Below are positions 1-64,000 of a stretch of DNA of 64,000 bases, one piece after another. Positions within the stretch are counted from its first letter, which is position 1, and every line of letters begins with the position of its first letter. The stretch spans positions 487,080-551,079 of the forward strand of contig NZ_JBIWFX010000002.1 of assembly GCF_044763225.1 (NCBI RefSeq). Direction: 5' to 3'. Source of the stretch: Kitasatospora sp. NPDC096147 (GTDB taxonomy: Bacteria; Actinomycetota; Actinomycetes; Streptomycetales; Streptomycetaceae). The notes beneath the pieces were generated by a model that was given only the letters and a program-made list of their open reading frames with translations, did no database searches and was not told where the DNA came from. Made by a program: the position numbers and the translations under genes.

Positions 1-82
1 GTGCGGGGCGGCCCCTCCTCCCCCGGCCGCCCCGCACGAAGACCTTTCCGCCCGCACCACCGGCCCGAGCTGGAGCACCGAC

Positions 83-427
83 ATGCGAGTCGTGATCGTC
101 TGGTGGGACCTCGCCGATTCGAAGGCGGGCCTGGACGAACTCCGCGCCTTCCTCCGGGAGGAGGCGGTCGAGCGGTTCACCGGCCACCCCGGGCTGGTCC
201 GCAAGACCTGGATCTCCGACCGGGCGGCGAACCGCTGGGGCGCCGTCTTCCTCTGGGAGTCCGCCGAGGCGGCCGACCGGCCGATCCTCCCGCCCCGGGC
301 GGTGGAGCTGATCGGCTACCCGCCCACCCACCGTGCCGCCTTCGACGTGGAGGCCACCGTGGAGGGTGCGGCGCACCTGCTGGCAGCCCTGCCCGGGCTC
401 GGGCTGGCGCACGATCCGGAGAGTTGA
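83..427 (+). CDS. YdhR-like small putative monooxygenase (ABM/Dabb-fold)
   Basis: 114-aa ORF with an ATG start. Its length and the FLWESAEAA / GxxKTW topology resemble the YdhR family. Codon usage is GC3-biased like its neighbours. Confidence 0.45.
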   Translation: MRVVIVWWDLADSKAGLDELRAFLREEAVERFTGHPGLVRKTWISDRAANRWGAVFLWESAEAADRPILPPRAVELIGYPPTHRAAFDVEATVEGAAHLLAALPGLGLAHDPES

Positions 428-571
428 CGCTCCGTCATGTCGGTTCCCGTCGCTGCCCGTTCCGCGCGGATCCGTCGAAGTAACGTAGCCCACCGCCGGG
501 TTGGCCCCGCTCTGGCGAGGCTCCAGTGGGCGGGCACTAGGATGGCACTCGTTCCGAACCGGGGAGGGCCG

Positions 572-1270
572 ATGGCGGCAGTACCGCTCCGGCGGCTACG
601 GGCAGCCGCCGTCAACATCGACGGTGTCATGCTGGACGACACCTTCAGCCCGGTGATCCACCACTTCGTCACCAGCCGGGGCGGCGCCTACACGGCCGAC
701 GTGGAGCGCCGGATCTTCTCGCAGAACCAGCGGCAGGCCGCCGAGGTCGCCGCCGAGGCGGCCGGTCTGGACTGGCCGGTCGAGCAGGTGCTGGAGGTCT
801 ACTTCCAGGAGCGCGCCGAGTACCTGGAGCGCCACCCGCTCCGGGTGCTGGACGGCGCCCCCGCGATGGTGGCCCGGCTGCGAGCCCTCGGGCTGCGCAC
901 CGTCTGCTACGGCGGCCTGGCCCGGCCGCACTTCGACCGCTTCCTCGGCGAGCACGCCGGGCTGTTCGACGATCCGGTCTACGTCTGCACCGACGCCTTC
1001 CGTCCCGGGGTCCGGGAGATCGTCACGGACGTGCTGGGGCTGGAGTTCGACGAGGTGCTCTTCATCGACGACGTGGCCCGGGTGGCCGAGACCGCGCGAG
1101 GGTTGGGCGCGGCGTTCATCGGTCACCCGAGCGGGTTCGAGCACGGCTTCCAGCCGCAGCTGATGAGGGCGGCCGGGGTCCGTCACCTGGCGGCCTCGCC
1201 GGCCGGGGTGGACGAGTGGCTGGTGCGCACGGTGGACGAGGAGTCCGCCAACGGGAAGCTCTGGGGCTGA
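572..1270 (+). CDS. HAD-superfamily hydrolase/phosphatase, candidate autoregulator-phosphate phosphatase
   Basis: The ORF (starts possible at 542 or 572) has HAD-like motifs, LFIDDV and GAAFIG. It ends 60 bp from the stop of the convergent AfsA-like gene. Confidence 0.6.
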   Translation: MAAVPLRRLRAAAVNIDGVMLDDTFSPVIHHFVTSRGGAYTADVERRIFSQNQRQAAEVAAEAAGLDWPVEQVLEVYFQERAEYLERHPLRVLDGAPAMVARLRALGLRTVCYGGLARPHFDRFLGEHAGLFDDPVYVCTDAFRPGVREIVTDVLGLEFDEVLFIDDVARVAETARGLGAAFIGHPSGFEHGFQPQLMRAAGVRHLAASPAGVDEWLVRTVDEESANGKLWG

Positions 1271-1330
1271 CTGCCGCAGGCGGACCGGGCAGACCGGGCG
1301 GACCCGACGGGCAGAGGTGCCGACGGTCGG

Positions 1331-2401
1331 TCAGGCCGGGCTGCAGACCCACGGGTGGCTGAGCTCGGCGCTCGCCCGGCTCTGGCCGTAGGCGTCGCCG
1401 CTGCTCCGGGTGCCGTTGAGCAGGCAGGTCGGCACGGTCAGGGTGCTGGTGAAGACCGTCCGTCCCTCCTGCTCGGCGCGGACCGCGACGGTGCGCCGGT
1501 TCGGGTGCTCGGCCGGCCGCTCGGTCGCCTCGATGAAACAGGGCGAGTCGAACTCCACGTAGTGGGTGAACTCGGAGTCGGCCGAGGAGACCAGGGTGGC
1601 CTCCGGCACCAGGATCCGGGCGGCCTGCCGGGCCGCCTCCAGCATCACCATGCCGGGCACGTGGTCGCCGGGGTGGTCGAAGAGCACCGGGTGCCGGGTG
1701 TCCAGCCGCAGCTGCCAGCGGTTCGTCTCGCCGATGCCGGAGAGCACCACGTCCTGCGGGGTCAGCCGCCCGACCAGCGCGGGCTCCACCGGCGGGGCCG
1801 GCTGGAGGTGCGCGGCGGGCGGGGTGATCCGGTTGTCCCGCACCCGGCGGTAGACCTCGGGGCTCATGAAGGTGGCGCTCACGTTGGCCACCGCCGCGAT
1901 CTGACCGTCCCTCAGGATCGTCATCTGGTACCGCAGGCCGGCCACCCGGCGGCCGTGCTGCCTGGTCACCGTGGTGCTGACCAGGACCTCCAGCTCAGCC
2001 GGGGTGTCCCGGACGGTGAGCTGGTGCAGGACGGCGGTGAACTCCAGGTCGTGCAGCAGAAATCGGCTCGTGAGAGGTACGGCGAACTCGGCGTGGGCGA
2101 GTAGAGTACCGACCTGCCGGATGGTTTCTGCTATGAGAGTGGAGTCGTGGTGAAGTCCATCGGGCGAGCTGAAGAAGCTGTGACCACGCGGCCACTGGGC
2201 GGAGACCGAGAAGAACCGGTCGTCGATCCGGCGCCAACGGGTCAGCAGCACCTCGGCCACGGCAGCGCGGTGCACCAGCTCCTTGGGCACCGTGGTGGTG
2301 AAAGACGCAGGTGGGGCCAGTAGGGAGTGCAGGGAAGTGGTGCTTGTCGGATGGTGCACCGCCTCGGCTCCGAGTGCGGTGGTCGAAAGCAGGTCGGACA
2401 T
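1331..2401 (-). CDS. afsA: AfsA/ScbA-family autoregulator (gamma-butyrolactone/butenolide/furan) synthase, two hotdog-fold repeats
   Basis: The translation aligns by eye along its whole length with ScbA/AfsA. Shared segments are ELVHR..V.EVLLT near the N-terminus and HP.LFDHPGDHVPGMVMLEAARQAA...EFDSPC in the second repeat. The start is chosen at MSDLL, which leaves a short N-terminal extension relative to ScbA. Confidence 0.8.
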   Translation of the reverse strand: MSDLLSTTALGAEAVHHPTSTTSLHSLLAPPASFTTTVPKELVHRAAVAEVLLTRWRRIDDRFFSVSAQWPRGHSFFSSPDGLHHDSTLIAETIRQVGTLLAHAEFAVPLTSRFLLHDLEFTAVLHQLTVRDTPAELEVLVSTTVTRQHGRRVAGLRYQMTILRDGQIAAVANVSATFMSPEVYRRVRDNRITPPAAHLQPAPPVEPALVGRLTPQDVVLSGIGETNRWQLRLDTRHPVLFDHPGDHVPGMVMLEAARQAARILVPEATLVSSADSEFTHYVEFDSPCFIEATERPAEHPNRRTVAVRAEQEGRTVFTSTLTVPTCLLNGTRSSGDAYGQSRASAELSHPWVCSPA

Positions 2402-2455
2402 GGTCCCCCCCAAAGGATCACTGTCAACGGACGGCGACGACGCGCAACAGGCACT

Positions 2456-2481
2456 TACAATACAGGGCAGCCGGTTTATTT
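2456..2481. promoter_or_regulatory. Candidate ARE (autoregulatory element) in the divergent afsA / receptor intergenic region
   Basis: TACAATACAGGGCAGCCGGTTTATTT matches the ARE consensus TNANAWACNNACYNNNCGGTTTKTTT at 17 of 20 specified positions, including CGGTTT.TTT. It lies between divergent afsA-like and TetR receptor genes. Confidence 0.35.
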
Positions 2482-2562
2482 GTAGACCCTGATACCTCGA
2501 ACTCCGGCAGTAGTTGACCTGCCTGTCATGAACAGATCAATGCAAGACGGGAGAGACCAGCC

Positions 2563-3198
2563 ATGGCACAGCAGGAACGTGCAGTTCAGACCAGGAGAAG
2601 CATCCTGCTCGGCGCGGCCCAGGTGTTCGACGAGTACGGATATGACGCCGCCTCGATCAAGGAGATCCTGGCGCGGGCGCAGGTGACGAAGGGGGCGCTC
2701 TACTTCCACTTTCCTTCGAAGGAGGAGTTGGCCCGCGGAGTCCTGCAGGAACAGACGGTCTATCTGGACATTCCGGATAACGTCTCCAAGCTCCAGGAAT
2801 TGATCGACCTGACGATGGCGGTGGCGCACATGCTGCCGGTCGACCCATTGTTGCGGGCCGGCCTGCGCCTGGCCATGGAGCGCGGCTCGGTGGACTTCTC
2901 CGAGAGCAATCCGCTGCTCGCCTGGGCGCGGATCTGCGGTGAGCTGCTGGAGGAGGCCAAGCTGCGCGGCGAGGTGCTGACCCAGGTGGAGGGCAAGGAG
3001 ACGGCCGAGATGCTGGTCGCCAGCTTCGCCGGGGTGCAGACCTTCTCGCAGGCGACCACCGGGCTGAGCGACATGGAGGAGCGGGTCTCGGTGCTCTGGC
3101 GCCACCTGCTGCCCACCATCGCGCTGCCGGCCACCCTGGTGCGGCTGGATGCCCAGCCGGGGCGCGGGGCGAAGGTGGTGCAGCAGATCGTCGGCTGA
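2563..3198 (+). CDS. TetR-family gamma-butyrolactone receptor (ScbR/ArpA-like)
   Basis: The N-terminus MAQQERAVQTRRSILLGAAQVFDEYGYDAASIKEILARAQVTKGALYFHFPSKEELA is near-collinear with ScbR/ArpA HTH regions. The gene is divergent from afsA-like. Confidence 0.8.
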   Translation: MAQQERAVQTRRSILLGAAQVFDEYGYDAASIKEILARAQVTKGALYFHFPSKEELARGVLQEQTVYLDIPDNVSKLQELIDLTMAVAHMLPVDPLLRAGLRLAMERGSVDFSESNPLLAWARICGELLEEAKLRGEVLTQVEGKETAEMLVASFAGVQTFSQATTGLSDMEERVSVLWRHLLPTIALPATLVRLDAQPGRGAKVVQQIVG

Positions 3199-3282
3199 GT
3201 GGTGCACGGGGGAGCGGTGCCCGGACGGCGGAGGGGCGGACACTCCGTCAGGCCGGGCCCCCGGCCGGGGCGTTCACGGCGG

Positions 3283-3365
3283 GTCACTCCACGGGGGAGA
3301 AGGACGCCGGGCCGTCCACGGGGGAGCAGGGCGCCGGGCCGTCCACGGGGGAGCGGGGCGTCACC
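3283..3365. repeat. 27-bp tandem repeat (~3 copies) encoding an SPVDGPA(P/S) tail
   Basis: tccacgggggag[aag/cag/cgg]g[a/g]cgccgggccg repeats three times. It is in frame at the 3' end of the pseudo-receptor gene. Confidence 0.7.
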
Positions 3366-3967
3366 CGCAGACCGGCCAGCTGATCGGCCGGGACCAGTAA
3401 GGGGAGGACGGCCTCCCAGAGCCGGGTGATCACCTTCGGGTCCAGCCAGTTCCGGTCCCGCCGGGCGATGATCTCCACCCCGGCGGTGGCGGCGGCGAGC
3501 AGACCGGCCGCCTCCTCGACGCCGGCTCCGGAGTGCAGCCGTCCGGCGGTCGAGCAGCGGGTCAGCTCGCGGTTGACCAGCCGCACCCAGGCCGGGTGCG
3601 GATTCGGCCGCTGGTCCTCGGGCAGGCCGTTGTCGTCGGTGAGCCGCAGGCCGGCCCGGAAGACGATGTCGGTGGCGAGCAGGTGCGCCAGGCCGTGGCT
3701 GAGGTCGATCAAGTACTGGAGCGGGCATCCGGCGGAGTGCCGGGCCCGGCGGACGACCTCACGCAGTCCGCGCCTCGACTCCGCGATGACCGCTTCGGCC
3801 AGGAGTTCCTTGGAGCCGAAATGGAAGTAGAGCGCGCCCTTGGAGATCCCGGTCGGCCGGGTCACGTCGTTCAGACCGGTCGTCGCGAAGCCGACTTGAT
3901 CGAATGAGGCGGCAGCGGCCCTGATCAGAAGCTTGCGGGTGCGTTCGGCGCGTTCCTGACGGGCCAT
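3284..3967 (-). CDS. Second TetR-family receptor homologue (pseudo-receptor, ScbR2/MmyR-like) with repetitive Pro-rich C-terminal tail
   Basis: MARQERAERTRKLLIRAAAASFDQVGFATTGLNDVTRPTGISKGALYFHFGSKELLAEAV is a receptor-type HTH. It has a distinct ligand-domain sequence and the C-terminus SPVDGPAPCSPVDGPASFSPVE. Confidence 0.75.
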   Translation of the reverse strand: MARQERAERTRKLLIRAAAASFDQVGFATTGLNDVTRPTGISKGALYFHFGSKELLAEAVIAESRRGLREVVRRARHSAGCPLQYLIDLSHGLAHLLATDIVFRAGLRLTDDNGLPEDQRPNPHPAWVRLVNRELTRCSTAGRLHSGAGVEEAAGLLAAATAGVEIIARRDRNWLDPKVITRLWEAVLPLLVPADQLAGLRVTPRSPVDGPAPCSPVDGPASFSPVE

Positions 3968-4047
3968 CGAGGATCCTCCCTGGCGGCCCACGGCGGCCTC
4001 GCGCGAAGACCCCGGTTTGCTGAGTGTTCATCTCCGGGGGTAGCGTA

Positions 4048-4070
4048 ACAAACCGCTTACCCGGTATTTC
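4048..4070. promoter_or_regulatory. Candidate receptor operator upstream of the pseudo-receptor gene
   Basis: ACAAACCGCTTACCCGGTATTTC contains inverted half sites AAACCG and CGGTAT. This resembles the ArpA half-site CGGT(A/T)(T/C). It sits in the promoter region of the minus-strand TetR gene. Confidence 0.3.
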
Positions 4071-4250
4071 TAAGGTCTGTCATGTTCCCCCTGGTGACCT
4101 TGCGCTGCCTGCGCGTAAGATGACGGAGTCTCTAAAACCAACCAGTCGGTTCTGTACTGTTATCCATCACCAGCATCTCGCTGCCTGGCTGCGGCGCCGT
4201 CCGGCGCCCGGCTGCCACCAGGTGGCGACACGGAGGAGGGGACGGGGGCT

Positions 4251-5465
4251 GTGGAAGGTGTTAGCGAGAAGAACGTTCCTGAGCACATCTGGGGCGACGT
4301 GGCGGACGACTTCGTCACCGAGTTCTCCCGCCGGATGCTGGCCTCGCTGAAGCGGCGCGACCAGCGGGCGCGGGGAGAGTGGTACATCTCGGGGCTGCTC
4401 TCGGTCCAGGGCCGCAAGTCCATGCGGGCCTTAGCCGCAGTGGCCGGATACGGGGCCGCCGAGCAGAGTCTGCACCACTTCATCAGTGACTCGTCCTGGC
4501 GTTGGGCTCCGGTCCGCCAGGCCCTGGCCAAGCACCTGGACCGGGTCCTGCTCCCGCAGGCCTGGGTGCTCAACTCGATGGCCATCCCGAAGGCCGGCGA
4601 GCACTCGGTCGGTGTGGAGGAGTCCTTCCGGACCGAGCTCGGCCGGGTGGTCAACAGCCAGCAGGCGTACGGCGTCTGGCTGGCCAGCGAGGACATGAGC
4701 GCTCCGGTGAACTGGGGCCTGGTGCTGCCGGCCGACTGGCTGGCCAACGAGGAACGGCGCAAGCGCGCGAAGATCCCGGACGAGGTCTCGGCCACCACCC
4801 CGGAGCTCTGCGCGGTCAACAGCGTGGTCGAACTGGCCGGTCCGGACTGGGGCTTGCGCCGCCGTCCGGCGGTGCTGGACGCCCGGGAGCTCGACGCGGC
4901 CACCCTGGTCGAGGAGTTCTGCCGGCGCGGGGTGCCGTTCGTGATGCGGGTGAGCGGCTCGACCAGGCTGGTCGGCTTCGACGGCAGCCTGCCCGGTCGG
5001 GGTGAACGGGTCTTCCAGGCCCAGCAGTTGATCGAGTGGGCGAAGCGGTTCTCCCGGCCGGTCGGCTGGGTGGACCCGGACTACTCGATCACCCGCTCGA
5101 TCCTGGTCAGCGGTACCCGGGTGACCATGCCGACGGTCCGCAGGCCCGGCATGCTGGTCCCGCCGGAGCGCGCGCTGGCCCTGGTCGGCGGATGGTCCGG
5201 CTCGAAGGGCAAGCCCGCCGAGCTCTGGCTGTCCAACCTGGTGGACGTGCCGCCGGTCGCCCTGCTCCGGCTGGGGCGGCTCACCCGGCGGGTGGCCAAG
5301 GACTTCGCCGAGGTCTCCGGCCGGGTCGGGATGCGGGACTTCGAGGGCCGCAGCTACGCCGGCTGGCACCGGCACGCGACCCTCTGCTCGGTGGCGCACG
5401 CGATCTCGGTGCTCTCCACCGCGCGGCGCCAGGGCTTCGACAAGTCGCAGGAGCTGTCGGCCTGA
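4251..5465 (+). CDS. IS701-like DDE transposase (DDE_5 type), possibly a solo or domesticated copy
   Basis: 404-aa ORF ending ...EGRSYAGWHRHATLCSVAHAISVL. The GWHRH.TL motif is typical of IS701-family transposases. No terminal inverted repeats were identified by eye. Confidence 0.55.
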   Translation: MEGVSEKNVPEHIWGDVADDFVTEFSRRMLASLKRRDQRARGEWYISGLLSVQGRKSMRALAAVAGYGAAEQSLHHFISDSSWRWAPVRQALAKHLDRVLLPQAWVLNSMAIPKAGEHSVGVEESFRTELGRVVNSQQAYGVWLASEDMSAPVNWGLVLPADWLANEERRKRAKIPDEVSATTPELCAVNSVVELAGPDWGLRRRPAVLDARELDAATLVEEFCRRGVPFVMRVSGSTRLVGFDGSLPGRGERVFQAQQLIEWAKRFSRPVGWVDPDYSITRSILVSGTRVTMPTVRRPGMLVPPERALALVGGWSGSKGKPAELWLSNLVDVPPVALLRLGRLTRRVAKDFAEVSGRVGMRDFEGRSYAGWHRHATLCSVAHAISVLSTARRQGFDKSQELSA

Positions 5466-5565
5466 TGGCGATCCGGGGGCGGGAGACGAGGACGGCCGGG
5501 GCGGCCGGTGCACGGGTGTGCGCCGGCCGGTCCCCGGCCGCCGTCCCGCTCGGCGGTGGCGAGGG

Positions 5566-5745
5566 TGCCGACGGCCGTGAGGGTGCCGGCCGTCGGAAGA
5601 ACGCGGGACGCCGTGAGGGCACCGGCTTCCGTGAGGGCACCGGCTTCCGTGAGGGCTCGGGAGGCCGTGAGAGCACCGGCTATCGGGAGAGTTCGGGCCG
5701 CCGTGAGGGCTCGGGCGGTCGGGAGGGCTCGGGTGGTCAGGCGAG
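5566..5745. repeat. Degenerate 18-bp tandem repeat array (~10 units, cgtgagggcaccggcttc-like)
   Basis: Units such as ccgtgagggcaccggcttc (two of them identical) then ccgtgagggctcgggaggc, ccgtgagagcaccggctat, cgggagagttcgggccgc, cgtgagggctcgggcggt and cgggagggctcgggtggt. It sits just 3' of the transposase gene. In one frame it would read REGTGF/REGSGG. Confidence 0.7.
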
Positions 5746-5812
5746 CCAGGGTCGTCATGAGGGCCTCGGCCGCCAAGGCGGCTCCGAGGGCGGCGGCGAG
5801 GCCGCGGCGCGG

Positions 5813-6688
5813 TCAGTCCGCGCGGCGGAGCAGCTCCTCCTGGGCGGCCCGGCGCAGCGCCGCGACCGGCACGTCGCTCCGGCCGGTGAGCAACTCCAGC
5901 TGCCGGGCGGCCTGGTGGACCGCGAAGGAGACCCCGTCCACCACGGTGGAGCCCGCGAAGCCGGCCGCCTTGACCAGCCGGGTCGGCCAGGCCGAGGTGA
6001 CCACGTCGAAGACGGCGGCCCGGGAGTGCATCACTGCGGCGGCGAAGGCGTCGGCTCCGCCGGCCGGCAGGGTGGAGATCACCAGTCCGGCGCCGGGCAG
6101 CAGCTGCTCCAGGCTGCCGAAGGTGTGCACGTCCACGGCGATGCCGAGCCGGCCGGCTGCGGCGGTGGCCTCGGCCGCCCGGCTGCGTTCGCGGACCACC
6201 ACCGAGGGCTCCAGCACGCCGAGTTCGCGCAGTGCGGCCAGCGCCGAGCAGGCCGTGGCGCCGCCGCCGAGCACGACCGCCGAGCCGGGTGAAGTGACCC
6301 CGGCCTCGCGCATCGCGGTGAGCATCCCGTACACGTCGGTGCTCTCGCCGTGGCTGCGTCCGCGGCGGAACACCACGGTGTTCACCCCGCCGACGTCCAG
6401 CCCCAGGTCGGAGACCTCGTCGATCAGCGGCAGTACGGCCCGCTTGAGCGGCATGCCGAGCGCGAGACCGGCCCAGCCGCCCTCCAACCCGGCGAGCACG
6501 TGCGGGAGTTCGGTCTCGTCGCACTCGATGTTCTGGTACGACCAGTCCAGGCCCATGGCGGTCAGGCCGGCCCGGTGCAGGGCGGCGGTGATGGACTGGC
6601 CGACGGGGGAGCCGAGCACCGCGGTGCGGCGGGCGGCCTGGCGGGGCGGCGTGCTGCTCTCCAGCACGGGGGGCTGTGCGATGCGCAT
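5813..6688 (-). CDS. aroE: Shikimate dehydrogenase family (AroE-like), extra copy
   Basis: MRIAQPP..AVLGSPVGQSITAALHRAGL...MPLKRAV...GGVNTV...VVLGGGATACSALAAL matches the AroE N-terminal substrate and NADP-binding topology. The start is chosen at the ATG at 6688. Confidence 0.7.
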   Translation of the reverse strand: MRIAQPPVLESSTPPRQAARRTAVLGSPVGQSITAALHRAGLTAMGLDWSYQNIECDETELPHVLAGLEGGWAGLALGMPLKRAVLPLIDEVSDLGLDVGGVNTVVFRRGRSHGESTDVYGMLTAMREAGVTSPGSAVVLGGGATACSALAALRELGVLEPSVVVRERSRAAEATAAAGRLGIAVDVHTFGSLEQLLPGAGLVISTLPAGGADAFAAAVMHSRAAVFDVVTSAWPTRLVKAAGFAGSTVVDGVSFAVHQAARQLELLTGRSDVPVAALRRAAQEELLRRAD

Positions 6689-6993
6689 CGTCGTACTCCT
6701 TTCGCCAGGGGGGAACGGCCTACCGGACGGGCAGGTTCCACTCACTGTCCCGGTGTCAGCCCAGCTTAGGTAGCACCCCGCCGGAACGGGCGGGCCGGTT
6801 GACACAGAGTCACGTTCGAGGACGACCTGACGGGATTCCCGGCACACTCCGTCACGCACCGTGGAATGACATGCCCACGATGCTATTTGCCTGGTAATCG
6901 GATAGCTGACATGGTCCCGAACCTACGTTTGATAGGTCGTGTAAAGGATCCGCAGGCTTCCCGTCGGGTTGATCGAACGATCGCCCGAGCGTA

Positions 6994-7010
6994 GTCGACG
7001 TGTCGTCGAC
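6994..7010. promoter_or_regulatory. Perfect inverted repeat GTCGACG-TGT-CGTCGAC ~20 bp upstream of the multicopper oxidase start
   Basis: 7-bp arms with a 3-bp spacer, in the lower-GC divergent intergenic region between aroE-like and the MCO gene. Confidence 0.3.
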
Positions 7011-7030
7011 GGTACGGGAACGGGGAGCCG

Positions 7031-8509
7031 ATGCTGTCACGTAGGAACGTCCTGAAGACCGGTGTGCTCACCACGGGGGTGGTCGGAGCGGCCGGACTGG
7101 CCAGCCCGGTGCTCGGCCGGCGGGACGCGGAGGCGGCCGAGCCGGCCGGCGGCGCGGGGCCCGAGGCGATCGGCGCACCTGCGGTGATCCCGCAGTTCGC
7201 GGTCCCGCTCACGGTGCCGCCGGTGCTCTCGCCGCTGCTCTCCAGTGGCACCACCGACTACTACCTGATGACCATGAAGAAGCTGTCGAAGGAGGTGGTG
7301 CCGGGCAAGCGGACCGAACTCCTCGGCTACAACGGGCTGGTGCCCGGCCCCACCATCCGGGCCAGGAAGGGCCGCCGGGTGGTGATCCGGCAGACCAACC
7401 TGCTGGACACGCCGGTCTCGGTGCACCTGCACGGCGCCGAGGTGCCGGTGGACAGCGACGGCGCGCCGATGGACACCATCGCCCCCGGTGGCAGCAAGGT
7501 CTATACGTACCCCAACAACCAGCCGGCCGCGCCGCTGTGGATCCACGACCACGCCCACCACCACGAGTCGGAGCACGTCTACCGGGGGCTCTCCTCGGTC
7601 TACCTGATCGGCGACGACAACGAGCAGTCGCTGGGCCTGCCGTCCGGCCCGTACGACGTGCCGCTGGTGATCCGGGACGGCCGGTACGACGAGAACGGCC
7701 AACTCGTCTACATCATGGACGACTTCAGGAACCGCACCACCATCACGGTGAACGGCTCCCCGTGGCCGTACCTCCGGGTCGCGGCCCGCAAGTACCGCTT
7801 CCGGGTGCTCAATTCGGCGAACACCAGATTCCTCTCGCTCCGGCTCTCGAACGGCGGCACCTTCACCCAGATCGGGGTGGACGGGGGGCTGCTGGAAGCC
7901 CCGCACGAGACCGCCGTGCTGCCGGTGTCACCCGGTGAGCGGGCCGACGTGGTGATCGACTTCTCCCGCTACCCGGTCGGCACCCAGCTGGTGCTGGAGA
8001 ACACCCTCGGGCCCGGGCCGGTCGAGCAGGTCGGGAAGGTGATGCGCTTCGACGTGGTCCGCACCGCGTCCGACGACTCCACCGTGCCGGCCCGGCTGGC
8101 CACCCTGCCCACCCCGCTGCCGGCCACCGTCAGCCGGAGCTTCGTGCTGCGGATGGACGAGGACGGCCGGGCCGAGCCGCAGGCGTACATCAACGGACGG
8201 AGCTTCGACCAGGCCCGGATCGACGTCCGGATCCCCTGGGGCTCGACCGAGGTGTGGACGGTGTCCAACGCCAACACCACCGCCCCGCACAACTTCCACC
8301 TGCACCTGGTGCAGTTCCGCGTCCTGGAGCGGAACGGGCAGCCGCCGGCCCCGGGCGAGGCCGGACTCAAGGACACCGTCCGGGTGCTGGCGGGGGAGAC
8401 GGTCAAGCTGCTGATCAGCTTCCGGAGCTACCGGGGCGTGTACGCCTACCACTGCCACATGTTCGACCACGGAGCGATGGGAATGATGGGGCAGATGGAG
8501 ATCTACTGA
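7031..8509 (+). CDS. Tat-secreted multicopper oxidase (laccase-like)
   Basis: Twin-arginine signal MLSRRNVLKTG. Copper-binding motifs are HLHG, HDHAHHH and HCHMFDHGAMGMMG. Confidence 0.85.
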   Translation: MLSRRNVLKTGVLTTGVVGAAGLASPVLGRRDAEAAEPAGGAGPEAIGAPAVIPQFAVPLTVPPVLSPLLSSGTTDYYLMTMKKLSKEVVPGKRTELLGYNGLVPGPTIRARKGRRVVIRQTNLLDTPVSVHLHGAEVPVDSDGAPMDTIAPGGSKVYTYPNNQPAAPLWIHDHAHHHESEHVYRGLSSVYLIGDDNEQSLGLPSGPYDVPLVIRDGRYDENGQLVYIMDDFRNRTTITVNGSPWPYLRVAARKYRFRVLNSANTRFLSLRLSNGGTFTQIGVDGGLLEAPHETAVLPVSPGERADVVIDFSRYPVGTQLVLENTLGPGPVEQVGKVMRFDVVRTASDDSTVPARLATLPTPLPATVSRSFVLRMDEDGRAEPQAYINGRSFDQARIDVRIPWGSTEVWTVSNANTTAPHNFHLHLVQFRVLERNGQPPAPGEAGLKDTVRVLAGETVKLLISFRSYRGVYAYHCHMFDHGAMGMMGQMEIY

Positions 8510-8694
8510 GACTTCCGGGAGAGCCGGTCGGTACTTCCGGATCCACGGGCGATCTGACGGACCGTGCCACCGGCAGTGGCAGATCGGGACGAGGTGATGG
8601 AGTCGCCCGGCCACGGTTGCCGGTCCGCACGCCCGCGCGGGAGAGTCGTGCGCGACGCGCTCGCACGACGAACTCGGGGAATGGGGGAGCGGCC

Positions 8695-9312
8695 GTGACC
8701 AACGTCGCCATCATCTACTACTCGTCCACCGGCCACGTGCACAAGCTGGCCGAGGAGGCCGCCTCGGCCGCCGCCAAGGCGGGCGCCGAGGTGCGACTGC
8801 GCAAGGTCGCCGAACTGGCCCCCGCGCACGTGGTGGCGTCCAAGCCGGAGTGGGCCGAGCACCACGAGGCCACCCGGGAGGTGCCCGAGGCCACGCTCGC
8901 CGACCTGGAGTGGGCCGACGCGCTGCTGTTCGGCACCCCGACCCGGTTCGGCCTGCCCGCCGCCCAGCTCAAGCAGTTCATCGACACCACCGGCGGCCTG
9001 TGGTTCCAGGGCAAGTTGGTGAACAAGGTGGTTTCCTCCTTCACCTCCACCTCCACCCTGCACGGTGGTCAGGAGTCGACCCTGCTGGCGCTGAACAACA
9101 CCTTCTACCACTGGGGCGCGATCATCGTGCCGCCCGGCTACGCGCACGAGGTGCAGTTCGCGCCGACCAACGGCAACCCGTACGGCACCAGCCACGTCTC
9201 GCACCACCACGTCGGCACCCCGGACCAGGACAACCTGGCCGCGATCGGCTACCAGGCCCGCCGCACGGTGGAGATCGCCACCGCCCTGAAGGCCGGCCTC
9301 GCCGCCGCCTGA
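8695..9312 (+). CDS. wrbA: NAD(P)H:quinone oxidoreductase WrbA (flavodoxin-like)
   Basis: GTG start. VTNVAIIYYSSTGHVHKLAEEAA... is the canonical WrbA N-terminus. Confidence 0.8.
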   Translation: MTNVAIIYYSSTGHVHKLAEEAASAAAKAGAEVRLRKVAELAPAHVVASKPEWAEHHEATREVPEATLADLEWADALLFGTPTRFGLPAAQLKQFIDTTGGLWFQGKLVNKVVSSFTSTSTLHGGQESTLLALNNTFYHWGAIIVPPGYAHEVQFAPTNGNPYGTSHVSHHHVGTPDQDNLAAIGYQARRTVEIATALKAGLAAA

Positions 9313-9329
9313 CGACGCGTCACCCCGAC

Positions 9330-9374
9330 GGCAGCGCAGTGGATGCGGGAATTCCCGTAATCCGCTGCGCTGCC
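9330..9374 (+). terminator. Compound stem-loop downstream of wrbA
   Basis: ggcagcgcag...ctgcgctgcc forms a 10-bp stem. It encloses an inner perfect palindrome cgggaattcccg. Confidence 0.3.
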
Positions 9375-9486
9375 CGTATTACGTGCAACTGACGAAGTCA
9401 GCCGACCCTCATTGCCGCACTCCGCGCGGCTGCCCCAGAGTTCTCGGAAGGAGAACGCTTCGAATTACCCGGCGAAGGGGCAGCGG

Positions 9487-9972
9487 ATGTCGACGGTGAC
9501 GATCTCCTGGACGGTACCGGTCAATTCCGGGACGGAGTCCGGGCCTGCACGGATGGACGCGCACGGGCTGTGGCGGCAGTTGGTCGCCAAGGCCGAGAAT
9601 CCCGTGCCCTACGTCCCCGCGATCACCGAGTGCACCGTACTCGACCGGTTTCCCGGTGGATTCCACCGGAGCATCGTCCGGGACGGCCGCACCGTGTTCC
9701 AGCGCATCGAAATGGAGCCCGGGGACGAGATCGTCTACCGGCAGCCCGGCGACAGCGAGGTGCGGGCGATCAGCAACCGGATCGACCGCACCGAGGACGG
9801 CTCGCTGGCGCTGACCATCTCGGTCGACCTGGCCCCCGAGGGGATCGAGCGCGCGGTCCGCGAGAGCAGGTTCCTGGAGGCCGCGGACGCCTACTTCACC
9901 GACGCGCTGCGCGCCGTGATCGACGAGATCCGGGCCGCCGTCTCCCCCGTCGAGCTGACCAACGCCGCCTGA
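9487..9972 (+). CDS. Hypothetical protein, possible SRPBCC (polyketide cyclase/START-like) fold
   Basis: 161-aa ORF with an ATG start at 9487. Size and hydrophobic pattern are compatible with an SRPBCC ligand-binding protein. This is a weak call. Confidence 0.4.
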   Translation: MSTVTISWTVPVNSGTESGPARMDAHGLWRQLVAKAENPVPYVPAITECTVLDRFPGGFHRSIVRDGRTVFQRIEMEPGDEIVYRQPGDSEVRAISNRIDRTEDGSLALTISVDLAPEGIERAVRESRFLEAADAYFTDALRAVIDEIRAAVSPVELTNAA

Positions 9973-10007
9973 CCGTCCGGCAGCTGCACATCCACAGGAG
10001 GAACCTG

Positions 10008-10769
10008 ATGACCGCACGATTCGACGGCAAGGTCGCCCTGGTCACCGGTGGCGGCTCGGGCATCGGCCGCGCCACCGCGCTGGCCTTCGCCCGGGAGGGG
10101 GCCACCGTGATGGTGGCCGGCCGCGAGCCGAGCGAGCTGCGGGAGACCGTGGCCCTGATCGAGGAGGCGGGCGGCAAGGCCGACTGCATCCGCGCCGACG
10201 TCACGCACGGCATGGACGTCATCAAGCTGGTGCAGTCCACCGTGGACCGCCACGGCGGGCTGCACATCGCCTTCAACAACGCCGGAGTGATGGGCCGTCC
10301 GAGCCCGCTGGCCGAGGTCTGCGAGGCGGTCTGGGGCGACATCCTGTCCACCAACCTGACCGGTGCCTGGCTGCTGATGAAGCACGAGATCGCCCACATG
10401 CGCGAGCACGGCGGCGGCGTGATCGTGAACACCGCGGCCAACATCGGCATCCACGGCCGGATCCCCGGTTTCGGCGCCTTCGCGGCCTCCAAGGCCGCGC
10501 TCTCCACGCTGACCCGGACGGCCGCCCGGGAGTACATCCGGGAGGGCATCCGGATCAACGCGATCAGCCCCGGCACGGTCGACACCGACCAGGGCCGCCG
10601 CTACAACGAGACCGAGGAGCAGCGGGACGAGCGGGTCCGCAGCGGCGTGCCGATCGGCCGGGTCGCCCGGACCGAGGAGATCGCCGACACCGTGCTCTGG
10701 CTCTCCGGCGACGAGTCCAGCTTCGTGGTCGGTCACGACCTGGTGCTGGACGGCGGGGCCACGGCCTGA
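10008..10769 (+). CDS. SDR-family oxidoreductase
   Basis: An AGGAGG RBS sits 6 bp upstream. GKVALVTGGGSGIGRA is the Rossmann motif. Catalytic S...Y...K spacing is present. Confidence 0.85.
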   Translation: MTARFDGKVALVTGGGSGIGRATALAFAREGATVMVAGREPSELRETVALIEEAGGKADCIRADVTHGMDVIKLVQSTVDRHGGLHIAFNNAGVMGRPSPLAEVCEAVWGDILSTNLTGAWLLMKHEIAHMREHGGGVIVNTAANIGIHGRIPGFGAFAASKAALSTLTRTAAREYIREGIRINAISPGTVDTDQGRRYNETEEQRDERVRSGVPIGRVARTEEIADTVLWLSGDESSFVVGHDLVLDGGATA

Positions 10770-11902
10770 TGACGGGCATCCTGCGGCGGCTCTCCGAGGA
10801 GGGCGTCTCGCTCTGGTTGGACGGCCTCGGCCGGGACCGGCTGGCCGACGGACGGCTGGCCGAGCTGGCCGGGGACCGGTCCGTGGTCGGGGTGGTGGCC
10901 ACCCCGTCGGCCGGCCCGGCCTACCACCGGCAGCTGGCGGAGCTGGCCGCCCGGGGTGCCTCGGCGGCGGTCGCGCTGCGCGAGCTGACGGTCCGTGACC
11001 TGCACGGGGTCTGCACCCTGCTGGATCCGATCCACCGCTGCACGGCCGGCTCGGACGGGCTGGTCTCGGCCGCGGTCGACCCGGCCTTCGCCCGGGGCAC
11101 GCTGGCCGCGCTGGCCGAGGCCCGGGCGCTGTACCGGGCGGTGGACCGCCCCAACCTGCTGGTCGAGCTGCCGGCCACGGTCGAGGCGCTGCCCGCCGTC
11201 ACCCGCTGCCTGGCCGAGGGGATCGGCGTGCACGTCTCGCTGGTGCTCTCGCCCGAGCGGTACGGCCAGGTGCTCGAGGCCTTCCTGACCGGCCTGGAGC
11301 TGGCCGCCGAGCAGGGCCGGGACGTCTCCCGGATCAACTCGGTGGCCGCGGTGCCGGTCGGCCTGCTGGACGCGGTGGTGGACCACGCGCTGGACGCGAT
11401 CGGCACCGAGGAGGCCCGGGCCTTCCGGGGCCAGGCCGGCCCGGCGCTGGCCAGGCTCGCCTACCGGCGCTACGAGGCGGAGTTCGCCTCGCCGCGCTGG
11501 ACGGCGCTGGCCGCGCTCGGCGCCCGGCCGCAGCGGCTGCTCTGGAGCCACACCGGCACCGACGGCGGCCCCGGCCGCCGGGACACCCGGTACGTGGACG
11601 AGCTGGTCGCCCCGAACACCGTCACCGCCGTCACCGAGCGGACCCTGGCCGCCGTCGCCGAGCACGGCCGCCCGGCCCGGGCCCAGCGGTTCGCCGCCGG
11701 GTACGCCGACGCGGAGCGGGTGCTGGGCTACCTGGAGTGGTTCGGCCTGGAGCTGGCCGAACTGCTCGACGGGCTGGAGCGGGAGTCGCTGGCCGGCCTG
11801 CGCCGGACCCGCACCGAGCTGCTGGAGTCCGTGCTGGCCCGGCTCACCGAGGTCCGGGAGTCGGAGCTCCAGGACGCCGGGGCTCCGCCGGCCGGGCACT
11901 AG
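10769..11902 (+). CDS. tal: Transaldolase (actinobacterial long form), extra copy
   Basis: The ATG overlaps the SDR stop (ATGA coupling). LSEEGVSLWLDGLGRD and later blocks are collinear with transaldolase. Confidence 0.75.
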   Translation: MTGILRRLSEEGVSLWLDGLGRDRLADGRLAELAGDRSVVGVVATPSAGPAYHRQLAELAARGASAAVALRELTVRDLHGVCTLLDPIHRCTAGSDGLVSAAVDPAFARGTLAALAEARALYRAVDRPNLLVELPATVEALPAVTRCLAEGIGVHVSLVLSPERYGQVLEAFLTGLELAAEQGRDVSRINSVAAVPVGLLDAVVDHALDAIGTEEARAFRGQAGPALARLAYRRYEAEFASPRWTALAALGARPQRLLWSHTGTDGGPGRRDTRYVDELVAPNTVTAVTERTLAAVAEHGRPARAQRFAAGYADAERVLGYLEWFGLELAELLDGLERESLAGLRRTRTELLESVLARLTEVRESELQDAGAPPAGH

Positions 11903-12086
11903 ACGGCCGGGCACCGGACGGCCGGGCACCGGGCGGCGGACGCGCGCCGCTGACCGGGCCCGCTCCACCGTACCGGCCCCAACCACCCGACGCGCCGGGT
12001 CGGTTGCACCGGTCCCAGCCGTCCCGAACGAACCACCAAGGCCGACAGAGCACCAACTCGACCCCTCCGAAAGGCAGAACAGCCAG

Positions 12087-13319
12087 ATGGCGAAGATCCT
12101 GATAGCCGGTGGTGGTATCGGCGGCCTGGCGACCGCGCTGAGCGTCTCCCGCCGGGGCCACCAGGTGGTGGTGCTGGAGAGCCGGGACACCTTCACCGAG
12201 CTCGGGGCCGGCATCCAGCTCGGCCCGAACGCCTTCCACGCGCTGGACGTGCTCGGCGTCGGCGACGAGGTCCGCTCGCGGGCCGTGCACATCGACGAGC
12301 TGCGCTTCATGGACGGCACCACCTCCGAGCTGGTCGTCACCATGCCGCTGACCGGCGCCTACCGGGAGCGCTTCGGCAACCCGTACGCGGTGGTGCACCG
12401 GATCGACATCTACGCCCCGCTGCTGGACGCGGCCCGCGCCTCGGACGCGATCGAACTGCGCACCGACGCCCAGCTGCTGAGCTACCGTCAGGACGCCGAG
12501 GGCGTCACCGCCGTGCTGGCCTCCGGCGAGGAGGTCCGGGGCGAGGCGCTGATCGGCGCGGACGGCATCAACTCCTACGTCCGCAAGCAGCTGGTCGGCG
12601 ACGGCTTCCCGCAGGTCTCCGGGCACACCATCTACCGCTCGGTGATCCCGATGGAGAAGGTGCCGGAGGAGCTCCGGTGGAACACCGTGACGCTCTGGGC
12701 CGGCCCCAAGTGGCACTTCGTCCACTACCCGATCGGCGGCGGCAAGTACTTCAACCTGGCGGCCACCCGGGACGACGACGCCCGGGAGGCGGTGATCGGC
12801 GCCCCGGCCGAGAAGGACTTCGTGCTCAACGAGTTCCCCGACCTGGGCGAGATCCCGCGCCGGCTGCTGGAGCTCGGCGAGGACTGGAAGGCCTGGGTGC
12901 TCTGCGACCGCGACCCGGTCGAGCAGTGGACCGACGGCCGGGTGGTGCTGATCGGCGACGCCGCGCACCCGATGCTCCAGTACGCCGCCCAGGGCGCCTG
13001 CCAGGCGGTCGAGGACGCGGTGGTGCTGGGCCAGGTGATCGGCACCGAGGCGTGCGAATTCCCGCAGCGCTTCGAGAAGTTCAACGGCGAGCGGCGCCAG
13101 CGCACCGCCGCCACCCAGCTGGTCGCCCGGGAGATGGGCAAGCAGCTCTACCACCCGGTCGGCGAGGCCGCGAAGGCGCGCAACGCGCTGCTCGCCTCGC
13201 TCACCCCGGAGCAGCTGTACGACAAGGTGGAGTGGCTGCACGGCAGCCGGGTCGGCGACGGCACCGTCATCGAGCCGCCGGTGATCGGTCGTCGGGCCGC
13301 CACCGCCGGGGAGCACTGA
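12087..13319 (+). CDS. FAD-dependent aromatic hydroxylase (salicylate / 3-hydroxybenzoate 6-hydroxylase-like)
   Basis: [18 protein letters not shown] is the FAD GxGxxG fold. DG.NS.VR and GDAAH motifs are typical of class A flavoprotein monooxygenases. Confidence 0.85.
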
Positions 13320-13321
13320 CC

Positions 13322-14506
13322 GTGGGCGGCCTGCGCTGGCTGACCGCGGGCGAGTCGCACGGCCCGGCCCTGCTGGCCACCCTGGAGGGCCTGCCGGCGG
13401 GCGTGCCGGTGACCACCGACGCGGTCACCGCCGAGCTGGCCCGGCGCCGGCTCGGCCACGGCCGGGGTGCCCGGATGGCCTTCGAGCAGGACGAGGTCAG
13501 CCTGCTCGGCGGGGTCCGGCACGGCGAGACCATCGGCAGCCCGGTCGCGGTCATGGTCGGCAACACCGAGTGGCCCAAGTGGGAGCAGGTGATGGCGGCC
13601 GACCCGGTCGATCCCGAGGTGCTCGCCGGGCTGGCCAGGAACGCACCGCTGACCCGTCCGCGCCCCGGCCACGCCGACCTGGCGGGCATGCAGAAGTACG
13701 GCTTCGACGAGGCCCGGCCGGTGCTGGAGCGGGCCTCGGCCCGGGAGACCGCCGCCCGGGTCGCGCTCGGCACGGTGGCCAGGTCCTTCCTGCGGGTGGC
13801 CGCCGGGATCGAGATCGTCTCGCACGTGGTCGGCCTCGGCCGGGCCACCGCCCCGTCCTGGCTGACGCCCCGTCCGGCCGACCAGCCGTACCTGGACGCC
13901 GATCCGGTGCGCTGCCTGGACCCGGAGAGCTCGGCCCGGATGGTGGACGAGATCGACCGCGCGCACAAGGACGGCGACACCCTGGGCGGCGTGGTCGAGG
14001 TGCTGGCCTACGGCCTCCCCGTCGGGCTCGGCTCGCACGTGCACTGGGACCGCCGCCTGGACGCCCGGCTGGCCGCCGCCCTGATGGGCATCCAGGCGAT
14101 CAAGGGCGTCGAGGTCGGCGACGGCTTCGACCTGGCCCGCCTCCCCGGCTCACAGGCGCACGACGAGATCGTGCCCACCCCGGCGGGCCTGCGCCGGGCC
14201 TCGGCCCGGGCCGGCGGGGTGGAGGGCGGCATCTCCACCGGCGAGACCCTGCGGGTGCGGGCGGCCATGAAGCCGATCGCCACCGTCCCGCACGCGCTGC
14301 GCACGGTGGACGTCCGCACCGGCGAGTTCACCCCGGCCCACCACCAGCGCTCCGACGTCTGCGCCGTCCCGGCGGCCGGCATCGTGGCCGAGGCGATGAC
14401 CGCCCTGGTGCTGGCCGACACGGTGCTGGAGAAGTTCGGCGGCGACAGCGTCGCGGAGACCGCCCGCAACCTCTCCGGCTACCTGGACGCCCTGACCATC
14501 CGTTAG
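13322..14506 (+). CDS. aroC: Chorismate synthase, extra copy outside the aroCKB context
   Basis: GTG start 3 bp after the upstream stop. [11 protein letters not shown]...GHADL...RSSARET are AroC signature blocks. Confidence 0.85.
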
Positions 14507-14635
14507 GGACCGCCTCCTCGGTGGTGCCGCGCGGCCCGGCCCGGAATCCCCCTCCGGGCCGGGCCCGCACCGGAGTTGACGAAGTATCGGGCCGCGCTTC
14601 ACGGCCCCCTCCCGCCCGGATCCACGATTGTCGGT

Positions 14636-15730
14636 ATGGAGAGAGACATGCAGTTCGGTCTGTTCACCGTCGGCGACCTGACCGCCGACCCGCACACCGG
14701 GCGCCTGCCGAGCGAGCAGGAGCGGATCAAGGCCACGGTCGCGATCGCCCGCAAGGCCGAGGAGGTCGGCCTCGACGTCTTCGCCACCGGCGAGCACCAC
14801 AACCCGCCGTTCGTCACCTCCTCGCCGACCACGCTGCTGGCGTTCATCGCCGCGCAGACCGAGCGGATCATCCTCTCCACCTCCACCACGCTGATCACCA
14901 CCAACGACCCGGTGAAGATCGCCGAGGACTTCGCGGTGCTCCAGCACCTGGCCGACGGCCGGGTGGACCTGATGATGGGCCGGGGCAACACCGGCCCGGT
15001 CTACCCGTGGTTCGGCAAGGACATCCGCGAGGGCATCCCGCTGGCGATCGAGAACTACGCGCTGCTGCACAAGCTCTGGCGCGAGGAGGCGGTCGACTGG
15101 AAGGGCCGCTTCCGCACCCCGCTCCAGGGCTTCACCTCGGTGCCCCGGCCGCTGGACGACGCGCCGCCGTTCGTCTGGCACGGCTCGATCCGCAGCCCCG
15201 AGATCGCCGAGCAGGCCGCGTACTACGGCGACGGCTTCTTCGCCAACCACATCTTCTGGCCGACCGACCACTTCCGGAAGCTGATCGAGCTCTACCGGAC
15301 CCGGTACGCGCACTACGGTCACGGCTCCCCCGAGCAGGCGTACGTCGGCCTGGGCGGGCAGATCTTCATCGGGAAGGACTCCCGGCAGGCCGTCCGGGAC
15401 TACCGCCCGTACTTCGGCAACACGGCGGTCTACCGGGGCGCGGTGCTGGAGGACTACCTGGAGGCCACCCCGCTCACCGTGGGCAGCCCGCAGCAGGTGA
15501 TCGACAAGACCCTGACCTTCCGCGAGCACTTCGGCGACTACCAGCGCCAGCTCTTCCTGATGGACAACGGCGGGATGCCGCTGAAGGTGGTGCTGGAGCA
15601 GCTCGACCTGCTCGGTGAGCACGTCCTGCCGGTGCTGCGCAAGGAGTTCGCGCTCGGCCGCCCGGTCGAGGTGCCGGCCGGTCCGATCCACGAGGACCGG
15701 GTGGTCATGACCGGGCGGACCGAGTGGTGA
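14636..15730 (+). CDS. Luciferase-like flavin-dependent monooxygenase (LLM class)
   Basis: MQFGLFTVGDL...GEHHN...MMGRGNT is typical of FMNH2/F420-dependent LLM oxidoreductases. Start candidates are 14636 or 14648. Confidence 0.8.
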   Translation: MERDMQFGLFTVGDLTADPHTGRLPSEQERIKATVAIARKAEEVGLDVFATGEHHNPPFVTSSPTTLLAFIAAQTERIILSTSTTLITTNDPVKIAEDFAVLQHLADGRVDLMMGRGNTGPVYPWFGKDIREGIPLAIENYALLHKLWREEAVDWKGRFRTPLQGFTSVPRPLDDAPPFVWHGSIRSPEIAEQAAYYGDGFFANHIFWPTDHFRKLIELYRTRYAHYGHGSPEQAYVGLGGQIFIGKDSRQAVRDYRPYFGNTAVYRGAVLEDYLEATPLTVGSPQQVIDKTLTFREHFGDYQRQLFLMDNGGMPLKVVLEQLDLLGEHVLPVLRKEFALGRPVEVPAGPIHEDRVVMTGRTEW

Positions 15731-16356
15731 GCCGCCTGGTGGTGGTCTCGGCCGGGCTGAGCGACCCGTCCTCGACCCGGCTGCTGGCCGACCGGCTGAC
15801 CGCCGCCACCGCCCGCCGCCGGCCGGTCGAGAGCCGGGTGGTGGAGCTGCGCGAGCTGGCCGTGGACGTGGCCAAGCACCTGGTCAGCGGCTTCCCCTCG
15901 GCGGCGCTGCGGGAGGTGCAGGAGGCGGTGGGCGGGGCCGACGCGCTGATCGCGGTGACGCCGGTCTTCACCGCGTCCTACAGCGGCCTGTTCAAGTCCT
16001 TCTTCGACGTGCTCGACCCGACCGTGCTGGCCGGCAAGCCGGTGCTGCTCGGTGCCACCGGCGGCTCCACCCGGCACTCGCTGGCGCTGGAGCACGCGCT
16101 GCGCCCGATGTTCGTGTACCTGCGCGCCGTGGTGCTGCCGACGGCGGTCTACGCCGCTTCGGCGGACTGGGGCGCGGGGGTGGAGGGCGGCACCGAGGAG
16201 CTGGCCTCCCGGATCGACCGTGCCGGGGCCGAACTGGCCGCCGCCCTCGGTGCGTCCGGCTCCCCTTCGGTGTCCGACGGTCGAAATGCCGGTGCACCGG
16301 CCGAGGCCGAACTCATACCGTTCGCACAGCAGTTGGCCGCACTGGGCCTGGAGTGA
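15724..16356 (+). CDS. NAD(P)H-dependent FMN reductase (partner of the LLM)
   Basis: The GTG start overlaps the LLM stop. VVVSAGLSDPSSTRLL...PVFTASYSGLFKSFFD resembles the SsuE/MsuE family. Confidence 0.75.
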   Translation: MVSRLVVVSAGLSDPSSTRLLADRLTAATARRRPVESRVVELRELAVDVAKHLVSGFPSAALREVQEAVGGADALIAVTPVFTASYSGLFKSFFDVLDPTVLAGKPVLLGATGGSTRHSLALEHALRPMFVYLRAVVLPTAVYAASADWGAGVEGGTEELASRIDRAGAELAAALGASGSPSVSDGRNAGAPAEAELIPFAQQLAALGLE

Positions 16357-16378
16357 CCGCACACCTGGAGGGACGGGC

Positions 16379-17335
16379 ATGAGCACCGAGCAGCAGACCG
16401 GGCAGACCGGACGGAAGGAGCACGTCCGGGCTCCGCAGCACTTCACCACCCGGCTCACCTCGGACGGCCGGGAGGGCCGGCCGGTGGAGGCCGGCCGGTA
16501 CCGGCTGGTGGTCAGCCGGGCCTGCCCGTGGGCCCACCGGGTCGTGCTGGTACGGGAGTTGTTCGGTCTCCAGGACGCCATCACGCTGGCCGTCACCGAC
16601 CCGGTGCAGGAGATGATCGACGGCGAGTACCACTGGGTGTTCAGCGAGCGGAACGGCGACCCGGACGGCAGGGACGCGGTGCTCGGCATCCACGCGCTGC
16701 GCGAGGCCTACCTGGCCGCCGAGCCGGACTACACCGGCGGGGTCAGCGTGCCGGGTCTGGTGGACACCCGGACCGGCCACCTGGTGAGCAACGACTTCGA
16801 GAACCTCACCCTGGACCTGGCCACCGAGTGGAAGGACCTGCAGACCGCCACCGAGGTGCCCGACCTCTACCCGGAGCACCTGCGGGCCGAGATCGACGCG
16901 CTCAACGCGGTGGTCTACGACGAGGTGAACGTCCAGGTGTACCGGGCCGGCTTCGCCCCCACTCAGGAGGTCTACGACCGCGCGGTGGTCTCGCTGTTCC
17001 ACCGGCTGGACCGGCTGGAGGAGCGGCTGCGCGAGCAGCGCTTCCTGCTGGGCGCGGAGTACACCGAGGCGGACCTGCGGCTGTGGACCACGCTGGTGCG
17101 GTTCGACATGGTCTACCACGGCCACTTCAAGTGCAACGTGCGGAAGTTGACCGAGTACCCGGCGCTCTGGGGCTACACCCGGGACCTCTACCAGACCCCG
17201 GGCTTCGCCGAGACGGTCGACTTCGACCACATCAAGCGGCACTACTACGCCACCCACGAGCACCTGAACCCGACCCGGATCGTGGCGATCGGTCCGGATC
17301 CGGAGATCTTCCTCACCCCGCACGGCCGGGGCTGA
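16379..17335 (+). CDS. Xi-class glutathione transferase / glutathionyl-hydroquinone reductase (YqjG/ECM4-like)
   Basis: The CPWAHR active-site motif is present. The length and C-terminal blocks match GS-hydroquinone reductases. Confidence 0.8.
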   Translation: MSTEQQTGQTGRKEHVRAPQHFTTRLTSDGREGRPVEAGRYRLVVSRACPWAHRVVLVRELFGLQDAITLAVTDPVQEMIDGEYHWVFSERNGDPDGRDAVLGIHALREAYLAAEPDYTGGVSVPGLVDTRTGHLVSNDFENLTLDLATEWKDLQTATEVPDLYPEHLRAEIDALNAVVYDEVNVQVYRAGFAPTQEVYDRAVVSLFHRLDRLEERLREQRFLLGAEYTEADLRLWTTLVRFDMVYHGHFKCNVRKLTEYPALWGYTRDLYQTPGFAETVDFDHIKRHYYATHEHLNPTRIVAIGPDPEIFLTPHGRG

Positions 17336-17718
17336 TCCGGCGGCGTCCGACAGTCATTCAAATCACTGTCGTACGCGCGCCAGCGCGTTCCCCCGCCATG
17401 CGCGCCGTGGTGGTGAACTGCCGGTCCCCGCGTGTCGGTTCGCGCGGGGACGATCGGTCGGGCGAGCTGCTGCCGTTCGGGGGAACGTGCTGGTCGCGGG
17501 CGGTGTGGCGGCCTACGAACCAGCTCCGCGCGGACTATGCGAACCGGCCGCGAGATCACGCTAATGGGCGAAAACCCCTCCAGGTACTGGCACTTTGTCG
17601 ATTTGTTAAGGAAACCTGTTCCTCGGCGTCGCAGCCCGCAGGAGTTCGTCTGGCCGCGAACTCCCGCACGCAGTACCCGATGTGCAGTTATCTGTGCGGT
17701 TATCTGGAGGCTTTCACC

Positions 17719-18048
17719 ATGGTTCGCTCTCGCACCTCCCGACTGGTCGGCCTGCTGGCCGCCGCCCCGCTCGCGGCCGGCCTGCTGGTGGTCTGCGCCG
17801 GCACGGCCTCGGCCGACAACGGCGCGCTGGCCGGGCACGGCTCCAACAGCAGCGTGGTGTCCAACGTCGGCAGCGGGAACATCTTCGGGACCGTGAACGG
17901 CAACTACAACTCGACCCAGCAGGTGGCCACCGGCTCCGGTGCGTCGAACCAGAACAACAACCTGCAGGCGAAGGACAACAACGGCTTCATCTTCAGCGAC
18001 CAGGGGAACCGGGACTTCAACTTCGTCTTCGCGCCGGTGTTCCACTGA
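17719..18048 (+). CDS. Small secreted Asn/Gly/Ser-rich protein
   Basis: A GGAGG RBS sits 9 bp upstream. The signal peptide is MVRSRTSRLVGLLAAAPLAAGLLVVCAGTASA. The mature part is about 77 aa, polar N/G/S-rich, ending FNFVFAPVFH. Confidence 0.5.
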   Translation: MVRSRTSRLVGLLAAAPLAAGLLVVCAGTASADNGALAGHGSNSSVVSNVGSGNIFGTVNGNYNSTQQVATGSGASNQNNNLQAKDNNGFIFSDQGNRDFNFVFAPVFH

Positions 18049-18118
18049 GCGTCGCCGGGCACGGGGTGAGCTGAGCACCCCGGCGCCCGGACCTCCCGGA
18101 GTGGGAAGGGTCACTCGC

Positions 18119-18158
18119 TCCGCAGACGCCCGTGGGCGGTGCCGCAGTAGCGGCACCG
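18119..18158. terminator. Perfect 18-bp stem-loop between convergent genes
   Basis: gcccgtgggcggtgccgc-agta-gcggcaccgcccacgggc. Confidence 0.6.
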
Positions 18159-18183
18159 CCCACGGGCGCGTTCGACGGCAGGA

Positions 18184-19122
18184 TCAGTGACGGCTCGTCA
18201 GGGTGGCTCCCAGGCTCGCCAGCACCACGCAGGCGATCCCGGCCAGCTGGACCGCGCCGAGCAGCTGCCCCAGCACCAGCAGACCGATCAGTGCGCTGAC
18301 CGCCGGCTCCAGGCTCACCAGCACGCTGAACACCCGCTGCGGCATCCGCCGCAGCGCCGTCATCTCCAGCGCGTACGGGATCACCGGCAGCAGCAGGGCC
18401 ACCCCCGCCGAGGCGAGCAGCAGCAGCCACGGGGACTCCGCGCCCGACAGCCCCGACCACGCGCCGCCCAGGCCGATCGGGGCCAGCAGCACCGCGCCGA
18501 ACGCCATCGAGACCGCCAGCCCCTGGAAGCCCTGGAAGGCGGCGCCCACCTTGTCGGTCAGCAGGATGTAGCCCGCGTAGCAGGCGGCCGCGCCGAAGGC
18601 GCAGAGCAGGCCGACCGGGTCCAGTCCGCCGCCGTGCTCCCCGCCGCCCTCGCCGAGCAGGGTGAGCAGCGCCACCCCGCCGGCCGCCAGCAGGGCCCAG
18701 AGCAGGTGCGGCAGCCGCCGGGAGAAGGCCAGCGCCACCGCGAGCGGGCCGAGGAACTCGATGGTGGCCGCCGTGCCCATCGGCAGCCGGTCCACCGCAC
18801 CCGCGAAGAGCAGCGTCATCCCGGCCGAGACCGCACCCAGGAGGGCCGTCGCCCCCAGGTCGCGGCGGCTGCGCCCGCGCAGCCTCGGCCTGGTCAGGGC
18901 GAGCAGCAGCACCGCCGCGAAGGAGATCCGCAGGAAGGTCGCGCCGCCCACGCCGAGCTGGCCGAACAGCGGCTTCGAGAGGGCGATGCCCAGCTGGACG
19001 GTGAACATCGCCACCACGCAGAGCAGGGGGGCGGGGATGCGGGCGGTGCGGCCCCCGGACGGGGGAGCGGTGCTGGTGGCAGGGGTGGTGACCGCAGCTG
19101 CGGCGAGGTCGGCGGTGGACAT
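18184..19122 (-). CDS. EamA/DMT-family transporter
   Basis: About ten predicted TM helices with duplicated EamA-like halves. The start is chosen at MSTADLAAA. Confidence 0.7.
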   Translation of the reverse strand: MSTADLAAAAVTTPATSTAPPSGGRTARIPAPLLCVVAMFTVQLGIALSKPLFGQLGVGGATFLRISFAAVLLLALTRPRLRGRSRRDLGATALLGAVSAGMTLLFAGAVDRLPMGTAATIEFLGPLAVALAFSRRLPHLLWALLAAGGVALLTLLGEGGGEHGGGLDPVGLLCAFGAAACYAGYILLTDKVGAAFQGFQGLAVSMAFGAVLLAPIGLGGAWSGLSGAESPWLLLLASAGVALLLPVIPYALEMTALRRMPQRVFSVLVSLEPAVSALIGLLVLGQLLGAVQLAGIACVVLASLGATLTSRH

Positions 19123-19240
19123 CCAAGGAGTGTGACGTAAGGACCGCAGGCCGGGCAAACCCATGACAGGGTGACGGCGAACGGATGAACTTCCCGCTCC
19201 GGGGTCGAGTCCGGCCGACGGATGGTCAGGTATCCCGGAT

Positions 19241-20221
19241 GTGATGCGCTACCTGGCCCCGGCCGCCCTCACCGCCTCCTCCCTCGTGCTGCTGCTGGCC
19301 GCCGAGGGGATGCCCGGCCCGACCGCCGGGGGCATCCCCGCCGCCGCCCCGGTCGCCGCCGTGCTCCCGGCCACCGCCGGGGCCGCCGCGCCCGCCCGCC
19401 CCGCCGCCGGAGCCGCGCCCGCGCCCGCGCCCGCCAAGCCCGCTCCACCGCCCGTGGTGATCCGGGGCACCCGGCTGGCCGAGAAGCCCGGCCGCCGGGC
19501 CCTGGCCCCCGCCCGGATCTTCACCGGCACCGCCTTCGACGCCTGCACCGCGCCCCCGCTGGAGACCATGCGGGCTTGGAAGGAGGACTCCCCGTACGGC
19601 GCGGTCGGCATCTACGTCAGCGGCGGCCAGCGCGGCTGCGCCCAGCCCCGGCTGACCGCCGGCTGGGTCCGCGAGGTCCGGGCGATGGGCTGGCAGCTGA
19701 TCCCCACCCACGTCGGCCTCCAGGCCCCGTGCGCCACCCTCGGGGCCAAGCCGCACCGGATCGACCCGGCCGCCGCCGTCCGCCAGGGCAAGGAGGAGGC
19801 CGCCGAGGCCGCCGCCGCCCTGCGGGCCCTCGGCCTCGGCCCGGGGAGCCCGGTCTACCTGGACATCGAGTCCTACCCGCGCGGCGACCGGCGCTGCTCC
19901 CAGGGCGTGGTGGACTTCACCCTCTCCTGGACCAGGGCCCTGCACGCCGCGGGCTTCCGCTCCGGCTTCTACTCCAGCACCGACTCCGGCATCGCCGACC
20001 TGGCCGCCGCCGCCCGGGCCGGCGCCTCCCCGCTGCCGGACGCGCTCTGGTACGCCCGCTGGGACGACCGGGCCGACACCACCTCCACCACCGCGCTCGA
20101 CCCCGGCCAGTGGTCCCCGCACGCCCGGATCCACCAGTACCGGGGCAACACCACCGAGACCCACGGCGGTGCCACCCTGGCCATCGACCACAACGCGGCG
20201 GACGCCCCGGTCGCCACCTGA
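19241..20221 (+). CDS. Secreted DUF1906 (Rv2525c-like glycoside-hydrolase-like) domain protein
   Basis: Signal peptide followed by an Ala/Pro-rich linker. YLDIE and ARWDD motifs are typical of DUF1906. Confidence 0.55.
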   Translation: MMRYLAPAALTASSLVLLLAAEGMPGPTAGGIPAAAPVAAVLPATAGAAAPARPAAGAAPAPAPAKPAPPPVVIRGTRLAEKPGRRALAPARIFTGTAFDACTAPPLETMRAWKEDSPYGAVGIYVSGGQRGCAQPRLTAGWVREVRAMGWQLIPTHVGLQAPCATLGAKPHRIDPAAAVRQGKEEAAEAAAALRALGLGPGSPVYLDIESYPRGDRRCSQGVVDFTLSWTRALHAAGFRSGFYSSTDSGIADLAAAARAGASPLPDALWYARWDDRADTTSTTALDPGQWSPHARIHQYRGNTTETHGGATLAIDHNAADAPVAT

Positions 20222-20393
20222 CGGCCCGTCGGGCCGGGCGGGACCGGGCGGGGCCGGCGGTGTCCGGGGCGTGACCTTCGTCGCTGACGGTCCATTCCCT
20301 TGACGACGCAATCCCGGCCGAGCAGCATCTCACTACCTGCCAGTAGTCACTGGCACGGTTGCTCGTCCCCCCGCCCGGTCAAGGAGGACCCGC

Positions 20394-22052
20394 GTGTTCA
20401 GCACCATGCAGGACGTACCGCTCACCGTCGCCAGGATCCTGACGCACGGATCGACCCTGCACGCCGCATCGACGGTCTCCACCTGGGACGGCACCGGCCC
20501 GGTGGTCCGCACCTTCGGTGAGGTCGGCGCCCGGGCCGGTCAGCTCGCGCACGCGCTGCGGGACGAACTCGGCGCGGGCGAGGAGTCCGTGATCGGCACC
20601 CTGATGTGGAACAACGCCGAGCACCTGGAGGCGTACCTGGCCGTCCCCTCGATGGGCGCGGTGCTGCACACCCTCAACCTCCGGCTGCCCCCGCAGCAGC
20701 TGGCGTACATCATCAACCACGCCGCCGACCACGCGATCCTGGTGGACGGCAGCGTGCTCCCGCTGCTCGCCGGGGTGCTGCCGCAGCTCAACCCGACGCT
20801 CCGTCACATCGTGGTGAACGGCCCGGGCGACCGCTCGCTGCTGGACGGCTTCGCCGGCCGGGTGCACGACTACGAGGCGCTGATCGCCGACCGCCCGGCG
20901 GACTACCCCTGGCTGACCGAGATCGACGAGCGCCGGGCCGCCGCGCTCTGCTACACCTCCGGCACCACCGGGGACCCGAAGGGCGTGGCCTACAGCCACC
21001 GCTCGGTCTACCTGCACTGCCTGCAGGTGCTCTCCGCCGACAGCTTCGGCATGAGCCAGGTGGACACCGTGCTGCCGGTGGTCCCGATGTTCCACGTGAA
21101 CGCCTGGGGCAAGCCGTACGCCGCCTTCATGTCCGGCGCCAAGCTGCTGATGCCGGACCGCTTCCTCCAGCCCAAGCCGCTGGCCGAGATGATCGACCGC
21201 TGCCGGCCGACCGTGGCCGCCGCCGTGCCGACCATCTGGAACGGCCTGCTGGACGAGCTGGACGCCGGCTCCTACGACACCAGCAGCCTGAAGATGGTGG
21301 TGATCGGCGGCTCGGCCTGCCCGCCCGCGCTGATGCGCGCCTTCCAGGAGCGGCACGGCATCCGGGTGGTGCACGCGTGGGGCATGACCGAGACCTCCCC
21401 GCTCGGCTCCTTCGGCCTGCCCCCGGGCGGCCTGACCGAGGAGGAGGAGTGGCCCTACCGCTACACCCAGGGCCGCTTCCCGGCCTCGGTGGAGGCCCGG
21501 CTGATCGGCCCGGGCGGCGAGCGGATGCCGCACGACGGCGCCGCCACCGGCGAGTTGGAGGTGCGCGGTCCGTGGATCGCGGGGGCGTACTTCGGCGGCG
21601 CGGGCCAGGAGCCGGAGCGCCCCGAGGACAAGTTCAGCCCCGACGGCTGGCTGCGCACCGGTGACGTCGGCACCATCACCCCCGACGGCTACCTCACGCT
21701 GACCGACCGGGCCAAGGACGTGATCAAGTCCGGTGGTGAGTGGATCTCCTCGGTCGAGCTGGAGAACCACCTGATGGCCCATCCGCAGGTCGCCGAGGCC
21801 GCCGTGGTCGCGGTGCCGGACGAGAAGTGGGGCGAGCGCCCGCTGGCCACCGTGGTGCTGCGCCCCGGCGCCACCGCCGACCTGGCCGAGCTGCGCGCCT
21901 TCCTGGCCGGCCGGATCGCCGGCTGGCAGCTGCCCGAGCGCTGGTCGCTGGTCGAGGCGGTGCCGAAGACCTCGGTCGGCAAGTTCGACAAGAAGGTGAT
22001 CCGGGCCCAGTACGCGGCCGACCAACTGGACGTCACCACCCTCGGGAAGTGA
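20394..22052 (+). CDS. Long-chain fatty-acid--CoA ligase (AMP-dependent synthetase)
   Basis: An [10 protein letters not shown] precedes the GTG start. The AMP-binding signature YTSGTTGDPKGV is present, with a C-terminal GWLRTGD...K block. Confidence 0.85.
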   Translation: MFSTMQDVPLTVARILTHGSTLHAASTVSTWDGTGPVVRTFGEVGARAGQLAHALRDELGAGEESVIGTLMWNNAEHLEAYLAVPSMGAVLHTLNLRLPPQQLAYIINHAADHAILVDGSVLPLLAGVLPQLNPTLRHIVVNGPGDRSLLDGFAGRVHDYEALIADRPADYPWLTEIDERRAAALCYTSGTTGDPKGVAYSHRSVYLHCLQVLSADSFGMSQVDTVLPVVPMFHVNAWGKPYAAFMSGAKLLMPDRFLQPKPLAEMIDRCRPTVAAAVPTIWNGLLDELDAGSYDTSSLKMVVIGGSACPPALMRAFQERHGIRVVHAWGMTETSPLGSFGLPPGGLTEEEEWPYRYTQGRFPASVEARLIGPGGERMPHDGAATGELEVRGPWIAGAYFGGAGQEPERPEDKFSPDGWLRTGDVGTITPDGYLTLTDRAKDVIKSGGEWISSVELENHLMAHPQVAEAAVVAVPDEKWGERPLATVVLRPGATADLAELRAFLAGRIAGWQLPERWSLVEAVPKTSVGKFDKKVIRAQYAADQLDVTTLGK

Positions 22053-22074
22053 CGCCGGGTCAGCCCTGAACGGC

Positions 22075-22111
22075 GAGGGGCCCGGACCGCGTGCGGCGGT
22101 CCGGGCCCCTC
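22075..22111. terminator. 16-bp perfect stem-loop between convergent acyl-CoA ligase and kinase genes
   Basis: gaggggcccggaccgc-gtgcg-gcggtccgggcccctc. Confidence 0.6.
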
Positions 22112-22135
22112 CCCGCGTCGGGAGACGCGCCGGGC

Positions 22136-25100
22136 TCAGTACCGGGCGGTGGCGGCCGGCTCGGCCAGCGAGCCGATCCGGGCCAGCAGGTCGACGATCC
22201 GGGCCTGCACGTCCTCGCCGGTGGAGCGCTCGGCCAGGAAGAGCACCGTCTCCCCGGTGCGCAGCCGGGGCAGCTCCGCCGGGTCGAGGCCGACCGAGGT
22301 GTAGACGACCAGCGGGGTGCGGTGCAGCCGGTCGTTGGCCCGCAGCCAGTCCAGCAGGCCGACCCGGCGGCGCTGGATCTGCAGCAGGTCCATCACCACC
22401 AGGTTGGGCTGCACGCTGCTGGCCCGGGAGACCGCGTCGTTCTCGTCGGTGGCGTGCTCCACGTGCATGCCGCGCCGCTCCAGCCCGCCGATCAGCGCGG
22501 CGGCCACGTCCGGGTCGGACTCCACCAGCAGCACCCGGGAGGCGTGGTTCTCGCTGTCCTTGGGCGCCAACGCCCGGAGCAGCACGGCCGGTTCGGCCCC
22601 GTAGGCGGCGTCCCGGCCGGCCTGGCCGAGCCCGGCGGTGACCAGCACCGGCACCCGGTTGTTGAGCGCGGCGGTGCGCAGCGACTGGAGCGCGGTCCGG
22701 GTGATCGGGCCGGTCAGCGGATCGACGAAGAGCGCGGCCGGGTAGCCGGGCGGCTCGGCGTCCACCTCCTCGCGGGAGTGCACCGTGACGGGCTGGAAGC
22801 CCCGCTCCTGGAGCGCCCGTTCGGTGGCCGGCTCGGGCTCCGGCCAGACCAGCAGGCGGCGCGGGCCGCCGTCCAGCGCGGGGCCCACCACGGTCGGCTG
22901 CCCGTCCGGGCCGGGGCCCGACGGACCGGTGGCCAGGGCGAGTTCGGCGGTCGGCCGGGGCGGGGTGCGGGGCGCGGCGGGCGCGCCGCCGGTGGTGGCG
23001 GGCAGCAGCGAGCCGTCCTGCCGGGTCGGGTCGCCGGGTGCGGGGTCGGAGCCAGCCGCCAGCGCGGGCAGCGCCTGGCGCTCGGCACCACCGGGGCCGA
23101 CCGGCTGCTGCGGGAAGGTGCCGGGCTGCGGGAAGGCACCGGGCTGCGGGAAGGCACTGGGGAAGGCTCCGGCGAAGCCGCCGCCCAGCGGGCGCGGCGG
23201 GGCCAGCTCGCCCAGACCGCTGCCGACCGGCTTCGGCTGGCCGTCCTCACCGGAGGGCACCAGGTGCGCGGTGGGCGGGGCCGACGGGGGCTCGGGGAGG
23301 TGGGCGGGCAGGTCGGCTGACGGCGCGTCCGATCCGGCCGGCAGCTCCAACGCGCCCCGGGGCGTGGCGGCCTGGGGGTCCTGGCCGTTCCGGTGTCCGA
23401 GGGCCTGGTCGTGCGGGCCCCGGTCCTGGGGGTCGCCGGTCCGGTCGTCCTGGCCCTGGCCGGCCTGGCTCGGCAGTGCGAGCCGGCGGCGGCGGCCGGT
23501 GGGCGGGGTGGCCGGCGGTTCGGCCGGGGGCCGGGACTCCGCCAGCGACTGCTCCAGCCCGGGGTACACGGGAGTGCCCGGGTCCGGCACGCCCGGCAGC
23601 GCGAGCGCCTCGCCGGCCGCCGGCGCGCCGCGCCGCCGCCGCCCGAGCCGTCCGCTGCCGCCCTCCTCCGCAGCCGGTGCGGCAGCCCGCTCGGCGGCCT
23701 CGCCCGACGGGGTGTCAGGGACCGACGGCGCGTCAGCACCGGAAGCGTCGGGAGTGCCGGGAGCACCGGAGCCGAGCGCGATCGGGGTGCGGGGTACGGC
23801 CTCCCCGGCGGGCTTCCCGCCGGTCGCCCCGCCGTCCCGCGCCCCGCCGTCCACCGCGGCGCCGTCCGCCGCGCCGGTCCCGGCGTCGCCCGGCGCGGTG
23901 CCCGGGCCCGCCGGCCCGGCCGCCTCCGCGGGCTCGCCCCCGGTGGCGGGGCCCTTGGCCTCCTCGGCGGGCGGCACCTCGGGGAGGTCCGGCAGCATCG
24001 CCGTGTCGGTCTCCTTGGGGACGCTGGGCCGGCCCCGGTGCAGGGCGGTGACGGCCGGGTCGAGCGGCAGCTCGACCACGTACGTGGTGCCGCCCTTGGC
24101 GGGCAGCTCGTGCCGCTGGAGCACTCCGCCGTGCCGCTCCACGGTGCCCCGGGCGATCGGCAGGTGCACCGGGTTGGCCGCCCGGGCGGGGCCGCGCACC
24201 TCGATCCGGGCCACCTCGCCGCGCTGGGCGGCGGCCAGCACGACCATCGGGGCCTGGCCGTCGTCGCCGTCCAGCGAGAGCGACACGCCGCTGACGTCCG
24301 CGACCAGGTGGGCCAGTGCCCGGGCCAGCCGCTCCCGGTCCGCCACCACCTCGACCGGGGCGGCGTGGACCGAGTAGCGCACCCGGCCGGCCCCGACCAG
24401 CAGGCCGGCCTGCTCGACGGCGTCCCGGACCACCTCGTCCAGCGGGACCGGCTCGCGGTCCAGCGCCTCCCGGCCGGCCTCGGCGTCCACCTCGAACCGC
24501 TGGTGCGCCAGCACCCCGTCGATCAGGGTGCCGAAGCGGCGGCACTCGTCGGCGAGGCGCCGCAGCGTCCAGTTCGCCTCCGGCCAGAGCGAGCCGGCCG
24601 GGTCCTCGGCCAGCCCGTCGATCCGGCGCCGCAGGTCGGCCAACGCCCCGCCCAGCTCGCCCTCCAGAACGGCCGTCAGGTGCTCGTTCCGGGCGGTCAG
24701 GGCCAGCTCCCTGGTGCGGTCGGTGAAGGTCATCACCGCGCCGACCAGCTGGTCGCCGTCCCGGACCGGGGCGGTGGTGAGGTCCACCGTCACCGGGGTG
24801 CCGTCCTTGCGCCAGAGCACCGCGCCGCGCACCCGGTGCTTGCGGCCGGAGAGCAGGGTGTCCAGCAGTGCCGAGCCCTCCAGGGCCAGCGGGGTGCCGT
24901 CGGCCTGCGAGTGCTGCACCAGCGGGTGCAGCTCACGGCCGCCCAACTCGCTGGCCCGGTAGTCCAGGATGTGCGCGGCGGCCGGGTTGACCAGCACCAC
25001 CCGCCCGTCCAGGTCCACCCCGAGCACGCCCTCGGCGGCGGCCCGCAGGATCATCTCGGTCTGCTTGTGCTGGCGCCGCAGCTCGGCCTCGACCCCGAGC

Positions 25101-25525
25101 CGTCCGCTCAGGTCGCGGACCAGCAGGAGCAGCAGCTCGCCGGCCGAGGAGCCGCCGTCCGGATAGAAGGAGTAGCCGCCCCCGCCGCGCCCCTCGCCCT
25201 CGTCGGTGAAGTCGTTGCCCGAGACCTCGACCGGGAAGGTGGTGCCGTCCGTCCGCCGGGCGGTCATCCGGACCGGCCGGTCCAGGCCCTCCGGCTCGCG
25301 CGGGGCCGGGCGCATCGACCCGGGGATCCGGCTGGGGTCGAACTCCGGCAGCAGGTCGAGCACCCCGCGTCCGACCAGGGAGGTGCCGGGGGTCTGCATC
25401 GCCTGCACGGCAGCGGCGTTGGCGTCGACCACGGTGCCGTTGCTGTTCACCAGGAGCAGTGCGTCCGGCAGCGCGTCGAGTATCGCGGCGAGGCGAGCAG
25501 CGCCTCGGATCGGCCTGCTGCTCAT
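22136..25525 (-). CDS. Large multidomain sensor: PAS domains + HisKA/HATPase histidine kinase + ~330-aa Pro/Ala-rich disordered linker + two C-terminal receiver (REC) domains
   Basis: ATG at 25525 with an AGGAG RBS. PAS-like blocks are at the N-terminus. The HATPase region is GTTYVVELPLD. The central region is a long P/A/G-rich low-complexity stretch. The C-terminus carries two CheY-like domains (VLLVESDPDVAAAL...VVMDL and a second one). Confidence 0.7.
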   Translation of the reverse strand: MSSRPIRGAARLAAILDALPDALLLVNSNGTVVDANAAAVQAMQTPGTSLVGRGVLDLLPEFDPSRIPGSMRPAPREPEGLDRPVRMTARRTDGTTFPVEVSGNDFTDEGEGRGGGGYSFYPDGGSSAGELLLLLVRDLSGRLGVEAELRRQHKQTEMILRAAAEGVLGVDLDGRVVLVNPAAAHILDYRASELGGRELHPLVQHSQADGTPLALEGSALLDTLLSGRKHRVRGAVLWRKDGTPVTVDLTTAPVRDGDQLVGAVMTFTDRTRELALTARNEHLTAVLEGELGGALADLRRRIDGLAEDPAGSLWPEANWTLRRLADECRRFGTLIDGVLAHQRFEVDAEAGREALDREPVPLDEVVRDAVEQAGLLVGAGRVRYSVHAAPVEVVADRERLARALAHLVADVSGVSLSLDGDDGQAPMVVLAAAQRGEVARIEVRGPARAANPVHLPIARGTVERHGGVLQRHELPAKGGTTYVVELPLDPAVTALHRGRPSVPKETDTAMLPDLPEVPPAEEAKGPATGGEPAEAAGPAGPGTAPGDAGTGAADGAAVDGGARDGGATGGKPAGEAVPRTPIALGSGAPGTPDASGADAPSVPDTPSGEAAERAAAPAAEEGGSGRLGRRRRGAPAAGEALALPGVPDPGTPVYPGLEQSLAESRPPAEPPATPPTGRRRRLALPSQAGQGQDDRTGDPQDRGPHDQALGHRNGQDPQAATPRGALELPAGSDAPSADLPAHLPEPPSAPPTAHLVPSGEDGQPKPVGSGLGELAPPRPLGGGFAGAFPSAFPQPGAFPQPGTFPQQPVGPGGAERQALPALAAGSDPAPGDPTRQDGSLLPATTGGAPAAPRTPPRPTAELALATGPSGPGPDGQPTVVGPALDGGPRRLLVWPEPEPATERALQERGFQPVTVHSREEVDAEPPGYPAALFVDPLTGPITRTALQSLRTAALNNRVPVLVTAGLGQAGRDAAYGAEPAVLLRALAPKDSENHASRVLLVESDPDVAAALIGGLERRGMHVEHATDENDAVSRASSVQPNLVVMDLLQIQRRRVGLLDWLRANDRLHRTPLVVYTSVGLDPAELPRLRTGETVLFLAERSTGEDVQARIVDLLARIGSLAEPAATARY

Positions 25526-25944
25526 GTCGACAGGTCTCCTCACGGCTTGCGTCACGGCGTGCGACCGGCGGCTCGCGCTCTCTCGGGAGACTGGAGTATC
25601 TCATTCTTCTTTGCACGGCGGACGACCCGCCCAGTATCGTGGGCGGCGGTTGGTGTCGGGGCCCCAGGCTGTGGCATCATCACACTCGCACGGAGTGCAC
25701 CGGCTGCGCCGGTGTGGTCCTTGCGGAGGAGGCTTCGCCTAGTCCGGTCTATGGCGCCGCACTGCTAATGCGGTTTCGGGGTTATTCCTGATCGAGGGTT
25801 CAAATCCCTCAGCCTCCGCTCAACCGGGAGCCCCGGCGGTCACTGACCGTCGGGGCTCCTGTGCGTCGCACCCCCGGGGCAATCGATTTCGCCCCAGGTC
25901 GCGGGTCATGTAATGTTGTCCCCGCAACGCCCCGTCAGGGGCAA

Positions 25945-26020
25945 GCGCTCATAGCTCAACGGATAGAGCACTTGACTACGGATCAAGAGGTTGCAGGTTC
26001 GAATCCTGCTGAGCGCACCA
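25945..26020 (+). tRNA. tRNA-Arg (anticodon ACG), 76 nt with encoded CCA
   Basis: Cloverleaf folded by hand. Acceptor is gcgctca/tgagcgc. D-stem is gctc/gagc. Anticodon stem is cttga/tcaag with loop ctACGga. T-arm is gcagg-ttcgaat-cctgc. Confidence 0.85.
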
Positions 26021-26059
26021 CGCACCACCGCTTCGCAGCCCGTGAGTTGGGCCGCGCAA

Positions 26060-26135
26060 GCGCTCATAGCTCAACGGATAGAGCACTTGACTACGGATCA
26101 AGAGGTTGCAGGTTCGAATCCTGCTGAGCGCACCA
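26060..26135 (+). tRNA. tRNA-Arg (anticodon ACG), identical tandem second copy
   Basis: Identical 76-nt sequence, 39 bp downstream of copy 1. Confidence 0.85.
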
Positions 26136-26138
26136 ACC

Positions 26139-26168
26139 GAGAGGCCCCGGGAGATCCCGGGGCCTCTC
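26139..26168. terminator. 13-bp perfect hairpin, bidirectional terminator between tRNA-Arg pair and the convergent globin-reductase gene
   Basis: gagaggccccggg-agat-cccggggcctctc. Confidence 0.6.
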
Positions 26169-26180
26169 GTCGTTCCCGCC

Positions 26181-27383
26181 TCAGCGACCGGGCAGCGGGT
26201 CGGGCGGGGGGCCGAGCAGCCACTCGGCCGGGCTGAGGTGGCCGCCCGGGCGGGGCGGCGGCGGGACCGGGTCGTGGCGGATCAGCGCCGGATCGGCGTG
26301 CAGGCCGGTGAGCAGCCGGGTCAACTCGGGGGCCAGCGCGGGCGGGCCGCTCAGGTAGACGTCGTGGCCGGACCAGTCCCCGTGCCGCCGTAGTCCGGTG
26401 CGGAGCAGGGCAGCCGCCTCGGCGGGGTCGGTGCCGTACTCGGGGGCCGCCAGCACCACCTCCAGCCAAGGGTGTTCGGCCACCAGCGCGGTCACGGCGG
26501 CCAGGTCGTACTGGTCGGCGTCGTCCCGGGCGGCCAGGTAGACGGTGACCGGCCGGGCCGGGCCCCGGGCGAGCTGCTCCAGCAGCGCCTTGACCGCGCC
26601 CCAGCCGGTGCCGCCGGCCACCGCCAGCACCGGGCGACGGGAGGCCGGGTCGAGCACGGCGGTGCCCTGCGGCGCACCGAGCAGCAGCCGCTCGCCGGGC
26701 AGCACGTCGTGCACCAGCACCGGGCTGAGCCGCCCGCCGGGCACCCGGCGCACGTGCAGCTCCAGCGTGCCGTCCGGGCGCGGGGCGTTGGCGATCGAGT
26801 ACGGGCGCCAGAGTTGCGGCAGCCGGGGCGAGCCGAGCGTCAGGTACTGGCCGGCCGTGTGCCGGTAGGGCCGGTCCGGGCGGAGCGTGAGCACCACCAG
26901 GTCGGGGGCGGCCCGCCGACGGTGCGTCACCTCGGCCTCCCACCAGGCGGGTGCGCCGTCCTCCTCCTCGGCGGCCTCCAGCATGGTCCGGGAGACCACC
27001 GCGTACGCCTCGGTCCAGGACCGCTCGGTCTCCTGGGTCCAGGTGCGGCCGGAGAAGTGCCGGACGGCGGCCACCAGGCTGGCCCCGACGGCGGCGTAGT
27101 GCTCGGCCGCGGCCCGGTACCTGCGGTGGTCCCGGCCCAGCGCGCGCAGGTACTCGGTGAGCCGGGCCGGCTGGTCGAGCTGCCGCACCACGTGGGCGAG
27201 CGCGCGGAACAGCCGGTCGCGCTGCTCGGTCAGGTCGGCCGGGAAGTGCCGGCGCAGGTCCGGGTGGTGTGCGAACAGGTGGACGTAGAAGAACCGGACC
27301 AGCTGATCGGCCCGGCACTCGACGACGGCGAAGCTGGCGCGCAGCAGCGCGGGGTCGAAGGACACCGCGCCGACTCTACTCAC
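26181..27383 (-). CDS. Flavohemoprotein-like protein (globin domain fused to FAD/NAD(P) ferredoxin-reductase-like domain)
   Basis: The N-terminal globin-like block is FFYVHLFAHHPDLRRHFP. The C-terminus has an FNR-like RPYSIAN flavin-binding motif and a GGTG NAD(P) motif. The start is uncertain; GTG at 27383 or 27365 was chosen, and the reported ORF extends to 27542. Confidence 0.6.
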   Translation of the reverse strand: MSRVGAVSFDPALLRASFAVVECRADQLVRFFYVHLFAHHPDLRRHFPADLTEQRDRLFRALAHVVRQLDQPARLTEYLRALGRDHRRYRAAAEHYAAVGASLVAAVRHFSGRTWTQETERSWTEAYAVVSRTMLEAAEEEDGAPAWWEAEVTHRRRAAPDLVVLTLRPDRPYRHTAGQYLTLGSPRLPQLWRPYSIANAPRPDGTLELHVRRVPGGRLSPVLVHDVLPGERLLLGAPQGTAVLDPASRRPVLAVAGGTGWGAVKALLEQLARGPARPVTVYLAARDDADQYDLAAVTALVAEHPWLEVVLAAPEYGTDPAEAAALLRTGLRRHGDWSGHDVYLSGPPALAPELTRLLTGLHADPALIRHDPVPPPPRPGGHLSPAEWLLGPPPDPLPGR

Positions 27384-27642
27384 CCGGAGATCAATTCGAA
27401 CGGGAATCGGTGACGAATGGTCAGTGAACGGGCCGGGACGGCCCGTTGCCGGACAAGTACGACCGCTGGAATCCGTGTGGTCGGGGTAGGCCCGAGACTG
27501 CCGGGCGAGTGACCGCCATTCGGGTTGCACCGGGGCGTTCACCGAGGTGTCACGGTACGACGGGCTCCATGTCGTGATTCCGTTTTGTCAGAACTTATGC
27601 CTGCCGCGCCGGTTGGCGGCCGACACCGAAGGAGAGAGCCGG

Positions 27643-30600
27643 ATGAGCCGACAGCTCCGCCCCGCCGACGCGTCGTCAGCCACCCGCTCGGGCCGACCCG
27701 CCGCACCTGCGGTGCCAGGCCGCTCCCGCCGGGCCGGAATCGGCCGCCGAATGGCCGCCGTGCTCGCCACCGGGCTGCTGATCGGCTGGAATTCACCCCT
27801 GCTCGGCCCGGCGGCCGTGGCCCAGCAGACACCCGACTCGTGGTCCGCCGAACGCCGGGCCGCACTGCCTTCCGGACTGCGGGTGCAGCTGGATTTCTCC
27901 CCCCTCCCGGGAGTGACCGCGAAAGGCGCTACCGGAAAGCTCGCCACCGGCGGTGGCGGGTACGCCGACGGACTGCGCGGCGGTGATCCGGCCACCGCGT
28001 TCGAACTCGGGCTGGAACGGCCCACCGCGGACGGTTCCTGGCGCACCCTCGGAACGCTCCAGCTGTCCTTCTCCGGGCCGGTGCGCAATCCCCGGCTGCA
28101 CCTGAGCGGCCTGGCCGCGCAGGCCACCGGACGGAACGGCAGCACCTCCACGGTGAGCCGGCTGACCGTCACGGGCGGCAGCCCGAGCGCCCCCAGCCTG
28201 GTCGCCCGCACCGACTGGCCGGGCTGGACGGTCTCGGACAACGCCCTCACCCCGGCCGACGCCGGGGAGGGGGCCGAGGTCGCCCAGGGACCGGGGCAGG
28301 GCACCGTCGAACTCTCCGGCACCGTCTCCACGGTGACCTTCCGACTGGAGCAGCGCAGCACCGCCCGGGGCGGCTCGGCGCCCGCCCCCGCCGCGCTCCG
28401 GCAGGCGTACACGGTGACCCTGGACGAGGGCGTCGGCAGCGCGCCGCAGGGCTACACCAACGCCTCGCACCTGGTCTCCGACCTCTTCCTCGGCCGCACC
28501 GCCACCCCCGGGGCGCGGCCCGCCACCGCCACCGTGGCCCGGCCGCTGGTGCCGGAGGGCCCGGCCGGCCCGCAGGAGCCCGAGGCGGTGCTCGAACGCT
28601 CCCAGCCGATGGTCGAGTTGGACGGCGGCGAATCCCGCCGCAGCACCTTCGAACGGCCGAGCGCCGGCGGCCCGCAGCCCGGCCGGGGCGACTACCAGGG
28701 CCCCGACCCGACGGTGGACCTCCCCGCCGAGGCCGCGATCGGGCGCTACTACACCGCCACCGTCCCGGTCGCCGCCGCCTCCGGGCCGGCCACCCTGGCG
28801 GGCTGGATCGACTTCGACCACAACGGACGGTTCGACGCCACCGAGCGGGTGCAGGCGGAGGTGACGCCCGGTCAGCGGGCCGCCCGGCTGGAGTGGATCG
28901 TGCCGGGCAACGCGGCGGCGGGGGAGACCTGGGCCCGGCTCCGGCTCGCCCACGCGGCGGCCCAGGTGGTCAACCCGGGCGGCTTCGCCGACTCCGGCGA
29001 GGTGCTCGACCAGAAGGTCCGGCTCACCGTGGGCGCCGCCCGGCCGGAGATCACCGGACCGGTCAGCGGCAGCGTGCTGGCCGACGCCCGCCCGGAGATC
29101 CGGGGCGAGGCCGGGGTCGCCGGGGCCACCGTCGCGGTGCTGGAGGGCGAGCGCGAACTCTGCCGCGCCACCGTCGCCCGGGACGGCGGCTGGGCCTGCC
29201 GGCCCGACCAGCCGCTCCGGAGCGGTGAGCACGTCCTGGTGCCGGTGGAGACCACCCGGGGCGGGGTGGTGCTGCGCGGCGAGGAGATCCGACTCACCGT
29301 CAAGACCGATCCACCGCGCGCCCCGCAGTTCACCCTGCCCGAGTACACCAACGACCCCGGCCTACTGCTCACCGGCACCGCCGACCCCGGCACCACCGTC
29401 TCGGTGGTGGACGCCCCCCGCGGGCCCGGGGCCGACCGGGCGGCCGGTGAGCTGTGCAGCTCCGCCACCCAGGACGACGGCACCTGGTCCTGCCTCCCGG
29501 TCGAGAACCTCGCCGACGGCCCCCACCAGCTCACCGCCGCCGCCACCGACGGCGCGGGCAACCGCACGGCCGGCAAGCCCGTCCCGCTGGTGGTCGACAC
29601 CGTCGCCCCGCCCCGCCCCCAACTCGGCTCCCCCGCCTCCGGAGCCGTCCTCGACACCGCCCGCCCCCGCCTCACCGGGCGCGCCGAGCCCGGCTCCACC
29701 GTCACCGTCACCGCCCGGCCCCGGGCGGCGGGAGAGCGGTTCGTGCTCTGCACCGCCGTCACCGGGGCGGACGGGGCCTGGAGCTGCACGGCGGCCCGGG
29801 ACCTCGCGGAGGGCGCGTGGTCGGTGGTGGTCACGGCCACCGACCGGGCGGGGAACACGGCTTCGGCGGACGCGGCCGACCTGACGGTCCGTCCGACGGC
29901 GGTGTCGCCGTCGCCGTCGGAGGCTCCGGTCGAGTCGCCGTCGCCCTCGCCGTCCGGTGCGCCGTCGCCCTCGCCCTCGCCGTCCGCTTCGCCGTCCCCG
30001 TCGCCCTCGCCGTCTCCGTCTTCGTCTCCGTCGCCTTCACCGGAGCCGACTCCCTCCGCGTCACCCTCGGAGAGTTCGTCCGTGTCGGCTTCACCGTCCG
30101 TCTCGGCCTCCGCCGTGGCCGCCGGGTCCCCGTCGGCCTCGACCTCTCCCGAGGCGCCCCCCGCTTCGCCGTCCGTCTCGCCGTCCGGGCCGACCGAAGC
30201 CGGCACCCTCCCGCTGCCGTCCGGTTCGCCGTCGCTGCTCCCGATGGTGCCGGCCTCCGCTCAGCCGAGCCCGTCCGGTGAGCCGGTCGAACCTCCCTTC
30301 ACCGAGCCGGTGTTGACCCCCGACGAGCTGGCCGTGATCGTGCCCATCGTGGTGCCCGGGGGCGGTACTGACCCCTCGCCGCCGGACGCTTCCCCGTCGG
30401 CCTCCCCCGCCGTGCCGACGGTGTCCGCTCCGGCCGCACCGTCGCCTGCGGTCCCCGTGGAGCCGTCGGCCTCGGCCTCCCCGTCCGCCACGCCATCGGA
30501 ATCGGGCGGCCCGGTCTCGGCCAAGCCCTCGGCCTCTCCGTCCACCACCCCGGAACCGGGTGGCCCGGTCTCCTCGGAGTCGGCCGTTCCGGTGGCCGCG

Positions 30601-31152
30601 CCCTCGTCGGAACCAGCGGCCCCGGTCGTGTCGGCCACTCCCACGATCTCCACGCCGTCGCCGTCGGTGACTCCGTCCGCGCCGAGCGACACGCGGACCG
30701 ACGCGCCGTCAGTTACGCCATCCGTGGCGGTGGTTCCGCCCGCATCTCCGGCTGCCTCCGCCGAGGCGTCGCCATCGGCCACCCCGTCGCCGTCGCCTTC
30801 CCCCTCGACCCTTTCGTCCCCGTCCCCGTCGGCCTCTCCGTCCCCGCACGTGTCGGCCTCCGCCGCCGGTGCCACCTCGGTGGCCGTGTCCCCGGAGCCG
30901 GGCGGCGCTCCGGCGGACGAGGCCCCGGTGATCGAGGCGGCCGGGCCGCCGGCACCGGCTGCGGAGCCGGCACCCTCGCCCAGTGAGACCGGGCCCGAGT
31001 CGCGGAACCTGGCCGCCCCGCCGGTCGGCGCCATGAGCGAGGCGGAGAGTTGGCGGACCGGGGCCTTCGGGCTGCTGCTCGTGGCGACCGCGCTGGGTCT
31101 GCTGGCCAAGCGAGTGCTCAGCCGGGGCAGCGGCGGGCGACGACGCCGCTGA
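27643..31152 (+). CDS. Large secreted cell-surface protein: signal peptide, GEVED-like domain, repeated bacterial Ig-like domains, ~400-aa Ser/Pro/Ala-rich stalk, C-terminal hydrophobic anchor with basic tail
   Basis: A GAAGGAGAG RBS precedes the ATG at 27643. The signal peptide is ...LLIGWNSPLLGPAAVA. GEVLDQKV marks the GEVED-type end. TATDRAGNTASA-type Ig repeats recur. The stalk is (SPSPSPSA)n with nucleotide-level tandem repeats around 29.9-30.1 kb. The C-terminus ends GAFGLLLVATALGLLAKRVLSRGSGGRRRR. Confidence 0.7.
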   Translation: MSRQLRPADASSATRSGRPAAPAVPGRSRRAGIGRRMAAVLATGLLIGWNSPLLGPAAVAQQTPDSWSAERRAALPSGLRVQLDFSPLPGVTAKGATGKLATGGGGYADGLRGGDPATAFELGLERPTADGSWRTLGTLQLSFSGPVRNPRLHLSGLAAQATGRNGSTSTVSRLTVTGGSPSAPSLVARTDWPGWTVSDNALTPADAGEGAEVAQGPGQGTVELSGTVSTVTFRLEQRSTARGGSAPAPAALRQAYTVTLDEGVGSAPQGYTNASHLVSDLFLGRTATPGARPATATVARPLVPEGPAGPQEPEAVLERSQPMVELDGGESRRSTFERPSAGGPQPGRGDYQGPDPTVDLPAEAAIGRYYTATVPVAAASGPATLAGWIDFDHNGRFDATERVQAEVTPGQRAARLEWIVPGNAAAGETWARLRLAHAAAQVVNPGGFADSGEVLDQKVRLTVGAARPEITGPVSGSVLADARPEIRGEAGVAGATVAVLEGERELCRATVARDGGWACRPDQPLRSGEHVLVPVETTRGGVVLRGEEIRLTVKTDPPRAPQFTLPEYTNDPGLLLTGTADPGTTVSVVDAPRGPGADRAAGELCSSATQDDGTWSCLPVENLADGPHQLTAAATDGAGNRTAGKPVPLVVDTVAPPRPQLGSPASGAVLDTARPRLTGRAEPGSTVTVTARPRAAGERFVLCTAVTGADGAWSCTAARDLAEGAWSVVVTATDRAGNTASADAADLTVRPTAVSPSPSEAPVESPSPSPSGAPSPSPSPSASPSPSPSPSPSSSPSPSPEPTPSASPSESSSVSASPSVSASAVAAGSPSASTSPEAPPASPSVSPSGPTEAGTLPLPSGSPSLLPMVPASAQPSPSGEPVEPPFTEPVLTPDELAVIVPIVVPGGGTDPSPPDASPSASPAVPTVSAPAAPSPAVPVEPSASASPSATPSESGGPVSAKPSASPSTTPEPGGPVSSESAVPVAAPSSEPAAPVVSATPTISTPSPSVTPSAPSDTRTDAPSVTPSVAVVPPASPAASAEASPSATPSPSPSPSTLSSPSPSASPSPHVSASAAGATSVAVSPEPGGAPADEAPVIEAAGPPAPAAEPAPSPSETGPESRNLAAPPVGAMSEAESWRTGAFGLLLVATALGLLAKRVLSRGSGGRRRR

Positions 31153-31162
31153 GCTGCGGAAT

Positions 31163-31192
31163 CTGACGGCGCGTCGCCCGACGCGCCGTCAG
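31163..31192 (+). terminator. 14-bp stem-loop downstream of the surface-protein gene
   Basis: ctgacggcgcgtcg-cc-cgacgcgccgtcag. Confidence 0.5.
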
Positions 31193-31319
31193 ATATGCTC
31201 GACACGCCACGCCGCTTATGTCGCATTTGATGACTTATCAACCTAGCCTGAACTCGGCACCGCCCGACCCGTTCCGGGCCGCCCGTTGCGCGACACACCG
31301 ACCCTCAAGGAACCCGTGC

Positions 31320-32681
31320 ATGGACGTCACCCGTGAACCCTCCCCGCGCCCCGAGAGCTGGCCGCCCGCTCTCCCGGGCCGTCCCGAACTGCTGCGGAGC
31401 GGTGGCGCCACGCCGCTCAGCCGGGCGGTGGCCGGTGCGGTCGCCCGTCCGCTGATCAAGGTGCATCCGGTCGCCGCCGAGGAGCAGGCCGCCGCCGCGC
31501 CGTCCCCCGCCGCGCCGATCGCCGACCGGGCGGCCGACGCCACGCCGACCGCTGACCCGCAGGCGCCCACCGTGGAGATCGCCACGCCGGTCGCCACGCC
31601 GGTCGCCACGCCGGTCGACGCGCCGGCCGCCACGCCGATCGCCGACCCGCCCACCGTGGAGGGCGCAGCCGTCACCGGGGTGGCCACCGAGGGTCGGGCC
31701 GCCCGTCGCCCGCCCCGTGCCGATGCCAATCTCCGGGAGTTCCGGGCCCGTTCGCTGCCGGGCTGGCTCGCCCTGCTGGTGCTGCTGACCGGGGTGGCCG
31801 GGGTCCTGCTGGTGCTGGCCCGGGCCGGAGTGCTCCCGCACCTGGCCGGCCTGCCGGACCTCCGCAGCGAGGCTGCCAGGCGGAGCGGGAGTCCCGAGGT
31901 CACCGCCGGTTCGGTGGCGGCGGTCGCCGCCGCCGGTCTGACGGTGGTCCTCGTCCTCGCCGGCCTGCTGGCCAACGCGGGCGGCGAGACCCGGGTGCTG
32001 ACCCGGTGGGGCAGGTACCGGGGCACCGTCCGCCGTACCGGCCTGCTCTGGGTCAACCCGCTGTTCCGCCGCCGCCGGGTGGACGTCCGGCTCCGGCACT
32101 GGCGCAGCGAGCCGGTCCACGTCACCGACCGCACCGGTACCCCGATCGTGGTCCGGCTGCTGATCGTCTGGCGGGTGCGGGACACCGCCCGGGCCGCCCT
32201 CGGGATCGCCGAGCACGAGGCGTACCTGCGGGAGCAGGTGCACGCGGTGCTCACCCGGACCGCGAGTGCCCTGCCCTGTGACTCCAACTCCGCGCCGGGG
32301 CCCGCCCTCCGGGACGGTCACTGGTTCGCCGACGAGCTCACCCGAGCGCTGGCCGCCGAGGTGGCCCCGGCCGGGATCGAGGCGTACTCGGTGCAGCCGA
32401 TCTCGCTGGACTACGCGCCCGAGGTGGCCGACTCGATGCGCCGCCGCCGGCTCGCCGACCTGGACGCGGGGCTGCGCACCGTGATGGTGGACGACGCGGT
32501 GGAGGCCGCCGCGCTGGCCGTCCGTCGCCTGGAGCGGGCCACCGCCCACGAGTTGGACGAGGCGGCTCGCAGCGCGCTGATGGAGCACCTGCTGGTCGCC
32601 TTCGTGGCCCCCGCCGGGGTGTCCGCCCCCGTGCCGTCCCCGGCCGTCCGGGCCGGGCGCAAGGAAGGAAAGCGCGCGTGA
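31320..32681 (+). CDS. Membrane-anchored SPFH/band-7 domain protein with Ala/Pro-rich N-terminal region
   Basis: TM segment WLALLVLLTGVAGVLLVLA is followed by an SPFH-like core (VNPLFRRRRVDVRLRHW...VVRLLIVWRVRD...). Confidence 0.55.
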   Translation: MDVTREPSPRPESWPPALPGRPELLRSGGATPLSRAVAGAVARPLIKVHPVAAEEQAAAAPSPAAPIADRAADATPTADPQAPTVEIATPVATPVATPVDAPAATPIADPPTVEGAAVTGVATEGRAARRPPRADANLREFRARSLPGWLALLVLLTGVAGVLLVLARAGVLPHLAGLPDLRSEAARRSGSPEVTAGSVAAVAAAGLTVVLVLAGLLANAGGETRVLTRWGRYRGTVRRTGLLWVNPLFRRRRVDVRLRHWRSEPVHVTDRTGTPIVVRLLIVWRVRDTARAALGIAEHEAYLREQVHAVLTRTASALPCDSNSAPGPALRDGHWFADELTRALAAEVAPAGIEAYSVQPISLDYAPEVADSMRRRRLADLDAGLRTVMVDDAVEAAALAVRRLERATAHELDEAARSALMEHLLVAFVAPAGVSAPVPSPAVRAGRKEGKRA

Positions 32682-33586
32682 AGACAGCCACCGACCCCGA
32701 CCTGATCGGCTTCTCCGAGGTCGCCGTGGAGGACGCCGCGTGCGGGTGTCCGCCCTGCCGGCAGCAGGCCCGGCGGCAGGAGGCCGCCGCCCGGTCGGCG
32801 GCGGATCCGGGGCGAATACACCGGGCGGTGCGCGCCACCTGCGTGGCGACCACGGTGCTGGCCGGTGCCGGCACGGTCGGCCTCGGTCTGGGCGCCGCGA
32901 ACGCCAGCGCGGCTGCGGGCACCCAGGGTTGGGACGGCTCGAAGTACTGGTTCAAGAACGCCTCGGGCGAGTGGCGCTACACCAGCCACCTCTCCGTCTA
33001 CCAGGCCAGGACCGGCAGCGCCCCGGACCGTACGGTCAACTCCGGTGGCATCAAGCAGGGTTGGGACGGCTCCAGGTACTGGTTCAAGAACGCCGCCGGT
33101 GAGTGGCGCTGGACCAGCCACCTCTCCGTCTACACCTCCCGTACCGGTACGTCCCAGCCGCAGCAGCCGAAGCCCCCGACGCCGCAGCCGACCCCACAGC
33201 CGACGCCGCAGCCGCCCGCGTCCTCCTCGGTCGAGACGGCCATCGCCTACGCCACCGCCCAGCTCGGCAAGCCCTACGTCTGGGGCGGCAACGGCCCCTC
33301 CGGATACGACTGTTCGGGCCTGGTGCAGCAGGCCTACCGCCGGGCCGGCGTCTCGCTGCCCCGGGTGGCCGACGACCAGTACGCCGCCACCACGCCGGTG
33401 AGCGCCGGCCAACTCCGGCGCGGTGACCTGCTGTTCTGGTCCAACAGCAGCCGCGCCTCAGGCATCCACCACGTGGGCATCTACCTGGGCGACGGTACGT
33501 TCCTGGAGGCGGCCCGTCCAGGTACCACGATCCGGATCTCCACCCTCAGCAAGGGCTACTTCCCGACCCATCTCGGCCGTCCCTGA
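32678..33586 (+). CDS. NlpC/P60-family peptidoglycan hydrolase with two W-rich repeats and a PTPQ linker
   Basis: The GTG start overlaps the upstream stop. GWDGS(K/R)YWFKNA.GEWR.TSHLSVY is repeated twice. The C-terminal papain-like core has YVWGGNGPSGYDCSGLVQQAY and a HHVGIYLGDG block (Cys and His present). Confidence 0.8.
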   Translation: MKTATDPDLIGFSEVAVEDAACGCPPCRQQARRQEAAARSAADPGRIHRAVRATCVATTVLAGAGTVGLGLGAANASAAAGTQGWDGSKYWFKNASGEWRYTSHLSVYQARTGSAPDRTVNSGGIKQGWDGSRYWFKNAAGEWRWTSHLSVYTSRTGTSQPQQPKPPTPQPTPQPTPQPPASSSVETAIAYATAQLGKPYVWGGNGPSGYDCSGLVQQAYRRAGVSLPRVADDQYAATTPVSAGQLRRGDLLFWSNSSRASGIHHVGIYLGDGTFLEAARPGTTIRISTLSKGYFPTHLGRP

Positions 33587-33638
33587 CCGGTCGGTCGACC
33601 ACCCGGTCGGTCGAGCGCCCGGCAGGTCGAGCACCCGG

Positions 33639-33671
33639 CCGGGCGTGGGGCACCAGCCGCCCCACGCCCGG
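33639..33671. terminator. 12-bp stem-loop between convergent NlpC/P60 and aldo/keto reductase genes, followed by a 15-bp direct repeat x2
   Basis: ccgggcgtgggg-caccagccg-ccccacgcccgg. Then ggccgaccgccgcatgg occurs twice. Confidence 0.5.
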
Positions 33672-33717
33672 CCGACCGCCGCATGGCCGACCGCCGCATG
33701 GCCGATCGGCCGACCGC

Positions 33718-34692
33718 TCAGCCGACCGCCGACGCGGCCTCCAGCAGCTCCAGCTCCTCCGCCGTCAGCTCCAGCCGCACGCCCGCCAGCAGGGCCGGCA
33801 GCTGCTCCACCGTCCGGGCGCTGGCGATCGGCGCCGCGACGGTCGGCTGCGCCGCCACCCAGGCCAGCGCCACGCTGGCGAGCTCCGCCCCGCGCTCCCC
33901 GGCGATCCGGTCCAGCGCGTCCAGCACGTCCAGGCCCCGACCCTCCGTCAGGTAGCGGGAGGCGCCGACCGCGCGGGCGCTCGCCACCTCCGGGCCACCC
34001 GGCCGGTACTTGCCGGTCAGGAAGCCGGAGGCCAGCGCGTAGTACGGCACGGCGGCCAGCCCGTGGTCGGCCACCACCTTCGCCAGCCCGCCCTCGTAGG
34101 TGCCGCGCGAGACCAGGCTGTAGTTCGGCTGCACCGCGACGTAGGCCGCCAGGCCCTCGGCGGCGGAGTGCTCCAGCGACTCGGCCAGCCGGTCCGCGCC
34201 GATGTTGGAGGCGGCCACCGCCCGCACCTTGCCCTCCTTGACCAGCTCGTCCAGCACGCCGACGATCTCGGCCACCGGCGTGCCGAGGTCGTCCCGGTGG
34301 GTGTAGAGCAGGTCGATGTGGTCCAGGCCGAGCCGGCGCAGCGACGCCTCGGTGGCCGAGCGCACGGTGGCCGCCGAGAGGCCCTCCGCCTCCGGGTGCG
34401 CGCCGACCTTGGTGGCGACCACCACGCCGTCCCGGCCGCCCCGCGTGCGCAGCCACTCGCCGATGATCACCTCGGACTCGCCGCCGGTGTTGCCCGGCAC
34501 CCAGGCCGAGTAGACGTCGGCGGTGTCCACGAAGTTGCCGCCGGCCGCCGCGTAGGCGTCCAGCACGGCGAAGGAGGCGTCCCGGTCGGCGGTCCAGCCG
34601 AAGACGTTGCCGCCGAGCGCGAGCCGGGAGACGGAGAGGTCCGAGGCACCGAGGGTCACCCGGTGGGGAGCGTCACTGAGGATGTCGGTCAT
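33718..34692 (-). CDS. Aldo/keto reductase
   Basis: Starts at MTDIL. AKR signature blocks are GGNVFGW, YSAW and LYTHRDD. Confidence 0.85.
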   Translation of the reverse strand: MTDILSDAPHRVTLGASDLSVSRLALGGNVFGWTADRDASFAVLDAYAAAGGNFVDTADVYSAWVPGNTGGESEVIIGEWLRTRGGRDGVVVATKVGAHPEAEGLSAATVRSATEASLRRLGLDHIDLLYTHRDDLGTPVAEIVGVLDELVKEGKVRAVAASNIGADRLAESLEHSAAEGLAAYVAVQPNYSLVSRGTYEGGLAKVVADHGLAAVPYYALASGFLTGKYRPGGPEVASARAVGASRYLTEGRGLDVLDALDRIAGERGAELASVALAWVAAQPTVAAPIASARTVEQLPALLAGVRLELTAEELELLEAASAVG

Positions 34693-34846
34693 GGGGCGAT
34701 CCAACCCCACCGCGCCCGGGTCCGCGCGGGTTCTCCACACCTCTTCACAGGGCCGTCGTACGCCCGTAGCAGTGCACCCACCGGCCGCCACGAACGAGGG
34801 GGTCCGGGGTGTCCCACGACCTGCGGAGTTGGCTAGAGTCCGTGCC

Positions 34847-35047
34847 ATGGCTGACAACGACTACGACCCCGCCGGCAGCACCCAGATGTTCCGGGCCTTC
34901 GTCGACGAGACCCCGGCGCCGCAGGCCCCCGGTTCGGTGACCACCTACGGCAGCTCGGGCGGCAGCAGCCGCACCGGCCTGGTGATCGGCCTCACCGTGC
35001 TCGGCCTCGCGATCCTCGGCGCCGTCATCTGGCTGGCCGTCAAGTGA
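34847..35047 (+). CDS. Small membrane protein (66 aa) with single C-terminal TM helix
   Basis: ATG start. The C-terminus is LVIGLTVLGLAILGAVIWLAVK. Confidence 0.4.
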   Translation: MADNDYDPAGSTQMFRAFVDETPAPQAPGSVTTYGSSGGSSRTGLVIGLTVLGLAILGAVIWLAVK

Positions 35048-35257
35048 CCTCCGCGTAGCGGCACGTCGCTCCACGGGCCGCCCCGCCGGCCCGGTCGTGC
35101 CGCTACGCACCGGCCTGCCGTCGCGCACCGGCCCGGTCGTCCTGCCCGCCTTCCCGCCGGGCCGACGGCCGGGGCACCCTCCGGGGTACGGAGCCGCGCC
35201 AGCCTAGACTGGCGCGGAAGACCCGTACGCCTGTTCCAGCATGCCCCGGAGGCCCCC

Positions 35258-36142
35258 GTGACCCAGTCGATCGAGCAAGCCCGCAGCCTCGGACTGGCCG
35301 GTGCCTCCAACGCCCGCGACCTCGGCGGCTACCGCACCGAGGACGGCTCGCTGGTCCGCTCCGGCGTGGCGCTGCGCGCCGACGCGCTGCACCGGCTGAC
35401 CGAGCAGGACGGCGCCGCGCTCCTGGCCGCGGGGGTGCGCCGGGTGGTCGACCTGCGCAGCTTCGGCGAGGTCCGGGAGGCCGGCGCGGACCGGATCCCC
35501 GGCCTGCCGGTGGCCGCCCTGCCCGAGCTGGAGCAGGCCGAGCTGTCCGCCACCGCGCTCACCGTGGACGGCGAGCTGACGCTCCACCACCTGCCGGTCT
35601 TCGCCGCCGACTTCGACGTCTACGTGGCCCTGCGCGACGCGCTGGCCGACCGCGACCCGGCCCGCCAGCGGGAGCTGCTCGGCGACGGCCGGGCGGCCGG
35701 CATCATGATCGGCCTCTACCGCTGGTTCGTCACCTCCCCGGTGGCCCGCGAGCGGTTCGCCGAGGTGCTCCGGCTGCTGGCCGCACCGGACGGAGTGCCG
35801 CTGCTCTTCCACTGCTCGGCCGGCAAGGACCGCACCGGCTGGGTGGCCGCCCTCGCCCTCACCGCGCTCGGCGTGGACCGCGAGACGGTCTACCAGGACT
35901 ACCTGCTCACCAACGAGCGCTCCGCCAAGGTGGTCGACCACCTGATGGAGAGCTTCGGCACCTCCGGCCTGATGGCCGACCCCTCGCTGCTGCTGCCGGT
36001 GCTCCGGGCCGATCGCGCCTTCCTGGACGCCGCCTTCGCCGAGGTCGAGGCCGGCTGGGACGACTTCGGGCACTTCTGGCGGGACGGCCTCGGCCTGGAC
36101 GACGCCGTGCTGGCCGGGCTGCGCGCCAACCTGCTGGCCTGA
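35258..36142 (+). CDS. Protein-tyrosine phosphatase (Y_phosphatase3-like, CX5R P-loop)
   Basis: The HCSAGKDRTG P-loop is present. Confidence 0.75.
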   Translation: MTQSIEQARSLGLAGASNARDLGGYRTEDGSLVRSGVALRADALHRLTEQDGAALLAAGVRRVVDLRSFGEVREAGADRIPGLPVAALPELEQAELSATALTVDGELTLHHLPVFAADFDVYVALRDALADRDPARQRELLGDGRAAGIMIGLYRWFVTSPVARERFAEVLRLLAAPDGVPLLFHCSAGKDRTGWVAALALTALGVDRETVYQDYLLTNERSAKVVDHLMESFGTSGLMADPSLLLPVLRADRAFLDAAFAEVEAGWDDFGHFWRDGLGLDDAVLAGLRANLLA

Positions 36143-36185
36143 GCGGGCCCGCCCGCCCGGCGGATCGACCGGGCGGGCAGCCCGG

Positions 36186-37223
36186 CTACTCGCTGATCAG
36201 CCCGTTCCGCAGCTGGGTCAGGGTCTTGGTGAGCAGCCGCGAGACGTGCATCTGCGAGATGCCGATCTCCTCGCCGATCTGAGACTGCGTCAGCCCGCCG
36301 AAGAACCGGAGCATGATGATCCGGCGCTCGCGCGGTGGCAGCTTGGCCAGCAGTGGTTTGAGCGACTCGCGGTACTCGACGCCCTCCAGCGCCAAGTCCT
36401 CGTAGCCCAGCCGGTCGGCCAGCGGCCCGTCGCCGTCCTCCTCGCCGGGTGTGGAGTCCAGCGAGGAGGCGGTGTACGCGTTCCCCACCGCCAGGCCCTC
36501 GACCACGTCCTCCTCGCTGACGCCGAGGAAGACCGCGAGCTCGGCCACGGTGGGCGAGCGGTCCAGCTTCTGCGAGAGCTCGTCGCCGGCCTTGGTCAGC
36601 GCCAGCCGCAGCTCCTGGAGCCGCCGGGGCACCCGGACCGACCAGCTGGTGTCCCGGAAGAAGCGCTTGATCTCGCCGACCACGGTCGGCATCGCGAAGG
36701 TCGGGAACTCCACCCCGCGCTCCGGGTCGAAGCGGTCGATCGCCTTGATCAGGCCGATGGTGCCGACCTGGACGATGTCCTCCATCGGCTCGTTCCGGCT
36801 GCGGAAGCGGGCGGAGGCGTACCTGACAAGCGGAAGGTTGAGCTCGATCAGGGTGTCTCGGACGTAGGTGTGCTCGTCGCTCCCTGCCTCCAGCCCGGCC
36901 AGCCGGGCGAACAGCGAGCGGGACAGCGTCCGGGTGTCCAGGCCCTTCTCGGGAGCCCTCGCGGCCGCCTGTCCGGGGTCGTCCTGTCCGGCGGTGTCCT
37001 GCGCGGGGGCGTCCTGCCCGGTCGGCTCCCCGGCGGTCGGGTGGGCCGGTGCCGGGTGGGCCTGGGCCGGGTGGGCCTGGGTCGGGTGGGCCTGGGTCGG
37101 CTGGGTGGGGATGCCCACCACGACCGTCTCCGGCCCGGGTGCCGTCCCCGGCTGCGGCACTGCCACCGACGCGAGCGTGACGGCCGTGCCGTGGCCCTCC
37201 GCGCTGCCCAGTTCTGCGGACAT
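36186..37223 (-). CDS. Group 3 (SigB/SigF-type) RNA polymerase sigma factor with Pro/Thr/Gln-rich N-terminal extension
   Basis: Region 2 is [19 protein letters not shown] and region 4 is [30 protein letters not shown]. The N-terminus carries a QAHP-type repeat. Confidence 0.8.
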   Translation of the reverse strand: MSAELGSAEGHGTAVTLASVAVPQPGTAPGPETVVVGIPTQPTQAHPTQAHPAQAHPAPAHPTAGEPTGQDAPAQDTAGQDDPGQAAARAPEKGLDTRTLSRSLFARLAGLEAGSDEHTYVRDTLIELNLPLVRYASARFRSRNEPMEDIVQVGTIGLIKAIDRFDPERGVEFPTFAMPTVVGEIKRFFRDTSWSVRVPRRLQELRLALTKAGDELSQKLDRSPTVAELAVFLGVSEEDVVEGLAVGNAYTASSLDSTPGEEDGDGPLADRLGYEDLALEGVEYRESLKPLLAKLPPRERRIIMLRFFGGLTQSQIGEEIGISQMHVSRLLTKTLTQLRNGLISE

Positions 37224-37381
37224 GCTCCACCCCCTCGTGACCGACTGTACAACGGGCACTACCCAGCGACAGTTCCCGCCGTCGGACTACCCCTCCAGCT
37301 CCATACCGGCCCAGGAGCCCCGGCAAACCCGAACGTCGCAAGATGTCACGCCGCAGTGACGCACGGCTACCCACCCGGACG

Positions 37382-38314
37382 TCACTCCTCCCAGGAGTTC
37401 CCGGTCCGCAGGCGGGTCAGGATTCTGGACAGTAGCCGGGAGACGTGCATCTGCGACATACCGAGTTCGGTGGAGATCTGGGACTGCGTCAGGTTCGCGA
37501 AGAACCGGAGCATGATGATCCGCCGCTCCCGCTCGGGCAGTTGCACCAGCAGGTGCCGCACCATGTCCCGGTGCTCCACGTCGGCCAGCGCCGAGTCCTC
37601 GTAGCCCAGCCGGTCCAGCAGGGCCAGTCCGCCCTCGTGCTCCTGCGCCGCCTCCAGCGAGGCCGCGTTGTACGCCCGCCCGGCCGCCAGGCAGGCCCGG
37701 ACGTCCTCCTCCGGGATCCGCAGGTTGGCCGCGATCTCCGGCACCTTGGGCGAGCGCCCGTGAGTGACCGTCAACTCCTCCATCGCGCCGCTGACCTGGA
37801 CCCAGAGCTCCTGGAGCCGGCGCGGCACGTGCATGGTCCGGACGTTGTCCCGGAAGTAGCGCTTGATCTCGCCCAGGATGGTCGGCAGCGCGTAGGTCGG
37901 GAACTGCACGCCCCGGGTCGGGTCGAAGCGGTCGATCGCGTTGATCAGGCCGATGGTGCCGACCTGGACGATGTCCTCCATCGGCTCGTTCCGGCTGCGG
38001 AAGCGGGTCGCCGCGTAGCGCACCAGCGGGATGTTCGCCTCGATCAGCGCCGCCCGCACCCGGTCCCGCTCCGGCGCTCCCGGCGGCAGCTCGGCCAGCC
38101 GCTCGAAGAGCACCCGGGTCAGCGTCCGGACGTCGACCTGGCCCCGGCCGGTGCCGCCGCGCACCTCCACCGGCCCGCCCTCCGCCACGGGGGGCTCCTG
38201 CTCGACGGCCTCCGGCGCACTGCTGTCCTGACTGTCCTGCGTCCGCACGGCCACGCCACCCCTCCCACGTCCTGCGGCCCGTCCCACCGGTCGTGGTCCG
38301 CTGCCCGTCATCAC
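37382..38314 (-). CDS. Group 3 (SigB/SigF-type) sigma factor, tandem paralogue
   Basis: Same domain order. It shares a near-identical ~75-nt tract with the neighbouring sigma gene (37935-38015 vs 36733-36810). Confidence 0.8.
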
Positions 38315-38497
38315 CTCGCGCCAGGTCCGGCAAAAACGGTCATAGCATCACAAGTCGTGCACATCGTGAGCAAGCACCCGTCTTAGGCGTGTTGGCGGAT
38401 GGTCGGGAGAGCTGTCGGGGTGCGGAACGGCCCCCTGGCACGGTGCGTGCCAGGGGGCCGAAGGGTACTTCCGGTACGACCTTTCGGTCGGACGGGC

Positions 38498-38791
38498 TCA
38501 GACCTCGATGTCCGCGATCACCCAGGTGGCGAACTCACGCCACTGTCCGGCGGCTGCCTGATGGGCCGGGTGGCCCAGGTACGCGGCCAGCGCCTCGCGG
38601 TCCTCCACCAGGCTGTTGATCGCGTAGTCGTAGGCGATGTCCCGCTCGGTGGTGTTCCAGCCGCACTCCCACTCGCGCAGCTCGGAGATCAGCCCGCCGA
38701 GCTCCTCGAACGCCTTCGCGCCGGCCACCGCACGCTCGTCGTCCTTGCCGACGCCGTCGTTGAGCCTGAACAGGACCAGATGCCGAATCAC
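38498..38791 (-). CDS. Dabb (stress-responsive alpha/beta-barrel) family protein
   Basis: GTG start at 38791. The 97-aa sequence is (M)IRHLVLFRLNDG...HPAHQAAAGQWREFATWVIADIEV. Confidence 0.6.
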   Translation of the reverse strand: MIRHLVLFRLNDGVGKDDERAVAGAKAFEELGGLISELREWECGWNTTERDIAYDYAINSLVEDREALAAYLGHPAHQAAAGQWREFATWVIADIEV

Positions 38792-38874
38792 GATGCCGCT
38801 CCCAGCGGTCGAGGGTGTGTGCTGCTTGCCCGCCCACCGTAGCCGCCGCCCGTCCGGCCCCGTCCGCGCGTCCG

Positions 38875-39015
38875 CTAGCTGACCAGCCCGGTCATGAACG
38901 TCCCGATCGCCTTGGCCGCGTCCGAGATCCCGACGAAGCCCGACTGCACCAGCTCGGCCGCCCTGGTCGGGGAGGTGATCACCGTGTAGATCACGAAGAT
39001 CAGCAGCAGCCACAT
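38875..39015 (-). CDS. Possible micro-ORF (46 aa) encoding a small hydrophobic peptide
   Basis: MWLLLIFVIYTVITSPTRAAELVQSGFVGISDAAKAIGTFMTGLVS. Not in the ORF track because it is under 60 aa. No other support. Confidence 0.2.
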   Translation of the reverse strand: MWLLLIFVIYTVITSPTRAAELVQSGFVGISDAAKAIGTFMTGLVS

Positions 39016-39316
39016 CCCGATCCTCTTCGCCTGCGCCACCCTGCTCGCCGCCTCCCGCTAGCCCGCCCGGCCCAATCCCCGAGCAGCTTATCGACCGGAC
39101 GGCCCATCAGGTCGGCACCCCGTTCACCCTCCGGGACGAAGGTCCCCCCAAGACGGGCCCTTCTCCGCTCGCCCGCCCCCACCCCGTCCAGCAGGATGGA
39201 ACACGTACCGAGGGATCTGGCAGGAATCCGCGGTACGAGGACCGGAGCTCCCCGCTGTGGGACCGGGCGTCGTGGCTTCCCCCCGACACGACCCCGGTTG
39301 TGGGACCTCCGCCCGG

Positions 39317-39347
39317 GGCAGCCGTCCGTCCCCCCGGGACGGCTGCC
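39317..39347 (-). terminator. 11-bp stem-loop downstream of the HNH gene
   Basis: ggcagccgtcc-gtccccccg-ggacggctgcc. Confidence 0.45.
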
Positions 39348-39385
39348 CCCTCAACAGGCCTCGCACTCACCCCGGGCCACGGTGG

Positions 39386-40291
39386 TCAAAGCCCCGAGTG
39401 CGGGGCCTCTTGCATGCCCGCGCCCAGGCGTTCCAGGGCGGCGTCCTTCTCCGCGACGGCTGCTGCCAGCACCTCCAGGAGCCGGTGCCGGTGCCGGCCC
39501 CGGCCCTTCAGGGCATGGCAGTTGGGGCAGAGCGCGATCATCAGCTCCGGGACGTCCTCGCCGGTCGCCGCCAGCCCGTTGAGGTGGTCCACCTCCAGCA
39601 GGGGCGCCCCGCGGTCCGTCAGTTCGTCCGGGTGGCCGAGGCAGCCCGGGTTCTCACACCTGCCGCCCGAGCGCAGCAGCACGGCCCGCCGGGCGGACCG
39701 CGTCCGCTTCGGGCGCTCACCGCCGACCGGTGCGCTGCGGTCCTCGCCCCGCCGCTCGGCTGAGGCGTGGGCCGAACGCTTGAGGCTCCGGTAGCGCGCT
39801 GCCGTCTGCTCGGGGGACGACGGGGACACCACCACCTCGTCCGCCGGCCCCGGGCCGTGCCAGCCGATGCGTGCCGCCACCCCGGCCGGCACCGGATCGA
39901 GGTGGCGCTCCAGCAGGGACTCGGTGATCTCGTCGGCCAGTTGACGGTCCGCCAGTAGCAGGGCGTGGTCCTCCGGGGGCAGCCCGGCGAGCGGGTCCGG
40001 CGCGTTCAAGGCGCTCACCAAGGGCCGCCGGCCGCCGCTGGTGAGCGGCAGCGTGCCGGCACCCTCGATCTCCCAGAGGCCGTTGAGGTGCAGCACCCAG
40101 AACGGGTAGAGCGCTCCGTCCGACCGCCCGTACTCGGCCAGCAGGGCGTCCGTCTCCTCCCGGATGACCGACCAGTGCTGGAGCCTCGGCCGTCCTCGCA
40201 GGGCCTGGTCGATCGCCCAGAGCAGCAGAAGCGGCCGGTGCGGGTGCTGGATCGACAGGCCGTCGATGCGGGACGTCAGCGAAGAGGGCAT
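39386..40291 (-). CDS. HNH-nuclease domain protein with uncharacterised N-terminal domain (possible modification-dependent/type IV restriction-like enzyme)
   Basis: The C-terminus has HNH with a Cys4 zinc knuckle: C..C, a His (HPDEL; catalytic residue not assigned), HLNG (Asn) and CPNCH. The N-terminal ~190 aa (LLLLWAIDQAL...YPFWVLHLNGLWEI) was not recognised. It starts 72 bp downstream of the tRNA-Ser 3' end. Confidence 0.6.
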   Translation of the reverse strand: MPSSLTSRIDGLSIQHPHRPLLLLWAIDQALRGRPRLQHWSVIREETDALLAEYGRSDGALYPFWVLHLNGLWEIEGAGTLPLTSGGRRPLVSALNAPDPLAGLPPEDHALLLADRQLADEITESLLERHLDPVPAGVAARIGWHGPGPADEVVVSPSSPEQTAARYRSLKRSAHASAERRGEDRSAPVGGERPKRTRSARRAVLLRSGGRCENPGCLGHPDELTDRGAPLLEVDHLNGLAATGEDVPELMIALCPNCHALKGRGRHRHRLLEVLAAAVAEKDAALERLGAGMQEAPHSGL

Positions 40292-40322
40292 CGGTGCACG
40301 CCTCTCGGAAGTGGGGAACGCC

Positions 40323-40355
40323 GAAGGGCCCCGATCCGGTGGATCGGGGCCCTTC
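40323..40355 (-). terminator. 15-bp perfect hairpin immediately downstream of tRNA-Ser
   Basis: gaagggccccgatcc-ggt-ggatcggggcccttc. Confidence 0.6.
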
Positions 40356-40362
40356 GGGCTTC

Positions 40363-40452
40363 TGGCGGTAGCGGTGGGATTCGAACCCACGGTGAAGTTG
40401 CCCCCACACACGCTTTCGAGGCGTGCTCCTTTGGCCGCTCGGACACGCTACC
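40363..40452 (-). tRNA. tRNA-Ser (anticodon CGA), 90 nt with long variable arm and encoded CCA
   Basis: The reverse complement folds as GGTAGCG-TG-TCCGAGCGGCCAAAGGA-GCACGCC-TCGAAAG-GCGTG... with a long variable arm. The T-arm is GTGGGTTCGAATCCCAC, followed by CGCTACC-G-CCA. Confidence 0.85.
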
Positions 40453-40496
40453 GAGACGAGACTCTACCGGACGGGGCGGGCTCGGACGAAATCCGT

Positions 40497-41012
40497 TCAG
40501 CGGTGGGTGTCGAACCAGGTGCGGAGCTGGTCGGCGCAGGCGGTGGCGAGGACGCCGGGGATGACCTCGGGGCGGTGGTTGAGGCGGCGGTCGCGGACGA
40601 CGTCGAAGAGGGAGCCGGCGGCGCCGGCCTTGTCGTCGTGGGCGCCGTAGACGACGCGGTCGAGGCGGGAGAGGACGATGGCGCCGGCGCACATGGTGCA
40701 GGGTTCGAGGGTGACCACCAGTGTGCAGCCGCTGAGGCGCCACTCGCCGAGGGCGGCGGCGGCCTGCCGGATGGCGACCACCTCGGCGTGGCCGGTGGGG
40801 TCGCCGAGGGCCTCGCGGACGTTGTGGCCGCGGCCGAGGACGGTGCCGTCGGGGCCGAGCACGAGCGCCCCGACCGGTACGTCCCCGGTGGCGGTGGCGA
40901 GTGCGGCCTCGTCGATGGCGAGGCGCATCGCGTCCGTCCAGCGGTCGCGTACCGGGTCGGGGCGTACGGGGGCCGGGAGCGGGGCGATCTGCATGGGACC
41001 AGTGTCGGGCAT
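40497..41012 (-). CDS. tadA: tRNA-specific adenosine deaminase TadA
   Basis: The zinc-binding deaminase motifs HAEVVAI and TLEPCTMCAGAI are present. The start may be MQIAPLP at 40994 or the ATG at 41012. Confidence 0.85.
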   Translation of the reverse strand: MPDTGPMQIAPLPAPVRPDPVRDRWTDAMRLAIDEAALATATGDVPVGALVLGPDGTVLGRGHNVREALGDPTGHAEVVAIRQAAAALGEWRLSGCTLVVTLEPCTMCAGAIVLSRLDRVVYGAHDDKAGAAGSLFDVVRDRRLNHRPEVIPGVLATACADQLRTWFDTHR

Positions 41013-41027
41013 GCGGCCCTCAGGGCC

Positions 41028-41576
41028 TCAGCGGACCGCCTCCAGGACTTCGCCGCAGCCGATCGCCTCGGCGATCTCACCGAGGGCGTCGCCGGGCAGC
41101 GCGCCCTCGCCGCTGAGCTCGCGCAGGCCGTCGGCGGCCAGCCCGAAGTCGGCGAGCAGCTCGGGGTCGCCGAGCGGGCCGATCGGGACGCCGCCGTGGC
41201 CGGTGGCGGAGTCCTCGTCGTCGGAGTCCTCGGCGTCGGCCTCGGCGTCCTCGTCGAGGTCGACCAGGCGGTCGAGCTCGTCGAAGTCGTCGGCGCCCCG
41301 GTCGAGGAGCTCGTCGGTGAGGATCGAGCCGTAGGAGCTGCGGGCGGCGGCGGCCCCGTCCGAGACGAAGATCCGCGGATCCTCCTCGCCGTCCACCCGG
41401 AGGACGGCGAACCACGCGTCCTCCTGCTCGATGAAGATCAGGACGCTGTCGTCGTCCTGGGCGGCCTCCCGGGCCAGGTCGGCCAGGTCGGTCAGGGTCT
41501 CGACGTCGTCCAGTTCTGTCTCGCTCACGTCCCACCCGCCGGAGGTGCGAGCAAGCACTGCAGCGAAGTACGCCAC
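41028..41576 (-). CDS. tRNA adenosine deaminase-associated acidic protein (actinobacterial family found next to tadA)
   Basis: (V)[14 protein letters not shown]... is followed by a strongly acidic C-terminal half ([15 protein letters not shown]). Start chosen at GTG 41576. Confidence 0.5.
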
Positions 41577-41761
41577 CAGGGACTCTCCCAAGATTGGTCT
41601 CGGCTGTCGGCGATCTCGGAACGGGCGCGGCCTGGCCGCCCCCGCGCCGGGTGCGGCCCGTGTGCGGACCGTCCCTCCGGCATCGTGACAGAAAGCCCGG
41701 CGCTGCGGGGAGTGTTCGGCAGCGCGTCTTCGCAGGTCGTGTCGGAATGACCGGCGCACCG

Positions 41762-41968
41762 TCAGATTCGGAAGGTTCGCATCCGGAGGGCTTCGCGCAT
41801 CCTGCGCTCCTTGGTGCGCCGTGGTTGCACCCTGGCGCGGAGCTCACGGGCCTCGGCCAGCTCGCGCAGGAAGACTGCGCGCCGGCGGCGGCGTTCGGCT
41901 TCGGTCTCGTGCGGGACCTCGGGCTCCTCTGTCGAGCGAGGCCCGGGTGCCGGGGTGCTGCTCTTCAT
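41762..41968 (-). CDS. Possible small basic protein (68 aa)
   Basis: ATG-initiated ORF with an Arg-rich helix ([21 protein letters not shown]). No clear RBS. Weak. Confidence 0.25.
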
Positions 41969-42133
41969 AGGGTCCGACTTTCCCAGATGTGTCCGGTAAA
42001 TACCACAGCAGGAACGCGGTTCCGGCCCCCGGGGTCACCGGGGGAGGGGCGGACGGGTGCCGAAGCCCGCAGGTGGGGGTGGGTGCGGCCCGGCTGGTCG
42101 TACGGGTGTGCCGATGCCCGTTATGGTCGGAAC

Positions 42134-42769
42134 ATGCGTCTCCATGTCGTCGACCACCCGCTGGTGGCCCACAAGCTCTCCACCCTGCGTGACGAGCGCA
42201 CCGACTCCCCGACCTTCCGTCGCCTCACCGACGAGCTGGTCACCCTGCTCGCCTACGAGGCCACCCGGGACGTGCGGACCGACGCGGTGGAGATCACCAC
42301 CCCGGTCGCCGTCACCACCGGGACCCGCCTCAGCTACCCGCGCCCGCTGGTGGTGCCGATCCTGCGGGCCGGTCTCGGCATGCTGGACGGCATGACCCGG
42401 CTGCTGCCGACCGCCGAGGTCGGCTTCCTCGGCATGGTGCGGAACGAGGAGACCCTCGAGGCCTCCACCTACGCCACCCGGATGCCGGACGACCTCTCGG
42501 GCCGTCAGGTGTACGTGCTGGACCCGATGCTGGCCACCGGCGGCACCCTGGTCGCGGCGATCCGGATGCTGATCGAGCGGGGCGCCACCGACGTCACCGC
42601 CGTGGTGCTGCTGGCGGCGCCGGAGGGCGTCGAGGTGATGGAGCGTGAGCTCGCCGGTCTGCCGGTCACCGTGGTGACCGCCGCGGTGGACGAGCGGCTG
42701 AACGAGAACGGCTACATCGTGCCGGGCCTGGGTGACGCGGGCGACCGCCTGTACGGCACGGCCGGCTGA
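42134..42769 (+). CDS. upp: Uracil phosphoribosyltransferase
   Basis: [20 protein letters not shown]...[12 protein letters not shown] is collinear with Upp throughout. Confidence 0.9.
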
Positions 42770-42872
42770 GCCGGGCAGCCCGACGGACGCGAGGAGGGCC
42801 CCACCCCCGGCCAGGGGTGGGGCCCTCCTCGCGCTTGACGGCCGGTCAGCAGCTGCCGGTCAGCAGTTGCCG

Positions 42873-43559
42873 TCAGCAGTTGCCGGGCACCGGGGTCGGG
42901 CTCGGCGAGGGCTTGGTGGCCAGCGCCAGCGCCTCGGCGGCCTGGGCCGGTTCGAGCAGGGCGGTGAAGGCGTCGCCGACCACCACGTCCACCGAGCCGT
43001 CGACCCGGGTGTCGGCCGACTTGGTGGCGCCGCCGACCTGGGAGGCGAGCAGGGTGGCGCTGCCGAGGCCGGCCGGGCCGCTGATCACCTGGACGGTGGT
43101 GGTGGGCAGCTTCTCGACGTTGGCCGGCGCGTTGCCGACCTTGCCGATGGTGAAGCCGCGCTTCTTGAACTCCTCGGCGGTGCGGGCCGCGAGACCGGAC
43201 TTGGCGGTGGCGTTGTAGACGTTCACCGTCACGGCGTTCGGCTGCGGTACGGCGGTGGAGGTGGCCCCCGCGGCCGGTGCGGCCGGGGTGGCGGCCGGCG
43301 AGCCGGCCGGTTCGGGGGCGGCGAGCGGCTTGCCGGAGACGGTGGCGTTCGGGGAGGCGCACGCCTGCGCGGTGCCGCCCTTCTTGCCGGAGAAGATGTC
43401 CACCAGCTGCACGCCGCCGAGGGCGATCAGGGCCAGGGCCAGTGCGGCGCCGATCGCGGCAAGGATCTTGCGGCTCTTCTTCGGCGGGCGTCCAAGGCGG
43501 GGGTAGGAGTTACCGGTGATCCGGTACTGCTTCCCCTTCAGTCCCTGGGGAGTCAACAT
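42873..43559 (-). CDS. LytR_C-domain membrane protein
   Basis: N-terminal TM anchor, Ala/Pro linker, then C-terminal VTVNVYNATAKSGLAARTAEEFKKRGF (LytR C-terminal domain-like). Confidence 0.6.
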   Translation of the reverse strand: MLTPQGLKGKQYRITGNSYPRLGRPPKKSRKILAAIGAALALALIALGGVQLVDIFSGKKGGTAQACASPNATVSGKPLAAPEPAGSPAATPAAPAAGATSTAVPQPNAVTVNVYNATAKSGLAARTAEEFKKRGFTIGKVGNAPANVEKLPTTTVQVISGPAGLGSATLLASQVGGATKSADTRVDGSVDVVVGDAFTALLEPAQAAEALALATKPSPSPTPVPGNC

Positions 43560-43782
43560 GCTCACGGGTCGGTCTCCCCCTCGTGCCAGGGCAAGGGTCA
43601 TCGGCGGGTACGGCCGACGGGGGCGGATTGCCGGAGCTTGCGGCCGTAATCAGCAGATTAGTGCCACTCCCGGCCCGGAGGTACTAAATGATCATCATCT
43701 GGAGTACCCGGGCACTCGAAAGGATGTACCGGCGCCCGAACGGACGTCGGCAGCGAGCCGCCCCGGGGGGGGTGACGGAGGG

Positions 43783-44079
43783 TCAGTCCATCTCCAGGAC
43801 GCGGGCGTGCAGCACCTGGCGCTGCTGGAGCGCGGCCCGGACCGCGCGGTGCAGGCCGTCCTCCAGGTAGAGGTCGCCGCGCCACTTCACCACGTGGGCG
43901 AAGAGGTCCCCGTAGAAGGTGGAGTCCTCCGCCAGGAGGGTCTCCAGGTCCAGCTGGCCCTTGGTGGTGACCAGTTGGTCCAGCCGCACCGGGCGCGGTG
44001 CGACGTCCGCCCACTGGCGGGTGGTGGTACGGCCGTGATCCGGGTACGGCCGTGCGTTGCCGATGCGCTTGAAGATCAC
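43783..44079 (-). CDS. Conserved hypothetical protein (98 aa)
   Basis: ATG ORF with typical codon bias. Family not recognised. Confidence 0.45.
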   Translation of the reverse strand: MIFKRIGNARPYPDHGRTTTRQWADVAPRPVRLDQLVTTKGQLDLETLLAEDSTFYGDLFAHVVKWRGDLYLEDGLHRAVRAALQQRQVLHARVLEMD

Positions 44080-44225
44080 ACGGAAAGCCTACCGTCACGC
44101 CGCCCCCGGGCACAGCAAGCGCCGCCCGGCCTGCGTTCGGTGATTCATCGGGATTACATAGGAAAGATCCCTTTTATGGGGGTGTCCTTCTGACGATCCG
44201 TTCGCACTGCGGGGAGCCTGCCGAG

Positions 44226-45821
44226 ATGACCACGGACCAGACCACGGGCCGGACCGCCGGCGTGCCGTCCGACGACGATCTGCCGGGAGCGGTCCGGGAG
44301 ATCGCGGCCGGGTACGCCTTCACCGGGCCGGCCCTGGAGCTCGGCGCGGTGCTGCTGGATGGCACCGCCCACCCCGCGGCGCCGGTCCGCATCCCGCTCG
44401 GCGCGCTGAACCGGCACGGCCTGGTCGCCGGGGCGACCGGCACCGGCAAGACCAAGACCCTCCAGCTGATCGCCGAACAGCTCTCCGCCCAGGGCGTCCC
44501 GGTCTTCCTGGCCGACGTGAAGGGCGACGTCTCCGGCATCTCGGCCCCCGGGCAGGCGAACGAGAAGGTGGCCGGCCGGGCCGCCGAGGTCGGTCAGGTC
44601 TGGTCGGCGCAGGGTTGCCCGGCCGAGTTCTACGCCCTGGGCGGCCTGGGCGACGGCGTCCCGCTGCGGGCCACCGTGACCAGCTTCGGGCCGCTGCTGC
44701 TGTCCAAGGTGCTGGAGCTGAACGAGACCCAGGAGGCCTCGCTCTCGCTGATCTTCCACTTCGCCGACCGGAACGGCCTGGAGCTCTACGACCTCAAGGA
44801 CCTCTCGGCGGTCATCACCTTCCTCACCTCGCCGGAGGGCAAGGAGCAGCTGAAGGGGATCGGCGGGCTCTCGGCCGCGACCGCCGGGGTGATCCTGCGC
44901 TCGCTGACGGTGCTGGAGAACGAGGGGGCCGGGGCGTTCTTCGGCGAGCCGGAGTTCGACATCGCGGAGCTGCTGCGGTGCGCCCCGGACGGGCGCGGGA
45001 TCGTCTCGCTGCTGGAGCTGCCGGCCGTGCAGGACCGGCCCCGGCTGTTCTCCACCTTCCTGATGTGGCTGCTGGCCGAGCTCTACCAGGAGCTGCCGGA
45101 GGTGGGGGACCCGGAGAAGCCCAAGCTGGTGTTCTTCTTCGACGAGGCGCACCTGCTCTTCAAGGGCGCGTCCAAGGGCTTCCTGGAGGCGATCACCCAG
45201 ACGGTGCGGCTGATCCGCAGCAAGGGGGTGGGCGTCTTCTTCGTGACCCAGACCCCGAAGGACGTGCCCGGCGACGTGCTGGCCCAGCTGGGCAACCGGG
45301 TGCAGCACGCGCTGCGGGCCTTCACCCCCGAGGACGCCAAGGCGCTGAAGGCGACGGTCTCCACCTTCCCGAAGTCGGCCGCCTACGACCTCGGCGAGGT
45401 GCTCACCGGGCTCGGGACGGGGGAGGCGGTGGTGACGGTGCTCTCCGAGAAGGGCGCGCCGACGCCGGTCGCGGCCACCCGGCTGCGCGCGCCGCAGTCG
45501 CTGATGGGGCCGGTGGAGCCGGGGGTGCTGCGGGCGGCGGTGGACGGCTCCGCACTGATCGGCCGGTACCGGGACGCGATCGACCGCGAGTCCGCGTACG
45601 AGAAGCTGACGGCCCGTCCGGAGCCCGAGCCGGTGCCGCCGGCGGAGGCGCTGCCCGAGCCGGTGCCGGCCCCCGCGCCGCCGGCTCCGAAGCCCGAGCC
45701 CGGGCTGATGGACTCGCTGCTGAACAACCCGATGCTGAAGTCCTTCGCGCGCTCGGCCGGCACGCAGCTCGGGCGGGAGATCTCCCGGAGCATCTTCGGG
45801 ACCTCCCGGCGCAAGCGCTGA
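44226..45821 (+). CDS. HerA-like ATPase (DUF853 family)
   Basis: Walker A is GATGTGKTKT. A Walker B-like FFFDEAHLLF is present. The Lys/Pro-rich C-terminus is typical of DUF853. Confidence 0.75.
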   Translation: MTTDQTTGRTAGVPSDDDLPGAVREIAAGYAFTGPALELGAVLLDGTAHPAAPVRIPLGALNRHGLVAGATGTGKTKTLQLIAEQLSAQGVPVFLADVKGDVSGISAPGQANEKVAGRAAEVGQVWSAQGCPAEFYALGGLGDGVPLRATVTSFGPLLLSKVLELNETQEASLSLIFHFADRNGLELYDLKDLSAVITFLTSPEGKEQLKGIGGLSAATAGVILRSLTVLENEGAGAFFGEPEFDIAELLRCAPDGRGIVSLLELPAVQDRPRLFSTFLMWLLAELYQELPEVGDPEKPKLVFFFDEAHLLFKGASKGFLEAITQTVRLIRSKGVGVFFVTQTPKDVPGDVLAQLGNRVQHALRAFTPEDAKALKATVSTFPKSAAYDLGEVLTGLGTGEAVVTVLSEKGAPTPVAATRLRAPQSLMGPVEPGVLRAAVDGSALIGRYRDAIDRESAYEKLTARPEPEPVPPAEALPEPVPAPAPPAPKPEPGLMDSLLNNPMLKSFARSAGTQLGREISRSIFGTSRRKR

Positions 45822-46037
45822 GGCCCGGCCACCGGACCGGCGGGCGTCGTCGGAGCGCGAGCGGGGCCTCCCGGCCGGAGGCGGGTGCGAGCGGGTGCGG
45901 ATCGCCGGCGGCCGGCGGGAGGCGGCACGGCGGGTGTCCCGGTGGGTGAGCGTCCGGCGTGATCCGCGGGACGGGCCCGGGGCCGGGAGGGTGCGCGGCG
46001 CGGCGGCGCGCCCTCCCGGCGGGGTGGTGACGGGAGG

Positions 46038-47237
46038 TCAGCCGCGCAGGGCCTGGCCGATCCGGTCCATCGAGCTGAGCCGCATCAGGCCGTAGTTGTA
46101 GAACTCGACCTCCGGGACGCCGAGTTCGCGCAGCACGGCGATCTTGGCGGCCAGGTTGGCGGGCCCGTCGCAGTCCTCGGTCATCGGGCGGAGGATGACG
46201 GCCATCTCCTCGGGGCGGACGCCGTGCACCGCGAAGGCGGCGACCTTGTCGCGGACCTCCTCGGGGGTACGGGCGTAGCCGAGGGTCTCGATCTGCTGGA
46301 CGCCCTTGGCCAGGGCGGGCAGGTCGATGCCGGAGAGCCAGCCGGTGCCGGGGCCGCCGCCGTCCATGAAGCTGAGCCGCATGCCGTCGGCCGCCGCCGC
46401 CTCGGCGACCTCGGTGGCCAGCGAGGTGACGGTGCGGGCGGAGGCGTCCACGTACGCGGCCACCGCGCCGTCGGCCAGCTCGTCCAGCGGGAGCGGGACG
46501 GCGGCCCGCCGCTCGTCGGCGAGCCGGGCCCGGATCTCGGCGCGGACCGTGCCGCGGACGGCCTCGGCGCCGTCGCCGAAGGCGGCCCGGCAGTGCTCGC
46601 AGAAGCAGAGGCCGAGCAGCGCCTCGGTGGCCGGGCCGAGCTGCTCGAAGTAGCGCTCGTGGTGGTAGCCGTGGCGCAGGCCGTGGAAGTGCAGCGACTC
46701 GGCCCGGATGGCGTCCACCCCGTAGCGGGCGAACTCGCCGACCAGCGTGGTCGCGTACGCGCGGACCTCCGGGTTGGCCGGGCAGAGCTCGGTCAGGTGG
46801 CGGTCGCCGAAGGCGTTCTCCGGGGAGACCTCGGGGTACCGGAAGCCGAGCCGGTCGTTGTGGCAGAAGACCGTCCAGGCGTGCAGCTTCAGGCCGCGCC
46901 GCTGCGCCTCCTCGGCCGCCTCGGCGAACGGGTCGCGGTCGCCGATCGCGGTGGAGGGCAGCGGGGTGAGGCGCCGGCCGGCCCAGCGGGCCGGGTCGGG
47001 GCGGAAGTAGGCCGCGCCCGGCTCCAGGTAGCGGATCACCCGGTGCGGGTTGTGCGGGAAGACGTCGCGGGCCTCGTGGTAGACCGAGGCCAGGGTGACG
47101 CCGCCGACCCCGGCGCGGTCGGTGAGGTTGCCGAAGAAGGTGTCGGGGCCCTCGTCGATCAGGTCGGTGGCGAAGGCGAGGACGGACGAGTCCACGGGGC
47201 GGCTCCGGGCGGCGGTGGTGCGGGCGGGTGCGACCAC
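46038..47237 (-). CDS. Hypothetical protein (399 aa), possible TIM-barrel glycoside-hydrolase-like fold
   Basis: Strong coding bias. Family not confidently recognised. Confidence 0.5.
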   Translation of the reverse strand: MVAPARTTAARSRPVDSSVLAFATDLIDEGPDTFFGNLTDRAGVGGVTLASVYHEARDVFPHNPHRVIRYLEPGAAYFRPDPARWAGRRLTPLPSTAIGDRDPFAEAAEEAQRRGLKLHAWTVFCHNDRLGFRYPEVSPENAFGDRHLTELCPANPEVRAYATTLVGEFARYGVDAIRAESLHFHGLRHGYHHERYFEQLGPATEALLGLCFCEHCRAAFGDGAEAVRGTVRAEIRARLADERRAAVPLPLDELADGAVAAYVDASARTVTSLATEVAEAAAADGMRLSFMDGGGPGTGWLSGIDLPALAKGVQQIETLGYARTPEEVRDKVAAFAVHGVRPEEMAVILRPMTEDCDGPANLAAKIAVLRELGVPEVEFYNYGLMRLSSMDRIGQALRG

Positions 47238-47312
47238 GCTAACCGGGGGGCGGGCAATGGTCTATACCTGCACGGTGGTCCGTCGATCCGGGGCCGCGCT
47301 CCTCCGGCCGGC

Positions 47313-48050
47313 CTAAAGGCCCAGGTCGTCCAGCTCCTTGAGGAGCTGCTGGCGCTCCGTCAGCGCGGCGCTGCTCTGGGTGGGCGCGGCCTGTGCGGGG
47401 AGGGCGGGCGCGTCGGTGCCGGGCGTGCCGGTGGTACCGGGGGCGGCCGGGGCCTTCCGGCGGCGCTCGCGGAAGATCCACGCGCCGGCCAGCCCGCCGA
47501 CCAGCCCGCCGAGGTGGCCCTGCCAGCTGATGCCCGGGGTGCCGGGGACGGCGGTGACCAGGATGTACGCGAAGGAGGCGCCCATCACGACGCCGATCAG
47601 GCTGTCGATCAGGTTCCGGTCGATCAGACCGCGCAGCACCACGTAGCCGAAGTAGCCGAAGACCAGCCCGCTGGCGCCCACGGTGAGGGACTGCTCGGGG
47701 GAGAACAGCCAGACCGCCGCACCGCTGGTCAGGGTGAGCAGCGCGGTCAGGCCGAGGAAGCGCTTGACGCCCCGGTAGGCGGCCAGGAAGCCGAAGATGA
47801 ACAGCGGCCCCGAATTGCCTTCCAGGTGCTCCCAGTTGAAGTGCAGGAAGGCGGAGGAGAGCAGGTCGGGCAGCGACTCCGGATCGCGCGGCAGGATGCC
47901 GCCCTCGATGCTCAGCCGGTAGTCGGTCAGCCAGTTGACCAGGTGCAGCCCCCAGACCAGGCAGAGCAGCCCGAACATCACGTAGAACGCCCGTCGGGCC
48001 TCGGTGACCATCCGGCCGTAGTCGGGAGCGGGAGTCTGTTCGGCTGCCAT
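47313..48050 (-). CDS. Rhomboid-family intramembrane serine protease
   Basis: GASGLVFG holds the catalytic Ser and GHLGGLVGG holds the His. Six to seven TM segments are predicted. Confidence 0.8.
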   Translation of the reverse strand: MAAEQTPAPDYGRMVTEARRAFYVMFGLLCLVWGLHLVNWLTDYRLSIEGGILPRDPESLPDLLSSAFLHFNWEHLEGNSGPLFIFGFLAAYRGVKRFLGLTALLTLTSGAAVWLFSPEQSLTVGASGLVFGYFGYVVLRGLIDRNLIDSLIGVVMGASFAYILVTAVPGTPGISWQGHLGGLVGGLAGAWIFRERRRKAPAAPGTTGTPGTDAPALPAQAAPTQSSAALTERQQLLKELDDLGL

Positions 48051-48117
48051 GCCTGTGACTCTAGAGGTCCTAGGCTGCGAAGTGACCCCCGCCGTCGAAG
48101 TCGAGGAAGGTTCCGCG

Positions 48118-48636
48118 ATGAGCCAGCGCCCGCCGCTGCCGTACGAATTCCTGCCCCCCGTCCCGTCGTTCGCGCTCACCAGCGCCGATCTGACGGACGG
48201 TGGCACCATGCCGGACGCCCAGGTGCACGCCGCCGGGAACACCTCCCCCCAGCTCTCCTGGAGCGGCGCCCCGGCCGGGACGCTGGGCTACGCCGTCACC
48301 TGCTACGACCCGGACGCGCCGACCGGCAGCGGCTGGTGGCACTGGCTGGCCGTCAACATCCCGGCCGGCACCACCGAGCTCCCGGCCGGCGCCGGGGCCT
48401 CGGACGGCACGCTGCCCGGCGGCGCGTTCCACGTCCGCAACGACTTCCCGGGGCACCGCTACGACGGCGCCGCCCCGCCGCCCGGCCCCGCCCACCGGTA
48501 CGCCTTCGTGGTGCACGCGCTGGACGTCGCCGAGCTGGACCTCACCCCGGACACCCCGGCCGCCGTGGTGGGCTTCCACCTCACCCACCACGCGCTCGGC
48601 CGGGCGCTGCTGACCGTCGAGTACGCCCAGCCCTGA
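48118..48636 (+). CDS. YbhB/YbcL (PEBP / Raf-kinase-inhibitor-like) family protein
   Basis: A GAGGAAGG RBS is present. CYDPDAP..G..WHW and HRY motifs are PEBP signatures. Confidence 0.75.
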   Translation: MSQRPPLPYEFLPPVPSFALTSADLTDGGTMPDAQVHAAGNTSPQLSWSGAPAGTLGYAVTCYDPDAPTGSGWWHWLAVNIPAGTTELPAGAGASDGTLPGGAFHVRNDFPGHRYDGAAPPPGPAHRYAFVVHALDVAELDLTPDTPAAVVGFHLTHHALGRALLTVEYAQP

Positions 48637-48744
48637 CCTGCGCCCGGCCGCCGTCCGGGCTCCCGGAGGGCCCGGGCGGCGGCCGGGGACCGGCCAGTAA
48701 ACTGGCGGCGTCCAGCGCGTCGCCCGAGGGAGAACCCAGCCGCC

Positions 48745-49779
48745 ATGTCACTGACCGGGAAGCACATCCTCTCCAGCGACCAGTTCGAGCGGCAGGACCT
48801 GGAGCGGCTGTTCCGGCTCGCCGACCAGCTGGTGCCGGTCGCCCGGGGCGAGCAGGTCACCCGGGTGCTGGAAGGCGCCGTGATGGCCAGCCTGTTCTTC
48901 GAGGCCTCCACCCGCACCCGGCTGAGCTGCGAGACCGCCTTCCTGCGGCTCGGCGGCGGGGTCACCTCCACCACCGGCACCGAGGTCACCTCGATCGCCA
49001 AGGGCGAGTCGCTGGCCGACACCAGCCGGGTGGTCACCGGCTACGCCGACCTGGTGGTGATGCGTCACCCCGAGGTCAGCTCGATCCACGAGTTCGCCGC
49101 CGCCACCAACGTCCCGGTGGTCAACGCCGGCAACGGCGCGGGTGAGCACCCGACCCAGGCGCTGCTGGACATGTTCGCCCTGCACCGCGAGTTCGACCGG
49201 CTCGGCAAGCCGATGGACGGCCGCCGGATCGCCCTGGTCGGCGACCTCAAGCACGGCCGCACCGTGCACTCGCTGGTCAAGCTGCTCTCCCGCTACCAGG
49301 ACATGACGATCGTCTGCGTCGCCCCGGAGGAGCTGGGCATGCCCTCCTACCTGCTGGAGCTGGCGGAGGAGCGCGGCCACCGGATCGAGGTCACCGACCA
49401 GCCGTCGCTGGGCCTCAAGGACGCCGACCTGGTGTACACCACCCGGCTGCAGACCGAGCGCTTCAAGGACCGCCCGGTCCCGTACAGCGACGAGTTCCGG
49501 ATCGACAGCGCGCTGGTGAACCGGGTCTGCCGGGAGGACGCGGTGATCATGCACCCGCTGCCGCGCGACTCCCGCCCCGGCTCCAACGACCTCAGCGCCG
49601 ACCTCAACCGCGACCCCCGGCTGGCGGTCTTCCGGCAGACCGACGCCGGCATCCCGACCCGGATGGCGCTGTTCGCCTCGGTGCTCGGGGTGGCCGACGA
49701 GATCGCCGACTCGCTCCGCCCGGCCCGTTGGTACCGGCCCGAGTACGTCGGCCCGGACGACGCGCCGTTCTACAAGTGA
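48745..49779 (+). CDS. Aspartate/ornithine carbamoyltransferase-family enzyme (ATCase-like HPTQ type) with C-terminal extension, outside pyr operon
   Basis: STRTR is the carbamoyl-phosphate site. HPTQAL and HPLP motifs are present. At 344 aa it is longer than canonical PyrB. Confidence 0.7.
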   Translation: MSLTGKHILSSDQFERQDLERLFRLADQLVPVARGEQVTRVLEGAVMASLFFEASTRTRLSCETAFLRLGGGVTSTTGTEVTSIAKGESLADTSRVVTGYADLVVMRHPEVSSIHEFAAATNVPVVNAGNGAGEHPTQALLDMFALHREFDRLGKPMDGRRIALVGDLKHGRTVHSLVKLLSRYQDMTIVCVAPEELGMPSYLLELAEERGHRIEVTDQPSLGLKDADLVYTTRLQTERFKDRPVPYSDEFRIDSALVNRVCREDAVIMHPLPRDSRPGSNDLSADLNRDPRLAVFRQTDAGIPTRMALFASVLGVADEIADSLRPARWYRPEYVGPDDAPFYK

Positions 49780-49786
49780 CGGCGGT

Positions 49787-50521
49787 TCAGGCCCCCGGGG
49801 CCCCGTCCCCGCTCTCCTCGTCCTCGTCCTCATCCTCGGTCGCGTCCGCGTCCGCCGGGGCCTGACGCTCCATCAACCGCTCCGTGAGGTCGTCCAGCCA
49901 GCCCTGCGCCCAGTCGCGCAGGGCGGCGGACTCCTCCGCCGTGAGCCCCAGCCGGGCCAGGTCCCGTGCCTCGCGCCAGCCCGCCTCGGCCAGCCGGGCC
50001 TGCAGCTCCGCCGGGTCCAGCCCCGGCTCCCCCGTGTGCCGGTCGCCCAGCGTCTCCAGCTCCGGGTAGGACCACCGGTCCGCCAGGGCGAACAGGTCCG
50101 CCAGGTCCCGGGGCAGCCCCCGGTCGACCAGCGCGCGGACCTTCGTCCCGGCGAGGTCGGGCAGGGCCAGCACCGGCCCGTCCGGGCCCTGGTGCGGCGG
50201 CTGCCAGAAGCTCTCCTTCCGCAGCTCCACCCCGAACCGCTCGCCCGTCCCGGGATCGGCCGCGGTCAGCGCCGAGGCCACCGGATCGTCCACCAGCACC
50301 CGGACGGCCCAGCCGCGGGCCTCCAGCTCGGCCGCCGCCCGGGTGGTCAGCTCCGCCAGCGGCACCGGGCTCGCGGTGGCCAGCTCCACCGTCCGCACCG
50401 GGCGGTCCGGCAGGCCGTGCGCCAGGGCGGCGCAGTCGCCGCCGAGCACCAGCGGGAAGCGGGTGCCGAGCGCCAGCAGATCGGCCAGCAGCCGGTGCCC
50501 GGTGTCCGTCATGGGTGACAT
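49787..50521 (-). CDS. AbiEii/DUF1814-like nucleotidyltransferase-fold protein with acidic tail (possibly degenerate)
   Basis: LGGDCAALAHG...RTVELA fits the GG.AL..HG...R.T.D.D motif I, but with Asp substitutions. GTKVRALVDRGLPRDLADLF matches the K..A...R..RDl.DL motif. No AbiEi partner is adjacent. Confidence 0.45.
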   Translation of the reverse strand: MSPMTDTGHRLLADLLALGTRFPLVLGGDCAALAHGLPDRPVRTVELATASPVPLAELTTRAAAELEARGWAVRVLVDDPVASALTAADPGTGERFGVELRKESFWQPPHQGPDGPVLALPDLAGTKVRALVDRGLPRDLADLFALADRWSYPELETLGDRHTGEPGLDPAELQARLAEAGWREARDLARLGLTAEESAALRDWAQGWLDDLTERLMERQAPADADATEDEDEDEESGDGAPGA

Positions 50522-50770
50522 GCCGTCAGTATCGCCGCGCTCCGCGCCGCCTGCTCGGGGTCGCGGGTGGTGGCGTGCGGCGCCGCCGCCGCCGTGGACG
50601 GTGTCCCGGACCTTCATCGGCCGGGGTTCGCGCGCGGGGGTGGCCGGTCGGGGTGCACCGCGTACTCCTGGCCGCCGCCCCGGTGCCACCGGCCCGTTCC
50701 GGGCGTCCGTCCGGCGCCGGACGTCTGCCGGGCGGTGGCCACCGGCCCATACTGGGAGGCGGAGCACACC

Positions 50771-50977
50771 GTGGAACGCCGACCCGTCGAATCCAGCTGC
50801 CTCTCCTCCGCCGGCCACCAGGGCACGACGCTGGAGCTGGAGTTCCGCAGCGGCTCGGTCTACGCCTACGCGGACGTGCCCGAGACCGAGTACCGCGCGC
50901 TGCTCGCCGCACCCAGCCTCGGCCGGTACTTCCACGCGCACATCCGCGACCGCTACCCGTACCGCAGGGTCGGCTGA
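50771..50977 (+). CDS. KTSC-domain small protein (68 aa)
   Basis: GTG start with a GGGAGG RBS 14 bp upstream. LELEFRSGSVYAYADVPETEYRALLAAPSLGRYFHAHIRDRY is KTSC-like. Confidence 0.45.
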   Translation: MERRPVESSCLSSAGHQGTTLELEFRSGSVYAYADVPETEYRALLAAPSLGRYFHAHIRDRYPYRRVG

Positions 50978-51001
50978 CCCGCCGCCACCCTGACCGGAGG
51001 G

Positions 51002-51607
51002 TCAGCCGGCCTTCCCCGCCTTGGCGGCCTTCTCGGCCTTCGCCGCCGCCTTCATCTCCTGCTTGTGCGCCCGCACCTTCACCAGCGACTCCGGCCCGGT
51101 GATGTCGGCCACCGAACGGTAGGCCCCCTCCTCGCCGTACGCCCCCGCCGCCTGCCGCCAACCCTCCGGCTGCACGCCGAACTGCTTGCCCAGCAGCGCC
51201 AGGAAGATCTGCGCCTTCTGCCGCCCGTAGCCCGGCAGCGCCTCCAGCCGCTTCAGCAGCTCGGCCCCGGTCGCCGCGCCCCGCCAGACCGCCGCCGCGT
51301 CCCCGTCGTGCTCCGCCACCAGGTACTGGCAGAGCTGCTGGATCCGCTTCGCCATCGACCCCGGGTACCGGTGCACCGCCGGGGTCTCCGCGCAGAGCGC
51401 GACGAACGCCTCCGGGTCGTACACCGCGATCGCGTGCGCGTCCAGGTCCTCCCCGCCCATCCGGTCCAGGATCACCCGGGGCCCGCCGAACGCCTTCTCC
51501 ATCGGCACCTGCTGGTCCAGCAGCATCCCGACCAGCGCCGCCAACGGGCTCCGCCCCAGCAGCTCGTCCGCCTCCACCTGCTGAGCCAGGTGCACCTCGG
51601 TCGCCAT
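51002..51607 (-). CDS. HhH-GPD-type base-excision-repair-family protein with Lys/Ala-rich C-terminal tail
   Basis: Size and helix-hairpin-helix region, with a KAAAKAEKAAKAGKAG tail. Confidence 0.65.
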   Translation of the reverse strand: MATEVHLAQQVEADELLGRSPLAALVGMLLDQQVPMEKAFGGPRVILDRMGGEDLDAHAIAVYDPEAFVALCAETPAVHRYPGSMAKRIQQLCQYLVAEHDGDAAAVWRGAATGAELLKRLEALPGYGRQKAQIFLALLGKQFGVQPEGWRQAAGAYGEEGAYRSVADITGPESLVKVRAHKQEMKAAAKAEKAAKAGKAG

Positions 51608-51703
51608 CGCGGCCTCCTCCTCCGTCGCTGCGGCCCAGCGTAGGCGGCACCACCGGCCCCGCCCGGCTGCCGCTCCGGCGGCGTCGCACCCGGTGGGGGT
51701 CGG

Positions 51704-54700
51704 TCAGGGCACCAGGGCGGTGTGCGGGAGGTGGGTGCCCTCGGTGTGGTGGGTGGTGAAGAGGGTGGGGCCGAGGGCGGCGCGGGTGGGGGTGGTGATG
51801 CGGTCGACGTCGGTGCGTTCGGCCGGGGGGAGGGGGGCGCCGACGCCGGCGCGGGTGGCGGCGGCGCAGCCGAGCAGGCGGGCGGCGGTGGGGTGGTCGC
51901 CGGTGGCGGCGGCGGTGCCGGCCAGGCCTTCCAGGGCCAGGGCGATGGCGCGCGGGTCGCCGAGGGTGCGGGCGATGGCGAGGCCGTCGAGGTGGTGGCG
52001 GCGGGCGGTGTCCGGGTCGCCGGACTGTTCGGCGGCGAAGCCGAGTTCGGCGAGCAGGAGGGTGGTGACGGGGGCGTAGCCGGCACGGCCGCCGTAGGCG
52101 GTGAGCAGGTGGTGCAGGCGGGTGGTGGCGGCGGGCAGGTCGCCACTGCGGCGCTCGCCCAGGGCGAGGCCCACCTCGGCGTTCAACTCGCCTGCGCGGT
52201 GGCCCTGTTCGGCGAAGAGGCGGCGGGCCTGCTCGTGCAGAGCGTGGGCGTCGGCCAGGTCTCCGGTGAGCAGGGCGGTGCGGCCGAGGCTGGTGAGGCG
52301 CTTGGCCTGCTCGGTGCGCAGGCCGAGCCGCTCGGCGGTGGCCAGGCCGGTGCGGTGCAGGCGGGTGGTGGTGCGGTAGTCGCCGGCGATCTCGGCCAGC
52401 GTGGCGAGCGGGAAGACGCTCTGCAACTCGCCCCAGCTGTCACCGAGTTCACGGAAGATCAGGGAGCTTCGCTCGCCGTCGGCGCGGGCTCCGGTGAGAT
52501 CGCCCCGGCCGAGGGCGTGCCGGGCCCGGACGCTGAGGGCGGCGGCGGTGGTCCAGCGGTCGGAGCCGGAGTCGGTGGTGGCGGTGCCGGTGGTGGCGGT
52601 GTCGAGAGCGGCGGCGATCAGCCGCTCGCTCTCGGCGGCGTCTCCGCTGCCGAGTTGGGCCCAGCCCAGGAACCAGGTGAGGAAGGGGAGATCGGGGGAC
52701 TCCGGGTGACGGGCGAGCAGCTCTCGCAGGTGCGGGCCGTCGGCCTCCGCGCCGCCTTCGAGGAGGCGGAAGCCGGCCAGCCAGACGGCGCTGGTGGGGT
52801 GGTCGCCGAGGGCGAGGGCGGCGGTGAGCGCACGGCGGGCCTCGGCGTAGCGGCAGCGGAGCACCCAGGACCAGGCGAGGGCGTGCACCAGCGGGTGGGC
52901 GGCCCCCGGGGTGGTGGCGTGGGCGAGGGCGCGGCGGAGGTTGCCGGTCTCGGTGTCGAGGACGGCGAGCCCGCGCAGCTGCTCCGGGCCGCGTAGCAAC
53001 GGGTCGGTGGCCAGGGCGAGTTCGGTGAAGTGCCGGAGGTGGCGATCGAGGGTGGCGGCCTGTTCGCCGTGGGCCGCCAGTTGCTCCAGCGCGTAGGCCC
53101 GGACGGACTCCGGCAGCCCGTACCGCGGGCCGTCGGCCCGGTCGGCGAGGGTGAGCAGCGAGCGGTCCACCAGCCGGGCGAGCAGGTCGGGGACGTCCTC
53201 GGGCGGTACGTCGGGGCCGGTGCAGAGGGCGGTGGCGGTGCGGGGGGTGCAGCCGTCGGCGGTGACCGCGAGGCGACGTAGGACGGCCTGCTCGGGCGGG
53301 GTGAGCAGGCTCCAGCTCCAGTCGATCACCGCGCGGAGCGTTCGGTGGCGGTCCGGTACGCCCCGGCGGCTTCCGGTGAGCAGGTCGAGGCGCTGGTCGG
53401 GCTGTTGGTCGGGCAGTGGGGTGGAGTGCGGGCCGAGGCGGTCGTCCAGCCGGGCGAGCAGGCCGTGCACCCCGAGGGTGCGGGCCCGGGCGGCGGCCAG
53501 TTCGAGGGCCAGCGGATTGCCGTCCAGGCGGCGGCAGAGCTCGGCGACGGCGGGGGCGTTCTCCTCGGCGAGGGCGGCACCGGAGCGGCGCAGGAAGAGC
53601 CGGGCGGCGGCCGAACCGCCGACCTGGGCGAGGCCGTCGTCGGCCGGGAGGGCGAGTGGCCGTACGGGGTAGGGGAGTTCGCCGTCCAGGTCGATCAGGT
53701 CCTGGCTGGTGAGCAGAGTGCGCAGGCCGGGGGTGGCGGCCAGCAGTGGGCCGAGCAGCTCGGCGACGGCCTCGGTCAGGTGCTCGCAGTTGTCCAGCAG
53801 GAGCAACAGCTCGCGTCCGCGCAGCGCCTCGTGGAGGCGGGCGCCGGGGGAGCTGACGGTGGTGGTCCGCTCGTCCTCGATCCGCAGGGCGGCGAGGACG
53901 GCCTCGGCGACGGTGTCGGCGGTGGAGGCGGGTGCCGGGGGAAGGGAGGCGAGTTCGACCAGGCGGACGCCGTCGCGGTGCGCCGGGCCGGCTGCGCGGG
54001 CGGCGCCCAGGGCCAGCCGGGTCTTGCCGATGCCGCCGGGGCCGGTCAGGGTGACCAGGCGTTCGGTGGTCAGCAGCGCGCCGATCTCGGCCAACGAGGC
54101 GTCGCGGCCGATGAGTTCGGTGATCGGGGCGGGCAGGTGGTCGACCGTCGGGGCGGTGCGGGGACGGGGGAGGAGGGCCGGATCACGGCGGAGGACCTGC
54201 TGGTGGAGGGCGGTGAGGGACGGGTCGGGGTCCAGGCCGAGCTGTTCGGCGAGGGAGTGGCGCAGCTCGGCGTAGGCGTGCAGGGCCTCGTCCTGGCGGC
54301 CGGAACGGTACAGGGCGCGCAGCCGGGCGGCGGCCAGGCGCTGGCGGAGCGGATGTCGGGCGGTCAGTTCGGCCAGCACGGGCAGGAGTTGGTGGTGCTC
54401 ACCGAGGTCGAGCCGGGCCTCGGCCAGCTCCTCCTCGGCGGTCAGCCGGGCCTCGGTGAGACCGGCGGCTGCCGCGAGGGCGGACGGGTGGTCGGCGAGG
54501 TCGGCGAAGGCCGGGCCGCGCCAGAGCCCGAGGGCTTCGGTCAGCAGCCGGGCCCGTTCGGCGGGGTCGGCGGCGGCCCGGGCCTCGGTGGCGCGGGCGG
54601 TGAACAGCGCGGCGTCGAACTCGGCCGGATCCGGGGTGAGTCGGTACCCGGCCGGGCCCGAGGTCAGCAGGGCACGGGCGCCGGGTTCGGCCCGGTCCAG

Positions 54701-54919
54701 GGCACGGCGCAGGTGGGAGACCTTGCCCTGGAGGGCGTTGAGCGGGTGGACGGGCAGCTCGTCGGGCCAGAGCCGGGCGACCAGGACGTGCGGCGGGACC
54801 GGCCGGCCGGGCTCGGTGAGCAGGACGGCCAGCAGGGTGCGGACCTTGGCCTCGGGGACGTGGACGGGCACGCCGTCCGCGGTCCACACCGCGAGCGGCC
54901 CGAGCACCCCGAATCTCAT
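51704..54919 (-). CDS. SARP/AfsR-family transcriptional regulator (OmpR-type DNA-binding + BTAD + NB-ARC ATPase + TPR)
   Basis: MRFGVLGPL...VPVHVPEAKVRTLLAVLL is the SARP winged helix. LTGPGGIGKTRLAL is Walker A. Long TPR-like C-terminal repeats follow. 1071 aa. Confidence 0.85.
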   Translation of the reverse strand: MRFGVLGPLAVWTADGVPVHVPEAKVRTLLAVLLTEPGRPVPPHVLVARLWPDELPVHPLNALQGKVSHLRRALDRAEPGARALLTSGPAGYRLTPDPAEFDAALFTARATEARAAADPAERARLLTEALGLWRGPAFADLADHPSALAAAAGLTEARLTAEEELAEARLDLGEHHQLLPVLAELTARHPLRQRLAAARLRALYRSGRQDEALHAYAELRHSLAEQLGLDPDPSLTALHQQVLRRDPALLPRPRTAPTVDHLPAPITELIGRDASLAEIGALLTTERLVTLTGPGGIGKTRLALGAARAAGPAHRDGVRLVELASLPPAPASTADTVAEAVLAALRIEDERTTTVSSPGARLHEALRGRELLLLLDNCEHLTEAVAELLGPLLAATPGLRTLLTSQDLIDLDGELPYPVRPLALPADDGLAQVGGSAAARLFLRRSGAALAEENAPAVAELCRRLDGNPLALELAAARARTLGVHGLLARLDDRLGPHSTPLPDQQPDQRLDLLTGSRRGVPDRHRTLRAVIDWSWSLLTPPEQAVLRRLAVTADGCTPRTATALCTGPDVPPEDVPDLLARLVDRSLLTLADRADGPRYGLPESVRAYALEQLAAHGEQAATLDRHLRHFTELALATDPLLRGPEQLRGLAVLDTETGNLRRALAHATTPGAAHPLVHALAWSWVLRCRYAEARRALTAALALGDHPTSAVWLAGFRLLEGGAEADGPHLRELLARHPESPDLPFLTWFLGWAQLGSGDAAESERLIAAALDTATTGTATTDSGSDRWTTAAALSVRARHALGRGDLTGARADGERSSLIFRELGDSWGELQSVFPLATLAEIAGDYRTTTRLHRTGLATAERLGLRTEQAKRLTSLGRTALLTGDLADAHALHEQARRLFAEQGHRAGELNAEVGLALGERRSGDLPAATTRLHHLLTAYGGRAGYAPVTTLLLAELGFAAEQSGDPDTARRHHLDGLAIARTLGDPRAIALALEGLAGTAAATGDHPTAARLLGCAAATRAGVGAPLPPAERTDVDRITTPTRAALGPTLFTTHHTEGTHLPHTALVP

Positions 54920-55135
54920 GATCGCCACCCTAGCCGGGGCGGGGCGCGGGGCGCCGGTCCGCACCCCGAGGTGGTCGGGCCCCAGGGGGCGCTGACGCAC
55001 CGGCAGCACCGCGACGGCTGGGTCGACACGGACCGACAGCGGACCGACAGCAGGCCGACAGCGGACCGCAAGCGGCTGCCGCGACGGTGGTCCCAGCGGA
55101 CGGAACAGCCGCCCGATCGATCCGGAGGACCTCCC

Positions 55136-55999
55136 ATGACCAACGTCACCGTGCTCGGCCTCGGCAACCTCGGCCAGGCCCTGGCCGCCACCCTGCTGAC
55201 CGCCGGCCACTCCACCACCGTCTGGAACCGCTCGCCCGGGAAGGCCGCCGGGCTCGCCGAGCGGGGTGCCCGGCACGCCACCGATCCGGCGTCGGCGGTT
55301 GCCGGCGCCGAGCTGGTGGTCGTCTCGCTGCTGGACTTCCCGACCGTGCACGGTGTCCTCGAACCCCTGGGCGAGGTGCTGGCCGGTCGCACCGTGGTCA
55401 ACGTGACCAGCGGCACTCCCGATCAGGCCCGCACCATGGCCGCCTGGGCCGAGCGGTACGGTGTCCGCTACCTGGACGGCGCGGTGATGGCGGTGCCGCA
55501 GACCATCGGGACCCCGGAGGCGTTCGTCTTCTACAGCGGCTCGCCCGAGGCGTACGACGAGCACCGCGAGCTGCTCGCCCTGTTCGGTGAACCCAAGCAC
55601 CTGGGCGACGACCCGGGGCTGGCGCTGCTCCAGGACGTGGCCCTGCTGAGCGGGATGTACGGGCTGTTCGCCGGGCACTTCCAGGCGGTGGCGCTGGGGT
55701 GGTCGGCCGGGCTCTCGGCGGTCGAGGTCACCGGGCAGCTCGTGCGCTGGCTGACCGCGCTGCTGCCGGCCCTGCCGCACTTCGCGGCCGAGATGGACGC
55801 CCGGGACTACACCACCGAGACCTCCAACCTCGCGATCAACGCGACCGGCCTGGGGAACATCCTCACCGCCACCGAGCGGCAGGGCGTCCCGACCGCCCTG
55901 CTCGCCCCGCTCCAGGAGCTGTTCCTCCGTCAGCTGGACGCCGGCCACGCCGCAGCCAGCCTCTCCCGGGCTGTGGAGGAGCTGCGGGTGGAGTCCTGA
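55136..55999 (+). CDS. NAD(P)-dependent oxidoreductase of the beta-hydroxyacid dehydrogenase / imine reductase (IRED) family
   Basis: A GGAGGA RBS is present. VTVLGLGNLGQALAATLL..GH.TTVWNRSPGKA is near-collinear with characterised Streptomyces imine reductases. Confidence 0.7.
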   Translation: MTNVTVLGLGNLGQALAATLLTAGHSTTVWNRSPGKAAGLAERGARHATDPASAVAGAELVVVSLLDFPTVHGVLEPLGEVLAGRTVVNVTSGTPDQARTMAAWAERYGVRYLDGAVMAVPQTIGTPEAFVFYSGSPEAYDEHRELLALFGEPKHLGDDPGLALLQDVALLSGMYGLFAGHFQAVALGWSAGLSAVEVTGQLVRWLTALLPALPHFAAEMDARDYTTETSNLAINATGLGNILTATERQGVPTALLAPLQELFLRQLDAGHAAASLSRAVEELRVES

Positions 56000-56089
56000 G
56001 CATGCTGCGGGGCCGGGGCCCGGGGGCGCGGACGCCGGAAGGCCCGGACCGCAGAGGCGGTCCGGGCCTTCCGGCAGGGTGACGGCCGG

Positions 56090-56500
<411 letters not shown>

Positions 56501-56621
56501 GTCGAGGTCCCTTCGGTCTGTCCTGCCGGTGGGGTCCGGCGGTTCTCCTGACGGGTTCAAGTAGAGCACGCAATTAAATTGTGCGCAACTGAATCGCGCG
56601 GAGTGGCGCTACGCTGGACCC

Positions 56622-57092
56622 ATGAACACGCCGCCCGCCGAGCTCCCGGAGGAGGACTTCCTCCGTCTCGACAGCCAGATCTGCTTCTCCCTGCACGCGG
56701 CCTCGCGTGCCTTCAACGGCGTCTACCGGGTGATCCTCAAGGACCTCGGGATCACCTACCCCCAGTACCTGGTGATGCTGGTGCTCTGGGAGCAGGGCGC
56801 GCTGCCGGTGAAGCGGATCGGCGAGCACCTGCGGCTCGACTCCGGCACCCTCTCCCCGCTGCTCAAGCGGCTGGAGGCGGCCGGGCTGATCCGCCGTGAG
56901 CGCAGCCCCGAGGACGAGCGCTCGGTCACCGTCAGCCTGACCGAGGCCGGTGCGGTGCTGCGGGCGAAGGCGGTCGAGGTGCCGCGCCGGATTCTCGCGG
57001 CCACCGGCCTTCCGGTGGCCGAACTCGCCACGCTGCACGCCCAGTTGGCCAAGGTCACGACCGCTCTGGATGCTGCTGCCGCCGAGGGCTGA
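56622..57092 (+). CDS. ohrR: MarR-family regulator, OhrR-like (divergent from ohr)
   Basis: QICFSLHAASRA holds the N-terminal sensing Cys. A winged-helix block follows. Confidence 0.8.
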   Translation: MNTPPAELPEEDFLRLDSQICFSLHAASRAFNGVYRVILKDLGITYPQYLVMLVLWEQGALPVKRIGEHLRLDSGTLSPLLKRLEAAGLIRRERSPEDERSVTVSLTEAGAVLRAKAVEVPRRILAATGLPVAELATLHAQLAKVTTALDAAAAEG

Positions 57093-57513
57093 CGCCGCCC
57101 CCGTCCTCCTGGTGTCCCGCTCGGCTCAGGTTGCCGACGATCCGCTCCAGCACCCGTACCGTGGTGCGGTAGTCCTGGTCGGAGACGCCCGCCGTGGCGG
57201 TGGCCCGGAACGCCGCCACCCGGGTGCCCGCCTCGGCCAGGCAGCGGCTCCCCGTATCGGTGAGGGCGAGGTGCCCTGCGGCCGGCCGGGTCAACCAGCC
57301 TGTGCGGAGCAGGAGTTCGATGGTCTCGGTGAGCTCGCTCGGGGTGGCGTTGGCCGCCAGTTCGGCGTGCACGGCCCGGTCGGTGGTGGACTCGCGGGCG
57401 GAGCCGAGCAGCTGCCAGCCGAGGCGGGTCAGGTCGTGGTCGGCCAGCAGTTCGTCCATCCGGAGGGTGAGCGCCCGGTCGGTGCGGTTGAGCCAGTAGC
57501 CGATCGGCTTCAC
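57055..57513 (-). CDS. MarR-family transcriptional regulator
   Basis: 152 aa with a winged HTH. Its 3' end overlaps ohrR convergently by ~37 bp. Confidence 0.6.
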   Translation of the reverse strand: MKPIGYWLNRTDRALTLRMDELLADHDLTRLGWQLLGSARESTTDRAVHAELAANATPSELTETIELLLRTGWLTRPAAGHLALTDTGSRCLAEAGTRVAAFRATATAGVSDQDYRTTVRVLERIVGNLSRAGHQEDGGGVSPRRQQHPERS

Positions 57514-57624
57514 GGGGGGCTCCTTCGAGCGGTCGATGCGGAGGTCGGTCCGTACGGGGTGTGTCGGGGTGTGTCGGTCGGGGCCGGCTGCGTCGGTGCG
57601 TCGGTGCGTGCAGGTGTCGGTGTG

Positions 57625-58470
57625 TCAGTGCGGCGCGAAGGCGGCGGCGTTCTCCCGGGCCCACTGGTGGAAGGTGCGGGCGGGGCGGCCGAGCAGGGTC
57701 GCGGTGGTGTCGTGGACGGTGGCCGGCCGGCCGTCGGCGGCGGCCCAGAGGTCCAGGAGGGCCGAGACCATGGTGTGCGGCCGGTACCGGGACATCTGCG
57801 CCTCGGCCTCGGCGCGGCTGACGCGCTCGATCTCGATGGGGTGGCCGCCGGCCTCGGCCAGTACGGCGAGCTGGGTGCGGAAGCTGAGCGATTCGGGGCC
57901 GGTCAGGGTGACGGAGCGGCCGGCCAGCGGGCCGCCGGTGAGGGCGTCGAGGGCGAGGTCGGCGAGGTCCTCCGGGTGGATCGGGGCCGTCTCCGCGTCC
58001 GGGTAGGCGAGCGGTACGGCGAGGGCGCGGCCGGCCAGGGGTGCCCAGCCGAGGGCATTGCTGGCGAAGGCGTCCGGACGCAGGAAGGTGCTGGGGACCC
58101 CGGCGGCCGTCAGGGCCTGCTCGACCCGCAGGCTGTGCCCGGCCAGCGGGTCGGCGGCGGCGTCTGGGCCGGTGACGGTCGATGAGGAGAGCAGCACGGC
58201 GTGCTCCACCCCGGCCGACTCGGCGGCCCGGATGAACGCCGTGATGCCGGCCGGCTCGGGGTAGAGGAAGACCTGCCGCACGCCGCGCAGCGCGGCCTCG
58301 AAGGTCTCCGGCCGGTCCAGTGCGAGCTCGGCGGTCTCGACGCCGGCGGGGGCCGTGATCTCGGTAGGCACGGAGCCGGCGGCGCGTACGACGTGGCCGG
58401 TGGCGGCCAGGCGGGCGGTGACGGCGCGGGCGACCCTGCCGCGGGCGCCGGTGACGAGGACGGTGGACAT
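57625..58470 (-). CDS. NmrA-like / atypical SDR NAD(P)H-binding protein
   Basis: MSTVLVTGARGRVARAV shows the GxxGxxG fold. Confidence 0.75.
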   Translation of the reverse strand: MSTVLVTGARGRVARAVTARLAATGHVVRAAGSVPTEITAPAGVETAELALDRPETFEAALRGVRQVFLYPEPAGITAFIRAAESAGVEHAVLLSSSTVTGPDAAADPLAGHSLRVEQALTAAGVPSTFLRPDAFASNALGWAPLAGRALAVPLAYPDAETAPIHPEDLADLALDALTGGPLAGRSVTLTGPESLSFRTQLAVLAEAGGHPIEIERVSRAEAEAQMSRYRPHTMVSALLDLWAAADGRPATVHDTTATLLGRPARTFHQWARENAAAFAPH

Positions 58471-58503
58471 GAGGGCTCCCTGGTGATTGCTCGCTGAAGA
58501 CAT

Positions 58504-58521
58504 ATGCATGCTTGCATGCAT
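58504..58521. promoter_or_regulatory. Perfect palindrome ATGCATGC-TT-GCATGCAT (two SphI sites) in divergent promoter region, candidate MarR operator
   Basis: 8-bp perfect arms, flanked by further partial symmetry (ACAT...ATGT). It lies between the divergent NmrA-like and MarR genes. Confidence 0.5.
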
Positions 58522-58575
58522 GTATCTGTGGGTCAACACATTCCTTCACGAGGGCATCCGGTTTACGATGGCGCC

Positions 58576-59058
58576 ATGACCAAGCACCAGGCGGACGAGG
58601 CCGAAGCGCTGCTCGACGCGGTCGGCCCGGCCTTCGGCAAGCTGCGGCGCTCCTCCCTGCTGGAGGTCGCCGAGCCGATCTCCCCCAAGGACCTGTCCCG
58701 CACGCTGGTGCTCAACATCGTGCTGGAGGCCGAGCAGGACGACGGCCGCGAGGTCACCGTCGGGGCGGTGGCCGAGCACCTCGGAGTGGACCCGTCGGTG
58801 GCCAGCCGGATGGTCTCCGACTCGATCGGCGCGGGCCATCTGGAGCGGGGTGCCTCGCAGCAGGACGGCCGCCGCAGCGTGCTGCACCTCACCGATCAGG
58901 GACGGGAGTTGATGGCCCGCTTCCGCCGTCACCAGCGCGCCGCCTACGACCAGATCACCGCCGACTGGAGTGAGCGGGACCGGGTCGAGCTGGCTCGGCT
59001 GATGCTCCGTTACGTGTCCTGCCAGGAGGCGCTGCGCGGGCGGGCCAAGGGCGCTTGA
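58576..59058 (+). CDS. MarR-family transcriptional regulator
   Basis: ATG start. A winged HTH (RTLVLNIVLEAEQ...VGAVAEHLGVDPSVASRMV) is present. Confidence 0.8.
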   Translation: MTKHQADEAEALLDAVGPAFGKLRRSSLLEVAEPISPKDLSRTLVLNIVLEAEQDDGREVTVGAVAEHLGVDPSVASRMVSDSIGAGHLERGASQQDGRRSVLHLTDQGRELMARFRRHQRAAYDQITADWSERDRVELARLMLRYVSCQEALRGRAKGA

Positions 59059-59609
59059 CCGGGGTGGCCTTCCTGGTGGAGCCGACCTCTCGGCACGATC
59101 TGGTGCGGGTCCTGGTCACCGGGCGGCCGCGGCCGCAGCACCTCCGGGCAGTGGTCCAGGAGGTCTACTCCGCACGGGAGTTCTGGCTGCGCCCGGGGGA
59201 GGACTTCGAGTTCGTCCACCGGTCGACCGCCTGGGCGCAGCACGCTCCGGAGCCCGGTGACGAGGTGCTGCTCTTCCTCGCCCCGGTCCACGGCCGCTGG
59301 TACCAGGACACGCGTGGCAGCGACCTGACGGTGGACGGCTCCGGTGCCCGGCTGCGCTACCGGGCCGAGCACGCCGCCGTGCTGGGCTCGGCGGAGGTGC
59401 CGGCCGTGCTCCGGGAGGGCTGCCTGCCGCACCCGGAGCGGCCCGGGTACGTCACCTTCGACCGGGTGCTGATGGAGGCTCACCTGCGTGCGGTGATCGC
59501 CGGCGCGGGGCTGCCGACCGCGCCGTGGTCGGGCCGGCAGCGGCGCGCCGAGGCCGTCAAGCGCCGCTGGCCGCGCCTGCGGCTGCGCTGGTCGGACCTG
59601 CTGCGCTGA
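59055..59609 (+). CDS. Hypothetical protein (184 aa), translationally coupled to MarR (TTGA overlap)
   Basis: ORF with typical bias. No family recognised. Confidence 0.4.
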   Translation: MTGVAFLVEPTSRHDLVRVLVTGRPRPQHLRAVVQEVYSAREFWLRPGEDFEFVHRSTAWAQHAPEPGDEVLLFLAPVHGRWYQDTRGSDLTVDGSGARLRYRAEHAAVLGSAEVPAVLREGCLPHPERPGYVTFDRVLMEAHLRAVIAGAGLPTAPWSGRQRRAEAVKRRWPRLRLRWSDLLR

Positions 59610-59612
59610 CCT

Positions 59613-59660
59613 GTAGCCGTAGCCGTAGCCGTAGCCGTAGCCGTAGCCGTAGCCGTGCCC
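59613..59660. repeat. Hexanucleotide microsatellite (GTAGCC)7 plus one degenerate unit
   Basis: Perfect 42-bp tract, intergenic between convergent genes. Confidence 0.9.
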
Positions 59661-59708
59661 GCGCCCGCCGTAGCGCCAGCGGCGGTGCCGAACGCGGCCG
59701 GGCGCGCG

Positions 59709-61127
59709 TCAGTGCCGGAAGCCGCTCCGGTCCGCGTCGGCCGGGCCGCCCTGGGTGAGGTGGGCCACGGCGTCGCGGATGTCCCGGGCGAGCAGGGCGA
59801 TCTCGTCACGGCCGACGCCGTGCCGGACCAGCACCCGCTGGATCACCGTCTCCTGCCGGTCGGCCGGCAGCGGGTAGGAGGGCACCTGCCAGCCGCGCAT
59901 CCGTAGCCGGTCGGAGAGGTCGTAGAGGCTGAAGCCGGCCGTGGCCGGGTCGGTGAGGGTGTAGGAGACGGCGGGCAGTGCACCGGTGCCGTCGTAGAGC
60001 AGCGTAAAGGGGCCCAACTCCGAGATCTCCCCGGCCAGTTGGCGAGCGGTGTCGGCGCACGCCTGCTGCACCCGGCGGTAGCCGCCCCGGCCGAGTCGCA
60101 GGAAGGCGTAGTACTGCGCGACCACCGCGCCGCCCGGGCGGGAGAAGTTGAGCGCGAAGGTCGGCATGTCGCCGCCGAGGTAGGAGACCCGGAAGACCAG
60201 CTCCTCCGGCAGGAGTTCGGCGGTGCGCCAGACGGCCCAGCCGACGCCCAGCGGGGCCAGGCCGTACTTGTGGCCGGAGGCGTTGATCGAGGCGACCCGG
60301 GGCAGTCGGAAGTCCCAGACCAGGTCGGGATGGAGGAACGGGGCCACGAAGCCGCCGCTGGCCGCGTCCACGTGCACCGGCACGTCGAGGCCGGTCTCGG
60401 CCTGGATGCGGTCCAGCTCGGCGGCGAGCTCGGCCACCGGTTCGTAGTCGCAGGTGTAGGTGACGCCCATGATGGCCACCACGCCGATGGTGTTCTCGTC
60501 GACGTACTCGCGGAGCTGGTGGGGCCGCAGGCCGGTGGCACCGGGCTCCAGCGGCGCCTGGCGCAGCTCCACGTCGAAGTACCGGGCGAACTTCTCCCAG
60601 CACACCTGCACCGGCCCGGCCACCAGGTTCGGCCGGTCGGTGGGCTTGCCCTCCCGGCGGCGGCGCTCCCGCCAGCGCCACTTGAGGGCCAGCCCGCCGA
60701 GCATCGCGGCCTCGCTGGAGCCGGTGGTGGAGCAGCCGACGGCGGTGCCGGTGCCGGATCCGGATCCGGTGCCGGATCCGGTGCCGTCGGCCGGGGCGTG
60801 CCAGAGGTCGGCCAGGATGTTGACGCAGCGGGCCTCGATCTCCGCCGTCTGCGGGTACTCGTCCTTGTCGATCAGGTTCTTGTCGAGGCACTCGACCATC
60901 AGCCGCCGGACCTCGTCATCGGTCCAGGTGGTGCAGAAGGTGGCCAGGTTCTGGGCCGCGTTGCCGTCCAGCAGCAGTTCGTTGTGGAGCAGGGCGTAGA
61001 CCACCTCGGGCCGGGAGTGCTCGGCGGGCAGGTGGTGCTTGGGCAGCACGGCCTCGCTCAGCGGCGAGGCGAACACGTCCGTGGCCCCGTCGTACGTGCC
61101 GGGCTCCCGTACCTCGTGCAGCGCCAT
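59709..61127 (-). CDS. gadB: Glutamate decarboxylase (PLP-dependent)
   Basis: Collinear with GadB. SGHKYGLAP holds the PLP lysine. A 6-residue Gly/Ser/Thr-repeat insertion (GTGSGTGSGSGTGTA) is encoded by (ggtgccggatcc)n. Confidence 0.85.
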   Translation of the reverse strand: MALHEVREPGTYDGATDVFASPLSEAVLPKHHLPAEHSRPEVVYALLHNELLLDGNAAQNLATFCTTWTDDEVRRLMVECLDKNLIDKDEYPQTAEIEARCVNILADLWHAPADGTGSGTGSGSGTGTAVGCSTTGSSEAAMLGGLALKWRWRERRRREGKPTDRPNLVAGPVQVCWEKFARYFDVELRQAPLEPGATGLRPHQLREYVDENTIGVVAIMGVTYTCDYEPVAELAAELDRIQAETGLDVPVHVDAASGGFVAPFLHPDLVWDFRLPRVASINASGHKYGLAPLGVGWAVWRTAELLPEELVFRVSYLGGDMPTFALNFSRPGGAVVAQYYAFLRLGRGGYRRVQQACADTARQLAGEISELGPFTLLYDGTGALPAVSYTLTDPATAGFSLYDLSDRLRMRGWQVPSYPLPADRQETVIQRVLVRHGVGRDEIALLARDIRDAVAHLTQGGPADADRSGFRH

Positions 61128-61295
61128 CGCTCTCCCTCTCCACCGGACGAACCGTCACCAATCGGACCATACGGTCACGGAGGACCCCGCGAAACCGGGA
61201 CTACTCCTCGGGGCCCGGCCGGAGGACGCCGACGCCCTGCGGTCCGAGCCGCGCCGGCGCCCGTCGCGGGGGCGGTCCGGAGGGCTGACGGTCGG

Positions 61296-61787
61296 TCAGT
61301 CCTCCGGGGTGAGGTAGTGGCGGCCGGGTATCTGTTCGAAGATCAGGTTGGTACGGGTCTGGGCCACCGCCGGATGGGTGGTCAGGTGGTCGACCACGAA
61401 GTCGCGCAACCCCTCGGGGCCGGCCACGCCGACGTGCAGCAGGTAGTCGTCGGAGCCGGCCATGTGGAAGACGGCCAGTACGCCGGGGAGGCCGGGGGCG
61501 GCGTTGCGGAAGCTCTCGTTCTGCTCGCGGGTGTGCGCGCGCAGCCGGACGGAGATCATCGCTTGGAGCGGCAGCCCGATCGCGGCCGGGTCCACCTCGG
61601 TCCGGAAGCCCTTGATGATGCCGCGCTCGCGGAGCGAGCGGACCCGGGCCAGGCAGGTCGAGGGTGCGATCCCGACGGCCTCGGCGAGCGCGTTGTTCGG
61701 GGTGCGGGCGTTCTCCACCAGGACCCGCAGGATCGCCTGGTCGACCGCGTCCACGGGGCCCCGGGCGGGCTGACGATAATTCGGCAC
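61296..61787 (-). CDS. Lrp/AsnC-family transcriptional regulator
   Basis: LDAVDQAILRVLVENARTPNNALAEAVGIAPSTCLARVRSLRERGIIKG is followed by a RAM domain. Confidence 0.75.
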   Translation of the reverse strand: MPNYRQPARGPVDAVDQAILRVLVENARTPNNALAEAVGIAPSTCLARVRSLRERGIIKGFRTEVDPAAIGLPLQAMISVRLRAHTREQNESFRNAAPGLPGVLAVFHMAGSDDYLLHVGVAGPEGLRDFVVDHLTTHPAVAQTRTNLIFEQIPGRHYLTPED

Positions 61788-61897
61788 GCCCCCCAGGGTC
61801 GGGGGCCCGGCCGCTGATCCGCAAGCTCCCACGACCGGATTCCGAATATCGTTCGGATCACTTTCGGTGGATCATCGGAAAACTCCATCCTGGCCGT

Positions 61898-63445
61898 ATG
61901 AGCAGCCCCGCCGTCGCCCGGCACTCCGACCCCGCGACCGGCCCGGACCCCGAGCCCGAGGCCGCCGACTTCGCGATCCCGGCCGCCGGGCTGCCCGACG
62001 CGGAGCGGCTGCGCGCGCTGGACTCGATGGACGACTACCTGACCCGCAAGCGGCAGCACCTGGTCGGTTACCAGGCGACCCAGTCGATGGCGGGCAGCGC
62101 GCTCGACCTGGCCCGCTTCATGATGAGCAACATCAACAACCTCGGGGACCCGTTCCAGAGCGGCGGCTACAAGCCCAACACCAAGGTGGTCGAGCGTGCG
62201 GTGCTCGACTACTACGCCGGGCTCTGGCACGCGGGCCGCCCGTACGACCCGGCCGACCCGGACTCGTACTGGGGCTACATGCTCTCGATGGGCTCCACCG
62301 AGGGCAACATGTACGCGCTCTGGAACGCCCGCGACTACCTGACGGTGCCGGGCTCGCCCGCCCCGGTGGCGTTCTACTCCGAGGACACCCACTACTCCTT
62401 CGCCAAGGCCGTCCGGGTGCTCGGCGTCGCGACCTTCCACGCCGTCGGCTCCGAGCTCTACCCGGACGAGTGCCCGCTCGGCGGTGCCTGGCCGACCGAG
62501 GTGCCCTCGCTGGCCGGGCCCTCCGGCCACTCCTGGGACGGGCCGGGGGCGATGGACCCGGAGCGACTCGCCCTGCTGGTGGAGTTCTTCGCGGCCAAGG
62601 GCCATCCGGTCTTCGTCAACTTCAACCTGGGCAGCACCTTCAAGGGCGCGCACGACGACGTGCGCGCCGCCGGTGAGCTGCTGCTGCCGGTCTTCGAGCG
62701 GCACGGGCTGATGGAGCGCCGGCTCGCGGACGGGACCGTCCGCCGGGGCTTCTGGATCCACGTGGACGGTGCGCTCGGCGGCGGGTACGCCCCCTTCCTG
62801 CGGATGGCGGCGGCCGACCCGCAGACGTACGGCTGGCGGCCGGAGCACGACCTGCCCGAGTTCGACTTCGGGCTGCGGCTGCCGACCGCCGCGCACGGCG
62901 AGCTGGACTTCGTCTCCTCGATCGCGATGAGCGGCCACAAGTGGGCCGGGGTGCCCTGGCCCTGCGGGGTCTTCATGACCCGGACCAAGTACCAGTTGGA
63001 GCCGCCCACCCGGCCCGAGTACATCGGCGCACCCGACTCCACCTTCGCCGGCTCGCGCAACGGCTTCTCCCCGCTGGTGCTCTGGGACCACCTCTCCCGG
63101 CACTCCTACCAGGACCAGGTGGACCGGATCCGGGAGTCGCAGCAACTGGCGGCCTACCTGGAGCGCCGGCTCGGCGAGTTGGAACGGGAGACCGGGGCCG
63201 AGCTGTGGACGGCGCGCACGCCCGGCGCGGTGACGGTGCGGTTCCGTCGGCCCGGGCCGGAGCTGGTGGCCAAGTGGTCGCTCTCCTCCGAGAGCCTGCT
63301 CACCGTGCCCGGCGATCCGGCCTCCCGGCGGGACTACGTGCACGTCTTCCTGATGCCCTCGGTGGACCGGGCCAAGCTGGACGCCCTGCTGGCCGACCTG
63401 GCCGAGGACCCGGTCTACCGCGCGGCTGCCACGGCCGCACGGTAG
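61898..63445 (+). CDS. Group II PLP-dependent decarboxylase of the histidine decarboxylase family
   Basis: SMGSTEGNMYALWNAR, FSEDTHYSFAKA, SGHKW and GSRNG blocks are collinear with bacterial histidine decarboxylases. Confidence 0.75.
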   Translation: MSSPAVARHSDPATGPDPEPEAADFAIPAAGLPDAERLRALDSMDDYLTRKRQHLVGYQATQSMAGSALDLARFMMSNINNLGDPFQSGGYKPNTKVVERAVLDYYAGLWHAGRPYDPADPDSYWGYMLSMGSTEGNMYALWNARDYLTVPGSPAPVAFYSEDTHYSFAKAVRVLGVATFHAVGSELYPDECPLGGAWPTEVPSLAGPSGHSWDGPGAMDPERLALLVEFFAAKGHPVFVNFNLGSTFKGAHDDVRAAGELLLPVFERHGLMERRLADGTVRRGFWIHVDGALGGGYAPFLRMAAADPQTYGWRPEHDLPEFDFGLRLPTAAHGELDFVSSIAMSGHKWAGVPWPCGVFMTRTKYQLEPPTRPEYIGAPDSTFAGSRNGFSPLVLWDHLSRHSYQDQVDRIRESQQLAAYLERRLGELERETGAELWTARTPGAVTVRFRRPGPELVAKWSLSSESLLTVPGDPASRRDYVHVFLMPSVDRAKLDALLADLAEDPVYRAAATAAR

Positions 63446-63521
63446 ATCCGGGTGGCCCGGCCGGGCCCGTCGCCTTGGCCGGACTGGTGCTCCTGGCGGT
63501 CCTGATGGTCCTGGTGGTCCG

Positions 63522-64000
63522 TCAGGCGGGGAGCGCCTCGACGGTCGGGACCACGGTGCCGAACAGGTCGGCGACGGTGGTCAGCGCTGCGGCCTGCAGC
63601 GTCCCGGCCGGCACCACGGAGCCGTCCGGTCCCGGCAGCGCGCGGGTCGCGGTGGCCTCGGCCACCACGGTCGGCCGGTAGCCGAGGTTGAAGGCGCCCT
63701 GGGCGGTGAAGTTCACGCACATGTGGGTCATGAAGCCGGCCAGCACCAGGGCCTTGCCGTCCTCCGGGGTGGCCCCCAACTCGCGCAGCACGCGCTCCAG
63801 TTCGGTGCCGTGGAAGGCGTTCGGCAGCTGCTTGACCACGACCGGCTCGCCCGCCGCCGGAGCGACCTCGGGGCTGATCGCGCCGATCTCGGCCCGGATG
63901 TCGTACGGGGTGCCCTCGCCGCCGTCGTTGACGACGTGGACCACCGGGGTGCCCAGCTCGCGGGCCCGGGCCAGCAGCCGGGCGCCGGCGGCGAGGGCCG
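63522..64000 (-). CDS. Isochorismatase-family hydrolase (5' end beyond window edge)
   Basis: LAGFMTHMCVN holds the catalytic Cys. The frame stays open to position 64000 (...LAAGARLLARARELGTPVVHV). Confidence 0.65.
   Translation of the reverse strand, partial: ALAAGARLLARARELGTPVVHVVNDGGEGTPYDIRAEIGAISPEVAPAAGEPVVVKQLPNAFHGTELERVLRELGATPEDGKALVLAGFMTHMCVNFTAQGAFNLGYRPTVVAEATATRALPGPDGSVVPAGTLQAAALTTVADLFGTVVPTVEALPA

Follow-up and report, generated by a model that had tools for sequence, protein, structure and literature searches.

The window analysed here, a 64,000-nucleotide stretch of Kitasatospora sp. NPDC096147, carries an autoregulator cassette, an IS701-derived gene and an array of redox and aromatic-metabolism genes (Table 1). 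Genes were identified by Pfam and NCBIfam profile searches, with scores read against gathering or curated cutoffs, and nearly all of the identities given in the original prediction proved correct. The AfsA/ScbA-family synthase passes the ScbA/BarX equivalog, and the TetR receptor and divergent TetR pseudo-receptor both score above the ScbR-family cutoff. TetR1 has a pI of 5.2 and AvaR1 as its top PDB match (185 bits), while TetR2 has a pI of 9.3 and adjoins the DDE_5-like gene in all receptor-bearing loci. A convergent HAD-like gene is present as described, and is conserved beside AfsA in type-A cassettes, but the Pfam score behind the HAD assignment is marginal, and motif I reads NIDGV (N-x-D-x-V) rather than the expected D-x-D-x-T/V. 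The first cassette gene has orthologues in loci L003 and L006. The 404-residue gene at 4251-5465, located between the two modules, had been passed over in the original prediction.

Table 1 Features of the autoregulator cassette, the IS701-derived gene and the redox/aromatic array (window coordinates)
Feature	Position	Strand	Evidence
Small ydhR/ABM-like protein, first cassette gene in window	83..427	+	Pfam ydhR 26.1 bits, just under gathering score
HAD-fold protein, convergent with afsA	572..1270 (alternative start 437)	+	Pfam Hydrolase 27.1 bits, GA 26.4
AfsA/ScbA-family autoregulator synthase	1331..2413	-	PF03756 x2, 152 bits; NF041195 (ScbA/BarX equivalog) 348.6 bits, cutoff 200
ARE operator 1, afsA-receptor intergenic	2456..2481 (core 2460-2477)	.	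Core match; AATACAGG-C--CCGGTTT-TTT
TetR1, autoregulator receptor, ScbR-family, acidic	2563..3198	+	NF041196 216.6 bits, cutoff 150
TetR2, pseudo-receptor-type TetR, ScbR-family, basic	3284..3967	-	NF041196 174 bits, cutoff 150
ARE operator 2, TetR2-proximal	4045..4070	.	TAACAAACC...CGGTAT
ARE operator 3, invariant 18-mer	4135..4152	.	AAACCAACCAGTCGGTTC; ~95 nt upstream of DDE_5-like start codon
IS701-derived, catalytically degenerate DDE_5-like gene, 404 aa	4251..5465	+	DDE_5 143.7 bits; IS701 291.7 bits, cutoff 150
Accessory shikimate dehydrogenase (aroE paralogue), convergent with DDE_5-like gene, divergent from array	5813..6688	-	NF001311 243.9 bits, cutoff 235
Conserved element, aroE/array divergent promoter region	6800..6812	.	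TGACACAGAGTCA; not ARE-like
Tat-exported three-domain multicopper oxidase (MCO)	7031..8509	+	Cu-oxidase_3/_2/Cu-oxidase domains; SRRNVLK, HxH/HCH copper motifs
WrbA NAD(P)H:quinone oxidoreductase	8695..9312	+	TIGR01755 168.8 bits, cutoff 132.5
Strong terminator-like hairpin after WrbA	9328..9377	+	z = -5.6; 0/200 shuffles fold as well
AtaL-like (PF08982) protein, function not assigned	9487..9972	+	57 bits
SDR oxidoreductase	10008..10769	+	adh_short_C2 190.8 bits; no equivalog above cutoff
Divergent transaldolase-like protein (TAL)	10769..11902	+	TAL_FSA 102.5 bits; start overlaps SDR stop
3-Hydroxybenzoate-6-hydroxylase-like (3HB6H-like) FAD monooxygenase (Pau17-like)	12087..13319	+	NF006021 487.3 bits, cutoff 459
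Second-copy chorismate synthase (aroC)	13322..14506	+	TIGR00033 434.6 bits
Strong GC hairpin after aroC	14529..14568	+	z = -4.3; 0/200 shuffles fold as well
CE1758-family FMN-dependent luciferase-like monooxygenase (LLM)	14576..15730	+	TIGR04036 646.8 bits, cutoff 479.1
CE1759-family FMN reductase, LLM partner	15724..16356	+	TIGR04037 259.5 bits, cutoff 175.9
Xi-class GST / S-glutathionyl-(or thiol)-hydroquinone reductase type	16379..17335	+	GST_C_2, GST_N_2; CPWA motif at residue 49
Small secreted protein, right-hand conserved backbone	17680..18048	+	No Pfam match; signal peptide visible in translation
EamA-family exporter, conserved backbone	18184..19122	-	EamA 64.9 bits; kept in relatives

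ARE cores are concentrated within the autoregulator cassette. Both ARE-like operators proposed earlier are phylogenetically conserved, the pattern of operator 1 being kept in Kitasatospora type-A loci and in S. scabiei, and that of operator 2 in 10 Kitasatospora sequences as well as in L012 and L015. A third ARE can be added between TetR2 and the DDE_5-like gene; it is identical in 10/10 Kitasatospora sequences and has equivalents at position 7980 of L012 and position 7929 of L015. The receptor is predicted to bind at these sites. No ARE operator was found in the aroE-MCO promoter region, and thus any signal gating of the array is probably indirect, most plausibly through the DDE_5-like gene, which carries the invariant ARE. 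The element found in that promoter region, TGACACAGAGTCA, occurs nowhere else in the window and is exact in 8 of 10 Kitasatospora sequences, with one or two mismatches in L002 and L007.

The ten co-directional redox/aromatic genes are present as first identified, as are the divergent shikimate dehydrogenase and, downstream, the EamA exporter and the small secreted protein, the latter kept in the Kitasatospora loci that reach that far. The ten genes had been described as a single operon with short or overlapping junctions. The junctions are not uniformly short, with some gaps as long as 185, 174 and 184 nt, and WrbA and aroC are each followed by a strong hairpin (folding compared with 200 shuffles per site), as is the Xi-class GST gene by further hairpins (z = -4.1). 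Modules have also been gained and lost among species, and the complete ten-gene set is shared by the window with its two closest relatives alone. The MCO, which scores under every NCBIfam cutoff, is missing in L004, L005, L009 and L010, aroC in these four and L012, and TAL in L007-L010; in L009 and L010, only aroE and AtaL are kept from aroE and the array. The AtaL-like gene is found in 9/9 Kitasatospora loci, WrbA is also kept in S. scabiei and Streptacidiphilus, and the S. scabiei orthologue of the FAD hydroxylase scores 468 bits against NF006021. The ten-gene array is therefore a mosaic and not one operon.

The linkage of these genes to afsA is not accidental, as a synteny check across relatives found the AfsA cassette beside the pseudo-receptor, DDE_5-like, aroE and redox genes in 9/9 Kitasatospora loci, Streptacidiphilus pinicola and S. 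scabiei. The order AfsA cassette, TetR2, DDE_5-like gene, aroE (on the minus strand) and redox genes is conserved across the three genera, and aroA or aroK is also found at the locus in relatives. To the left of the AfsA cassette, relatives carry a PhzE-type gene (Chorismate_bind domain ahead of GATase), a PhzD-like isochorismatase, a DhbA equivalog (334 bits, cutoff 300) and a class II DAHP synthase. No committing chorismate-utilising enzyme lies within the window; the PhzE/PhzD-type genes were read in relatives, just outside the position of the window edge. Window bases 1-37 correspond to the hairpin found after the PhzE-like gene in L003, and the left flank of the present genome may well match that of its relatives. 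The window region is best explained as lying on the right-hand side of a locus conserved in Streptomycetaceae. antiSMASH includes a butyrolactone (AfsA) rule under which this region would be flagged, and it is doubtful that standard biosynthetic gene cluster rules would miss it, as had been suggested.

We consider it somewhat probable (roughly 0.55) that the autoregulator cassette sits amid genes that make and handle a chorismate-derived aminophenol or quinone, with the IS701-derived protein as its output regulator. Several observations count against this: the aroE-MCO promoter has no ARE; the array is mosaic in content and interrupted by strong hairpins; genes such as WrbA, the Xi-class GST, the MCO and the LLM/FMN-reductase pair are also of a kind typical of stress or detoxification; and in S. 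anulatus the orthologue of the DDE_5-like gene lacks both a receptor next to it and an ARE. The first three of these would also suit an array that is a quinone/oxidative-stress detoxification or aromatic-catabolism island, lying in a variable segment beside the autoregulator locus with no regulatory or biosynthetic tie to it. The CE1758/CE1759 pair is widely distributed and, like WrbA, the Xi-class GST and the MCO, counts as a generic redox module; a second AtaL-SDR pair in L011 lies away from any AfsA gene. Such an island appears distinctly less probable, however, as aroE, WrbA and the 3HB6H-like gene are linked to the AfsA cassette and to PhzE/PhzD across Kitasatospora, Streptacidiphilus and S. 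scabiei. In addition, the recurrent shikimate-pathway genes (aroE, aroC, aroA, aroK, DAHP synthase and TAL) would be needless for detoxification, and the Pfam matches of the genes include no ring-cleavage dioxygenase such as a gentisate-type catabolic route would require.

The proposed output regulator is labelled a transposase by annotation pipelines; a legacy name, "putative secondary metabolite regulator", originates in S. scabiei 87.22. The gene occupies the matching position in nine Kitasatospora loci, S. scabiei and Streptacidiphilus, and is under strong purifying selection, with a dN/dS of 0.02-0.20 as opposed to 0.11-0.61 in its neighbours (3-5 times lower at equal dS). Compared with four mobile IS701 transposases, including ISRso17, two of the three catalytic residues are lost (DDT to NSM, and the catalytic Glu to Ala), and D-D-E is retained in 0/155 family members. 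The predicted structure (pLDDT 86) has a Tn5-like fold and keeps the whole transposase fold, including the DNA-binding N-terminus. Instead of a transcription factor, such a protein could be a DNA-binding relic, with a role in marking or promoting a recombination hotspot. This would explain why the autoregulator cassettes on one side of it are exchangeable and the array on its opposite side is mosaic: close relatives in which the DDE_5-like gene and aroE remain 95-100% identical have had their synthase/receptor/pseudo-receptor cassette swapped, and array content varies directly to the right of the gene. Yet, having lost the catalytic triad, the protein cannot itself cut or join DNA, and strong purifying selection, combined with a promoter that carries an invariant receptor operator, points to a regulated cellular function. 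Distant family members are likewise found in secondary-metabolite contexts, beside unrelated biosynthetic clusters, with two more near AfsA, and a hotspot role is thus unlikely. It is more improbable still that the gene is a fixed, decaying insertion sequence whose insertion joined the two modules, as its transposase name and IS701 equivalog score might imply, given a reading frame intact at an identical site in 11 species drawn from three genera, a promoter, operator and Shine-Dalgarno sequence conserved among relatives, a single copy within the window and a search for terminal inverted repeats that found none. Rather than a mobile element, the gene looks like the likeliest output regulator of the autoregulator cassette, with an activator role suggested.

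As predicted, aroC is an accessory copy: a chorismate synthase 80% identical to it lies on another contig of the same named organism, making the array gene a genuine second copy. The presence or absence of aroC, TAL and the MCO among relatives also marks them as accessory. Array aroE and aroC pass equivalog cutoffs, and aroC shares ~80-82% identity with typical chorismate synthases of Streptomycetaceae, but that they and the transaldolase are housekeeping copies for aromatic amino-acid synthesis is very hard to credit, as second chorismate synthases are also recorded in two other species carrying the array copy, aroC and TAL are missing from several loci and aroE from that of S. anulatus, and TAL falls below every curated cutoff (top NCBIfam score 325.6, cutoff 367).

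Returning to a cassette with an IS701-derived output regulator, the receptor and/or pseudo-receptor would, at low signal, sit on the three ARE operators, one preceding afsA and the receptor gene and two between the pseudo-receptor gene and the IS701-derived gene. As the AfsA-made signal builds up, the ARE-controlled promoters would be freed, and the IS701-derived protein, with its fold kept and its triad lost, could then bind DNA as the output regulator of the transcription units on its flanks. A parallel would be the tylosin cascade, in which TylP, a receptor, controls TylQ, a repressor that in turn controls tylR (PMC10372049).

The chorismate-derived, signal-linked pathway originally proposed is plausible and partly supported, as is its hydroquinone or quinone product, although the window contains no committing enzyme. 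In the proposed route, the left-flank PhzE-, PhzD-, DhbA- and DAHP-synthase-like enzymes would convert chorismate to 3-hydroxyanthranilate, which the 3HB6H-like enzyme could hydroxylate to an aminohydroquinone. WrbA, the Xi-class GST, the MCO and the LLM/FMN-reductase pair may interconvert or detoxify quinone and hydroquinone forms, while the extra aroE, aroC and transaldolase (with aroA or aroK in relatives) would enlarge the precursor supply. The paulomycin ring-A cassette pau17-21 encodes the same five functions (PMC4425429): the PhzE, PhzD, DhbA and DAHP synthase of relatives, together with the 3HB6H-like enzyme of the window, which shares its annotation with Pau17 of ring-A biosynthesis, reproduce that cassette. 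By this analogy, the product can be narrowed to a 3-hydroxyanthranilate derivative, plausibly an aminohydroquinone or quinone.

We read the locus as an autoregulator-controlled pathway in which a 3-hydroxyanthranilate cassette of the paulomycin ring-A type is combined with a DDE_5-like output regulator, a model to which we assign a probability of roughly 0.55. The original prediction had linked an AfsA module to a ten-gene operon making a chorismate-derived quinone-type product; the observation was largely right but incomplete, as the DDE_5-like gene was skipped, and its interpretation is partly supported. The linkage of the AfsA module, aroE, and the redox genes recurs in Kitasatospora, Streptomyces scabiei, and Streptacidiphilus, with array content varying between loci. 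The main rival takes the array to be a detoxification island unconnected with the autoregulator; it is unlikely, with the variable array content on its side and the recurring linkage against it. If the model holds, a diffusible-signal switch is tied at this locus to an aminophenol/quinone pathway that starts from chorismate and needs no PKS or NRPS, in at least three Streptomycetaceae genera.

The first of the two modules originally described stops at 4250 and the second restarts at 7031, and the gap holds a 404-aa gene, overlooked at the time, that matches Pfam DDE_5 and the IS701 transposase equivalog NF033540 (291.7 bits). As a transposase between modules normally suggests accidental juxtaposition, this was tested by synteny and selection. 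One genome per species was scanned with the AtaL-like protein of the array, and the window proteins were then mapped onto the loci found, giving nine Kitasatospora loci that span the whole region and a tenth (L011) with a paralogous AtaL-SDR pair elsewhere. The backbone consists of the AfsA cassette, the pseudo-receptor gene TetR2, the DDE_5-like gene, aroE on the reverse strand, a variable array, a small secreted-protein gene, EamA on the reverse strand, a glycosidase-like gene, and an acyl-CoA synthetase gene. The DDE_5-like gene occupies the identical position in 9/9 Kitasatospora loci and the same site in 11 species overall, and across the nine loci its protein is the most conserved, with 87–100% amino-acid identity compared with 67–95% for aroE and 50–81% for TetR2. 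By pairwise Nei-Gojobori estimates, its dS equals that of its neighbours (0.25–0.58), while its dN/dS is 0.02–0.20, against 0.11–0.57 for aroE, 0.27–0.61 for TetR2, and 0.28–0.56 for AtaL. No flanking pair of terminal inverted repeats was found in 3900–5900, where the flanks align as ordinary conserved promoter or intergenic DNA, and there is no second DDE_5-like copy within the window.

Beyond Kitasatospora, S. scabiei and Streptacidiphilus pinicola share the order AfsA cassette, basic TetR, DDE_5-like gene, reverse-strand aroE, WrbA, and a hydroxylase resembling 3-hydroxybenzoate 6-monooxygenase, the Streptacidiphilus locus also having LLM and GST genes. In S. anulatus, a 67%-identical DDE_5-like orthologue directly follows an AfsR-like SARP and a 54-aa gene, and both the AfsA cassette and aroE are missing from that locus. 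The AfsR-like SARP and a rhomboid gene are immediate neighbours of the S. anulatus orthologue, and counterparts of both lie ~45 kb rightward in the window, thus indicating a shared chromosomal neighbourhood.

The protein encoded by this gene is a catalytically degenerate transposase. Four mobile IS701-family transposases from annotated plasmids were used as references, namely ISRso17, of which each Ralstonia megaplasmid has four copies, together with elements from Rhodococcus, Rhizobium, and Streptomyces. Where these carry the canonical motifs W(I/V)IDDTGF(P/A)K, ADA(G/A)YG, and RWR(I/V)E(R/H)DY, the DDE_5-like protein and the orthologues in synteny with it have WVLNSMAIPK, VLDARE, and RRVAKDF, so that the D, D, E triad is N, D, A in the window protein. 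Across the syntenic family, the first Asp is missing or varies, the second remains but without the YG, and Ala, Ser, or Gly takes the place of the Glu. Among 1.84 billion representatives, a profile search recovered at least 630 clusters (50% identity) at E <= 1e-30, and an intact D-D-E was seen in 0/155 aligned family members versus 4/4 references. The AlphaFold model (pLDDT 86, pTM 0.87) matches full-length Tn5 transposase (E 3e-12, TM ~0.57) and therefore suggests that the transposase architecture, including the N-terminal DNA-binding region, is retained. A mobile IS701 insertion sequence is made very unlikely by the lost triad, the lack of inverted repeats, the single copy, the fixed site in 11 species, and a dS equal to that of the neighbours.

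Distant members of the family occur in secondary-metabolite contexts, two more beside AfsA/HAD genes, one next to a terpene cluster, and one within a cluster of PabAB/FAD/AMP-ligase genes. The clusters of all ten distant members sampled are named 'IS701 family transposase', and the orthologue of S. scabiei 87.22 was labelled 'putative secondary metabolite regulator' by its sequencers, a name since propagated to others. TylR, SgcR3, AcyB2, and Srm40 are ~400-aa activators that are not known to have a classical regulator domain. A literature search on transposase-like autoregulator targets, domesticated Streptomyces transposases, and the domain family of TylR/AcyB2/Srm40 returned nothing explicit; a paper on a 'new family of regulators' was rejected as precedent, as it deals with the unrelated Aur1O/TylU coactivators. 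The DDE_5-like proteins may form a large actinomycete family (at least 630 clusters) of domesticated dead transposases that act as cluster-situated transcription factors and are uniformly mislabelled by annotation pipelines; here the protein would be the direct output of the receptor/pseudo-receptor pair, and the family may also be the origin of TylR/SgcR3-type activators. This would be the greatest novelty of the locus if true. The gene with the highest conservation at the locus is one that is commonly set aside as a transposase; it is catalytically dead and stands behind an invariant putative receptor operator, so that a possible new class of signal-output regulators can be tested directly.

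The operators of the cassette were sought with a window-wide ARE-core search, which gave three sites, with cores at 2460, 4050, and 4135, and no other good sites. As window-wide counts alone are not above chance (6 found vs 3.9 expected), the evidence for these sites is their conservation across 6–10 loci and three genera. Both ARE-like sites of the original prediction are conserved in orthologous loci, and the third emerged together with the second when the TetR2/DDE_5-like intergenic region was aligned from ten Kitasatospora sequences. In this alignment, the AAACCAACCAGTCGGTTC 18-mer is followed by a conserved TA-n3-T hexamer and then a Shine-Dalgarno sequence. S. scabiei and Streptacidiphilus have equivalent paired ARE sites in this region, and the paired sites are missing from loci without an adjoining receptor gene. 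The aroE-MCO promoter region contained no ARE core in the window-wide search. Judged by the conserved operators, the putative direct targets of the receptor system are therefore afsA and the genes for the receptor, the pseudo-receptor, and the DDE_5-like protein, and not the array.

Features of the window with their positions and strands
Feature	Position	Strand	Remarks
HAD-like gene	572-1270	+	
afsA synthase gene	1331-2413	-	
ARE site 1	2456-2481		kept among loci of the same cassette type, including S. scabiei; first of the two originally predicted sites
TetR1 (receptor) gene	2563-3198	+	
TetR2 (pseudo-receptor) gene	3284-3967	-	
ARE site 2	4045-4070		footprint TAACAAACC...CGGTAT in ten aligned Kitasatospora sequences; second of the two originally predicted sites
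ARE site 3	4135-4152		invariant 18-mer AAACCAACCAGTCGGTTC in ten Kitasatospora sequences, ~95 nt upstream of the DDE_5-like GTG start
DDE_5-like gene	4251-5465	+	
aroE	5813-6688	-	
TGACACAGAGTCA element	6800-6812		palindrome-like, upstream of aroE
Gene array	7031-17335	+	ten genes
Rhomboid gene	47313-48242		
AfsR-like SARP gene	51704-55009		BTAD + AAA + TPR, 1101 aa

The aroE-MCO region carries another conserved element, TGACACAGAGTCA, which is not ARE-like, occurs once only in the window, and is exact in 8/10 Kitasatospora sequences with 1–2 mismatches in loci L002 and L007. As a recurring binding site it was rejected, with one copy per Kitasatospora locus and none in the Streptomyces and Streptacidiphilus loci. 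At 17612–17629 (upstream of the small secreted-protein gene) and 19157–19174 (EamA/glycosidase intergenic) lie weak ARE-core matches, each with 2 mismatches, which are within chance expectation. At ~4185–4215, the DDE_5-like 5' leader has a GC-rich hairpin, with a stem that differs between clades yet stays self-complementary in a covariation-like manner. The convergent DDE_5-like/aroE spacer is filled at 5575–5733 by an 18-nt tandem repeat (consensus GCCGTGAGGGCTCGGGCT, ~7 copies), whereas the same spacer is just 19–138 nt in relatives. A consensus promoter/terminator scan of 1–19500 gave 0 promoters and 2 terminators vs 4 expected, being uninformative at 73% GC, and an Rfam scan of 1–20500 at E <= 0.1 gave zero matches. 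Single TTA (bldA) codons are found at TetR2 codon 190 (counting from the start at 3991) and DDE_5-like codon 61, with other positions in a few orthologues; sporadic and without conserved positions among orthologues, they were given no weight as a regulatory sign.

Genes were called by a codon-position G+C log-odds score (the window is ~73% G+C) and scanned against Pfam and NCBIfam, and the signalling genes bear out the proposed AfsA-family synthase and receptor/pseudo-receptor pair. The synthase matches PF03756 in two stretches (152 bits), corresponding to two tandem AfsA hotdog repeats, and the ScbA/BarX equivalog NF041195 with 348.6 bits (cutoff 200). TetR1 and TetR2, both with a TetR N-terminal HTH and an ScbR-family C-terminal domain, exceed the cutoff of 150 for the ScbR family NF041196 with 216.6 and 174 bits, respectively. 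The best PDB matches of the pair are AvaR1, a GBL receptor, MmfR, and CprB, the avenolide receptor AvaR1 being nearest to TetR1. As a rule of thumb, true GBL receptors are acidic and pseudo-receptors basic; TetR1 has a pI of 5.2 and TetR2 of 9.3, TetR2 being basic in 7/10 loci. The proposed convergent HAD phosphatase stands only in part, for a HAD-fold gene lies at that place, yet its match is marginal and its motif I atypical. This motif reads N-x-D-x-V (NIDGV) in three genera, with Asn replacing the nucleophilic Asp (also at 2455–3159 in the S. scabiei locus L012 and 2446–3141 in the Kitasatospora locus L009), and the protein may thus not be a conventional phosphatase.

The signalling cassette comes in two versions. 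In type A, afsA is on the reverse and the receptor on the forward strand, and the HAD-like gene is included, while type B has the receptor on the reverse and afsA on the forward strand and includes an NAD-epimerase-family gene; their synthases and receptors are only 34–44% identical, and the pseudo-receptor follows the cassette type in part. Cassette type is discordant with the species tree: the window and L003 are type A and L002 is type B, despite aroE and DDE_5-like proteins that are 95–100% identical among the three, and L009 and L010 differ in type too. The signalling cassette is therefore an exchangeable unit adjoining a fixed output gene, which provides a natural system for studying the diversification of private signalling channels. 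Set against L002, L004, L005, L006, and L010, window positions 1331–3967 mark a synthase/receptor(/pseudo-receptor) cassette swapped among very close relatives.

The array consists of ten co-directional genes encoding a Tat-signal multicopper oxidase (MCO), WrbA, an AtaL-like protein, an SDR, a transaldolase-like (TAL) protein, an FAD hydroxylase, chorismate synthase, a luciferase-like monooxygenase (LLM), an FMN reductase, and a Xi-class GST with a CPWA motif. Nearly all gene identities proposed earlier, that of the divergent shikimate dehydrogenase (aroE) among them, hold in Pfam and NCBIfam, where LLM and the FMN reductase form the conserved CE1758/CE1759 pair; the transaldolase-like protein falls under every curated NCBIfam cutoff. 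A single ten-gene operon with short or overlapping junctions is, however, contradicted beyond the shared direction. The gaps are, in order, 185, 174 (with AtaL likelier to start at 9487), 35, -1, 184, 2, 69, -7, and 22 nt, and strong hairpins unmatched by any shuffle follow WrbA (z = -5.6), AroC (z = -4.3), and GST (z = -4.1). The likely transcription units are MCO-WrbA, AtaL-SDR-TAL(-)hydroxylase-AroC, and LLM-reductase-GST, and these coincide with modules gained or lost independently among relatives. Beyond the window, all ten genes are present only in its two closest relatives. MCO, aroC, LLM, reductase, and GST are missing in L004 and L005; an EPSP synthase gene replaces that of transaldolase in L007 and L008; in L002 an inserted aroA separates TAL from the hydroxylase; in L006 additional genes separate aroC from LLM, and a shikimate kinase gene stands to the left; and of the set, L009 and L010 retain just aroE and AtaL, after which come aroA and a GlcD-like oxidase gene. 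In the window aroA has been lost, and the 184-nt TAL/hydroxylase gap was left behind. Co-directional arrays in high-GC actinomycetes thus should not be read as a single operon or coherent pathway without comparative data.

The extra EPSP synthase genes (aroA equivalog) lie at 12461–13735 in L002, 11732–12985 in L007, and 10498–11844 in L009, and the shikimate kinase gene beside the cassette at 383–922 in L006. At 9956–11334 in L011, from the same assembly as L008, a second AtaL-like and SDR pair (42% and 66% identity) occurs in an unrelated context, and the pair is therefore a portable two-gene module. Elsewhere in the window, 22136–38254 holds further regulator and stress genes, namely one for a multi-PAS protein of 1129 aa whose receiver domain is weak, a flavohaemoglobin gene, one for a Big_13/GEVED surface protein of 1133 aa, and a neighbouring pair of sigma-70-family genes.

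The accessory nature proposed for aroC, transaldolase, and aroE is confirmed by gene content. The DDE_5-like protein shows 100% identity to one of Kitasatospora sp. NPDC096147. For this organism a second chorismate synthase, 80% identical, is recorded on a separate 117-kb contig, and the L006 organism and K. atroaurantiaca have two aroC copies each. Several relatives lack aroC and TAL at the locus, so that, together with the second copies, both are accessory, as is aroE because it is missing at the S. anulatus site. A housekeeping shikimate role for the three genes was rejected on the second aroC copy and the absences among relatives.

As to the product, the FAD hydroxylase passes the 3-hydroxybenzoate 6-monooxygenase equivalog NF006021 with 487.3 bits (cutoff 459). 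Left of the AfsA cassette, relatives encode a fused Chorismate_bind-then-GATase protein, the domain order of PhzE, and an isochorismatase, and the Streptacidiphilus left flank adds an SDR passing the 2,3-dihydro-2,3-dihydroxybenzoate dehydrogenase equivalog (334 bits, cutoff 300) and a class II DAHP synthase. All four of these PhzE-, PhzD-, DhbA-, and DAHP synthase-like functions occur in the Streptacidiphilus locus L015, and a subset in L012, L004, L009, and L003. In L003, the closest relative of the same cassette type, the GATase end of the PhzE-like gene lies just left of a ydhR-like gene, and the hairpin after it is nearly identical to window bases 1–37; the window begins just after the position of the PhzE-like gene.

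The paulomycin ring-A sub-cluster pau17-pau21/plm14-plm18 comprises a 3-hydroxybenzoate-6-hydroxylase-like FAD enzyme, a PhzE ADIC synthase, a PhzD isochorismatase, a 2,3-dihydro-DHB dehydrogenase, and a DAHP synthase, with a proposed route in which chorismate passes through ADIC, DHHA, and 3-hydroxyanthranilate and ends as a hydroxylated quinone-like ring (PMC4425429, PMC4802897). In Streptacidiphilus, all five functions flank the AfsA cassette, and in S. scabiei four of them do. As the four left-flank functions of relatives and the hydroxylase are exactly the ring-A set, we infer by analogy that a hydroxylated 3-hydroxyanthranilate, in other words an aminohydroquinone or aminoquinone, is what the conserved core produces. 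WrbA, the Xi-class GST, MCO, and the LLM pair would handle the redox chemistry of this compound, and the extra aroE, aroC, aroA, aroK, DAHP synthase, and TAL would raise precursor supply. The general idea of a chorismate-derived hydroquinone/quinone pathway thus agrees with the earlier claim and is made more specific, yet the committing enzymes, known from the left flanks of relatives, would lie outside the window, and only the hydroxylase of the five functions lies inside it. The window locus further differs from paulomycin in having no glycosyltransferases, paulic-acid genes, or second hydroxylase and in the attached extra aroE, aroC, TAL, and quinone-handling genes. A 3-hydroxyanthranilate derivative makes the product hypothesis concrete and testable. 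Gentisate catabolism, which shares an FAD enzyme over the 3-hydroxybenzoate 6-monooxygenase cutoff, was rejected, since the array has no other enzymes of that pathway: gentisate 1,2-dioxygenase (cupin), maleylpyruvate isomerase, and hydrolase are all missing among its genes.

Compared with the GBL/butenolide cassettes AfsA-ArpA, ScbA-ScbR-ScbR2, BarX-BarA-BarB, and SrrX-SrrA-SrrB, the window cassette is alike in its double-hotdog synthase, divergent from an acidic ScbR-family receptor and accompanied by a basic pseudo-receptor, and in palindromic AAACC-N8-GGTTT-type operators in intergenic regions. It differs in having as its accessory enzyme a HAD-like protein whose motif I is atypical, in that the best-kept operator precedes an IS701-derived gene and not a SARP, and in that two exchangeable versions exist at one chromosomal site. 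The DDE_5-like protein, in turn, resembles IS701 transposases such as ISRso17 in full-length homology, the N-terminal DNA-binding region, and the Tn5-like fold, but differs from them in the change of DDT to NSM, the replaced catalytic Glu (Ala/Ser/Gly), and the lack of inverted repeats, and in being single-copy, syntenic across genera, and under strong purifying selection. A functional parallel may be the tylosin cascade of the TylP receptor, TylQ repressor, and TylR activator, in which a receptor-family TetR represses a ~400-aa activator of the neighbouring biosynthetic genes, the receptor-like TylQ repressing tylR (PMC10372049); SgcR3 has a similar size of 395 aa (PMC2657911). Unlike the tylosin system, the window has no adjoining SARP or TylU-type helper, and the putative targets are not a PKS cluster. 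The likeness to the TylR group is one of size, putative TetR control, and legacy annotation: in the window, a ~400-aa gene stands behind a receptor-type operator.

What the first reader, a model, noticed from the sequence alone, without database searches (positions are those of the whole stretch)
572..2401. HAD phosphatase convergent on the AfsA-like gene: MMF-type (MmfP-like) rather than classic A-factor arrangement?
- AfsA products are phosphorylated butenolides that need dephosphorylation.
- Dedicated HAD phosphatases (MmfP) are encoded only in furan (MMF) type clusters, together with two receptors (MmfR/MmyR).
- Here there is a HAD hydrolase plus two receptor paralogues, but no MmfH-like flavin oxidoreductase or BprA/ScbB-like reductase immediately adjacent.
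- The signal class is therefore unresolved and could be a variant.
Basis: inference. Interest (0 to 1): 0.55.

Follow-up and report, generated by a model that had tools for sequence, protein, structure and literature searches.

The report
SRB-type butenolide hormone cassette, reductase lost
The phosphatase-like gene facing the AfsA-type signal synthase belongs to a known Streptomyces butenolide-hormone gene set (the S. rochei SrrX/SrrP type), not the methylenomycin-furan type, and this Kitasatospora copy has lost the reductase that usually comes with it.

Summary
A HAD-fold gene (572-1270, +) converges on an AfsA-family synthase (1331-2401, -), followed by two ScbR-type receptors.

The MMF reading does not hold.
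- The HAD is 62.7% identical to the protein in the SrrP position of an S. rochei-type srr locus.
- It shows no detectable similarity to the MmfP of an SCP1-type plasmid. MmfP belongs to another HAD subfamily (PF12710) with a canonical DxD motif.
- No MmfH (acyl-CoA-dehydrogenase-type) homologue occurs in the 64 kb.

In 86 related loci this HAD family nearly always sits beside an AfsA gene (78), an SDR (64) and ScbR-type receptors. That is the SRB/SAB butenolide cassette.

The window lineage has lost the cassette SDR, while close relatives keep it. The remaining genes are under purifying selection, and an operator-like site is conserved.

Family-wide, the catalytic Asp nucleophile is replaced by Asn, so "phosphatase" may be a misnomer.

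Verdict: a new, SDR-less variant of a known signalling system, of moderate interest.

The parts
572..1270 (+). SrrP-type HAD-fold protein (232 aa). Motif I reads V-N15-I-D17-G-V, with Asn in place of the catalytic Asp nucleophile (codon 614-616). R144-P-G is at motif III and D166-D167 at motif IV.
   Evidence: It is 62.7% identical to the SrrP-position protein of L090 and 100% identical to a Kitasatospora sp. NPDC096147 protein. The motifs come, and the AF2 model and Foldseek search. dN/dS is 0.29 against L006.
1331..2401 (-). AfsA-family phosphorylated-butenolide synthase (356 aa, SrrX-like). The last ~34 aa lie beyond the family model.
   Evidence: NF041195 scores 348.6 bits and PF03756 matches twice. 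It is 46.5% identical to the SrrX-like protein and 34.8% to MmfL. dN/dS is 0.29. The AfsA tree mirrors the HAD tree.
2457..2484 (.). ARE-like operator in the divergent afsA/receptor promoter region (ACAATACAGGGCAGCCGGTTTATTTGTA).
   Evidence: It matches AAACCGN6CGGTTT with 2 mismatches. There are 3 such matches in the window against 0.68 expected, all in cassette intergenic regions. It is an island of near-invariant bases across 5 diverged loci.
2563..3198 (+). ScbR/ArpA-family signal receptor (211 aa, SrrA-like, acidic pI 5.2).
   Evidence: NF041196 scores 216.6 bits. It is 51% identical to the SrrA-like protein. The pI is. dN/dS is 0.17.
3284..3967 (-). Second ScbR-family regulator (227 aa from the ATG at 3967), SrrB-like with basic pI 9.3: a probable pseudo-receptor/repressor.
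   Evidence: NF041196 scores 174 bits. It is 35% identical to the SrrB-like protein over 207 aa. The pI is, and the gene call of the independent assembly. dN/dS is 0.26.
4050..4152 (.). Two further ARE-like half-palindromes (4050-4067 and 4135-4152) between the second receptor gene and the DDE_5 gene.
4251..5465 (+). IS701/DDE_5 transposase-like gene that travels with the cassette. Whether it belongs to the system is uncertain.
   Evidence: NF033540 scores 291.7 bits. It sits in the same position next to the second receptor in all 14 loci of the window's clade (72-99% aa identity), and distant homologues lie near 15 other cassettes. dN/dS is 0.025.
10008..10769 (+). The only SDR in the window and a candidate trans-acting ketoreductase. 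It is not the cassette SDR.
   Evidence: It is 40% identical to the cassette SDR of GP82 and 33% to the SrrG-like protein. It coexists with the cassette SDR in L011 and L017. dN/dS is 0.037.

Best explanation
Window 572-3967 is a butenolide-hormone (autoregulator) cassette of the S. rochei SRB / S. ansochromogenes SAB type, found here in a Kitasatospora strain.

Shown here:
- The four genes are homologues of SrrP (HAD), SrrX (AfsA-family synthase), SrrA (receptor) and SrrB (second, basic regulator).
- This HAD family is a dedicated, co-evolving partner of AfsA genes.
- A conserved operator-like site lies between the synthase and receptor genes.
- The SDR normally attached to the HAD is absent in this lineage.

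Inferred mechanism:
1. The synthase condenses a beta-ketoacyl thioester with dihydroxyacetone phosphate to give a 2-acyl-3-(phosphooxymethyl)butenolide.
2. The SrrP-type HAD processes the phosphate ester on the way to a 2-substituted 3-methyl-4-hydroxybutenolide.
3. The acidic receptor R1 binds the operator and is released by the signal.
4. R2 acts as a signal-insensitive co-repressor.

Because the cassette ketoreductase (SrrG/SabD equivalent) and the SrrO-type P450 are missing, there are two possible products. One keeps the 1'-keto group, giving a 2-acyl analogue. The other is reduced by an unlinked SDR.
For: - Orthology: HAD 62.7%, AfsA 46.5%, R1 51% and R2 35% identity to the proteins of L090. 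Its gene order (thioesterase, AfsA, P450, HAD, ScbR, SDR..., ScbR) equals srrH-srrX-srrO-srrP-srrA-srrG-...-srrB of pSLA2-L as published (PMC7564063).
- The S. cellostaticus orthologue also falls in the family (PMC12301235).
- Cassette survey: 353 species genomes carry the HAD. Of 86 loci examined, 78 have an AfsA gene in the flank and 64 have an SDR within 450 bp of the HAD.
- The HAD and AfsA trees are congruent.
- SDR loss is derived. The nearest relatives with the same flanks (GP82 L008/L011, L013, L014-L019) have HAD-SDR-><-AfsA, whereas WIN/L006/L010, L012 and L024 lack the SDR, and no remnant is left.
- The genes are maintained: dN/dS is 0.17-0.29.
- The operator is conserved.
- Receptor pI values are 5.2 and 9.3, matching SrrA-like 6.1 and SrrB-like 10.7.
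- Literature: SabA, SabP and SabD are required for SAB production, and SrrP/SrrG are proposed for SRB production (PMC6930871, PMC7756379, PMC7564063).
Against: - No chemistry exists for this strain.
- A defining component of the SRB/SAB cassette (the SDR) is absent, and so is the P450.
- SabP itself could not be retrieved, so the link to the SAB system rests on the literature description and on cassette architecture only.
- Identification of L090 as the srr locus rests on gene order and accession block, not on the pSLA2-L record itself.
- Published work states that AfsA phylogeny does not predict signal class (PMC13500789).
- The HAD has Asn at the nucleophile position, so its assumed phosphatase activity is doubtful.
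- The trees are neighbour-joining without support values.
Confidence: 0.72

Rival explanations
1. [quoted passage not shown]
For: An AfsA homologue, a HAD-fold gene and two TetR-family receptors are present, as in mmfR-mmfLHP-mmyR.
Against: - The MmfP of the SCP1-type locus L094 has no detectable similarity to the window HAD (BLASTP none at E<=10; hhalign probability 0.9%). It belongs to PF12710 and has a canonical DVDET motif.
- No MmfH (acyl-CoA-dehydrogenase family) or MmfP homologue is found anywhere in the 64 kb (tblastn).
- The HAD is convergent on the synthase, not co-directional in an L-H-P operon.
- The synthase is 34.8% identical to MmfL against 46.5% to the SrrX-like protein.
Confidence: 0.03
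2. Classical gamma-butyrolactone system: the AfsA product is reduced by an unlinked BprA/ScbC-like enzyme, and the HAD merely speeds dephosphorylation.
For: - The NCBIfam model that matches is named ScbA/BarX gamma-butyrolactone biosynthesis protein.
- The cassette lacks its own SDR, and A-factor likewise keeps a 1'-keto group (established knowledge).
- AfsA phylogeny is not class-predictive (PMC13500789).
Against: - The HAD family is tied to SRB-type cassettes, including SrrP itself.
- Its nucleophile Asp is replaced by Asn, which argues against a simple phosphatase role.
- No BprA-like reductase lies in the window. By Pfam the only Epimerase/SDR-type hit is the distant SDR at 10008.
Confidence: 0.12
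3. Decaying remnant: after loss of the SDR the cassette no longer makes a signal, and the receptors act as orphan regulators.
For: - The SDR is missing in three lineages of the clade.
- The locus sits at an assembly break.
Against: - All four ORFs are intact and have GC3 of 0.90-0.91.
- dN/dS is 0.17-0.29 over dS of 0.26-0.44 between two strains that both lack the SDR.
- The operator footprint is conserved.
- Three independent SDR losses with retention of HAD and AfsA suggest the SDR is dispensable rather than that the system is dying.
Confidence: 0.1

Closest known systems
SRB system of Streptomyces rochei pSLA2-L (srrX, srrP, srrO, srrG, srrH, srrA, srrB), seen here through the collinear S. 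griseofuscus pSGRIFU1 locus L090
   Same: AfsA-family synthase, the same HAD family with the NIDGV motif, an acidic receptor and a basic second regulator. Identities are 46.5%, 62.7%, 51% and 35%.
   Different: The window has no SrrG-type SDR, no SrrO P450 and no SrrH thioesterase. The gene order differs: the HAD is convergent on the synthase. The locus is chromosomal, in Kitasatospora, and embedded in a different neighbourhood.
SAB system of Streptomyces ansochromogenes (sabA, sabP, sabD, sabR1, sabR2)
   Same: Synthase plus dedicated phosphatase plus two receptors. sabAPD make 2-alkyl-3-methyl-4-hydroxybutenolides (PMC6930871, PMC7756379).
   Different: No SabD equivalent is present here.
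MMF (AHFCA) cassette mmfR-mmfLHP-mmyR of SCP1, seen here through the S. anthocyanicus plasmid locus L094
   Same: AfsA homologue, a HAD-superfamily protein and two TetR-family repressors.
   Different: MmfP is a different HAD subfamily (PF12710, canonical DxD) with no similarity to the window HAD. The acyl-CoA-dehydrogenase-type MmfH is absent here. The operon layout also differs.
A-factor / SCB gamma-butyrolactone pathways (AfsA + BprA; ScbA + ScbB/ScbC)
   Same: The first step is by an AfsA-family enzyme, and ArpA/ScbR-type receptors bind an ARE-like operator.
   Different: Those pathways have no dedicated HAD partner and rely on BprA/ScbC-type and KR reductases. Neither type is linked here.
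Canonical C1-cap HAD phosphatases (e.g. BT2127 pyrophosphatase, beta-phosphoglucomutase-like proteins, AlnB)
   Same: The fold matches (Foldseek probability 1.0, TM about 0.7). Asp+2, motif III and motif IV are conserved.
   Different: Sequence identity is 21% or less. The nucleophile Asp is Asn. Motif II Ser/Thr is Cys or Ser. The family is isolated in sequence space, with 109 representatives at E<=1e-3 among 1.84 billion.

Membership tests
SRB/SAB-type (2-alkyl-3-methyl-4-hydroxybutenolide) autoregulator cassette | AfsA-family phosphorylated-butenolide synthase | tested here: met
   NF041195 scores 348.6 bits, and the protein is 46.5% identical to the SrrX-like protein.
SRB/SAB-type (2-alkyl-3-methyl-4-hydroxybutenolide) autoregulator cassette | Dedicated SrrP/SabP-type phosphatase-like gene next to the synthase | tested here: met
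   The HAD is 62.7% identical to the SrrP-position protein and shares the NIDGVLLNDTFSP motif. It is linked to AfsA in 78 of 86 loci. SabP itself was not available.
SRB/SAB-type (2-alkyl-3-methyl-4-hydroxybutenolide) autoregulator cassette | Cassette SDR/ketoreductase (SrrG or SabD) | tested here: not met
   There is no SDR between or beside the HAD and AfsA genes, and no remnant. An SDR is present in 64 of 86 related loci and in the closest syntenic relatives.
SRB/SAB-type (2-alkyl-3-methyl-4-hydroxybutenolide) autoregulator cassette | Receptor plus second (pseudo)receptor of the ScbR/ArpA family with an operator in the synthase promoter | tested here: met
   NF041196 scores 216.6 and 174 bits. 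The pI values are 5.2 and 9.3. An ARE-like footprint is conserved. Binding was not tested.
SRB/SAB-type (2-alkyl-3-methyl-4-hydroxybutenolide) autoregulator cassette | Product is a 2,3-disubstituted 4-hydroxybutenolide | not testable with these tools
   This needs expression and LC-MS/NMR.
MMF/AHFCA furan cassette (mmfR-mmfLHP-mmyR) | MmfP-type HAD (PF12710, DxD motif) | tested here: not met
   No BLASTP similarity at E<=10, and an hhalign probability of 0.9%. MmfP matches PF12710 at 124 bits, whereas the window HAD matches only PF00702 at 27 bits.
MMF/AHFCA furan cassette (mmfR-mmfLHP-mmyR) | MmfH acyl-CoA-dehydrogenase-family oxidoreductase co-transcribed with the synthase | tested here: not met
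   tblastn of MmfH against the whole window gives no hit at E<=1e-3.
MMF/AHFCA furan cassette (mmfR-mmfLHP-mmyR) | MmfL-type synthase | tested here: inconclusive
   The synthase is 34.8% identical to MmfL against 46.5% to the SrrX-like protein. AfsA phylogeny is reported not to predict class (PMC13500789).
Classical gamma-butyrolactone pathway (A-factor/SCB) | BprA/ScbC-type butenolide-phosphate reductase and/or ScbB/BarS1 ketoreductase linked to the synthase; no dedicated phosphatase | tested here: not met
   By Pfam no reductase lies beside the synthase, and a dedicated HAD is present. No BprA or ScbB reference sequences were available for a direct search.
Canonical HAD phosphatase (aspartyl-phosphate mechanism) | Asp nucleophile in motif I (DxD) | tested here: not met
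   Asn15 aligns with the nucleophile Asp of canonical HADs. It is Asn in 120 of the 120 top homologues and in the SrrP-like and S. cellostaticus orthologues.
Canonical HAD phosphatase (aspartyl-phosphate mechanism) | HAD Rossmannoid core with C1 cap, Asp+2, and motifs III and IV | tested here: met
   AF2 pLDDT is 96.2. Foldseek hits BT2127 and beta-PGM-like proteins at probability 1.0. D17, R144 and D166-D167 are invariant.

The most novel reading that the evidence does not exclude
Two linked proposals remain open.

1. SrrP-type HAD proteins may not be phosphatases in the classical sense. With Asn in place of the Asp nucleophile, they would use the HAD phosphate/Mg site and Asp17 to eliminate phosphate by C-O cleavage from the 3-(phosphooxymethyl)butenolide. 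Re-addition of water at C4 would then give the 3-methyl-4-hydroxy pattern that defines SRB/SAB hormones. The oxygen of the CH2-O-P group is indeed lost in these compounds. It is retained in the MMF furans, whose cassette uses a canonical DxD HAD (MmfP).

2. The SDR-less Kitasatospora cassette in this window would then make 2-acyl (1'-oxo) 3-methyl-4-hydroxybutenolides. That would be an 'A-factor-like' keto subclass of butenolide hormones, not yet described as signals. The same moiety occurs in gladiostatin.
Probability: 0.25. Interest if true: 0.7.

Novelty: new variant of a known kind. Interest (0 to 1): 0.42.

Why it matters
For this locus, the result replaces a wrong class assignment (furan) with a testable one: an SRB/SAB-type butenolide, possibly the 1'-keto form. 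That guides which standards and reporter receptors to use when trying to switch on the neighbouring aromatic-amine/oxidase gene cluster in Kitasatospora.

More generally, the survey gives a practical genomic marker for SRB-type systems. The SrrP-type HAD is present in 353 species genomes, whereas the field currently says that AfsA phylogeny cannot predict signal class.

The survey also flags that the 'phosphatase' of this pathway lacks the catalytic Asp. The step from phosphorylated butenolide to 3-methyl-4-hydroxybutenolide is explicitly described as unresolved (PMC7756379). The Asn substitution gives a concrete, experimentally checkable hypothesis for it.

Tried and rejected
- Reference records by accession. 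SCP1 (NC_003903, AL589148) and pSLA2-L (NC_004808, AB088224) are not in the plasmid collection. They were replaced by collinear loci on S. griseofuscus pSGRIFU1 and an S. anthocyanicus plasmid carrying the exact MmfR accession.
- Literature. The SAB paper (JBC 2018) is not held, so SabP/SabA/SabD sequences and layout were never obtained.
- Structure searches. PDB sequence searches with the HAD and with AfsA found nothing. The afdb50 fold library was unavailable.
- Looking for MmfP inside the family. Two protein searches started from Asp-type relatives (P0122, alignment A2) to find MmfP within the SrrP family. MmfP is not there. The Asp-type Streptomyces subclade instead sits in AfsA-P450-HAD-SDR cassettes. 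The idea that Asp versus Asn cleanly separates furan from butenolide cassettes within this family was therefore dropped.
- A canonical DFDGV HAD found beside some family members (L042) was tested as a possible MmfP proxy. It has no plasmid hits.
- The luciferase-like monooxygenase at 14576-15730 was considered as an MmfH candidate and rejected. It belongs to the CE1758/CE1759 pair, whereas MmfH is acyl-CoA-dehydrogenase-like.
- SDR remnants between the HAD and AfsA genes: none.
- A terminator or special structure in the 60-bp convergent gap: none.
- Simple inverted-repeat search of the intergenic regions: uninformative.
- A full AfsA/ScbA/BarX reference phylogeny could not be built because those chromosomal references were not retrievable.
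Full report
**What is there.** The window is high-GC actinomycete DNA. Its HAD protein is 100% identical to a protein of Kitasatospora sp. NPDC096147. ORF listing, GC3 gene calling and family scans give this gene order:

| Coordinates | Strand | Gene |
|---|---|---|
| 83-427 | + | small ydhR-like gene |
| 572-1270 | + | HAD-fold gene (Pfam Hydrolase 27.1 bits, barely above cut-off) |
| 1331-2401 | - | AfsA-family gene (NF041195, 348.6 bits) |
| 2563-3198 | + | ScbR-family regulator (216.6 bits) |
| 3284-3967 | - | second ScbR-family regulator (174 bits) |
| 4251-5465 | + | IS701/DDE_5 transposase-like gene |

Beyond these lie shikimate dehydrogenase, a multicopper oxidase, a WrbA-type flavodoxin, an AtaL-like protein, an SDR (10008-10769) and a transaldolase. 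An independent assembly of the same strain ends 27 bp left of window position 1, so the left flank is unknown in this strain.

**The premise about phosphatases is wrong.** The literature held here shows three things. S. ansochromogenes needs SabA (AfsA-like), SabP (phosphatase) and SabD (dehydrogenase/ketoreductase) to make the SAB butenolides (PMC6930871, PMC7756379). S. rochei pSLA2-L carries srrG (dehydrogenase), srrA (receptor), srrP (phosphatase), srrO (P450), srrX (AfsA) and srrH around its SRB synthase (PMC7564063, PMC12301235). The MMF cassette is mmfR-mmfLHP-mmyR (PMC6335953, PMC13307308). Dedicated phosphatase-like genes are thus not restricted to furan clusters.

**Direct comparison with the two reference systems.** Neither SCP1 nor pSLA2-L could be fetched by accession, but collinear loci could.

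- S. griseofuscus pSGRIFU1 (L090) has thioesterase, AfsA, P450, a 'hypothetical' HAD, ScbR, SDR..., ScbR. This is exactly orf86 to orf79 of pSLA2-L, with an old contiguous accession block.
- An S. anthocyanicus plasmid (L094) carries the exact MmfR accession WP_011039544.1. It is followed by an AfsA homologue, an acyl-CoA-dehydrogenase-family protein, a HAD hydrolase and a TetR, that is, mmfR-mmfL-mmfH-mmfP-mmyR.

| Window protein | Identity to srr-type locus (L090) | Identity to mmf-type locus (L094) |
|---|---|---|
| HAD | 62.7% (SrrP-position protein, 220 aa) | no BLASTP similarity to MmfP at E<=10 |
| AfsA | 46.5% (SrrX-like) | 34.8% (MmfL) |
| R1 | 51% (SrrA-like) | 34% (MmfR) |
| R2 | 35% over 207 aa (SrrB-like) | 37% over 114 aa (MmyR) |

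Profile comparison of the HAD family with MmfP gives a probability of 0.9%. MmfP is a PF12710 HAD with a canonical FDVDETL motif, and MmfH is acyl-CoA-dehydrogenase-like. Neither MmfH nor MmfP has a homologue anywhere in the 64 kb. The MMF reading is therefore rejected by test, not by recollection.

**The HAD is a dedicated AfsA partner.**
- A scan of one genome per species found 353 genomes with this HAD family.
- In 86 loci analysed (80 from that scan plus plasmid and strain loci), 78 have an AfsA homologue in the flank. 64 have an SDR within 450 bp of the HAD, and most have one or two ScbR-type genes.
- Two SDR types occur. An SrrG-like type is divergent upstream (73% identical to the SrrG-like protein). 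A second type lies immediately downstream of the HAD.
- Neighbour-joining trees of the HAD and of the linked AfsA proteins are largely congruent, so the cassette evolves as a unit.
- An AfsA without this HAD (L004) nests among the HAD-linked ones. This agrees with published statements that AfsA phylogeny does not predict signal class (PMC13500789).
- In the plasmid collection, 187 records carry AfsA homologues but only 21 carry this HAD.

**The reductase was lost here.**
- Close relatives share the whole neighbourhood: ydhR-like, HAD, AfsA, two receptors, DDE_5, shikimate dehydrogenase, oxidase, WrbA, AtaL and SDR.
- In Kitasatospora sp. GP82 and most other members of the clade, a 257-aa SDR sits between the HAD and the convergent AfsA gene.
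- In the window strain, in Kitasatospora sp. NPDC004289 and in K. albolonga, the two genes abut and no SDR remnant is detectable.
- On the HAD tree the SDR-less state appears in three separate lineages: this one, L012 and L024.
- Between the window and L006, both SDR-less, dN/dS is 0.29 (HAD), 0.29 (AfsA), 0.17 (R1) and 0.26 (R2), at dS of 0.26-0.44. The genes are therefore maintained.
- The only SDR in the window (10008-10769) is 40% identical to the cassette type. It coexists with the cassette SDR in GP82 and S. ipomoeae, so it is not simply a relocated copy.

**Regulatory anatomy.**
- R1 is acidic (pI 5.2) and R2 basic (pI 9.3-9.6). This parallels the SrrA-like (6.1) and SrrB-like (10.7) proteins.
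- The pattern AAACCGN6CGGTTT with up to 2 mismatches occurs three times in the window against 0.68 expected. All three fall in the two intergenic regions that flank the receptor genes.
- The site between afsA and R1 is an island of near-invariant bases across five diverged loci.
- Binding was not tested.

**An unexpected feature of the HAD family.**
- Motif I reads V-N-I-D-G-V. Asn15 aligns with the nucleophile Asp of canonical DxDG[TV] HADs.
- It is Asn in all 120 best homologues, in the SrrP-position protein and in the S. cellostaticus orthologue.
- Asp+2 (D17), R144-P-G and D166-D167 are invariant.
- The AF2 model is confident (pLDDT 96.2). It matches C1-cap HAD phosphatases at 21% identity or less. 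The best-matching PDB chains include engineered Asp-to-Asn active-site variants (D11N, D13N) of the same enzyme.
- The family is small and isolated: 109 representatives at E<=1e-3 among 1.84 billion. Full-length members score 118 bits or more, and other HADs 46 bits or less.
- Low-GC members and a few actinomycete ones carry Asp, and some carry His.
- A Streptomyces Asp-type subclade also sits in AfsA-P450-HAD-SDR cassettes. Asp and Asn therefore seem interchangeable within the same cassette type.
- SRB/SAB butenolides have a 3-methyl group, so the oxygen of the CH2-O-P group is lost. MMF furans keep a hydroxymethyl group and use a canonical DxD HAD. One coherent hypothesis follows, but it is inference only: SrrP-type proteins promote phosphate elimination rather than hydrolysis through an aspartyl-phosphate intermediate.
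- The conversion of the phosphorylated butenolide to the 3-methyl-4-hydroxybutenolide is described as unresolved (PMC7756379).

**Verdict.** The locus is an SRB/SAB-type butenolide autoregulator cassette in Kitasatospora. It is homologous gene-for-gene to SrrX, SrrP, SrrA and SrrB, and it lacks the cassette ketoreductase and the P450. It is not MMF-type and not a classical butyrolactone arrangement. The signal is predicted to be a 2-substituted 3-methyl-4-hydroxybutenolide, possibly the 1'-keto form. This prediction is inferred, and chemistry is required to settle it. As a genome feature it is a new variant of a known kind, and interest is moderate. It is raised somewhat by the family-wide Asn substitution and by the conserved transposase-like gene that accompanies the cassette.

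Noticed in passing
window 614-616 (codon of Asn15 of the HAD); the family as a whole: The catalytic Asp nucleophile of HAD motif I is Asn in this protein, in the SrrP-position protein and in all 120 top homologues. The other catalytic motifs are conserved. More distant family members carry Asp or His at this position.
   Followed up: partly
window 4251-5465 (+): An IS701/DDE_5 'transposase' gene sits in the same position next to the second receptor in all 14 loci of the clade, across Kitasatospora, Streptacidiphilus and Streptomyces (72-99% aa identity). dN/dS is 0.025 against L006. Distant homologues (32-40%) lie near 15 other cassettes. It looks like a domesticated gene rather than a mobile insertion, and an ARE-like site (4135-4152) lies upstream.
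   Followed up: partly
window 5813-13319; L006 and L008 upstream regions (about 2800-9900): The cassette is embedded in a conserved neighbourhood. Upstream in relatives lie class II DAHP synthase, an SDR, isochorismatase and a chorismate-binding/GATase (PhzE-like) protein. Downstream here lie shikimate dehydrogenase, a multicopper oxidase with a sub-threshold match to aminophenol oxidase PhsA (211.7 bits, cut-off 950), WrbA, an AtaL-like protein, an SDR, a transaldolase and a 3-hydroxybenzoate-6-monooxygenase-like enzyme. This is a plausible aminophenol/phenoxazinone-type target cluster.
   Followed up: no
window 1 (left edge); L005: An independent (Logan) assembly of the same strain breaks 27 bp left of the window start. 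In relatives that position is the 3' end of the PhzE-like gene. This suggests a repeat or paralogue that stops assembly.
   Followed up: partly
L041, L042, L045, L053, L055, L057, L068, L072, L073, L083, L087 (about 10000-14300 in each): A distinct sub-group of loci has the Asn-type HAD followed by a second, canonical DFDGV HAD, an MFS transporter and a distant AfsA homologue (31-35% identity), with no SDR. Two different HADs occur in one cassette.
   Followed up: partly
L092 8001-8738; L093 4593-5633; P0122, P0230-P0238, P0240: A small Streptomyces subclade of the family has reverted to (or kept) Asp at the nucleophile position. It still sits in AfsA-P450-HAD-SDR-TetR cassettes. One member (L091) has no AfsA nearby.
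   Followed up: partly
window 10008-10769 (+): This SDR is 99.2% identical in protein to that of a strain whose neighbouring genes are 82-95% identical (dN/dS 0.037). The constraint is unusually strong for its surroundings.
   Followed up: no
window 1331-1439 (C-terminal ~34 aa of AfsA): The AfsA ORF extends beyond the end of the family model and beyond the homology with the SDR-containing relative GP82. The tail is shared with the other SDR-less strains and may date from the deletion that removed the SDR.
   Followed up: partly
L004 6902-7888 (S. coelicoflavus plasmid): An AfsA gene with acyl-CoA carboxylase and SARP neighbours like L001 and L002, but without the HAD, SDR and adjacent receptor, nests inside the HAD-linked AfsA clade. 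The accessory genes can be lost or gained without the synthase changing clade.
   Followed up: no
window 14576-16356 (+): A CE1758-family luciferase-like monooxygenase with its CE1759 FMN reductase partner, followed by a GST-like gene. These are unrelated to MmfH.
   Followed up: yes
window 51704-55948 (-); 36186-38314 (-): A 1414-aa AfsR-like SARP (Trans_reg_C, BTAD, AAA, TPR) and two adjacent sigma-70-family genes lie further along the window. No link to the cassette was examined.
   Followed up: no

What the first reader, a model, noticed from the sequence alone, without database searches (positions are those of the whole stretch)
38498..40452. Small islet at the 3' side of tRNA-Ser(CGA): HNH nuclease with unknown N-terminal domain, micro-ORF and Dabb protein
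- Immediately downstream of the tRNA-Ser 3' end and its terminator sit an HNH-nuclease protein with an unrecognised ~190-aa N-terminal domain, a ~400-bp mostly non-coding stretch, a 46-codon hydrophobic micro-ORF and a Dabb protein.
- Beyond them the tadA-upp core block resumes on the other side.
- tRNA 3' ends are classic insertion sites. HNH proteins with novel sensor domains are frequently modification-dependent restriction or other defence nucleases.
- No integrase is present, so this may be a decayed island retaining a defence gene.
Basis: partly seen in the sequence, partly recalled or inferred. Interest (0 to 1): 0.55.

Follow-up and report, generated by a model that had tools for sequence, protein, structure and literature searches.

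The report
Phosphorothioate-sensing HNH nuclease cassette beside tRNA-Ser
The "unknown" N-terminal domain is the already described sulfur-binding domain that reads phosphorothioate-modified DNA, so this is a new, shortened member of the known ScoMcrA-type restriction nucleases, present as a strain-specific 0.9-kb insert next to a tRNA gene; the small ORF and the Dabb gene beside it are ordinary core genes.

Summary
The features are real, but the islet is smaller than proposed and its key domain is known. The window matches Kitasatospora sp. NPDC096147.

**The nuclease.** The gene (39386-40291, minus strand, 301 aa) matches the ScoMcrA structure 5ZMM (E 4e-58). Residues 18-145 are the sulfur-binding domain (5ZMO, E 6e-27; the model superposes at 1.5 A). 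Residues 152-279 are the HNH module. The SRA domain of its closest relatives is missing. Sulfur-pocket, base-contact, zinc and catalytic residues are kept. It is most likely a phosphorothioate-dependent Type IV restriction nuclease.

**The insert.** None of 80 related tadA/tRNA-Ser loci carries it. A relative with 93% identical flanks fixes the insert at 39421-40316. That is the ORF alone, without promoter, integrase or tRNA repeat. Its last 11 codons and stop lie in flank DNA. The micro-ORF and Dabb gene are core.

**The site.** This is a proven insertion hot spot. Other genomes hold integrases, integrase remnants, partial tRNA repeats and unrelated cargo there.

**The "non-coding stretch".** It is a conserved, covarying structured element upstream of the micro-ORF, with no Rfam family. 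This is the most novel item.

Enzyme activity and expression are inferred, not shown.

The parts
40363..40452 (-). tRNA-Ser (anticodon CGA), directly downstream of tadA. It is a conserved anchor of the locus.
   Evidence: ARAGORN and Rfam tRNA at 53 bits. The same tRNA follows tadA within 400 nt in 79 of 80 related loci.
40316..40362 (-). Native GC-rich hairpin after the tRNA, a terminator or processing stem without a U tract. The insert starts at its 3' foot.
   Evidence: Inverted repeat I2, 22-nt arms, 91% complementary. It is 100% identical over 44 nt in the close relative L083. Homology with L083 ends at 40317.
39421..40316 (-). Strain-specific insert of 896 bp. It holds only the RBS (GAGAGG, 40301-40306) and the nuclease ORF without its last 11 codons.
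   Evidence: blastn against L083 (Kitasatospora sp. NPDC001664), whose flanks are 93% identical. Homology blocks are 43000-40317 and 39420-38198. L083 has an unrelated 341 bp in between. Two-piece alignments to six other Kitasatospora loci give 845-890 bp.
39386..40291 (-). SBD-HNH gene, 301 aa: a predicted phosphorothioate-dependent Type IV restriction endonuclease, an SRA-less derivative of the ScoMcrA type.
   Evidence: PDB phmmer 5zmm E 4e-58. PADLOC mREase_IV 6e-59. Precomputed PF26340 DNA-SBD_ScoMcrA. AlphaFold2 pLDDT 86.9. Foldseek 5zmm E 8e-19. GC3 0.92.
39854..40291 (-). Sulfur-binding domain (residues 1-146). The pocket is H18, R19, Y62, P63 and V66. The base-contact loop is S85-G-G-R88-R89.
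   Evidence: 5zmo E 6e-27 over residues 18-145. The model superposes on 5zmo_A at rmsd 1.5 A over 154 columns, TM 0.86. Residue map. Residue roles from PMC6224610.
39452..39838 (-). HNH module (residues 152-280). It has a Cys4 zinc site (C212, C217, C255, C258), D235-H236 and H259. L250 stands at the ScoMcrA N522 position.
   Evidence: It aligns to ScoMcrA 422-551. Zinc and His residues are invariant in 120 homologs. The N522 position is variable in them (Q, T, V, A, F, S). The Pfam HNH match is weak, 19 bits against a 21.4 cut-off.
39386..39420 (-). Last 11 codons and the TGA stop of the nuclease ORF, encoded by ancestral flank DNA. The stop overlaps the conserved GACCACC block.
   Evidence: This stretch is 93-96% identical to L083, which has no nuclease gene. 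Homology of the protein to ScoMcrA ends near residue 280.
39084..39387 (-). Conserved structured non-coding element upstream of the micro-ORF. The core is 39188-39351. Hairpins lie at about 39315-39349 and 39269-39293 (both with GGGGGG loops), about 39204-39237 (invariant UCCUGCC loop) and about 39139-39162. A CCAUCCUGC box lies at 39191-39199. The strand is probable, not proven.
   Evidence: nhmmer. The covariance model R1 hits 18 of 81 sources plus 10 of 10 further Kitasatospora loci. 84.6% of cells are paired, against 50% or less when partners are slid. 34 of 48 pairs show compensatory change, and 0 of 500 shuffles reach this. No Rfam family matches.
38875..39039 (-). Core small hydrophobic protein gene (54 aa from GTG, 46 aa from the internal ATG). 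It is not part of the insert.
   Evidence: tblastn finds it downstream of tRNA-Ser in 63 of 80 loci. Its 90%-identity cluster has 31 Kitasatospora members. GC3 is 1.00. No Pfam, NCBIfam or PADLOC family matches.
38498..38791 (-). Core Dabb (stress-responsive alpha/beta barrel) gene, 97 aa. It is not part of the insert.
   Evidence: Pfam Dabb 1.7e-19. It follows the micro-ORF in 60 of 80 loci. An exact-sequence look-up names it 'Dabb family protein'.
38428..38460 (-). Perfect 15-bp hairpin downstream of the Dabb stop, probably the terminator of the micro-ORF/Dabb unit.
   Evidence: Inverted repeat I9, 15-nt arms, 100% complementary, 3-nt loop. The simple terminator scan does not call it because there is no T run.
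40497..41012 (-). tadA (tRNA adenosine deaminase), the core gene upstream of the tRNA.
   Evidence: Pfam MafB19-deam 2e-33 and dCMP_cyt_deam_1 5e-28. It was used as the anchor for the 80 related loci.

Best explanation
An 896-bp strain-specific cassette sits between the terminator hairpin of tRNA-Ser(CGA) and the conserved leader of a core micro-ORF/Dabb/sigma-factor cluster. It encodes a 301-aa two-domain enzyme.

**What the enzyme is.** The N-terminal domain is a sulfur-binding domain (SBD). The C-terminal part is a zinc-finger HNH nuclease. By descent it belongs to the ScoMcrA-like SBD-SRA-HNH clade and has lost the SRA (methylcytosine-reading) domain. By architecture it therefore equals the known SBD-HNH enzymes such as SprMcrA and EcoWI.

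**Proposed mechanism.**
- The SBD pocket (H18, R19, Y62, P63, V66) captures the Rp sulfur of a phosphorothioate link in incoming DNA made by a dnd-type system.
- The S-G-G-R88-R89 loop reads the neighbouring bases, most likely the GpsGCC context read by ScoMcrA.
- The HNH domains, probably as a dimer, cut nearby.
- The cell thereby restricts phosphorothioate-marked plasmids, phages or integrative elements. The host itself should carry no matching modification.

**Shown here:** domain identity, fold, conserved residues, loss of SRA, presence/absence polymorphism and exact insert borders.

**Inferred:** nuclease activity, sequence preference, and expression. The insert has no room for a promoter, so transcription would come by read-through from tadA/tRNA-Ser.

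**Origin.** The cassette is most likely the survivor of a larger element, or was moved in by recombination at a site that other genomes show to be an insertion hot spot.

**Confidence.** The stated confidence covers the whole statement. Identity as an SBD-HNH protein is about 0.95. Being an active, expressed enzyme is about 0.55-0.6.
For: **Identity**
- phmmer against PDB gives ScoMcrA 5zmm E 4e-58, its SBD 5zmo E 6e-27, SprMcrA SBD 7cc9 E 6e-9 and EcoKMcrA E 8e-7.
- PADLOC mREase_IV scores 6e-59.
- NCBIfam 'phosphorothioated DNA-binding restriction endonuclease' matches residues 17-134 at E 1.6e-15.
- The precomputed Pfam domain is PF26340 DNA-SBD_ScoMcrA.

**Fold**
- The AlphaFold2 model has pLDDT 86.9.
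- Its SBD superposes on 5zmo_A at 1.5 A with TM 0.86.

**Residues**
- All sulfur-pocket, base-contact (R190/R191-equivalent), zinc and His residues are kept. Their roles come from PMC6224610.

**Descent**
- The SBD is 48% identical to SBDs of 41 SBD-SRA-HNH proteins and 27% to those of 78 SRA-less ones.
- In a neighbour-joining tree it nests inside the SRA-bearing clade.

**Coding signal**
- GC3 is 0.92-0.94 in frame through both domains.

**Insert status**
- It is absent from 80 loci and 10 more.
- The borders come from L083, whose flanks are 93% identical.

**Family function**
- ScoMcrA, SprMcrA, EcoWI and others cut phosphorothioate DNA and restrict dnd+ plasmids (PMC3009677, PMC6224610, PMC7461809, PMC7470945).
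Against: - No activity or expression data exist.
- The protein is a singleton, with no relative above about 55% identity among 15 billion proteins. Purifying selection therefore cannot be measured.
- The insert carries no promoter (and the border positions).
- Its native 3' end and stop are gone.
- In ScoMcrA the SRA domain contributes to dimer contacts (PMC6224610).
- A168 is Val here, and the bulkier A168I mutant lost 51% of binding.
- The Asn of the H-N-H motif (ScoMcrA N522) is Leu. That position varies across the whole family.
- Long open frames arise easily by chance in 72% GC DNA.
- Whether the host lacks dnd genes was not checked.
Confidence: 0.7

Rival explanations
1. The ORF is an inert relic. 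It would be the last piece of a decayed island, still open by chance, no longer expressed or no longer a working enzyme after losing its SRA domain, its own C-terminus and its promoter.
For: - The insert holds nothing but the ORF, and the last 11 codons and stop come from flank DNA.
- No promoter-like site is found.
- It is a singleton.
- The SRA loss removes a dimer interface of ScoMcrA.
- Other genomes show decayed remnants at the same place. L091 keeps an integrase fragment, and L057 and L068 keep frameshifted ones.
- Long chance ORFs are common in this GC-rich DNA.
Against: - There is no frameshift or stop in 301 codons.
- GC3 is 0.92-0.94 in the correct frame in both domains.
- Every conserved zinc, catalytic and sulfur-pocket residue is intact.
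- The SRA loss is in frame and leaves two confidently folded domains.
- The borders spare the RBS and the whole catalytic module, as expected if function was selected.
- Natural SBD-HNH enzymes without SRA are active dimers (PMC7461809).
Confidence: 0.25
2. One reading: a defence nuclease with a new, uncharacterised sensor domain (SRA, EVE or YTH-like) on a small island that also includes the micro-ORF and the Dabb gene.
For: The local Pfam-A copy finds nothing in the N-terminal half, so from sequence alone the domain looks orphan.
Against: - The domain matches solved SBD structures by sequence (E 6e-27) and by fold (1.5 A).
- It carries PF26340 in newer Pfam.
- SRA is absent rather than present.
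- The micro-ORF and Dabb gene are core genes in 63 and 60 of 80 loci.
Confidence: 0.02
3. The cassette is a selfish, homing-type HNH gene, or another site-specific mobile unit, that targets the foot of the tRNA terminator hairpin. That would explain why two 93%-identical genomes hold different cassettes with identical borders.
For: - The window and L083 share exactly the same left border (..CGGCGTT|) and right border (|CGGGCAYG..), yet hold unrelated inserts of 896 and 341 bp.
- The insert is gene-sized and lacks an integrase.
Against: - The protein family is a modification-dependent restriction family, not a homing family.
- The L083 cassette has no nuclease and no Pfam family.
- No terminal repeats or target duplication are present.
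- No second copy of the gene exists anywhere.
- Replacement of a variable segment by homologous recombination through the conserved flanks explains shared borders equally well.
Confidence: 0.03

Closest known systems
ScoMcrA (Streptomyces coelicolor SCO4631; PDB 5ZMM, 5ZMN, 5ZMO), a Type IV restriction endonuclease with head-SBD-SRA-HNH architecture
   Same: - It is the best sequence and structure match (E 4e-58; SBD at 1.5 A).
- The sulfur pocket (H, R, Y, P) is the same.
- The R190/R191 base-contact arginines are the same.
- The Cys4 zinc site and the D-H...H catalytic residues are the same.
- The window protein falls in the same clade by tree.
   Different: - It lacks the head domain and the whole SRA domain (ScoMcrA about 248-421), so it should not read methylcytosine.
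- A168 is Val, R188 is Gly and N522 is Leu.
- It is 301 aa against 562 aa.
- Its C-terminal 11 residues come from flank DNA.
SprMcrA (S. pristinaespiralis; SBD structures 7CC9, 7CCD, 7CCJ) and EcoWI-type SBD-HNH enzymes (Ksp11411I, Bsp305I and others)
   Same: - They share the two-domain SBD-HNH plan.
- They show phosphorothioate-dependent cutting near the modified site.
- They are dimers without an SRA domain.
- They restrict dnd+ plasmids (PMC7461809, PMC7470945).
   Different: - The SBD is only about 27% identical. Their pocket uses Y/Q where this protein has H/R, and their base-contact loop differs.
- The NCBIfam model for the EcoWI type is matched far below its cut-off, 57 against 180 bits.
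- This protein reached the same architecture by a separate route, loss of SRA.
EcoKMcrA (PDB 6GHC)
   Same: It shares a homologous HNH module (E 8e-7; Foldseek 4e-4) and is also a modification-dependent Type IV enzyme.
   Different: EcoKMcrA has an unrelated N-terminal reader, which recognises methyl- and hydroxymethylcytosine rather than sulfur.
tRNA-linked genomic islands integrated by tyrosine recombinases
   Same: - They use the same kind of site and show presence/absence polymorphism.
- Other Streptomycetaceae have integrases, integrase remnants and partial tRNA repeats at this very tRNA.
   Different: - In the window there is no integrase, no att repeat and no composition shift.
- The insert lies beyond the native tRNA terminator rather than at the tRNA 3' end.
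6C RNA (Rfam RF01066), compared with the conserved element at 39084-39387
   Same: If read on the plus strand, two GC-rich hairpins have loops of six or more C. A weak Rfam match of 36 bits lies at 39315-39411 on the plus strand.
   Different: - The match is below the gathering score of 47.
- It uses a window-specific second stem.
- No match at all appears in relatives that carry the same element.
- The element is far longer (about 300 nt, at least 5 helices) and is tied to the micro-ORF.

Membership tests
Sulfur-binding domain (DNA-SBD_ScoMcrA, PF26340) | Significant sequence match to characterised SBDs | tested here: met
   5zmo E 6e-27 and 7cc9 E 6e-9. PF26340 is precomputed for the identical protein.
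Sulfur-binding domain (DNA-SBD_ScoMcrA, PF26340) | SBD fold | tested here: met
   The AlphaFold2 model (pLDDT 86.9) superposes on 5zmo_A at rmsd 1.5 A over 154 columns, TM 0.86.
Sulfur-binding domain (DNA-SBD_ScoMcrA, PF26340) | Sulfur-pocket residues H116, R117 (or K), Y164, P165 and a small residue at 168 | tested here: met
   H18, R19, Y62 and P63 are present. Position 168 is Val (V66), as in 6 of 120 homologs. A168I lowered binding by half, so the effect of Val is uncertain.
Sulfur-binding domain (DNA-SBD_ScoMcrA, PF26340) | Binding of Rp-phosphorothioate DNA | not testable with these tools
   This needs EMSA or fluorescence polarisation with Rp-PT oligonucleotides.
HNH (beta-beta-alpha-metal) nuclease of the McrA type | Cys4 zinc site, catalytic D-H and the final metal-binding H | tested here: met
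   C212, C217, C255, C258, D235, H236 and H259 are present, and all are invariant in 120 homologs. The module aligns to ScoMcrA 422-551.
HNH (beta-beta-alpha-metal) nuclease of the McrA type | Central Asn of the H-N-H motif (ScoMcrA N522) | tested here: not met
   L250 stands at this position. The position is Q, T, V, A, F or S in the 120 homologs, so it does not define this clade. The Pfam HNH score of 19 bits is below the 21.4 cut-off.
ScoMcrA-type architecture (SBD-SRA-HNH) | SRA domain (PF26348) between the SBD and HNH | tested here: not met
   About 170 aa are absent in alignment A2. An SRA probe hits 41 homologs but not this protein. It is therefore not filed as a ScoMcrA orthologue.
SBD-HNH phosphorothioate-dependent restriction endonucleases (SprMcrA and EcoWI kind) | Two-domain SBD plus HNH architecture without SRA | tested here: met
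   SBD is residues 1-146, a short linker follows, and the HNH module is residues 152-280.
SBD-HNH phosphorothioate-dependent restriction endonucleases (SprMcrA and EcoWI kind) | NCBIfam NF045808 full-length match above the cut-off | tested here: not met
   It scores 57 bits against a cut-off of 180, and only the SBD part matches. The protein is of the same kind but a different lineage.
SBD-HNH phosphorothioate-dependent restriction endonucleases (SprMcrA and EcoWI kind) | PT-dependent cleavage, restriction of dnd+ DNA, and a host without a matching dnd system | not tested
Integrase-mediated tRNA-linked genomic island | Presence/absence polymorphism at a tRNA 3' side | tested here: met
   The gene is absent in 80 plus 10 related loci. 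14 loci have other inserts of 0.9-6.9 kb. At least 10 have larger islands.
Integrase-mediated tRNA-linked genomic island | Integrase gene and a direct repeat of the tRNA 3' end bounding the insert | tested here: not met
   No integrase lies in the insert. No repeat of 12 nt or more was found, and none within 3 mismatches of a 26-mer. Both features are present in other genomes at this site.
6C RNA (RF01066), for the conserved element | Covariance-model score at or above the gathering threshold | tested here: not met
   It scores 36.2 against 47 bits in the window only. No match appears in L003-L009, L011 or L034 at gathering, or in L007 at E of 5 or less.

The most novel reading that the evidence does not exclude
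Two linked readings remain open.

1. The roughly 300-nt covarying element upstream of the micro-ORF could be a new class of structured leader RNA. It would control a conserved small-membrane-protein/Dabb/SigB-like sigma stress module in Kitasatospora and some Streptomyces.

2. The junction between the tRNA-Ser terminator and this leader could be a precise, recurrent landing slot. Promoterless cargo would be captured there and expressed by read-through. Seen cargo includes this minimal SRA-less phosphorothioate-sensing nuclease and, elsewhere, NACHT, reverse-transcriptase and PIN genes. The nuclease would then be an active, naturally minimised GpsGCC-specific enzyme rather than a relic.
Probability: 0.2. 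Interest if true: 0.6.

Novelty: new member of a known kind. Interest (0 to 1): 0.3.

Why it matters
**For the nuclease: modest.** It adds a naturally SRA-deleted member to the ScoMcrA clade. That is a natural experiment on whether the sulfur reader and HNH alone are enough in this lineage. It is also a compact candidate reagent for mapping GpsGCC phosphorothioate sites.

**For genome biology.** The comparison defines to the base a hypervariable slot beside tRNA-Ser(CGA) in Streptomycetaceae. The slot collects integrative elements and defence-type cargo.

**The less expected by-product.** The conserved structured element is in no Rfam family. If it regulates the adjacent stress module, it would be a new actinobacterial cis-regulatory RNA.

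Tried and rejected
1. **Pfam-A (local copy) on the N-terminal half.** It found nothing, because that copy predates PF26340. PDB sequence search and precomputed Pfam resolved the domain.
2. **att-type repeat of the tRNA 3' end.** I tried repeat finder, an exact-substring scan of the whole downstream window, and a 26-mer with 3 mismatches. All found none. The 18-nt tRNA/tadA similarity (D7) lies on the wrong side and is taken as chance.
3. **Sigma-70 promoter and intrinsic-terminator scan of 38300-40600.** It found no sites, which is uninformative for actinomycete promoters.
4. **6C RNA for the gap.** The match is a weak 36 bits in the window only and is not reproduced in relatives, so I rejected it.
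5. **Strand of the conserved element.** RNAalifold energies are equal for the two strands (-125.68 against -125.70). G-U against A-C counts lean only mildly to the micro-ORF strand. The strand is left open.
6. **Shine-Dalgarno sequestration by the CCUGCC boxes.** It is seen in the minimum-energy folds of 3 of 9 leaders only, so it is not claimed.
7. **First gap-tolerant global alignment for the insert borders.** It fragmented the gap. I replaced it with a two-piece dynamic programme and then with the 93%-identical relative.
8. **Donor search.** No close relative exists in plasmids (best 47-50% over the HNH part) and there is no match in phages.
9. **Remnant of the nuclease in the L083 cassette.** There is none (tblastn E above 0.01), and no Pfam family matches its 84-aa ORF.


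Full report
**1. What is in the sequence**

The region is 70-77% GC. The nuclease protein, the micro-ORF product and the Dabb protein are each identical to proteins of Kitasatospora sp. NPDC096147.

All the following lie on the minus strand:

| Feature | Coordinates | Evidence |
|---|---|---|
| tadA | 40497-41012 | |
| tRNA-Ser(cga) | 40363-40452 | |
| GC-rich hairpin, 22-nt arms | 40316-40362 | |
| HNH-type ORF | 39386-40291 | |
| Gene-free gap, 346 bp | 39040-39385 | |
| Small hydrophobic ORF | 38875-39039 | |
| Dabb gene | 38498-38791 | Pfam 1.7e-19, |
| Perfect 15-bp hairpin | 38428-38460 | |
| Two SigB-like sigma genes | 37382-38314, 36186-37259 | |

- The ATG of the HNH-type ORF is at 40289-40291, giving 301 aa.
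- The longest frame, reaching 40411, overlaps the tRNA and is not the gene.
- The micro-ORF is 54 codons from GTG and 46 from the inner ATG.

**2. The 'unknown' domain is known**

- A sequence search of all PDB chains gives ScoMcrA (5ZMM) at E 4e-58 in two stretches.
- Residues 18-145 align to the sulfur-binding domain (5ZMO, E 6e-27; SprMcrA SBD 7CC9, E 6e-9).
- Residues 152-279 align to the ScoMcrA HNH module (422-551).
- PADLOC calls it a Type IV modification-dependent enzyme (6e-59).
- NCBIfam's 'phosphorothioated DNA-binding restriction endonuclease' matches the SBD part but stays below its cut-off (57 against 180 bits).
- The identical database protein carries PF26340, named DNA-SBD_ScoMcrA. 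The local Pfam copy lacks that model, which explains the blank.
- An AlphaFold2 model from a 52-sequence alignment has pLDDT 86.9. Its N-terminal domain superposes on 5ZMO_A at 1.5 A, TM 0.86.

**3. Residues, with roles from PMC6224610**

| Role | ScoMcrA | This protein |
|---|---|---|
| Sulfur pocket | H116, R117, Y164, P165, A168 | H18, R19, Y62, P63, V66 |
| Base-contact loop | S187-R-G-R190-R191 | S85-G-G-R88-R89 |
| Zinc site | C484, C489, C527, C530 | C212, C217, C255, C258 |
| Catalytic | D507-H508, H531 | D235-H236, H259 |
| Central Asn | N522 | L250 |

- Both arginines that read GGCC are kept.
- The zinc and catalytic residues are invariant in 120 homologs.
- The N522 position is Q, T, V, A, F or S in those homologs, so it does not define this clade.
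- V66 is a caution. A168I halved binding in ScoMcrA.

**4. Descent**

- Among the 120 best homologs, 41 have SBD-SRA-HNH architecture, 73 have head-SBD-HNH and 5 have SBD-HNH.
- The window SBD is 48% identical on average to the first group and 27% to the others.
- In a neighbour-joining tree on SBD plus HNH columns it sits inside the SRA-bearing clade, as its only SRA-less member.
- About 170 residues, matching ScoMcrA about 248-421, are replaced by a six-residue linker.
- It is therefore a new SRA-less derivative of the ScoMcrA lineage.
- By architecture it converges on the characterised SBD-HNH enzymes SprMcrA and EcoWI. These cut phosphorothioate DNA and restrict dnd+ plasmids (PMC7461809, PMC7470945).
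- No relative exceeds about 55% identity, and the 90% cluster has one member.

**5. Insert or core?**

I fetched 80 loci around tadA from one genome per species.

- 79 of them have tRNA-Ser(cga) right after tadA.
- 63 have the micro-ORF and 60 the Dabb gene downstream.
- None has an SBD-HNH homolog.
- The tRNA-to-micro-ORF distance is 600 nt or less in 49 loci and about 450-490 nt in Kitasatospora. It is 1324 nt in the window.

Kitasatospora sp. NPDC001664 (L083) is 93% identical in both flanks.

- Homology runs 43000-40317 and 39420-38198.
- Between these blocks the window has 896 bp and L083 has an unrelated 341 bp.
- The insert is therefore 39421-40316.
- It starts at the foot of the native tRNA hairpin, 25 nt before the ATG. 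It contains the GAGAGG ribosome-binding site.
- It ends inside the ORF. The last 11 codons and the TGA lie in flank DNA, and the stop overlaps the conserved GACCACC block.
- GC3 is 0.92-0.94 in frame, and composition does not stand out.
- There is no integrase and no repeat of the tRNA end.
- No consensus promoter is found.
- No close relative exists on plasmids or phages.

**6. The site is a hot spot**

- Fourteen of the 80 loci have inserts of 0.9-6.9 kb at this place. At least ten have larger ones.
- Cargo is unrelated from genome to genome:
  - NACHT-HEAT and DUF7507 in L001.
  - Peptidoglycan-binding and HTH proteins.
  - Usp and phosphofructokinase.
  - DUF2127, beta-propeller/RTX, FG-GAP and PIN proteins.
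  - A crystallin-like protein.
  - A reverse transcriptase in L092.
- L078 and L053 have full tyrosine integrases abutting the tRNA (Pfam Phage_integrase 1e-18 and 4e-22).
- L091, a Kitasatospora, keeps a 3' integrase fragment (2.5e-7). L057 and L068 keep frameshifted ones.
- L014, L057, L067 and L068 have exact partial tRNA copies of 16-24 nt at the far end of their inserts.
- Six further Kitasatospora loci have an empty slot.

The 'decayed island' idea fits the site. For the window copy, however, the route of entry is unresolved.

- The insert lies beyond the native terminator.
- It shares exact borders with a different cassette in L083.
- This points to replacement by recombination through conserved flanks, or to trimming of a larger element under selection for the ORF.

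**7. The gap is a conserved structured element**

- The stretch 39084-39387 aligns with the tRNA/micro-ORF spacer of all Kitasatospora loci and of ten Streptomyces and Mangrovactinospora loci.
- A covariance model of the core (167 positions, 48 pairs) finds it in 18 of 81 sources and in 10 of 10 further Kitasatospora loci.
- It always lies upstream of the micro-ORF and stays with it when islands intervene.
- On 18 sequences, 84.6% of cells pair, against 50% or less when partners are slid.
- 34 of 48 pairs show compensatory changes, and none of 500 shuffles reach the observed values.
- Two hairpins carry GGGGGG loops. A third has an invariant UCCUGCC loop, followed by a CCAUCCUGC box.
- No Rfam family matches. 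The weak 6C match is window-specific and rejected.
- The strand is not settled. G-U counts mildly favour the micro-ORF strand.
- A role as a translational leader is a hypothesis only.

**8. Verdict**

- The nuclease is a new member of a known kind. It is a phosphorothioate-dependent Type IV restriction enzyme by strong homology, with activity and expression still to be shown.
- A relic is the main rival.
- The micro-ORF and Dabb gene are core.
- The most novel material is peripheral to the finding: the base-precise variable slot and the uncatalogued structured element.

Noticed in passing
window 39084-39387 (-), core 39188-39351: A conserved element of about 300 nt with at least 5 covarying helices lies upstream of the micro-ORF. 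Two hairpins have GGGGGG loops, one has an invariant UCCUGCC loop, and a CCAUCCUGC box follows. It occurs in all Kitasatospora loci and about 10 Streptomyces or Mangrovactinospora loci. No Rfam family matches. It is a candidate new leader or small RNA, and its strand is unsettled.
   Followed up: partly
window 39315-39411 (+): A weak Rfam 6C RNA match (36.2 bits, gathering 47, E 0.016) overlaps the nuclease stop. Relatives with the same element do not reproduce it, so I judged it a chance match to a C-rich-loop hairpin.
   Followed up: yes
L083:4030-4370 against window 39421-40316: A genome with 93% identical flanks holds a different, unrelated 341-bp cassette with exactly the same borders. 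Its 84-aa ORF has no Pfam family. This suggests a base-precise variable slot at the foot of the tRNA terminator.
   Followed up: partly
L092:6198-8182, L001:12497-16207, L079:13290-13730: Other occupants of the same slot look defence-like. L092 has a 476-aa reverse transcriptase (RVT_1) with a 188-aa partner. L001 has a 1236-aa NACHT-HEAT protein. L079 has a PIN-domain protein. None was analysed further.
   Followed up: no
L091:8231-8641 (-), L078:9706-11055 (-), L053:9666-11270 (-): Tyrosine integrase genes (L078, L053) or a C-terminal remnant (L091) abut the 3' end of tRNA-Ser(cga). L014, L057, L067 and L068 have partial tRNA copies of 16-24 nt at the far end of their inserts.
   Followed up: yes
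window 36186-37259 (-) and 37382-38314 (-): Two tandem SigB-like sigma-factor genes are about 73% identical at the DNA level over their cores (cross-hits). The first has a low-complexity Pro/Thr/Gln/Ala/His-rich N-terminal extension (PTQAHPTQAHPAQAHPAPAHP). A tyrosine-phosphatase gene (35258-36142, +) follows. The cluster is conserved with the micro-ORF and Dabb gene.
   Followed up: no
window 40370-40387 and 40499-40516: An 18-nt stretch of the tRNA T-arm/acceptor region recurs at 89% identity in the last codons of tadA, on the 5' side of the tRNA. It does not bound the insert and is probably chance.
   Followed up: partly
window 38428-38460: A perfect 15-bp hairpin with a 3-nt loop lies 38 nt downstream of the Dabb stop. 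It is probably the terminator of the micro-ORF/Dabb unit, and it has no T run.
   Followed up: no
window 25728-26135 (+): A tRNA cluster holds tRNA-Ser(gct) and two tRNA-Arg(acg) copies. A similar Arg/Ser pair appears in locus L013. I did not examine it.
   Followed up: no
residue 250 of the nuclease (window 39542-39544): The Asn that names the H-N-H motif (ScoMcrA N522) is not conserved in this whole family. It is Q in 67 of 120 homologs, otherwise T, V, A, F or S, and Leu here. The His and Cys residues are invariant.
   Followed up: partly
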